The position numbers were made by a program, and so were the translations under genes. DNA of 63,536 nucleotides, filler included, from Octopus bimaculoides (taxonomy: Eukaryota): assembly GCF_001194135.2 (NCBI RefSeq). It is 5 parts of 5 records of this genome, joined end to end, with 100 filler letters (N's around TTAATTAATTAA, not from the genome) between each part and the next. Parts side by side here need not be neighbours in the genome. Positions count along the whole stretch, not along the records: positions 1 to 15,027 come from NC_068988.1; positions 15,128 to 31,975 come from NC_068987.1; positions 32,076 to 50,519 come from NC_069003.1; positions 50,620 to 61,521 come from NC_068991.1; 1 more part is not named here. One strand, given 5' to 3'. Shown in pieces: positions 1 through 63,536 of the stretch. Positions within the stretch are counted from its first letter, which is position 1; every line of letters starts with the position of its first letter. The notes under the pieces were generated by a model that was not told where the DNA came from, did no database searches, and saw nothing but the letters and a program-made list of their open reading frames with translations.

Positions 1-85
1 TAATACTTCATTTAGAGAATTAACATTGCTTGTTTTCACCTTTTCAATATCAGTGAAGAATGTCACTGGAAAAGAAGATATAAGA

Positions 86-315
86 TTTGCCAGGTTTTTC
101 TCTCTCACCAAGGTCATCAGCTGTCGAACGCCGACGAAGGGAAATAACCCTGAAATCCGGATACGTTCGTGCTGCTGGTCGTGGTGAGAGGGATAACTCC
201 CTTGGCAAACAGGACACAGTCGTGTGTCGATAAGCCAGCTGGAGGAGATGTCCTCCTGGGGCTAAAAGCAACAGTAACATCCACCCCTAGGGGTCAGCCA
301 CACTTAAGTGGCAAT
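86..315 (+). mobile_element. GC-richer structured island carrying a hammerhead; candidate PLE pseudo-LTR / retrozyme-like element
   Basis: Long-range pairings visible by eye: TTTGCCA(86-92)/TGGCAAA(203-209), CTCTCACCA(102-110)/TGGTGAGAG(182-190), CAGC/GCTG just outside hammerhead stem I, hairpin GACAC(213-217)/GTGTC(224-228), GGAGG/CCTCC, CCCCTAGGGG. Element identity is inference. Confidence 0.45.
125..169 (+). ncRNA. Minimal type I hammerhead ribozyme motif (U4C core variant)
   Basis: CGAACG-CCGACGA-AGGG aaataa CCCT-GAAA-TCCGGA-TA-CGTTCG: 6-bp stem I, 4-bp stem II, palindromic stem III, AUA cleavage triplet at 161-163. Core is CCGACGA rather than CUGANGA. Confidence 0.7.
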
Positions 316-322
316 ATACTAC

Positions 323-353
<31 letters not shown>

Positions 354-1415
354 GGGTGGGTGTGTATGTGTGTGTATATGTATGTATATATCTACCTTTA
401 TCTTTTAGGAAGCTAAAAGCAACGGCCTGTCATAGAATGGCCATTGGTTTCGCACCTATCACGCGCTTAATAGTATAGGAGACTCAATGAGCAGCCATAT
501 CTTTTAACTTCCTAAAAATATATATTGCTGCTCTAATACTTTATTATGTGCTTCCTTTCCGGGTATATAAAGTACTGATGATTTGTGTGTGTGTGAGTGT
601 GTGTATGTGCGTGTGCATATGTGTGTGTATGTATGTGTTAGTTGTTAGTGTATGTGCGTGTGTATTGTTGCTATTATGCAAAAGTGTTGTAAATCCAAAG
701 TGTTCCTTTTTCAGAAAACGAAAAAATAGTTTCACAATTCCATAGCAAACCCGTTGTACTCCACTTTAACAATTTTTCACATCCTGGCATTTGAAGCAGG
801 TGGTGATACGACAGTGTGACGAAGCAAACATAAATATTGAAGCAAATGTTTTTGGCCAAATTTGGACATACGACAGTTTAAGTTAATATCTACGCTATAT
901 ATGTATGTATGTATATATATATATATATGTTTGGAACTACCGTATCTCCAGTTGCTTCAGATGCCAAGATGACAAAAATTGTTAAAGTGTTTGTGTATGT
1001 ATATATATATATATATGTTTGGAACTACCGTATCTCCAGTTGCTTCAGATGCCAANNNNNNNNNNNNNNNNNNNNNNNNNNNNNNNNNNNNNNNNNNNNN
1101 NNNNNNNNNNNNNNNNNNNNNNNNNNNNNNNNNNNNNNNNNNNNNNNNNNNNNNNNNNNNNNNNNNNNNNNNNNNNNNNNNNNNNNNNNNNNNNNNNNNN
1201 NNNNNNNNNNNNNNNNNNNNNNNNNNNNNNNNNNNNNNNNNNNNNNNNNNNNNNNNNNNNNNNNNNNNNNNNNNNNNNNNNNNNNNNNNNNNNNNNNNNN
1301 NNNNNNNNNNNNNNNNNNNNNNNNNNNNNNNNNNNNNNNNNNNNNNNNNNNNNNNNNNNNNNNNNNNNNNNNNNNNNNNNNNNNNNNNNNNNNNNNTGTG
1401 TGTGTGTGTGTGTGT

Positions 1416-1449
<34 letters not shown>

Positions 1450-2769
1450 CTGTGTGTGTGTGTGTGTGTTTGTGTGTGTGTATGTGCCTGTGTGTGTGTG
1501 TGTGTGTGCATATATGCATTTATATATACATATACCGATATTTATAAAACACGCTTTACATATTTGAAACAGCATTAAATTAAAATTTCCATCTATGTAT
1601 CTTCTATACATCATCTACTTAATCCATGCTATAGTTTTTGTGGGCGGAAAGAACTTCGCCATATACACGAAATGTTAAAAATATCTTGCAGAAGTGATTC
1701 ACGTGGAAGTTAGACATATCTTAGATTATTTGAGCCTTGCCAATGATGAGCCCTCGCTAGTCACATTATTTTATTTGCGCAAAAGCCATACATTAGGATA
1801 TTTGATGGTGTATATTCGCTAAGCATAACACATAAATGGCCATTTTGCTTAAAAGCTTTTCAATCACGTACACCAAGCTTTTATTCAGTTAGGCAGAAAT
1901 GCTGCAGCATCAATGTTTTTAAAGGGGCGTAATTCCATTTAGACATGCGTCTGCTGAGTTAATCTCATTGACATCGTCCATGTAGGTTAAAGCGTGTCTT
2001 ACGTGTTTGTAAATCAGTGTTGGATCGATGTCTGTCTCAATCAGTTATTTTATACACGACATAACATATACACGACATATTTTATACACGACATAACAAA
2101 GATGAGGTTTTCTCCCAAGAAAAATCGACATCATGCAACTTACCAGTGCACATAAATTATGATACGTAGATGACTCTTATAAATATATATATATAATATG
2201 TATGTATTTATATGTGTTTCTGTGCGCGTGTGTGTATGTCTAAGTGTGAGAGTGTGTGTATGTGTGCGAGAGTAAACCTTCAGAATACCTTAAAATCAAA
2301 ATAGAAATCTTCGGGTGAGTGCTCATAATATCCAATAGCTTTCTCTCCTTACTAGTTTGAGCAATTTTTATAAAGGAAGGTGCCTTTAATAGCAGGGCTA
2401 AATATTTCCGGTTTCGTAACAGACCTAGAAATCTTATGAAGAATTCATTTATCTATTGCAGTTGATTATTTGTTCCTATATTCTAAACAAATGAAATACA
2501 AAAAAATTTCGAATTCCACATATGGCCGGCAGATATAAAATTTTTACTGCTTTGTGGGTACTGATAAAGTTAAAGAAAATTCTTCTTTTGCAGTTTATAT
2601 TTACATCAACCTCTTTTTCATCCCCATTATTGAATATTTTGGTTTTACGTTGTTCAATCATTTTACACGATATCTGAAATATAGGGCAACCAAAAATGCG
2701 AGAATGGAAAGAGACTGAAGGTTAATTGAAATATAAATTGCAGATGCAACATGAGCGGAAAAAAAAACT

Positions 2770-3035
2770 ATATCACATTTACTACATCTCATGTCCAGAC
2801 TGCAATGCAGATTATATTATTCAAATGGTGCAAAGATGAATGTATCTCATTAGGGCAAATAAGCAACGAATCAGTGAAACAGCACTTGAAGATGTTCCCT
2901 GCAGTAAACGACTTCAAATTTAATAAAATAGAGAAGTTTAAATGTTTTCTTTTAACAAAATTTAGGTTCAAAATGATCAACTAAGAAAGGCAAAAAAAGA
3001 AAATTCGATAATAATTCTAGTCCGAAAGTAAACGG
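2770..3035 (+). mobile_element. Decayed GIY-YIG endonuclease fragment of a Penelope-like element
   Basis: Manual translation with stops: IYYISCPDCNADYIIQ...VPCSKRLQI...NDQLRKAKKEN. This resembles the PLE endonuclease pattern IYxIxCxxCxxxYIGQT...PxSEH...LRxAKE. Confidence 0.5.
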
Positions 3036-4146
3036 AAAACATTGAAATTACTCTATAAAAATTACTCAATAAAAAGTGTGACTAGAAAGCTGTAAATAGC
3101 GAAAGTTGGTTAAGGTTTCGAAAACTCACTTCCAAATTATTTTGCGTCATTGTTTTCTAAAGATATTTTATGCAATTAATAATTTCTAATTTAAGAAAAT
3201 AATTCGTCAGATAGTATGAATGGATCAATAATGCTAATATTTATATATATATGTATATATATANNNNNNNNNNNNNNNNNNNNNNNNNNNNNNNNNNNNN
3301 NNNNNNNNNNNNNNNNNNNNNNNNNNNNNNNNNNNNNNNNNNNNNNNNNNNNNNNNNNNNNNNNNNNNNNNNNNNNNNNNNNNNNNNNNNNNNNNNNNNN
3401 NNNNNNNNNNNNNNNNNNNNNNNNNNNNNNNNNNNNNNNNNNNATATATACGTATATGTATGTATGTATGTATCAGACGGACCGATAGACTGTATGATCA
3501 ATTCACTCATTAAAGGAATAACTAATTTGTATTTGGAACTTACGATCGATTGAACTCCATGTTTTTTAGCATTATTTTATACAATAGATTATTTTCACTT
3601 ATTATTCATTGCAGTAATTAAATTAATATGCTTCGCATAAGAGTCTTTATTTTTAAATCTATTCATTTCTATATAATATGTATTGTTTCCATAACTTCTT
3701 CGAGTGTGTTTAAACAATTCAGTGTATTCTTTTACGAATTTTGAAACTGACTTCAAATATTGATTATTCATTTGGATGAATAATAATATCTCAATATTGA
3801 TGATATTGTCTTCGATTGCGCCATTGTTTTAATTATCTTTCTCAAACGAACCAATGAGTAAGCATCTACACAATCTTTTGACCTGCCCTAAATTGACACG
3901 GCTACAACTACTGCAGCATTAATTACTAAAATATCATACTACTAAAATATACAACACTAATTAGTAATGAACAGACGCACGTCCCTCAAATCAATCGAAG
4001 CAAATTTGAAATAAACAAATGAATCGTTAGTTTTGGTACGCTTCTGAACATGTGTCTACTGGAATGAGAATAATTAAGATCTAAATAACAATATCGAAGG
4101 CAAGGCAAAATTTCTTGTTAATATCTTACAGGGATATGATTTTAGA

Positions 4147-4215
4147 TGCAGGCATGGATGCGTGGTTAAGAAACTTGCATTTCAACCACAGTTTCTATAA
4201 CCCTGGGCCATTTGA
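4147..4215 (+). mobile_element. Degenerate head of SINE group B
   Basis: GCAGGCATGGATGCGTGGTTAAGAAACTTGCATTTCAACCACA matches group B heads at 45879, 49810 and 59217. Confidence 0.5.
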
Positions 4216-4527
4216 GAGAATTTAGGAGACAGAGACTGTTCGAATGTATATACGCATACACAGACACACACGAACACACGCACACACAAACAAACACACA
4301 TACACACACGCTCATAAATATATATCAGATTTTGGATTGTTTATATCAAGCAAGCTCCAAAATCTGGTTTAGAGGCGTATTTAATCTTCGCTCAATCTGT
4401 CTTTGTCTTTGTCTCTCGGTCAGTGTGTCTGATTGTCTGCTTGCCTGCATCTCTCTCCCCCTCCCTGCATTAAACTAACAACATATCTACCTATTTTCAC
4501 ACCACTCGCTGCATTAACGAAAACTGC

Positions 4528-4589
<62 letters not shown>

Positions 4590-5638
4590 TGTATTGCATG
4601 CATGTATGTACGTAACACATCCTCTTATTCTTTCATTCGTAGTCTGACACTTTCATATTTATACTACTGTCATTTAGTTATGAATGCAGGAATAAAAATC
4701 TTTGTGTGCCACTGCCGACGAATCATTCTTTCAAACTCCAGTGGAAAGACATGCGCTTTCGTATCACTTTCTAAAACGAACATTGTCATATATATATTCT
4801 ACCATTAAATCATATTTTCTTAATAAATTTACATTCACCTTGTAGCTATTTTTCATAAATATACATAATAAAAACTAAATAGTACCTAATCAGAAATCTC
4901 GGAATATGACTATGAGAATGAATTTCTCTTCCGATTGATATTTGTGTTGGAAAGTCAATCTATACTCCACGTTTTGCCTATGTTCAAAGAGAATTGACGT
5001 CACTGACAACATGCAAAAAAAAATAGCATTTAATAAATATAGTATTTATGATGTGTGCTATCTTACAGTAGCTGAATGTTAATGCCTTGACAACGACATT
5101 AGAAGATCTTGATAGTTGGAGCATCGACAGAAAAAAAGAAAATTAAACAGTGTTTGCCTTGCAAGCATATGATCAGAGATTTTGTGTATGGAATACCTAT
5201 AGGATGCAATCACATATTTATTGACCGAGTTTTTAATATCTTCATAAATATACTAATTGATACAGTTGCAGATACAAATAGAATTGGAGATAGGGCAATG
5301 AAGCATTAAATGATTGATTTTATATATTCTAATATTGTAGAACACATAATCGCATATTTCAAGTAAATGATGTTTTTAGTATAATATTCTATATCATTCT
5401 CCGATCAAAGTAGAATGCGCGTTAAAACCTTTAGATTCTGACACTCGGCTTCATAGAACTCTTCCATATTTCCTCTGCTTTAGTCCTACATATATTACCG
5501 GCAGTAATTTGTAAGAAATTTCAATAACCTCAGTATACTTGATCTTCCTTTATAATTATTCAGTCTGAATGTATCTATTTTCAGTTACCTAAAGTTTCAG
5601 TGACCTGAAGGTATTTCAGGCTTATGTGTGAATATATG

Positions 5639-5691
<53 letters not shown>

Positions 5692-8199
5692 NNNNNNNNN
5701 NNNNNNNNNNNNNNNNNNNNNNNNNNNNNNNNNNNNNNNNNNNNNNNNNNNNNNNNNNNNNNNNNNNNNNNNNNNNNNNNNNNNNNNNNNNNNNNNNNNN
5801 NNNNNNNNNNNNNNNNNNNNNNNNNNNNNNNNNNNNNNNNNNNNNNNNNNNNNNNNNNNNNNNNNNNNNNNNNNNNNNNNNNNNNNNNNNNNNNNNNNNN
5901 NNNNNNNNNNNNNNNNNNNNNNNNNNNNNNNNNNNNNNNNTATATATATATATATATATATATATGGATATATGTCTGTCTGTTTGTGCGTGTGCTCGCC
6001 TGTGTTTTGTAAGTATACATGTATGCATATATATTAAGATACATATGTACATATAGATATCACACACGTGCCGTATGCAAGAACGCACACACACACACAC
6101 ACACATGCACACGCACACACACATATGAACAGGAGAAGTGAGAGAGATATGCTTCATCATAGTTTCTCTATTGAGCTTCCTGTTGTTGACAAGTCTTTTT
6201 ATTCTAATAGCTTCAATCTTCGAATCGCTGTTCTCTGGTGCTCTGCTACAATCCTTTTCTTTGCATCCGACCAACAATATTCACTCTTTAAGATTTCCAG
6301 AAATGACATCTTTGGAATATATAGGTTCTCTCTTATTCAGTGTCTGCGAACGCTTTCTCTACTGAGGTGCTCGCAAGCTTTGTTTAAGGCAAAAAGATGT
6401 AGAAACTTAACTTGACTCTGCTGCAAACATTTAAATAAAGCAACTACTTCTTGTATTTAGCTTGAGAGAAAATTATGTCACTTCTACCCATCCATAACTC
6501 GAATAAATACTGCTTGCTTTATACTAGAAGGTATGTTACCAGGGTGTAGAATTTATGAATTCTTTACATGTCTTTATGGTTTCTACTCTTATGCGTAAAT
6601 ATTTAAATAAGCAAGAGGAATATATTCCAGTTAGTTTTAGAAAGTACTCTTAAATATGAGAGTAGTAAGTACAGCTGCCACCATCCCGTTGACAAGGCTT
6701 AAATTTATTTGATAAATAGCGTGAGCCGGTTAAAAAAATATGTTGTAATTTTATAGATTTACACGTTACCTAATGTTTAAATTTTTAAACGGCTTTATGG
6801 GCTTTAGACTAACACTTTATTTGAGAAACCATTTATCGATGACACCAATTTTGTGTAAATATGGCGAAGAAGAAATAATTCAGAATCCTCTGCGAATTTA
6901 GAAATTTGTCATTTATAACATTGTGAGAATTAAAATAAAATCTTTAAAAGCATTTTAAAAAATTGTTTTATGTATGGATCGTTTTGAAATTTCCTAGTTT
7001 AAAACGTATTGTTGAAAGAATTTGAATGTTGATGGCTTTTAGTATCTCCAAGAGAATGGAAAGATGCAGAAAGAGGATAAAGGAATTTTAAATTATCGGA
7101 TGATGGTAAATGTGAAATAAATTCTAAAATGGAACGTAAAACTGCATTAGTCTTATTGTGCAGTAATTTTCCATATGGTAATGCCATGTAATATATTCAT
7201 TAAGACGATTGATATTTTGAAACACATAGTTGCTTGCTTTTAGTGGTTTCAATAATTTTAATTGAAGAAAAGATATTGCAAATGTTTTTCCTTCTCTGAT
7301 TGGAATATATTAAATTATAAGAACAAATGCTTTAGTGTCAGATTTTTACATTTTATTAATTAATAATAAATTCAGATATTCTTGTCTGGTCCTGTTATAT
7401 GTCAGCCACGCGTTTTATTTTAATTATTTTTCGTATTTGAAGTGAGAGCTAAAGTGAAGGTACTCTAATGCATTAGAGATAAACATTATATTTCTAAGAG
7501 TTACAGAGGTAAACACAATATATATGCAGACTTTGTTAAATACCAATTCAAAACCCAGAAACTGTTTAATTTTCAGCTCTAAAGTATTTTGTAATAGACG
7601 AATATGTTTTGATGTTAATCGATACCATAAATTCAGTTTGAGATCGGTTTATTGGAAATCGGAGACAGGACATTGCCTCTGTCAAACAATTGAGTAATGC
7701 TGTGTAAGAAATCATTCAGTCGATAATTAGGTACAAAAGATTTTAAGGGATTTATTTATTAAATTATATGACATGCAACATCCTTACTATCTTCAGAAAT
7801 CTCAAAATATTCAGATATATATATCTATCCTTTTAGAAAATATATTGATCTCATTATCGTTACCATTCTACTGATAGGTTTTGTTACTGTCCGTGTTGGT
7901 GTTTTTGGAAGTGTTGTGGATGTTAGGGTTGATGATCTCCCACTACAAACGATAATTTTATCCATCTTTATATCTATCAGAGATAAACCGTGATTAATTC
8001 TGTAAGTTTTCGAAATATTCAATAACACAATGAATCTAGCGGAATCAAATCAATTTTTGCTTTACTCCCACAAACTTATCATTCTATGCCAATGAAAATA
8101 ACGCAATTGTTTTTGCTGTTGATGTTTCTTGTGATAGAGGTCGCCGCCCATTGCGCTAAAATTAATACAATATTTACTCATATCTTCCTATATTCTCAC

Positions 8200-8254
8200 T
8201 TCAAATTCTTTATATGCCATACTGTTACGATATCACACTAAGCGCAGATCGACC

Positions 8255-8294
<40 letters not shown>

Positions 8295-8421
8295 GTGTGT
8301 GTATGTGTGCGTGTGTGTGTGTATGTGTGTGTGTGTGTGTGTGTGTCTGTGTCTGTGTGTGTGTGTGTAGCTGATTTGCGCTTGGTGTGATCGTAACAGT
8401 ATGGCATACAAAGAATTTGAA
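8200..8421. repeat. ~50-bp inverted repeat enclosing a (TA)n/(TG)n tract (MITE-like hairpin)
   Basis: Arm 8200-8250 TTCAAATTCTTTATATGCCATACTGTTACGATATCACACTAAGCGCAGATC equals the reverse complement of 8373-8421 except for 3 substitutions and a 2-nt indel. Confidence 0.85.
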
Positions 8422-10223
8422 TATTCAACTATTATTCATAGATGTACAAGAACCTGGTAGGCCAACATATTGCTAAAATATATTAGATCACTAATATATA
8501 TGAGAAAAACATTTAATTATTAATAACAAATTTCATTCTCTAATTTCTAAATCCTCTACATTATTTAGACTCAATTGATATTAAGAACTGTCTTTATATT
8601 TACGTAGTGAGACACTTGTGATTTATTAATCCGGAAACATGGACAAGATATAGAAAAAAACACTGCCTGCTATTGTTCCGTGGCTGCATTACTAGTTCCG
8701 GATTAACTATAAACGCTCTCCGATTCCGTTTCCCTCACTGGTTAAACCCAGTTATTTGAAGAGCGATGAAACTGTACATATTTTCCAATGTCCAATTATT
8801 ATCACCATGTATAATTTTATTTGCTACTTTATACTTCTGAGCAAGCGTTTCTAGCATATGTTTATTTTCTCCTGTCGTAATTAAGTACGAACTGTGCCTA
8901 CATTTCCTCCGTTTCGTTATACTTTGGTGTATCAAGATGATTGAAGTAAAATGAACAATGTTTAAGAGTTTAGTTTCTATGAATATTCATTTGAAACATA
9001 ATTTGAATTATGACGCCAGCATTTCTTTGTGCATTCACAGAGCTATATCTTCTAATAATCGCAAACCAAGCTGAATTCTATAATTATCTGACATGGTAAA
9101 TGAAATTTAGAAGGAATTTGCATCTGTGTGTAGTAACGTAAAATCACTGAATCTCGAAATATTAGATATTCAATATAGCACAGTTCTTTCAAATTGCTCT
9201 GGTTTTTCATGTCTAAAAACGCTTCCAAGAATCAGTAGAGTAATATGTAAATAGTTTTCAGATATTATGAAAAAAAAAAGTATTTCGAATGTTCAGCTAT
9301 AATGGTGCTTGATATGGATTCACTGACTTACTCCTAGCAACAACGGACAAACAGTAGTAATATATGGAGAAAGAAATGTTATAGTAGAAAATATCAATTT
9401 ATTGTGAAAACATTTTAATGCAATAGTTAAATTGTATTAGGCATTCAGTCTACGATTTAGTATTTTGCAAACCTCGTTCTGTTACCCATACTCTCATCTT
9501 GTGTCTATATATGCTTCTACAGTATTACGCAGCTGCACAATGTTCTTGCAGTGCTCATGCTTTTATTGAAATTGATGGTGTTAGAGTTAGTACCGTAGAT
9601 TTTGTTAATAAATCAAAGAATTTTCAATAGAAAAGTTTGGTCTTTCTTCAAAACTTCTAAACTAACGCAATGTCACTGACATTTTACTGAGTGCAGTCAT
9701 TACACTGAAAACTTTATATTATAATTAAAGACACATTTCCACACACTCGAGAGTTCCAAATTTTCCTCAAAATAATGACTTCCTTTTTCCGTTTTGCCTG
9801 CAAATGTTAATGTGTTTCATTTAACCAATGAATATATACAGAATCTGTTATAGAAACTTTTCCACTATATATTACTTTGTCTCTTCACTGTCAACATTTC
9901 AAGATAATAACCAGGTACAGGTTATTTATTATTTAATCTCACCAATTAGCGTTATTCATTACATATTAAATTCATATAGTCATAAAATGATCGGCAGGTG
10001 TAATAAACCATAATTGATTAATGTTTGCAACGAAAGACAAGGTGTTGAATAAAAATATTGAAACATTGCCGAATAATTCAAAATTCTTTTGTCATATATG
10101 TCAGTCATATCTGATTAAGAATATTTTATAATTTTGAAACTAACAATCATCTCACATATGAAATGCCGACTCCACTTCAAACTGAAGACAATTTCGATAT
10201 AACACATTATATTTTACAAGTAT

Positions 10224-10417
10224 GGAGGGCGGTGAGCTAGCAGAATGGTTAGAATGCGGCTTGTCTTCAGACTTAACGTTCAGCGTTCAGATACCACTGA
10301 GGTCGACTTCACCTTTCATCATTTCGCAGTCGGTAAAATAAATAGCTGTTGATCTCATTGCCTTACTCCCTCCCATGAAATTACATGTCATCTACTTATG
10401 TATGGCAAAAACGATTT
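10224..10417 (+). mobile_element. SINE group A with 14-bp target site duplication
   Basis: GGCGGTGAGCTAGCAGAA head and GTCGACTTCACCTTTCATC core. TATTTTACAAGTAT occurs at 10210-10223 and 10418-10431. Confidence 0.8.
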
Positions 10418-13137
10418 TATTTTACAAGTATTGTAAGATTTGAACATATAATGCATCCTCATATTTATCAGCAGCAGAAACAATATCTACAAAACTGAGC
10501 ATTGCCTTACGAGTTATAGATCTCATTGGGCTGGTTACCCGATTTCCTTTGTATATGAGTAACCGAAATTAAAACATTTCCCCTGAACGTATTGCCAGTC
10601 TGCGTAGAGCTGTTTATTTCCAGCTGAGAAGTCAGGAACAACGTCGAATGAAGTATATTGCCCATGCAAATACGAACCAGCTGTTACAGGAACAAGCTGT
10701 TACAGGAACAAGCTGGGACAGAAACTGGGACAGAAACTGGGACAATGATGTATGAGTGCAACGCCCTATCCACTTGTCCATGCATTGTCACTGCAAATGG
10801 AAGCGAAAGGAAACTTAAACTTGTGTTAGTTTTGCAAAATTAACTTTGACGCATACAGTTGTTTATACAGAGAATACCCACGTGCAACACCATAAATGTG
10901 TTTACATTAACGGCTGCAAAAATGCATTACAGAATAAGTAAATATGCCGATGTATGTACAGTGGATATTAATAAATGAAACAAAAATAGAATACTTTAAC
11001 TTATATTTCACATGGCTTTTTGCAGGATTGATTCAATTATCCTTATGAGCGTAATTCTCGAAGCGTTATCCAATAAAATGATATTTAAATTATTTAAGTG
11101 TTTCTAAGATTGCTGCCTTTTATTGCAACATTCATTCATACAAATACGAGAAAATAATGGCCGATGTTTGACAGTTACGTCAAGATAATTGTTGATTCAG
11201 AAGGATATTTCATAATATATTGCAATTATTATTATTTCATACTCTAGTAATTCAAAATAATTAACGAGATTTCGATATTTCATTTAATAAGGAAACATTT
11301 GTGAACTATGTTCGATGATATTATTTTTATCTGATATTCTCTTCAATATTTAATATCAGAGACTAGTTTTCGTGTGATAGGCGTGAATACCGTATGTACA
11401 ATATTATTTTCAGCCAAAATCTAGCATATATTACGAAGCCAAGCTATTCGAATATGGAAATCAATTTTACTCGAATTTCGAAGTTCAAAACACAGGCCAG
11501 GGAATCGAATTTCTATATGCATATACAGTTTAAATTCGACACCATATCATTTAACTAACAAATATAAAATATATAAAGTATATATAATATAAATATTAGA
11601 CAAAAAATATGAAATGTCGTTTATGAGATGGTTGTTTTTGGTTTATATCTTATAAGCTGAAAATCTCAGATTAAAATTACTATAACATTATGTGACATTT
11701 AGAGAATATTTTTGAAGATTGAATTAAAACTATGCAAAAGTTGTTCATTTTTAAACTACTTAACTTTTCGAAAGGTCAAAATTTTATGGTACGAATTCGA
11801 AGAGTCAATATTGATTTGATTTTGGTATGGATGAAATTATGATAAAAAGATAATACAACCGATTATTTATATAATGTCGAATTATAATAAAGTTTCATTT
11901 TACATTATGTAAATGTAAAGAAGATAAAAATGTGTAATTTATAACAGGCGGCGTTGTATTCATTTTCCTTTGTTCAAATTGAAACATAAGTGTGTTGATT
12001 TAAGATATAGCTCATAACTGCCCACATGTGCAATGTGCATATTGTAAAGCGGAAGGTCATGTGCAAAGTTTAAATGATTAAATCAATTAATACAATAACT
12101 TCATTTAAATTCTAAGCGAAACATATGCGCACACAAAGCGCGTCCAATCACGCATGCATACATGTCCATCTCCCTCCCTCCTTTTTCTCTGTCTCTTACT
12201 CTATATATGCATACACATGCAAACATACGTCCACACACACGTATAGAAACATGTATACGAACACATAGGCAAATACACAATGCACACATGCAAACACAAA
12301 TACATATTCATAAACACATACACATGCAAACACAAACACACTCACCCATGTGATGTGTATTAGGTATTCTGGTATTCACTCTTTTCACTATGCGTGCCAA
12401 CTGTGATATATTGACGGGAATATGGAAATTACTGAGGCATAATTTTATTTTTTATACTTTTCGCCCCATGTAGATTTCAATCCAAATGAAATCGGGATAA
12501 AAATTACACATTAATACCATTTTCGTAATGCTGTTTGTCTGTCTACAAGCTAAATGATGGATCTTGTCGTGAATTCAGTTTGTAAAGAGAGGACATGCAT
12601 GTCTCGAGATCTAAATGCAACGGGTACACGATTTCAGTTCGCACAAATAATTTCACTTGTATTCTTTTCTTTATGTATATTGATAGATATTTATATTAAC
12701 TTAATAATTACTGATTGACCAGTTTGTACTATTATGACTCAGGTTATGTTGGAATATCTCGCGTTTAGAAGATATATGTCTGGATATAATATTTTTGTAA
12801 AATTGGTTAGTAATTACTTCCTTGTTCCGATTGTTATCTGTTAATTTCGTGTCACCAATTGTTATGACTATACATTTTTTTTACACTATTTCAGTGTAAT
12901 AACAATAAAATATATAACGAAGCAGTGTAACAGCAACATAACAATCCAACAAAGTATCCACGAGTTGTACACGGGCCAAGAGACGATATTCTGACAAACT
13001 ACCAAAACGACACCTTACGGCCTCCTGTGATTAACGCCTACTCTCTCCTATCTCCCTCAGACCGTTACTATTTATGGTTGTTTGGTCAGTCTATTCTAGT
13101 AGGGTGGCGTGACTCTCACCACGACAGCTCTATCTAT

Positions 13138-13199
<62 letters not shown>

Positions 13200-13994
13200 C
13201 GGACGGATGCTAGTCGCATCGGCTCGCAAGTAAGTTGGCCTTTTATATGTCAAAAATGTTGCAGTTTTAAAATATTTTTTTGTGGAAGAGGTGTATAAGT
13301 CTATACACTTCGACCCTATTGGGTTTTTGTAATAGGAAGTGGCTCCTTCTGGAGTTTATTTCCAAAAGTTTTTGATTTTTCTCCGGCTTATTTGCCATAT
13401 TNNNNNNNNNNNNNNNNNNNNNNNNNNNNNNNNNNNNNNNNNNNNNNNNNNNNNNNNNNNNNNNNNNNNNNNNNNNNNNNNNNNNNNNNNNNNNNNNNNN
13501 NNNNNNNNNNNNNNNNNNNNNNNNNNNNNNNNNNNNNNNNNNNNNNNNNNNNNNNNNNNNNNNNNNNNNNNNNNNNNNNNNNNNNNNNNNNNNNNNNNNN
13601 NNNNNNNNNNNNNNNNNNNNNNNNNNNNNNNNNNNNNNNNNNNNNNNNNNNNNNNNNNNNNNNNNNNNNNNNNNNNNNNNNNNNNNNNNNNNNNNNNNNN
13701 NNNNNNNNNNNNNNNNNNNNNNNNNNNNNNNNNNNNNNNNNNNNNNNNNNNNNNNNNNNNNNNNNNNNNNNNNNNNNNNNNNNNNNNNNNNNNNNNNNNN
13801 NNNNNNNNNNNNNNNNNNNNNNNNNNNNNNNNNNNNNNNNNNNNNNNNNNNNNNNNNNNNNNNNNNNNNNNNNNNNNNNNNNNNNNNNNNNNNNNNNNNN
13901 NNNNNNNNNNNNNNNNNNNNNNNNNNNNNNNNNNNNNNNNNNNNNNNNNNNNNNNNNNNNNNNNNNNNNNNNNNNNNNNNNNNNNNNNNNNNNN

Positions 13995-14960
13995 ACACAA
14001 GAAGAAGGTCACCCATCTGCCACAACAACAACACCTACCAGCATCACAACCGCCAGCAACAACGCTAATACAGCAACAGTCACCTCTGCCATCAACACCA
14101 GCACCACCACCAACAACAACAATAACAAGATCAAAACAAACTTCGCCGAGGCGATAAGGGAAAAAACGACGGTAGTATCTTTTACTGCACAGCAGATAAA
14201 AGATACAAAGGCTTTACTTACGAAAGAAAATGACGAGGTACGCATCAACATACCACAAGACATTTTAGAAGACACAAACAAAAAGACAATTATTTATAAA
14301 ATTTTAAACTCCAAAACAAAAAAGAAACAGATAAAACAAGCACGGAAAAGATCGAGAAATCCTTGAGATCTGTATGGCAATATAAGGATTATGTAACTTG
14401 GTGGCATAAATTTGCCCATGTGCAAGTTATTTTTCAAAGTGAAGAGTTAGCGAAACGATTCTCAACGCTAACTCTTAAGACAGAACAGTTAACAATGATA
14501 CTGAGTTACCTTGGTCGGAGGGTAACAAGGGTTATCATAAAAAATATTCCTCNNNNNNNNNNTTCTACAGAATGGCAAATAGCCACAGGAAGTAAAAGAA
14601 AAAGATCAAAACAACTCCAAAATTAAATGCATGCAAAGCAGGGAAATATGTAACCGGTGAAAGCCCCTTGCACAAACAAACCAGCACCAACATCACAAAA
14701 ACACACACAATGCTATCAGCGATAGACACAAAAAACACAAAACTAATGGACTACATCATATCTCAAACAAACATATCTGAAGATGATTATAAGCTTAACA
14801 ATCATCCACGCACTACACCACCGAAACACATCAAAATAGTTCACGTCACACAAACGCAGCACCACACACTCAAAACCCTCTTTCCGAATGCGGTTGGGGG
14901 GTTCCAAAAATATTTATCAAAGAAACTCTTCAAAAACCTCATCCAAGAAACTTGAAAAGA
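13995..14960 (+). mobile_element. Decayed ORF1-like (RRM-like) region of a non-LTR retroelement, copy 1
   Basis: Frameshifted reading KFAHVQVIFQSEELAKRFST...LSYLGRRVTRVIIKNIP...EW aligns by eye with copy 3 (FGTVEVRFATIEEATKHAT...PSYRGRSVRIRISRVPP...EW). Confidence 0.6.
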
Positions 14961-15027
14961 AGAGGAAGCTAAAACTTTCGAAACGAGTAAGTAACCTTCT
15001 CTCTTGTCTCTTTTACTGTCGTGTATG

Positions 15028-15127
15028 NNNNNNNNNNNNNNNNNNNNNNNNNNNNNNNNNNNNNNNNNNNNTTAATTAATTAANNNNNNNNNNNNNNNNN
15101 NNNNNNNNNNNNNNNNNNNNNNNNNNN
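15028..15127. other. Artificial scaffold-joining spacer
   Basis: 44 N + TTAATTAATTAA (15072-15083) + 44 N = 100 bp; stop codons in all six frames. Confidence 0.95.
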
Positions 15128-15690
15128 ATATATATGCATGTATGCATACATATATATACACACATGCACAAGCACACAGGATGTAGACACATGTATGATT
15201 TTAGGTTTTATTTTGTATATATATATATATCTCTGTGAATGCTGCACTTGTCTTGTATGTATGTATCTAAGTGAAAGCAATTATATACATGGAGGTTGTT
15301 TATTTATTTATCATCCTCTACTCTACATTACTTTTTCTTGTACATCTTAGTGATGTTGAATTATCTTTTTTATATATTTTTTTCTTAGAATATTTCGACG
15401 CTGAAAACAATATTTTATTATTTGTTTTTTATTTCATGCTGCTACTATTACGCAGAGCATCTACCGGAGTGAAAGACAGGAGAGAATACATTGTTTTTAT
15501 AGTAACGTTTGACATGTGATCATGTTATTGTCAGTACGAATGTCAACAATAAGATTTGACGTCGAACAGAATAATTGAAACAAGTGAGGCGTTGCCTCGA
15601 AATAGGAGAGCAAATCGACTTCTATTGCGTCGAACGCACTTCTATACTTTAGTACGTTAATTAGAACCATTAGCCATGCTTTCTCTCTTC

Positions 15691-15790
15691 ATTCTTCTTC
15701 TTCATCGTCAACTTCACATCTTCTTCTTCTTCTTCTTCTTCTTCTTCTTCTTCTTCTTCTTCTTCTTCTTCTTCTTCTTCTTCCTCTTCA
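15691..15790. repeat. (TTC)n microsatellite
   Basis: Direct reading. Confidence 0.95.
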
Positions 15791-16549
15791 AATTTAGCCT
15801 CTAGGCTTTAGTGAAATTTTTATTTTGTTCTAACTATTGGAAATTTTAATGGCGTGAAAGGTCAAAAATGAAAGACAAATAGCTAAACAAATAAACTAGA
15901 AAATATCAATTCCTTTCGCCTTATTAACTTAAAAGGATATCACCAAATGAAAGGCGTATAAGATTTAGTGAGGTGGATAAATCTTTGAAAATTGCAATCG
16001 TCATTCATGCAAGAGATACGATCCTTGATGAAAACAAGTGAACTTCAAGCTTTGGTATGCCGCAAAATTAGTATTTTTCATATTATTACCACTAAAGTTT
16101 GGCGATGAAACTTCAGTTAGACTTTAACATTATCTTTTACGCCTCTGTTTCTTCTCGTTGGATTGTTGACATGTGAAGAACAATCTATGGTTTCTGTCAA
16201 TCAGCTATATTTTAATAATATTTCAGTCAGCTATTATTTTATTGACTGTTTGAAGAGAACTGTAATTTATATTTTCGGTAAAAATGTTGTGAAAATAATG
16301 CAACTCAACTCACGAAGATATACTGTACAACCTATTTATATCGGTATATACACGAGCATAAACACACAGGCACACAAACATCTAATACCAGCACCCGAAC
16401 AGGTTAGAAATACTGTTTCGTGTAACGTAACAATGTCAATAAATATAGCTGCATACAAAATATTTCCAGACACTTTCACAGAATCGTGAGTTACGCTACT
16501 AACATATTCACCTACGTACGTACATACAAACATACATACATACATATGT

Positions 16550-16745
16550 AAAATACCAATCTTGAGAAATTAGGCTTCTCAAAACCAGAAAGGAGAAAGC
16601 TAATTTGAAGACTACAGATTCAATCCATCACTGGAACTGTAAGAACCTGTAAAACTTTCCAGAAGTTTATCATTTAAATATATATGAGCATGTCTAGAAA
16701 TGCAAGTATATGAATAAGAATACATAAAATAAAACATACAACTAT
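16550..16745 (+). mobile_element. 3' end of an RLE-type (R4/NeSL-like) non-LTR retrotransposon
   Basis: NLEKLGFSKPERRKLI*RLQIQSITGTVRTCKTFQKFII* plus 3' UTR; close homologue of the copy at 41.1-41.5 kb. Confidence 0.7.
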
Positions 16746-16775
16746 TCATGTACATACATATATATATAATATATG

Positions 16776-16853
16776 CAACGGCCGGTCTGGGAATCGAACC
16801 CACGATCTCGCAAACGTGAGTGCAACACCTTGACCACTGAGGCATGCACCTTC
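16776..16853 (-). mobile_element. tRNA-like head of SINE group C
   Basis: Minus strand reads GTGAAGGTGCATGCCTCAGTGGTCAAGG...GGGTTCGATTCCCAGACCGG (A/B-box-like); homologous to 56530-56607. Confidence 0.7.
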
Positions 16854-16877
16854 ACATATATATATATACCTCATTTG

Positions 16878-16943
<66 letters not shown>

Positions 16944-17704
16944 GATATTTCTATAGAGATACATAGATAGATAGATATATCCTATGATGAGTAACTTTGA
17001 ACGGATACTTTTACGGGTATGGAAAATATCAGGAAATATGTCACATATATAATAGTTGTGATATATGTTTCTTCAATTTACTTGGTGCTGATACAAAATG
17101 ATGAAATGAATACTAATTTTCAATAGACAAAAATATTTATTACCTTAAAACAAATTAAATAAAGCCAATTTCTCATGGGTATATTTGCAATAAATATATC
17201 ATATTTTTCTAAATTTTTCAAACGTAATCGTTATCTCTACAAAGTTTCTTTAAAAACAGTATACATTTATGCAAATATAAAACACTCGACTTGAACTTTG
17301 TTTGTTAAATAGCCACGTATCTTTCTCTGGACACGCTCACTCTTCCTCTCTCAATTATTTCTTTATTATATGCATTTGGGAGTTAATTGGAGTGAAGTCC
17401 ATTCTTTTTCCGGTCCAAATACAATAAACAGTGGGGTGACAAAGAGAAAGGAAAGTGAGATTGATAAAGAAGGAAAGAAGAAATGTATTGATCACAAAAT
17501 TGAACTTAGCCTCAAGTCTTTCTAAGTAAGACTATAGAAGACTTGAAGACTAAGCTGACCTCAACTTGGTTTAGATTCAGTTCGTAGAAAGGCAGAAAGT
17601 GTATCGTTAAGGAATCTACACATTATCCAAGCTCCTTATATCTATCTTTCTTGCTATCTATCCATCTACTAACCTATGGAGATATATAAACACACAGACA
17701 CACA

Positions 17705-17749
<45 letters not shown>

Positions 17750-18397
17750 ACACACACACACACACACAGACACATACANNNNNNNNNNNNNNNNNNNNNN
17801 NNNNNNNNNNNNNNNNNNNNNNNNNNNNNNNNNNNNNNNNNNNNNNNNNNNNNNNNNNNNNNNNNNNNNNNNNNNNNNNNNNNNNNNNNNNNNNNNNNNN
17901 NNNNNNNNNNNNNTTCCTTGTATGTCTCCATTGTCATGTTTTTCCGAAAAATTGACACACTATAAATCCTAAATTTTATTTTAGAATTTATGGGAGAAAC
18001 TGTCTTTGAAGACTCATATTGCTGTTGAATTCTTGAGATGAGGAGTAAATAGACAGTCAGCAACTGATGAAGGGTCATTTCTCCGTATTTACTTGTCCTG
18101 TTCTCCATTTTTTTTCTCGTTGTCTACGTATGAAACTCGTTTGTTTACGTATTTCATGTTGATTGAACCGTTGGTGACGTCCATATATGTACGCATATAT
18201 GCATGTTTATATATACATATGAAGTATGTATACTCAATATGAAATAGTGCACATTTAAACACATGGGAAAACTACCTTCAACAAGCAGTTTTTAGAAGTG
18301 GTCAAAACGACCAAAACCACATTTTAGAGCAATCTTCAAAAGGAATGAAAAATAAAAACTTTTTACCTTGTTATTTTATTCCGGTCAGACCTACACA

Positions 18398-18428
<31 letters not shown>

Positions 18429-18529
18429 GCACACACACACATATATATATATGTGTATATATATATATACATAGACACATACATATATATGTGTATGTAT
18501 ACATTCATATACATATACACTCTTTTGTT

Positions 18530-19510
18530 TAGAAAACGAGGATGGCACCAAAGTGAGAGCAAAGAATTGAATCTTCTGTTGCGAGCATGGACGACTGCTA
18601 GCGGCGATCCTCCAAACATCATTACTGCTGCACTGAAGAAAAATGGCTTCTGTAGAACCATTGAGCAGATAGAGCGGAAGGAAAATTAATCCATCCGATC
18701 CTATGCTCTTATTAGGCCACACATTGACACTCTTGATGTCATCATGGAAAACTACTGTAGCAAGTCTGATAAGGATAGGGAAAACGAAGCAAAAACCAGA
18801 AGGCTCTTTGATCCAGTGGTCCCTCAAAAGAATGGATCCCTCACCCATGTGAAGAATCAGGTTGATAAGGATAGGGAAGCTGATGAAGCAGCAATGGTCC
18901 TACAGTGGTCCTACAAAGGAAAGGAGTCTCACTCCGTTGGACAACCAGAGGAATGCAAGTGTTACCACCAAAAAAGGAAGGAGAGAACACGAGCCCAAAC
19001 ATAAAGAAGGAAGTGGAGAAAAAATAAAAGGAAAAGCTGAAGTAACTAAACCCCAAACCACCAAACAAAAAACAGAACACTCAAATATGGAGGCTCCAAC
19101 GGAATCCGAAACTCCAGAGGAGACAATAAACTTGGAATGACGTCAAATACATGGAAATTTTACTTGCAAGGCAAATTTTACCACGGGGAAGACGGTACAA
19201 ACTGCCGGTTCGTTCACCTGAGGCTCCGCAAAAACTACAGGGGCCTTAAGGTGAAATACTTTCATGAGAAAAGCATCAATCGTCTCCCCCACCCCAAAAA
19301 AAAAACAAATGCAGTGCGCTCTTCAGATGTTATGCGCAAGGCAGCAGCTGATCAAGAGTCTTTTTTGTGCATGCCGCAAAAGTTTGTGTAGCAGCTGATC
19401 TGGCTACATCAAGCGCAAACAAGGAACCTTGCCCACTACTGCGCAAGACCACCACAATCATCAGACACAGGATGGTCACACCTAACCTCTTTTGAGAGTC
19501 AGGCTTGATT
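18530..19510 (+). mobile_element. Highly decayed ORF1-like region, copy 2
   Basis: GC-richer block. GTKVRAKN...GRLLAAIL and TLDVIMEN echo RVTRVIIKN...EW and TLNVVVEG of copies 1 and 3; K/E-rich tail as in copy 3. Confidence 0.45.
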
Positions 19511-21606
19511 TGCAAGGAGCTTGGCGGTTATTTCTGTTAGATCGACCGACCTCATTGAAGTTTAATGATTGCTTCCAAATATTATTGTATTTATATGGTA
19601 CTGAATGATATAAAGGCAAGATGTCAGTTAATTAGACACCAAGCGATGACAGAGAAAGCAGTGATATCTACGACTATAGAATATTGTTTTCAAGTCATCA
19701 TCGTTATTCGAATTTCCTTTATTACATCAATAATTATTGATTGTGTGCAGAATCAAATACATATACTCATATATCTAACCACATAAATTATATATTTTCT
19801 CCATACATAATTGCATGCATGTCACACATACATACACATTCATACATACATACATACATACATGCATACATACATACATACACACACACATACATACATA
19901 CATACATACATGTATGTATGTATTTATATGTATGTACTTATATAATCTAATTACGTAATGTATTTCATGTCTTTGTGTAAATGTGCAAGTGTGCATGATT
20001 ATGGAGACTTGTTATCTGTAAAGTCTTCGAAGCTCTTCTGTATCAAAATTTCTCAAAATAATCTAAATGCAAGAAATTTTTCACCTAATTGACATTGTTA
20101 GCAGACTTTTGTCCATATTAAATGTATTTCAAACCACATTAATTTATTTTCGTGAATCTTTAAAAAATTGTACACATCTTGAAGAACTAAAGCGTTAAAT
20201 AATAATTTATTATTTAGGATCAAAACTTACATTTGATGGACCCATGAAGATGGTTCTACACATATGTAAGAGCTACTTAGTAACGGATATATTAGATAAT
20301 ATTGTCGTTCAACATTATTCAGTTTTAATCGGGTAATACTCGCGAAAAAAACCCAGCAGAATTTATTTAATGAACTAAACTTCTATGAGTTATCTTAATA
20401 TAAATTTGAGTGATATTTCTCTGTCCGTTATGTTTATATCTTCGTTCACTCTTCTTAGTCCGTTTGTGCAAGGACAACGAAACTCAGACCAGCAACTCTC
20501 CTAATCCCAGGAAGCGTCTATTTTGGCATTTGCGACCAAATCGCAGCAATGACAATGAATTTCATACTATGAACTTCTAGGGAGTATCGTAAGGAGGTTC
20601 AAATTCTGAAGGGTCGCTTAAATGAAGCCACACTGACTTTTACTTTTACTGAATTCACCTCGCTCTTACACTTATTGATTAAAGTATGATCAGTATCAGT
20701 GTTTATCACATTTGTAGAAATAAGTTTCATTACACAAGGGTAGAGGGCCGCGAAGCGTCCTGATAGTGAGGCTGAAGGCCTCAAAGGTGCCCTCCACAGG
20801 AGCCAGCATGGGTGCCATGTGAAGGGCGGCTTCAAGGCTGGTATGCTAAATTCGATTAAATTAGCATTACCAGCTTCCTAGCAAAATGTGGCTGAGGGCT
20901 GAATCATATTTAAAGTCCATGTTCTCATTTATTACAAACTTACACACACCCAATGTTACCCAAGTTTGTGGATACCAAATATAAACTTATTGTACGAATT
21001 CGCTTTGTTTCTTATTAATTTCTTTCAAATGGATGCTGACAATCATCAATTGGTCGGAAATTTTGGATTCACAGATAAATATTTACATCGAAGTAACCCA
21101 CAAAATTACTAAATATCAATTTCACAAAAGTGTACCAAAAAACAAAAAAAAAAGAAAGCATGAAGCAAAAACAGATGTAGAATATAAAATATAATTTTAT
21201 TGATACGTTAATTGTCTTTTCAGATAATATGTTAGTCGAAGAAGCACAAGCTTCTATCACAGGTGTTTCCAATTTAAATGAAACTTCAGAATTCGTGACT
21301 TCTTCAAGACACATCCATCACATTTCATTAATGAATTTCCAGGCACTTGCCATACATTATAAAGTTACTATATTCTTATATTCATTTGATATGTTTCGTT
21401 GAAGAAGGACGCGTGCGTTTCGTTCTCCTGAATCAACCCAATAGAGATTGCACAAATCAACGATAAAACCTACTAAACTGACGAAAACATAGACCTTGTT
21501 ATACAAGAACAGTCTACTGTAATATACTATTTAAAAAAAAAATCGTAATATATTTCTCTAAAAGTTAAATATATTACATTAAAGTCAGCGACACAAGCAA
21601 GTTATC

Positions 21607-21662
21607 GTCGAAAACCCACGTGGGTTTTCGACTTGTTACTTCATAACTTGTTACTTCATAAC
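21607..21662. repeat. Perfect 26-bp palindrome followed by a 15-bp direct repeat
   Basis: GTCGAAAACCCACGTGGGTTTTCGAC (21607-21632), then CTTGTTACTTCATAA twice. Confidence 0.9.
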
Positions 21663-22659
21663 GGTCTACCGTAATATATTGACTTAAAGAAAAAGTAATA
21701 TATNNNNNNNNNNNNNNNNNNNNNNNNNNNNNNNNNNNNNNNNNNNNNNNNNNNNNNNNNNNNNNNNNNNNNNNNNNNNNNNNNNNNNNNNNNNNNNNNN
21801 NNNNNNNNNNNNNNNNNNNNNNNNNNNNNNNNNNNNNNNNNNNNNNNNNNNNNNNNNNNNNNNNNNNNNNNNNNNNNNNNNNNNNNNNNNNNNNNNNNNN
21901 NNNNATAATCTTGTTTACTTTACGAATAAGTATCCTTTTTATTTGTTTATTTTCTTTTAACTTAGGCAACATTTGAGTTACAACATAATCTTGTTTACTT
22001 TCCGAGAATTCTCACTGTAATTTTCATTTAACTTTTATTACAACAACCACTTAGCTCTGATTCTCTTTAAAAATAGAAACCTTTACGCCCCCCCCCTTCT
22101 TTTCACTATCGTTTCATTTCTTCTCTTCGCTGTATCTCTACAACTCTTTGAATTACAAATCCCATTTAGAATTACGAATTTTCATTTTTCATTTTTCATT
22201 CTCCTACACATATTCGTTACCTGCTCCCACTCTTTTTCATAAGTACCGCTTCCTCTCTCTCTCTCTCTCCCTTTATCTCTTTACACCTATCTCTCTCCCT
22301 CTCTGTCTTCCATATCTTACTCTTTTTCTCATCTCCCTCCCTCGCTTTCATATCTTCCTCTTCTTTCCATATCTCACTCCTTTTTCTCATCTCTCTCCTT
22401 CGCTTTCATATCTTCCTCTTTCCTCAGTTCTCTTCCCTTTCCGTTGCATCTCACAACGCCTTCCTCTCCTTCTGTCACTTCAACCTCTCCCTCNNNNNNN
22501 NNNNNNNNNNNNNNNNNNNNNNNNNNNNNNNNNNNNNNNNNNNNNNNNNNNNNNNNNNNNNNNNNNNNNNNNNNNNNNNNNNNNNNNNNNNNNAAAAAAA
22601 AATGTGGTAACATTTTAAAATCGAAGGTGTTTCCGTTATTCACCAGCGCTAAAACACTA

Positions 22660-25087
22660 TTAACTCTTGGTCTACCAGAGAAAATGTATTTCACTAATTA
22701 CCAACTGGGTCCAGTGGACCCAATATTTTTCTTTTAATTAAATTTTATTCAAGCTACCACTGTTTCTTAGCCGCATTATATATGCCATCGGGTGAATGAA
22801 AAATTACTGTTTCTCATGAATCGACCCCAATAATTATTCTTTGTTAAGCCATGTACTTATTCTATTGGTCTCAGCTTACATGATATATTATATATTAGAA
22901 ACTTTACAAATGTACAGAATTACAGCTCTTCATGGCATTGAATGCAGACAATGCTGGAATGTTCTTGGCAAACATGGATTTAGAATTCTTACATGTAGTA
23001 GAGGTCTCCTGTCTTTTTTTGGGGTCACACAAAGAACATCACCCTTTTTTCTTTGGCTGAGGAATCTCAAATGATGGTGAAGATCGTCTTCTTTTCTTGC
23101 TTCGTTGAGATGTGTTAGCAGAACTAGAAGATTGTTTGTCATATTCTTGTTTAGCATTAACTCCAGCAAGTTTCTTTCATAACTGAATTAGGCATTGTCT
23201 TCTTTTATCCTTGAAACTTTGCAAGTGAAACTCTATAGCAACAATGAAAGCATTCACAGCAGTTATATCAACCATGTTGTAGAGTATAACAATAGGCCAT
23301 CTTCGAGTCATTCTCTTGCAAGTGTATGTTCTTACCATCTTCTCTAGGGTGTTTACTCCTACTTTTGTTTTGTTGTAACTTGTAATAACTTCAGGTTTCT
23401 TTTCAGTACTTTTTGAATCAATTGAAGGCTGAGAGTGCATTATACTCATAAGGGTGAGTACGTAATTTATCTTAGAACAATGAAATAGGATCAGAGGATC
23501 CTTTTGAAATCCAAATATTGTGTTGTTGATTTCTCTTTCTTTTCCATTTGTAAAAGCAGTTGGAAGTTCAACTCTGTTCTTTCTAATTATTCCAACTAAA
23601 GTAGTTTTCTTGCTAAGCAGCTTTGGAGCGAATCCTAGACTTGTAAAAAAATTATCACAAGTTATATTGCAACCAGTATTTTCAACTTCTTTTACTAGGT
23701 CTTCAACAACACTTGAACCTTGATTTGTCTCTCTCTCCCTTTTACTGGGTCTTTTTCAGTGTAGATGTGCATTTTCAAGACATAAGATGTTTCACTGTCG
23801 CATATTACCCAAATTTTAATTCCGTATTTAACTGGTTTTGAAGGAATATATACTCGGAATGAGCAGCACCGTTTAAATGAAATAAATTGTTCATCAGCTA
23901 TCATGCATGAACTTGGTGCAAATCCATCTTGCAAAATCTGATTCCACATTTCAAATACTTCTCTTATGGGCTCCAATTTATCATCACTTCACTTTTTTCC
24001 TTCTTTCACTAGCATCATCAAAACGCCATACTTGTAAAATCTGTTGAAATCTTCCCCGGTTCATAATTTTGTTGACTATTGGTGTGACATTTTCATATTT
24101 AGATTTACAAACACCTATATGAATAATCAGTCCCAAAATTTCTTTAGTTCAAAGTGATCAATTTTCTATTTCTATTTGTAAGCAACCTGACCGTCAACAT
24201 TTGTCCATTTACGAATTACTTCAAGAAGATTCTGTTGCATAAACACGGTAAAGCATTTTTCAATTCTATCGCATGACCTTTTAGCAAAACAGGATGGTCC
24301 ACATTCCTGGCGCACAATATTGCACGATAAGTTTCTTACTTCTGCTTGAGTAAGAGGATCAGAATGTCAAACTTCTGATCTGTCTCTAGAAACATATTGC
24401 ACATTCATAATTGGGAGGCTTGCAGTTAATTGCTTTTGAGTATCTTCAACATCTGATGACACAGAACCTAAACTGTCCAGCACACAATCACTTTCACCAT
24501 TATCTTCTTCCCATTCTTTATTTAATTTCAATAAATTTGTCGATATTTGGATTTCAATCAAGTTTGCAAGCATAACAGAACTATATGAAACTTGATAGCA
24601 AACTAAAGGCAGATATTGCTCTCTCACATATTTATACTCTCCAGAAAGATGATGCAATATATTGTAAGAATTGCGACATCACAAAGAAATATTGCATCAC
24701 GCTACAACCTAGCAGAAGGAAGGTGATGCAATACCACACAAACTTACAGGAATATTTTCATAATTTTTCCTATTTTGTCTAAAAATTCAGCAAAAATATC
24801 TAGGAAAATAATATTTGATAATGCTTTTATTCTGTTTAGAATGACAAGAGTATTGTCTGAATTTAATTCGAGGGTCCAATACCCTTACGGTATTTAATGC
24901 ATAAAATGAAATTTTCTAGATTTTAAAAACATTCGGAAAATTTCCCATTTGGCAAATAAAAGCGAGTGAAGAAAAAATAAGAGTCACGAGAAATCAGCAG
25001 AATCAAATAATATAAACACTATGAAAAAGCAACTGAAAAAAAAAACTGAAATGGGTCCATTGGATCCGTTCGTAGTTGGAAGGTTAA
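22660..25087 (-). mobile_element. Near full-length degenerate piggyBac DNA transposon (transposase pseudogene)
   Basis: Minus-strand fragments: ADEQFISFKRCCSFRVYIPSKPVKYGIKIWVICD, ITCDNFFTSLG...TLVGIIRKNRVELP, YNKTKVGVNTLEKMVRTYTCKRMTRRWP and a C-terminal Cys-rich remnant. TTAA at 22660-22663 and 25084-25087; subterminal inverted motif TGGGTCCA(G/T)TGGA at 22706 and 25052. Confidence 0.9.
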
Positions 25088-25292
25088 TCTGTGTGTAATA
25101 TACATATATAGCTAAAAAAACAACAAAAAAACAATAAAAAAACAACACTATCAATGTGTATAGATGAAAATGTCATAAGTTCTGCACACCACAATGAATG
25201 ATTAAATTAGTGGATGGCAAAGTTTTTCACGATTATATAGACAACGAATAAAACCTCGAGGATTTCGTTTTCGTTATGAATTTTCTTCCTTA

Positions 25293-25612
25293 TATATCTC
25301 TTTTACTCTTTTACTTGTTTCAGTCATTTGACTGCGGCCATGCTGGAGCACCACCTTTAGTCGAGCAAATCGACCCCAGGACTTATTCTTTGTAAGCCTA
25401 GTACTTATTCTATCGGTCACTTTTGCCAAACCGCAAGGTGACGGGGACATAAACACACCAGAGTCGGTTGTCAAGCAATGCTATGGGGGACAAACACAGA
25501 CACACAAACACATACACACATATATATATATATATACATATACACGACGGGCTTCTTTCAGTTTCCGTCTACCAAATCCACTCACAAGGCTTTGGTCGGC
25601 CCGAGGCTATAG
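25293..25612 (-). mobile_element. SINE group B (head lost in gap)
   Basis: Matches 44554-44913 in reverse (CCAAAGCCTTGTGAGTGGATTTGGTAGACGGAAACTGAAAGAAGCCCGTCG). Confidence 0.85.
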
Positions 25613-26229
25613 NNNNNNNNNNNNNNNNNNNNNNNNNNNNNNNNNNNNNNNNNNNNNNNNNNNNNNNNNNNNNNNNNNNNNNNNNNNNNNNNNNNNNNNN
25701 NNNNNNNNNNNNNNNNNNNNNNNNNNNNNNNNNNNNNNNNNNNNNNNNNNNNNNNNNNNNNNNNNNNNNNNNNNNNNNNNNNNNNNNNNNNNNNNNNNNN
25801 NNNNNNNNNNNNNNNNNNNNNNNNNNNNNNNNNNNNNNNNNNNNNNNNNNNNNNNNNNNNNNNNNNNNNNNNNNNNNNNNNNNNNNNNTATATATGTTTG
25901 ATGGTCTTGCGATTCAGTTAGCATATCCGACTTGCTCCATCTAATAAATAAACTTGAGCATTTGTAGTCAGAACTTTTACGCTTGTAAATACAACGCATG
26001 TGTGTAATGGAGAGAGTGTGTGTGCGCGTGTATATGTATGTATGTATGTATGTATGCATGTATGTGTATATGCAAGGATGGATGAATTAATAAATAGACA
26101 TACAGAGAGAGAGTGAGACAGAGAGAGATGGACAGATAGATAGATAAATAGATAGATAGATAAATAAATAAATAAATAGATAGATAGATAGATAGATAGA
26201 TAGACAGACAGAGAGACATATAGACGGAC

Positions 26230-26280
<51 letters not shown>

Positions 26281-51833: not shown

Positions 51834-53479
51834 ATTTTGGCGCAGCACGCATAGCTCCAGCGTTGTCCTTTAGAATGTAGTATCACAGCGATAAACATAT
51901 TGGAAAGCTGGTATAATGTTAGTGTAGCCCTTAAATCGTTACCAAATTCTGCTTTGAATGCCACTGTCATCATTCATTATGTTAAAACATCAGATAAGGT
52001 CAATGACACCGTGTGGATATGTGTGTGTATATACATACGCACACACATACCTCTTGACATATGTGCATATGTAACTGTATGTATACGTATATGTATGTAT
52101 ATACATACATACATATATATATATAAAATATATATAAAAAATACATATATGTATGTATCTATGTATAAGTATATATGCATGTATGTTTATATATATATAT
52201 ATATATACATACATATACACATCTATCCATACATATGTATGTATATTTGTATATGTATATATGCATGTATGTGTTTGTATATATATATATATATATATAN
52301 NNNNNNNNNNNNNNNNNNNNNNNNNNNNNNNNNNNNNNNNNNNNNNNNNNNNNNNCATCCATCCATACATACATATATATATATAAAATATATATAAAAA
52401 ATACATATATGTATGTATCTATGTATAAGTATATATGCATGTATGTTTATATATATATATATATATACATACATATACACATCTATCCATACATATGTAT
52501 GTATATTTGTATATGTATATATGCATGTATGTGTTTGTATATATATATATATATATATATAAATGCATATATATATGTATATATATATATATATATGTAT
52601 ATAAATATATACATTCATGTATGTATATGTGTATGCATGTAGTTATAGTGATATGTCTATGCAGATGCATACAAGGTGTCATTGACCTGCAATGTGTGTG
52701 CATGCACCAGTGCGTATGTATGTGCATGTGCGTGCGAATATCTACATATATACACATACACACGAACAAAGAGTCCGGGGTCGTCGTGTGTGTCTTTTTT
52801 TTAAAATTTCATCTGTCATTATTCTTCAAAATGTTTTCAATAAAATCTCATCCGAGCATCAAATCACTGACAAAGGACTTTTGATGGAATTCGGAAAACG
52901 GTAAACAGTTTCTTTTTTCCTTTATTTTAAAAAAAAATTTAATTAACATTTCTAAAACAAATGGGTGTCATTGAAAAAAAAAATATATTGTTGCATATTT
53001 TTTTCCATTTTTTTTTCTTCTTTAGAATCGAACGAGGGGTCATTGTAAGAATAGATTACACAAAGAAAAAGGGTTTATACAGAATATCGGAAGAACGAAT
53101 GATGAAACAATGGTATACCCTCCAAGCATCGATCTATTTTCTCTGTCTTCTATTGTTTGGTGGGTCGTAGGAGTTAAATTCTCGACAACCTCCTCCATAG
53201 GGTTCCATCAGAAACGACCATCATTACACTGTTCAAATACGTGATAAATTTCATAGTAAGGGGAACCGTCAAGTAGCGGCAACCAAAGACCGTCACAGAT
53301 TCAGGATTAACCTGATTCACAAGGATCAGTGCCTTCTCACAGTTGTCATTTTCCAACATACAAACGGTGTGAAGGAACATTCCGATCGAACTGGAAGGCA
53401 AGTTAGCTGTGCCATCGTGCCAACGACGCTAACGAACTGAAATCGGCCGTCGCGGAAGTGAACCTAGTTGGTACCATTC

Positions 53480-53806
53480 TAGCACTCCGTCAGTCAAAGA
53501 CGCTGATAGTTCTAGTTGATCTGATCAACAGAACAGCCAGCTCCTGAAATTAACGGTCAGGTGGCTGAGCAGCCCACAAACACGCGTACCCTTAACGTAG
53601 TTCTCAGGAAGATTCAGCGTTACACATGATGGAACAAGGCTGGCCCTTTCAAATACGGGTACTACTCATTTTTACCAGCTGAGTAGACTAGAACGACGTA
53701 AAATAAAGTGTCTTGCTAAAAGACACAACGCCCCGCCTGGAATTGAACTTTCGTAAACCGAATACGATCGTAAACCGAATACCAACCACTAAGCGACGCA
53801 CCTTCA
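53480..53806 (-). mobile_element. SINE with group C tail but a different (CORE/V-like) body
   Basis: 53500-53660 matches the tail at 56255-56400; the body AAAGTGTCTTGCTAAAAGACACAACG is absent from 56400-56530. Confidence 0.75.
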
Positions 53807-53999
53807 CTGATACCATTCTAAAGAAATAAGAGGCGGTGGTAAGAGCAATGGTTAACCTAGACAAGTAAGTAGGCTTGCAACTCAGCACCTAGAAATACAA
53901 CACCTTATTATCAAACTACATCGCTGAACCATTGGACAGGCTAAATTGATCGGAGTCTTTTTCATTTCGGTCTTCCAAGTCAATAGAAATGGAAGCGAT

Positions 54000-54480
54000 G
54001 TTAGGATAGGAGCTAAGTTACCAATGTCAACCAGAAACGGACTGAAAGATCGAGCAGAACTAGCGAATGCTTACATCACTTCCGCTATAATTGACCGCTT
54101 GACCGTCTTGTTTCGACCCTGGCCAACTATCATCTGAGTAGATTCAGCTTTTTATAGAACGGATGGGGCCTACTAGTCTGACGAACAATCTACTGCCAAT
54201 ATCCTCTATGCTAAAGGTTCGGCATGCCGTAGCTGTTGATGCGCGGGCATGCATTGAAGCAATGGCAACTATAGAGATTCCTGGGACGGTGAACGGGTGT
54301 GGTCTCCCTTCGTAAAATAGGGCTATGTGCTGCTTATCTCTGCCGGAGCTGCAATCCTTGAGTCAAGCAAAGACCAAGACTGGGTGTCTGCTACTTGGAT
54401 TATTGTTAGGTGCTTACAGCCTTCTACTAACCGGGCACTGCGGTTGCACTTGATGTTAGCAATCTATATAGAACTAGTGG
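54000..54480 (+). mobile_element. Tx1/L1-type ORF2 fragment (region downstream of RT), decayed
   Basis: LKDRAELANAYITSAIIDRLTV...FL*NGWGLLV*RTIYCQYPLC*RFGMP*LLMRGHAL resembles the L1/Tx1 pattern F.FLWxG...LVRR..C..P...GGLGMP. Confidence 0.7.
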
Positions 54481-54554
54481 TGGGGAAGAATGATAACGTT
54501 TTCGAAGACTTTCTTCCTAATGATTATGTTTCAGTCATTAACCAACGGCCATTT

Positions 54555-54905
54555 TGGAACCCGTCTTGAAAGGTTTAGCCGAAAACATCGATCCCAGGAT
54601 GTATGCATTTTAAGCCTACCGGTCTCTTTTGCCGAACCGCTAGGTCACGGAGATATAAACAAAACAAGGCTGGCTGTCAAACAATGGGGAAGGGTCAAAC
54701 ACAAACACAAACACACACACATGACACGCACACGCACACACACACATATATATGGCGGGCTTTCATACATGTTCCGCCAACCAAACACACTCGCAATATA
54801 TTGGTCGTCCTTTGGGCTACCGTAGAAGACACACTTGCTCAAGATGCAGCGCAGTTAAACTGAACCCAAAACCACGAGACTGTAAAGCGAGCTTCTTAAC
54901 CACAC
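54555..54905 (-). mobile_element. SINE group B, diverged
   Basis: TAAGCCTACCGGTCTCTTTTGCCGAACCGCTAGGTCACGG and GTAGAAGACACACTTGCTCAAG match group B in reverse. Confidence 0.8.
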
Positions 54906-55064
54906 TGGCAGCCCTGCTGTTGGTACATTTAGATACATTTCAGCGTCACTGTGATATTAGTGGCTGGTGGGGTTTGCTAGGTGTAACAGTGTCACCGATA
55001 TTTGTTTTGCTACTGCTAATATTTCTCTGGGCTTCGAACTAGAGGAAGGAAGCTCTCGTTTGTA

Positions 55065-55275
55065 ATAATCCTTCTTAGTTTTGGCACAAGGCCAGCAATT
55101 TGGAGGGGAGGCGGGGTAGTCCAGTACTTGGCTGCTGTTTTATTTTATGGACCCTGAAGAGAAGAATGGCAGTGTTGACCAGACAGTATTTGAACTCAGG
55201 ATGTAAAGAGCCGGAACAAATAACGCAAAATCTATTTTCTTTTTTACGTTCTAACGATTCTGCTAGCTCCTCACC
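55065..55275 (-). mobile_element. SINE group A, diverged
   Basis: TTTTGGCACAAGGCCAGCAATT tail; TTCTAACGATTCTGCTAGCTC head. Confidence 0.75.
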
Positions 55276-56231
55276 TTATATTTTTTTCAAATGTGAAAAA
55301 TATAAACTGAAGTTCCTGATAATTACGCTCCATTTATTGAATGAAGAACTGAGTGCTCAATAATCTTCTCTAGTTTAAAATTATTATAGATATCGGTTAA
55401 AATATATAACTAATATTTTTTGTCTTCATGCGCATAGTGTGCCAAAACATTTTTCGTATTTTCTGTAAAGCACACGTGAGTAAGAAAAGTAAAGAAGCTT
55501 GGAACACTGCTAGAAAGCAATAAAAATATCTGAATTTCTCTCATCCATTGTTTTCCAACTTGGATTTGTGACCTGATTACTTTGCTACCCACGGGTTTAT
55601 TGAACCTTTTTACTTAAGCATATTTTTGAGAATGGTAAATGCAATTCTTTGATGTTGTATTCCCCATTGTTATAAACACTCTTTAAACTTACAACTCATA
55701 AACTATGGACCGTTGTTATGAATAATTCTTTTTTGGAATAAACGTAAAAAGGAATTTCATGCAGTTGATCAAATTGTAAGTTCCAGTTGATTTCAGGCCA
55801 AATATTTCTGGTCAACGTGATGTATCAACAATAACAGTGATTCTTCTTCATTGTGTAGCAGACCACTAAAAACTACATATAGTCCCTTCCACGCACTTGG
55901 TATCTTAGATATTATTATGTTTCTCAATAGCTCAAAACGATTCTGATGACACACATACGAATCAAATATTTTCTGGTTTGTTGATGCCTTTTATAACCGG
56001 AAAGGTAGTCATCATAGTCCCCATTGCAACATGTTTGGCAAACACTCCTCCTATCATTAAATGATGCTGACAGTGGTCGATGGTCTCTGAAGATATTGAA
56101 TGATCTTCCATTTAAAAATATTCTTGAAATTTACTCAGGTCTATATCCACAGCAAGGCCTTTTTTTTTTTTCAATTTGGTAATACCGTAATTCAATTAAA
56201 GGAAGTGCTTTTGCTAGACATATGTTGTTGG

Positions 56232-56607
56232 CACTCCGTCGCTTATGACGTCGAGGGTTCCAGTTGGTCCTATCAACGGAACAGCCTGCTCGTGAAATTA
56301 ACGTGCAAGTGGCTGAGCACTCCACAGACACGTGTACCCTTAACGTAGTTCTCGGGGATATTCAGCGTGGCACAGTGTGACAAGGCTGACCCTTTGAATT
56401 ACAGGCACAACAGAAACAGGAAGTAAGAGTGAGAGAAAGTTGTGGTGGAAGAGTACAGCAGGGTTCACCACCATCCCCTGCCGGAGCCTCGTGGAGCTTT
56501 CGGTGTTTTCACTCAATAAACACTCACAACGCCCGGTCTGGGAATCGAAACCGCGATCCTATAACCGCGAGTCCGCTGCCCTAACCACTGGGCCATTGCG
56601 CCTCCAC
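56232..56607 (-). mobile_element. Full-length SINE group C (tRNA-derived head)
   Basis: Minus strand reads GTGGAGGCGCAATGGCCCAGTGGTTAGGGCAGCGGACTCGCGG...GGTTTCGATTCCCAGACCGGGCG with A/B boxes. Confidence 0.9.
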
Positions 56608-56864
56608 GATAGACATATAGGTAACAACAAAACATTCGCTACTGGAATTGTGATAGCAATGGTCAATTACGCTGTGCTGCCAATCCAACTATGAGTTCAA
56701 ATCTCGCCAAGATCAACTCTACTGGCCAGTCTTCCTGTATCGACAAAATGCAGAACCAGTTCAGAACGACCAATAGAGGAATTGTACGTGTTGTGTTGAC
56801 GCCCCCAGGCGAAGAATTAGGATCTCCCAAGAAATATAAATAAAGGTAGTCTGGCCGTGGTAGG

Positions 56865-56930
56865 AGTGTTGAGTAGCAGTCGAGTAGTGTTGAGTAGCAG
56901 TCGAGTAGTGTTGAGTAGCAGTCGAGTAGC
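56865..56930. repeat. 21-bp tandem repeat, 3 copies
   Basis: AGTGTTGAGTAGCAGTCGAGT starting at 56865, 56886 and 56907. Confidence 0.9.
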
Positions 56931-58249
56931 AGTTGTGTAGCGGTTGAGTAGAGATCATCCGAAGGTGCTAGATAGCAGTAGCTTGAGACATAACAGTACG
57001 GATGTCCAATAAAATACTTTGGAGTATTTGTCTCAGTTCTTTACGCTTTCAGTTTTTAGGTAAGTGTGAGATTTTGTAAAAAGTACTCGAAGAAAGCAAC
57101 TGAAAACCATGAGAATTCCATAACGAGAACAAGGCACTTATCAAGGAAGACAGCAGGAATCGTTAGTCGACCTGGTGGTGCAGAAAGAAAATGGAAAGCA
57201 ATCCTGTACATGTTTTGTGTTTAGCTGACTTCATCTACAAAGCATAGCATTCGTTTTGTCACACAGTGATAAATATAATCACTAAGGCAATATAGCGTTT
57301 ATTTCAAATAATTTGTTCTCTCAAGTTATGAATGAATCTACTTCTATCAGGACGCAAAGAACGTCACATAAGATCGAAAGAGGTCTATCGTTCTTCATGA
57401 GTTTGTTTTAAAGATCAGATACACACCAATCAGCACTGCCTATAATATTCAAAAATTCCTATTAATCGATCCTATGGGACCTTTTGGTTTTAGGTATTAG
57501 ACACCACTAAAGGGAATTTTTATCTACATCCGTTTTTGACTGAAAGCGTATAAGACGCACTTTTTTCCGAAAGAATGTTTCAAAAATTTACTCCGTTTCC
57601 TATATGCAAAGTTGGACCGATATTGCATGCTATCACCCGTTCACTGAAGAAAGCATATATGTCCACTAAAAATTTCATTACCCTTAACAGCAGAAGGCAA
57701 TTTTATATACGAATCTTGGAATGTCAATTTGAAACTATTTTCTGCTGAGATATGTCAAGTTTATTGTGAGGCAATGTGACTTGCAGAAAATACCAAATCT
57801 AATTTTTTTTTTTGCAGATATTTAACAGCATTATTGGAATAATCATGAAATTCAATTTCACAGTGAAGGGATAATGATGTACTAAAACGTTTTTTCCTGA
57901 AAATAAGCTGTTGGACTCGGAGTGCGCCTTGATATGTTCGGGTGTCTTTTATGCCATCAAATACGGTAATTACTGGAATGTACTCTGATAATCGAAGCTT
58001 CCAATTCACTATACTTCTTATCTGAGGAACTAGCCTAAGTGCATATTAAGCATGCAGAAGAATTCCCTAGGGTACTATCATTTTATCCATATTATTCAAA
58101 TATTTATAAGTAATTTTGCTTTGTGTAGCTAACATGAGGAGCCGAGCAGTGTTAAAAATAGCAGCCAAGTCGGCCTAAAATCACACCCTACTACCTTAAA
58201 ATAAAAGATTCTTTGGATATTGTACCCCTGGTGGTTTCTATCTTTTACA

Positions 58250-58432
58250 CTCTACTTGCTTCAGTTACTGGAGTGCGACCATGCTGAAGCACCACCTTCA
58301 AGGGTTTAGTCGAAGAAATCAATCCTCAGAACTTAGTTTTAAAGCCTCGCCCTTATTCTATCGGTCTTTTGCCGAACCACTAAGTTACGGGGACCTAAAT
58401 AAATCAAAACCAGTTGTCAAGCAATGGCGGAG
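58250..58432 (-). mobile_element. SINE group B 3' half
   Basis: TTCTATCGGTCTTTGCCGAACCACTAAGTTACGGGGAC...CAGTTGTCAAGC. Confidence 0.8.
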
Positions 58433-59153
58433 AATACACACACACACACACACACACACACACNNNNNNNNNNNNNNNNNNNNNNNNNNNNNNNNNNNNN
58501 NNNNNNNNNNNNNNNNNNNNNNNNNNNNNNNNNNNNNNNNNNNNNNNNNNNNNNNNNNNNNNNNNNNNNNNNNNNNNNNNNNNNNNNNNNNNNNNNNNNN
58601 NNNNNNNNNNNNNNNNNNNNNNNNNNNNNNNNNNNNNNNNNNNNNNNNNNNNNNNNNNNNNNNNNNNNNNNNNNNNNNNNNNNNNNNNNNNNNNNNNNNN
58701 NNNNNNNNNNNNNNNNNNNNNNNNNNNNNNNNNNNNNNNNNNNNNNNNNNNNNNNNNNNNNNNNNNNNNNNNNNNNNNNNNNNNNNNNNNNNNNNNNNNN
58801 NNNNNNNNNNNNNNNNNNNNNNNNNNNNNNNNNNNNNNNNNNNNNNNNNNNNNNNNNNNNNNNNNNNNNNNNNNNNNNNNNNNNNNNNNNNNNNNNNNNN
58901 NNNNNNNNNNNNNNNNNNNNNNNNNNNNNNNNNNNNNNNNNNNNNNNNNNNNNNNNNNNNNNNNNNNNNNNNNNNNNNNNNNNNNNNNNNNNNNNNNNNN
59001 NNNNNNNNNNNNNNNNNNNNNNNNNNNNNNNNNNNNNCCTCTCTCTCTCTCTCTCTCTCTCTCTCCTTCATTAATTTTATCTAATTCTGCCTATTAGTCT
59101 GTCTATTAAACATTAAATTGAACTATCAAGCTAGCTATATGTTTGTCTGTCTG

Positions 59154-59200
<47 letters not shown>

Positions 59201-59216
59201 CTCTATATACACCCCC

Positions 59217-59338
59217 AGGCGCAGGAGTAGCTGTGTGGTAAGTAGCTTGATTACCAACCACATGGTTCCGGGTTCAGTCTCACTGCGTGGCACCTTGGGC
59301 AAGTGTCTTCTACTATATCATCGGGCCGACCAATGCTT

Positions 59339-59345
<7 letters not shown>
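59217..59345 (+). mobile_element. SINE group B head
   Basis: GGCGCAGGAGTAGCTGTGTGGTAAG...GGTTCCGGGTTCAGTCTCACTGCGTGGCACCTTGGGCAAGTGTCTTCTACTAT. Confidence 0.9.
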
Positions 59346-59376
<31 letters not shown>

Positions 59377-60355
59377 NNNNNNNNNNNNNNNNNNNNNNNN
59401 NNNNNNNNNNNNNNNNNNNNNNNNNNNNNNNNNNNNNNNNNNNNNNNNNNNNNNNNNNNNNNNNNNNNNNNNNNNNNNNNNNNNNNNNNNNNNNNNNNNN
59501 NNNNNNNNNNNNNNNNNNNNNNNNNNNNNNNNNNNNNNNNNNNNNNNNNNNNNNNNNNNNNNNNNNNNNNNNNNNNNNNNNNNNNNNNNNNNNNNNNNNN
59601 NNNNNNNNNNNNNNNNNNNNNNNNNNNNNNNNNNNNNNNNNNNNNNNNNNNNNNNNNNNNNNNNNNNNNNNNNNNNNNNNNNNNNNNNNNNNNNNNNNNN
59701 NNNNNNNNNNNNNNNNNNNNNNNNNNNNNNNNNNNNNNNNNNNNNNNNNNNNNNNNNNNNNNNNNNNNNNNNNNNNNNNNNNNNNNNNNNNNNNNNNNNN
59801 NNNNNNNNNNNNNNNNNNNNNNNNNNNNNNNNNNNNNNNNNNNNNNNNNNNNNNNNNNNNNNNNNNNNNNNNNNNNNNNNNNNNNNNNNNNNNNNNNNNN
59901 NNNNNNNNNNNNNNNNNNNNNNNNNNNNNNNNNNNNNNNNNNNNNNNNNNNNNNNNNNNNNNNNNNNNNNNNNNNNNNNNNNNNNNNNNNNNNNNNNNNN
60001 NNNNNNNNNNNNNNNNNNNNNNNNNNNNNNNNNNNNNNNNNNNNNNNNNNNNNNNNNNNNNNNNNNNNNNNNNNNNNNNNNNNNNNNNNNNNNNNNNNNN
60101 NNNNATATAATTTTGCTTAAAAGAGTTCCAACACTGTCTGTTTTTATGTTTTATTTATATTCCTGCAGAACTAATGTGGGGTATAGAATATGGAATATAC
60201 AATATATAATATGATATACAATATACAATATAAAATAAAATAACATAAAAATGGATGGCACCCTGAAAGAAAGTATTGAATGTAGATGAAATATTGAGTG
60301 TTCAATATAAAGGATCAAATATATAAATATATAAATATAAATATATATATATAAA

Positions 60356-60395
60356 GGCGACTCGAGTTTCAGGACTATTTCCCTTCGTCATGGCC
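60356..60395 (-). ncRNA. Minimal type I hammerhead ribozyme motif (1-nt core insertion), homologue of 125-169
   Basis: Minus strand: GGC-C(A)TGACGA-AGGG aaatag TCCT-GAAA-CTCGAG-TC-GCC. GUC triplet; stem II/loop nearly identical to the first motif. Confidence 0.65.
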
Positions 60396-61521
60396 GGTAT
60401 GACAGACTTTAACAGACTATATATATATATATATCCTATTTATCTGCCTACCAGTGTGTCCATTACTTAACAAACCAAAATGTCTGACTAGTTGAATGCA
60501 TGTTTCCATATCTCTCCCCGCTTTTTTTCCAACCTCTCACTCTCATCACTCTCTCTCTCTCTCTCTCTTCTTCTCTCTTTCTCTCTCTTTCTCTCTCTCT
60601 TCCTTCCCCTCTTGATATATCGATTTTTTCATCCAATACATGCCTGTTCAGTTTAATTCTCCATCAATCAACAATCAACATTACTATATGATTCAGTCTG
60701 TGTGTCTGTCTGTCTATCTGTCTGTCTGTCTCTCTGTCTCTGTCTCTGTCTCTCTGTCCCTCTCTCTCTCTCTCTCTCTTTCTCTTTCTCTCTTCCCTCT
60801 TTCCTTTCTCTTTCTCTCCCTCTCGCTGTTTATCTCACTGTTACACACACACACACACATGCACACAAACATGCACTCGCATACATATATACATGCATAC
60901 ATACATACATGCAAATGTATGAAAAGCGAAAGTGAAAGGAAGAGAGAAAGATGGGTAGACAGAGCGACAGAGCGACAGACAGACAGACAGTCAAACAGAC
61001 AAGCAGACAAACAGACAGACAAGCCGATAAACAGACAAACAGACAAACACACAGAAAAAAAGAAGTTTTCGATGTAATTTGAAACCCTTCCACCTAATAA
61101 CTTCAAATGCACCTGTCTGTACGATTAAACAACACAAAAGCCAATAACTTTATACTAATCTGCAGTTAATCCGCTCATCCAATTATAGTTGCTAATCCCA
61201 GAATGCTTTGCGTCAATCGTGTACGGAGTTTCAGTAAGCTAATTAACGCCGTGTATTGATTTCTTCCGACCAGGCACAAGGTTAAATTTGATGTGGGGTG
61301 TGGGCCATCCGGAGCGACTTGCCTCTTCTTGCTGTAGTTGCTTACCTGTTTAACCCCGAGTCAGCCCTGATTGAGCAGATTCATAATCAACAGCTTACCA
61401 ACTGTGGCCATCCCATTTGTTTTACACAACAGTCTACACCGTCCTTTTAGATGCGTCTTTCAATTTTTTTTTCAAGACGCTACCAGTAGCGTAACTGAGG
61501 TTGGGTGCGACCAGGCCCTCC

Positions 61522-61621
61522 NNNNNNNNNNNNNNNNNNNNNNNNNNNNNNNNNNNNNNNNNNNNTTAATTAATTAANNNNNNNNNNNNNNNNNNNNNNN
61601 NNNNNNNNNNNNNNNNNNNNN
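61522..61621. other. Artificial scaffold-joining spacer
   Basis: 44 N + TTAATTAATTAA (61566-61577) + 44 N. Confidence 0.95.
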
Positions 61622-61699
61622 TCATGAGCTGAAGCTAAATCAAATCAAATCACGTATATATATAAAATAAAAGAAGGAAAATGCACATACTTTACATAG

Positions 61700-62155
61700 T
61701 TTTAATATATTTTAAATGAAAGAGTATTGTGGTTGTCAACCGGTTTCGCTTTCGCTAATCAAGACATTGAAATTATTGTAATTTTGTATTTTTTTAGGAA
61801 GATTTTAGTCCATGTTCTTGTATGAAAGTTTGTGAATGAATCAAGTAGAAAAATCTTAAGGGAAAGTAATTGGTGATAGTGTTTTCAGAATGTTGTTCAT
61901 TTTAGGATCCCTAGTGAGCATAGGCAGATTTTGTACAATAGTGTTGTATGCCTCATTGTTTCTAAGGTTGTGAGTTGATATATACGGTAGTATTTTGAGA
62001 TGAGGTGTTTCATTTTATTTCCCTTAGTGTTTCAATGCCTATTTTCTTGGCACATTTAATTCCATCATCTATAAGTGAGGGTGGATATTGTCTCTCAAGT
62101 AGTGTTGTTCTGAGGTCTTGAAGACAGAGGTTCCGAGTATTTCTATCAGAAACTA
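61700..62155 (-). mobile_element. Penelope-like element fragment (RT thumb/linker toward GIY-YIG)
   Basis: IVSDRNTRNLCLQDLRTTLLERQYPPSLIDDGIKCAK, then after a frameshift ILPYISTHNLRNNEAYNTIVQNLPMLTRDPKMNNIL; typical PLE motifs (L..RxYP...I; PF/YxxTHN). Confidence 0.75.
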
Positions 62156-62166
62156 TTTGTATATGT

Positions 62167-62215
<49 letters not shown>

Positions 62216-62255
62216 CAATATAAACATATATGTATGTATGTATGTATGTATGTAT

Positions 62256-63185
62256 ATCATCTTCCATGTTGGCCGGTTTGACAGGCTCTGACTTACTGGA
62301 GGAATGTTTTGGCATGGTTTCTCTGGCTGGATGCCCTTCCTAATGCCAACCACTTTACAGAGTGTACTGGGTGCTTATACACAGCCACAGCATGGGTGCT
62401 TTTTACATGGTATCAGCACCTATGAGCCTGCTGGATTAGGTATGCTTATCTAGAGAGGGTTGCAGGGGATGAACCTGTTTGCAAGGATAACCATGCTTTT
62501 ACTTGGTATGATGTGTTTTTTCAAGCACAACAAATCACCAGGAGTCTCAGTCCCCTGTCATCCCCTCTGTGAGTGCCAACATCTGTAGATCCTTTCCCAC
62601 CACTTCATTTCATGTCTTCGTAGGTCTCCCATTCTGCATGTTCCCTCTACAATTAGAGATCAGCACCTCTTGATGCAACTAACTTCATTCATATGCATTA
62701 CATGGCCATTCCACCACAGTCTTCTCTCTTGCACACTGTCTGATGCTACATATACCCAGTTTTTCTCTCAAAACACACTCTGTTGTATATGCACACTGAC
62801 ATTACCCATCCAGTGGAGCATACTGGCTTGATTTCTTTCAGTTCTTTGCATATCCTCATTAGTCACAACCAATGTAGCATAGCTGTTTATACACAGTCAT
62901 TGTATAATCTACCTTTCACTCTGAGGAAGAGGCCTTTCATTACTAACAAAGGTAGAAGCTCTCTGAACTTCACCCAGCCTCTTCTTATTCCAGCAGCTAT
63001 GCTTTCGGAACAACCACAACTACTACTAACTTGGTCACCTAAGTAACGAAAGAAGCTCTCTGAACTTCACCCAGCCTATTCTTATTCCAGCAGCTATACT
63101 TTCAGAGCAACCATAACTACTACTAACTTGGTCATCTAAGTAATGGAAACTGTCTACTACTTCTAGGGATCCCCCACCGGCATAC
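62256..63185 (-). mobile_element. 3' kilobase of an RTE-clade LINE (ORF2 end + 3' UTR) with a 97-bp tandem duplication
   Basis: FRYLGDQVSSSCGCSESIAAGIRRGWVKFRELLPLLVMKGLFLRVKGRLY...ASMLHWM...WNGHVMHM...GRPTKT; 3' UTR contains GGATGCCCTTCCTAATGCCAACC. Duplicated units start at 62954 and 63051. Confidence 0.9.
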
Positions 63186-63536
63186 AAGGGAGTCTATTTT
63201 TTGTACATTCTTGGTGTTTAATGTATCTGCACATCTGCAACATATAAAGACTACTTTCTCTGTTAGTATATATATTTATATATATATTAAAAACATAAAA
63301 ATAAAAACAGAACACAAAGGATTCCGCGGTACACATGTTTCAAGCTTTATAGTCGTTGCATCATTATATTGGTATATAATTGATAGACAGGATGGTGTAA
63401 AGCTATCTTCAGCCGCAAATATATTCTTTCCCAAGCATTATATCACAAAGAAGAAGTCACCAAGAACAAAGTAAAAGAGGGAGAAACATGAGAGATAAAA
63501 GGTGAGAGTCCACTTGGTATTGTCCATTGTAATATA

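Follow-up and report, generated by a model that had tools for sequence, protein, structure and literature searches.

Hammerhead-like motifs with self-complementary stems, noticed at three sites in the genome of Octopus bimaculoides, raise the question of whether they form one family of ribozymes dispersed by Penelope-like elements (PLEs), as the preliminary description supposed, or come from different kinds of elements. The question was addressed in the window, the whole stretch of 63,536 nucleotides (filler included), in which five scaffolds are joined by N44-12nt-N44 spacers.

Hammerhead motifs in the window

The three motifs were found exactly where they had been located, and their placement on separate scaffolds (1, 3, and 4 of the five) was borne out.

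125-169, plus strand: motif 1, type I hammerhead (descriptor, folding)
50344..50423, plus strand: motif 2, hammerhead-like (descriptor)
60354..60417, minus strand: motif 3 (60356-60395) in a 64-bp fragment with a (TA)n run on either side (alignment)

Their palindromes (TCCGGA, CAGCTG, and CTCGAG) and stem I pairs (CGAACG/CGTTCG, AGCT/AGCT, and GGC/GCC) were verified as described, the palindromes being 8 nt long once A15.1 and U16.1 are counted. The proposed common order of helices, GAAA, palindrome, and UH is present in all three motifs, but each has one core deviation. None passed a descriptor with zero deviations. Among 11 sites in the window with GAAA, a palindrome, and UH, a near-complete core and helices accompanied these elements in motifs 1–3 only, and their assignment to hammerhead-type motifs with a self-complementary helix III is upheld.

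Enrichment over dinucleotide shuffles, the check suggested for the whole genome, was found in the window: with one deviation allowed, three motifs were observed against a mean of 0.009 for hexamer palindromes. When 4- or 6-nt palindromes were allowed, the mean over 1,852 local dinucleotide shuffles was 0.039, and none of these shuffles reached three hits; the P value is optimistic because the descriptor was written post hoc, after the motifs had been seen. A plain count of GAAA-N6-UH was uninformative. We rejected an AT-rich match at 51265, obtained using a Cervera-type descriptor with a 2-nt palindrome, and two AT-rich matches at 17207 and 28197 that required two deviations and were within chance expectation. 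Rfam gave no hammerhead among the matches listed for the window (150 of 159), which were microsatellite matches to microRNA and snoRNA models, nor among the two matches at E ≤ 10 for positions 60-325. The repeat search of the window was likewise dominated by N runs and microsatellites. Folding did not predict the hammerhead fold for motifs 2–4, the last of which is introduced below.

The idea of a single covarying family could not be sustained. Only motifs 1 and 3 can be aligned, and covariation is therefore limited to the differences between their palindromes; the set comprises at least two unrelated families, as had also been proposed.

Motif 1 and its repeat unit

Motif 1, the best preserved of the motifs, is a full type I hammerhead, open at helix I. 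Its helix I (125-130/164-169) has 6 bp, and helix II (138-141/148-151) has 4 bp and a 6-nt loop 2; the core occupies 131-137, GAAA 152-155, and the 8-nt palindrome 155-162, with a predicted cut site after 163. The CUGANGA/GAAA/UH consensus around three helices is preserved except for C instead of U at core position 4 (132), hereafter U4C. Helix II is closed by an A-U pair, where G-C is usual. The label "minimal" does not suit this motif, whose helices are of canonical size and whose helix I continues into an extended arm. An internal loop beside the 6-bp helix I is a candidate loop 1 for a putative tertiary contact with loop 2, and the fold of 80-325 has a z-score of -5.0.

86..208, plus strand: imperfect long hairpin arm prolonging helix I of motif 1 (folding)
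1..329, plus strand: copy of a high-copy, non-coding, tightly folding unit that ends in (TA)n (reads, contigs, folding)
233..314, plus strand: 3' module common to more diverged repeat subfamilies (read depth, loose ends)

The window begins inside the unit and contains 329 of its 343 nt. A joint leading from 325 to 1, with 18 letters between, was seen in 98 raw RNA reads that start at 53 sites, in three contigs of DNA set X7, and in one contig of X6, a second organism; none was found in data set X2. The evidence for a head-to-tail arrangement is this joint in contigs and reads, no long read having displayed a multi-unit array, and since the joint is also present in DNA, it is no proof of circles. 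The unit is present in very many copies, with 7,852 X7 contigs placed on it, and loose ends indicate that several copies adjoin (TA)n. It has a GC content of 45%, no stop-free stretch of more than 87 codons overlaps it, and its minimum free energy is -112.9 compared to -83.5 ± 4.7 in shuffles (0 of 200 as low). The proposal of a non-autonomous element thus holds for at least one motif, motif 1, which sits in a non-coding repeated element with a head-to-tail joint.

The read evidence refers to the motif-1 unit. It accounted for 993 of 12.9 million RNA records (77 per million), which is low for so abundant a repeat, and the reads were divided about equally between the strands. Their starts and ends did not pile up, an observation that is little informative on cleavage because the library was standard and probably fragmented. 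DNA carry-over or read-through could be the source of these reads. Depth approximately doubles over 233..314, and loose ends before 233 occur in 103 reads of RNA set X24 and 68 X7 contigs.

The C at position 4 is the majority state of the family, with U in 27 of 245 RNA reads and about 5% of DNA contig depth. The C118-G174 pair reads as U-A in a minority of RNA reads (38/214 at 118 and 30/258 at 174; not phased). The variant analysis covered 40 listed variants out of 65, and the remaining 25 could include core changes. Of 325 positions, 181 are paired, and only 13 of the 40 variants fall there (P = 0.0014; P = 0.024 for avoidance of pairs with a probability >0.9 only); eight of the 13 keep pairing, one is compensated, and four break a pair. 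Within 131-163, variants were listed only at 132, 135, and 163 (positions 4, 7, and 17), and the other 30 positions had none (P = 0.016, post hoc); for the 10 invariant core bases alone, the absence of listed variants was not significant (P = 0.26). Variation among copies respects the structure, which is a signature of selection.

Motif 3 shares 21 of 23 nt with motif 1 (E = 0.001 within the window), including helix II and loop 2, while its palindrome differs from that of motif 1 by two pairs changed on both sides in a compensatory manner. It has an extra A inside the core and a helix I of only 3 bp. It is best taken as a broken piece from a sister family and as a truncated, probably inactive relative. 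The helix II pattern common to both motifs had no matches in viral contigs and 11 in metagenome contigs, none of them in a hammerhead context.

Penelope-like relics and motifs 2 and 4

PLE relics had been reported near 2.8 and 62 kb, and both were confirmed by tblastn. An additional hammerhead, missed in the preliminary description, was found next to the second.

2777..3025, plus strand: decayed PLE endonuclease of the GIY-YIG type, interrupted by several stops (tblastn against P0081, E = 3.7e-9)
61880..62156, minus strand: PLE relic, reverse transcriptase thumb and linker, frameshifted (phmmer; tblastn E about 1e-21)
61734..61766, minus strand: motif 4, minimal hammerhead (descriptor, two deviations)

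The first relic matched 7 and the second 110 of 133 fetched proteins in tblastn searches; the match to P0004 was low-complexity and false. Direct Pfam scans of the relic peptides were negative (0/3, with none for the 2777..3025 endonuclease), while longer relatives of the 61880..62156 relic contained PF00078, PF26215, PF01541, and a CxxxxCxxC linker. Word-based homology searches were blank, a PDB sequence search revealed nothing relevant, and the protein atlas gave only leads below 0.9. Further scans for PLE loci found none.

Motif 4 lies 114 nt downstream of the 61880..62156 relic in the sense orientation, the endonuclease part being absent before it, and this is the layout of a PLE with its minimal hammerhead. 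It comprises a 4-bp helix I, a 2-bp helix II with a GAAA loop, and a 6-nt palindrome. Because its core has two changes, this copy is probably dead. A short-helix-II descriptor with two deviations gave three matches against a null mean of 0.08. A U-rich tail separates motif 4 from (TA)n 73 nt downstream, although 16% of all positions in the window are no farther than 75 nt from such a run anyway. Two related PLE loci (L012 and L013) end in a minimal hammerhead, read by eye, 52 and 55 nt before (TA)n; the strict hammerhead script found nothing in L012–L014, and L014, a weak match, was left out. A preference for (TA)n targets is described for related PLEs in the available part of PMC8557442.

Motif 2 has an exact CUGANGA core, a long irregular helix II, and an 8-nt palindrome. 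Its deviations are an additional G preceding GAAA, a bulged base in helix II, and a helix II domain of 53 nt; helix I is poorly predicted (pair probability 0.016), and the 321-nt surroundings fold with z = -1.5 only. On its 3' side, there is a 58-nt U-rich tail followed by (TA)n, as in L012 and L013, and no PLE protein match was found on its scaffold. Motif 2 is likely the degenerate 3' end of a PLE family unrelated to motif 1, and motifs 2 and 4 look like decayed hammerheads of Penelope-element 3' ends.

The suggested link between motifs and relics therefore changes its members: the 62-kb relic is not on the scaffold of motif 3 but has its own hammerhead, motif 4, the only motif directly linked to a PLE relic. 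Motif 1 is 2.6 kb upstream of the 2.8-kb relic, with no sequence link between that relic and the unit and no convincing hammerhead downstream of the relic. The unit showed no similarity to either relic or to the L012 and L013 loci. Motifs 1 and 3 have canonical helices and no link to a PLE open reading frame, and fall outside the PLE minimal type.

Predicted folding of monomers and dimers

In the predicted monomer, the core pairs with its own palindrome: C3-C4-G5 is bound to CGG of the palindromic loop with probabilities of 0.99, 0.99, and 0.86, and the same lock appears in the circular fold. With C4, it is deeper by 2.2 kcal/mol than in the U4 form, which also locks partly. The native palindrome ranks only 7 of 64 in lock strength (13 of 64 at 18°C), the junction energies in this calculation being crude. 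Unconstrained co-folding of two copies gave a double hammerhead with 8/8 palindrome pairs intermolecular, 11/11 core bases free, and an energy 4.9 kcal/mol below that of two monomers.

These folds suggest that U4C may have been fixed as a safety catch that bars unit-length circles from cutting themselves, while adjacent units of a multimeric transcript would exchange this lock for a helix III of 8 bp between them and be cleaved. We put this forward tentatively, with the odds clearly against it; the partial locking of U4, the rank of the native palindrome, and the crude junction energies count against the idea. How monomer circles avoid self-cleavage is left open in the available part of PMC7229834.

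Origin of the motifs

The best explanation, with a probability of roughly 0.7, is that motif 1 lies in a 343-nt head-to-tail repeat likely working as a non-LTR retrozyme copied by PLEs, with motif 3 as a fragment and motifs 2 and 4 as PLE ends. In multi-unit transcripts, one cut would fall in each unit, and it is predicted to occur when two neighboring 8-nt palindromes pair. The unit-length RNAs would be circularized, and the circles would likely be copied back into (TA)n sites by a Penelope-type reverse transcriptase and endonuclease. We infer cleavage, ligation, circles, and PLE mobilization from published retrozymes.

The unit could instead be a satellite-like DNA repeat of retrozyme descent, its ribozyme crippled by U4C, spread at the DNA level and transcribed as read-through noise. 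The C4 majority, the activity-lowering effect of U4C in vitro (PMC3088659, available part), the monomer fold that hides the core, and an RNA signal that is low, comes from both strands, and does not pile up at the cut site all agree with this. It is nevertheless unlikely, since DNA-level spread would not select for variants that avoid paired and core positions, the unit also occurs in a second organism (X6), and a U4C viroid is still infectious according to the same source. Less likely again is that the unit is a pseudo-LTR, i.e., the terminal direct repeat of an autonomous PLE outside the window, with the joint produced by partial tandem PLE copies. Such partial tandems with hammerheads in terminal repeats are known (PMC4209133; available part of PMC8557442), frog retrozymes resemble PLE pseudo-LTRs (10.64898/2026.07.22.740005), and unit copies adjoin (TA)n. 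However, the joint makes a unit of 343 nt that is closed on itself, the helices of motif 1 are canonical rather than minimal, the motif is 163 nt from (TA)n versus 52–73 nt in the PLE-type cases, and the minimal hammerheads of L012 and L013 have no sequence in common with the unit.

Chance matches in a palindrome-rich repetitive genome are a highly improbable source of the motifs, most plausible for motifs 2 and 4. In motif 2, one 4-nt palindrome occurs several times, the descriptor was devised post hoc and met no perfect core, Rfam had no hammerhead among the matches listed, motifs 2–4 were not predicted to fold as hammerheads, and two deviations admitted two extra AT-rich matches. Against chance stand the shuffles, the support of motif 1 by reads, the homology of motifs 1 and 3, and the location of motif 4, which is sense-oriented and downstream of the confirmed PLE relic.

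Comparison with known elements

As a retrozyme, the unit represents, in a new host, a kind of element already known, and the lock is its single testable twist. According to the available part of PMC7229834 (Cervera and de la Pena 2020), the non-LTR retrozymes of coral, mussel, and axolotl are non-coding, 150–450 bp long with a GC content under 50%, and present in many head-to-tail copies; they have one type I hammerhead each, self-paired RNA, and PLEs in the same genome. Mussel units are 350–390 bp. The same features characterize the octopus unit (343 nt, 45% GC, one type I hammerhead, joint in three X7 contigs), and Neptune-like PLE relics are present in its genome. Helix III of motif 1 matches that of invertebrate retrozymes (two pairs and a tetraloop, in the same part of the literature). 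The unit differs in that most copies have C4 and that an A-U pair forms the base of helix II, and its monomer is predicted to be core-hidden, whereas most published metazoan circles, some mussel circles excepted, are predicted to be core-free. In one preprint (10.64898/2026.07.22.740005), only one of nine cloned frog retrozyme dimers was cleaved. U4C itself is known as a natural, tolerated viroid variant (Perreault et al. 2011, PMC3088659, available part); here it predominates in an animal repeat family of high copy number.

Minimal hammerheads of PLE pseudo-LTRs (Cervera and de la Pena 2014, PMC4209133; also Luense et al. 2017, as cited in the available part of PMC6765202) resemble the present motifs in the palindromic helix III suited to dimer cleavage and in the scattering of single motifs left by truncated copies. 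Their layout is shared by motifs 2 and 4, with a U-rich tail before (TA)n. Motifs 1 and 3, in contrast, are canonical in helix II and loop 2; the extra base and the G10.1-C11.1 pair of the minimal consensus are missing from them, except if a G-U base pair is admitted in helix II. The relatives found for the two relics are open reading frames of about 750 aa with a reverse transcriptase, a Cys-rich linker, and a GIY-YIG domain at the C-terminal end, similar in layout to the Neptune/Nematis-type EN+ PLEs in the available part of Craig et al. 2021 (PMC8557442), whereas the window has broken fragments only.

Apart from the lock, the unit exemplifies, as could be expected, a class that was described in 2014–2020, and 235 Rfam-type hammerhead loci have already been counted in the giant squid genome (PMC6962438, available part). 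With the unit, the non-LTR retrozymes gain a likely cephalopod family, and the defined 343 nt can be cloned and probed at once. Most copies of an abundant animal hammerhead family can have U4C; searches demanding CUGANGA and the Rfam models tried miss the motif-1 family and would therefore undercount such elements. The natural C4/U4 and A17/C17 forms provide controls for locking of monomer circles by self-pairing, and the lock, if true, would explain from the sequence itself how the circles of animal retrozymes escape self-cleavage.

Hammerhead motifs in the window

The window comprises AT-rich animal DNA from five small scaffolds with identical spacers between them. A hammerhead descriptor permitting one deviation, composed post hoc after the motifs were known, returned exactly motifs 1, 2, and 3 from the window, while none passed at zero deviations. 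These are the three positions named in the preliminary description, and their number exceeded that in dinucleotide-shuffled sequence: three motifs against a mean of 0.009–0.039, with 0 of 1,852 local window shuffles reaching three. The deviations are a C at core position 4 in motif 1, an additional G ahead of GAAA with an irregular 53-nt helix II domain in motif 2, and an additional A within the core of motif 3. The two-deviation descriptor found six matches in the window versus a null mean of 0.41, the newcomers being motif 4 and two AT-rich matches, which were rejected. Rfam gave no score for any of the motifs, either among the window hits shown or in a separate scan around motif 1.

Hammerhead motifs and Penelope-like element (PLE) relics
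125-169 (+): motif 1
50344-50423 (+): motif 2
60356-60395 (-): motif 3, carrying a core insertion and lying in a 64-bp fragment between (TA)n runs that breaks off 5 nt past the predicted cut
61734-61766 (-): motif 4, fourth hammerhead (two-deviation descriptor)
2777-3025 (+): GIY-YIG endonuclease relic
61880-62156 (-): reverse transcriptase (RT) relic

A 343-nt repeat unit carries motif 1

Motif 1 has a helix I of 6 bp and a helix II of 4 bp with a 6-nt loop, and caps a long hairpin (86-208); in folding computations, its region was far more stably folded than shuffled versions. The motif-1 stretch was present in 20 of the 24 public runs listed, 19 of which contained at least half of its words; two were flagged as possible origins of the DNA. 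Four of the 24 runs were aligned to positions 1-325. A joint from 325 to 1, with 18 letters between, occurred in 98 raw RNA reads with 53 start sites, in three DNA contigs, and in one contig of a second organism, and in none of the X2 run aligned to 1-325. The unit is therefore 343 nt long and self-closing. Of the unit, the window copy retains 329 nt, with (TA)n at its end. The DNA run contributed 7,852 contigs aligned to 1-325, with a summed depth of about two million, which is not a copy number; rough bounds are 1,700 to 70,000 copies.

Part of the unit (233-314, +) is common to more diverged repeat subfamilies with different upstream parts, several of which start or stop at (TA)n, as seen at loose ends of reads or contigs. 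The mobilising reverse transcriptase may recognise this segment. Nearby, at 403-517 and close to (TA)n, lies a 115-bp element whose inverted termini are 17 bp long and which has a 12-mer in common with the 3' module of the unit (261-272).

Variation among unit copies

Variant statistics rest on the 40 of 65 variant rows listed. Paired positions account for 181 of 325, and thirteen of the 40 variants fell there (P=0.0014); eight kept the pair, four broke it, and one was a partner in a C-G to U-A double change. Within 131-163, the listed rows varied only at positions 4, 7, and 17, the other 30 being free of variants; according to the hammerhead consensus, positions 7 and 17 are the tolerant ones. 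Copy variation thus follows RNA structure, and the remaining 25 rows could weaken the core result.

U4 is a minority at position 4, a CpG site (27 of 245 RNA reads, about 5% of DNA depth), and C4 is therefore the family state rather than a decayed base in the window copy. U4C is a known natural variant with reduced in vitro activity that still supports viroid infection (PMC3088659).

Within 98-197 (+), variants 117, 163, 176, and 178 were 2–3 times commoner in RNA reads than in DNA contigs, and variants 135 and 182 were rarer. This weakly hints that one subfamily is preferentially transcribed, the RNA and DNA being from different individuals and different measures.

Predicted dimer and proposed cycle

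In the predicted single-copy fold, there was no helix III hairpin, and core bases 131-133 paired with the palindrome, in the linear fold and in a circular one 14 nt short of the unit. The unconstrained two-copy fold was a double hammerhead in which the intermolecular helix III spanned 8 bp and the cores stayed free; its predicted energy was below that of two monomers by 4.9 kcal/mol with C4 and 9.3 with U4. This computed fold fits the dimer model for hammerheads with weak helix III (PMC4209133).

A unit copy alone would thus have its core bases 131-133 held by its own palindrome, and the meeting of two copies would form the intermolecular helix and free the cores. Cleavage, ligation to circles, and reverse transcription by a PLE followed by insertion would then ensue, all borrowed from the retrozyme model (PMC7229834, PMC7761336, preprint 10.64898/2026.07.22.740005). 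Such a lock could be incidental, given that the native palindrome came 7th of 64 ranked for lock strength. Unit RNA was found on both strands, at 77 reads per million. Circles were without support in these reads: there was no pile-up of ends, and the 325 to 1 junction stands in DNA too.

Motif 3 is a relative of motif 1

Motifs 1 and 3 are identical at 21 of 23 nt across the core, helix II, and loop 2, and their palindromes differ by two double changes. The covariation claimed for all three motifs is real but minimal for this pair and does not extend to motif 2, which could not be aligned with the other motifs beyond the core. Published hammerhead variants with insertions close to C3 had impaired activity (PMC3088659). 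The 5' side of motif 3 (60391-60408) weakly matches the end of another repeat (62270-62287; 16 of 18, E=0.13). The short helix I of motif 3 could thus be a chance chimera.

PLE relics and motifs 2 and 4

The reported PLE ORF relics at 2.8 and 62 kb proved real, being matched by 7 and 110 of 133 fetched proteins, respectively. A relic peptide (62013-62159) retrieved seven proteins, one of them a false match; the six-protein alignment then retrieved 295 longer proteins, and most of the 120 listed carried RT and PF26215, often with GIY-YIG. One relative of the 62-kb relic, P0022, is named from Octopus bimaculoides. The Cys-rich linker of these relatives points to the Neptune/Nematis type as described in PMC8557442.

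In sense orientation, motif 4 follows the RT relic after 114 nt. Downstream of motif 2 are a 58-nt U-rich tail and then (TA)n; folding computation did not predict a hammerhead fold for this motif. In two related PLE contigs, L012 and L013, minimal hammerheads spotted by eye stand 52 and 55 nt ahead of (TA)n, an arrangement that motifs 2 and 4 share, although 16% of window positions are equally close to (TA)n by chance. Filed under bacterial genome assemblies, both contigs carry PLE ORFs of animal type together with the 3' hammerheads and (TA)n; they are probably host contamination.

Other repeats in the window

A 49-bp inverted pair (762-810 and 941-989, 86% identity) and a 62-bp direct duplication beside a gap (906-1055) may be either a small element or an overlap in the assembly. 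A 97-bp tandem duplication spans 62954-63143. Broken frames at 23180-23988 (-) resemble a piggyBac-type DDE transposase, and the fragments at 38824-39130 (+) and 62600-63140 (-) appear similar to RTE/CR1-type LINEs in their RT and C-terminal region. Dispersed SINE-like repeats, octopus-like in appearance, form at least two families of many copies.

SINE-like repeats
First group: 44558-44675, 45878-45970, 49810-49935, 54782-54917, 59217-59346
Second group: 10225-10352, 27050-27184, 33334-33549, 34837-35014, 42627-42846, 45059-45613

Classification

The window samples two known classes. Motif 1 probably belongs to a non-LTR retrozyme family, of which motif 3 is a broken relative; motif 4 is a PLE 3'-end hammerhead, and motif 2 probably is another. 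The preliminary interpretation, non-autonomous elements mobilised by PLE machinery and possibly producing small circular RNAs, stands as to the motifs and both relics, but the circles lack RNA support and no sequence link was found between the 343-nt unit and the PLEs (both relics, L012, and L013). The giant squid genome paper gives 235 Rfam hammerhead loci. No octopus or cephalopod retrozyme and no U4C retrozyme family was found in the literature covered, and the PMC7229834 supplement, the species tables of 10.64898/2026.07.22.740005, and Luense et al. 2017 may list either. What makes the finding of interest is that most copies carry U4C, together with a lock hypothesis that can be put to the test.
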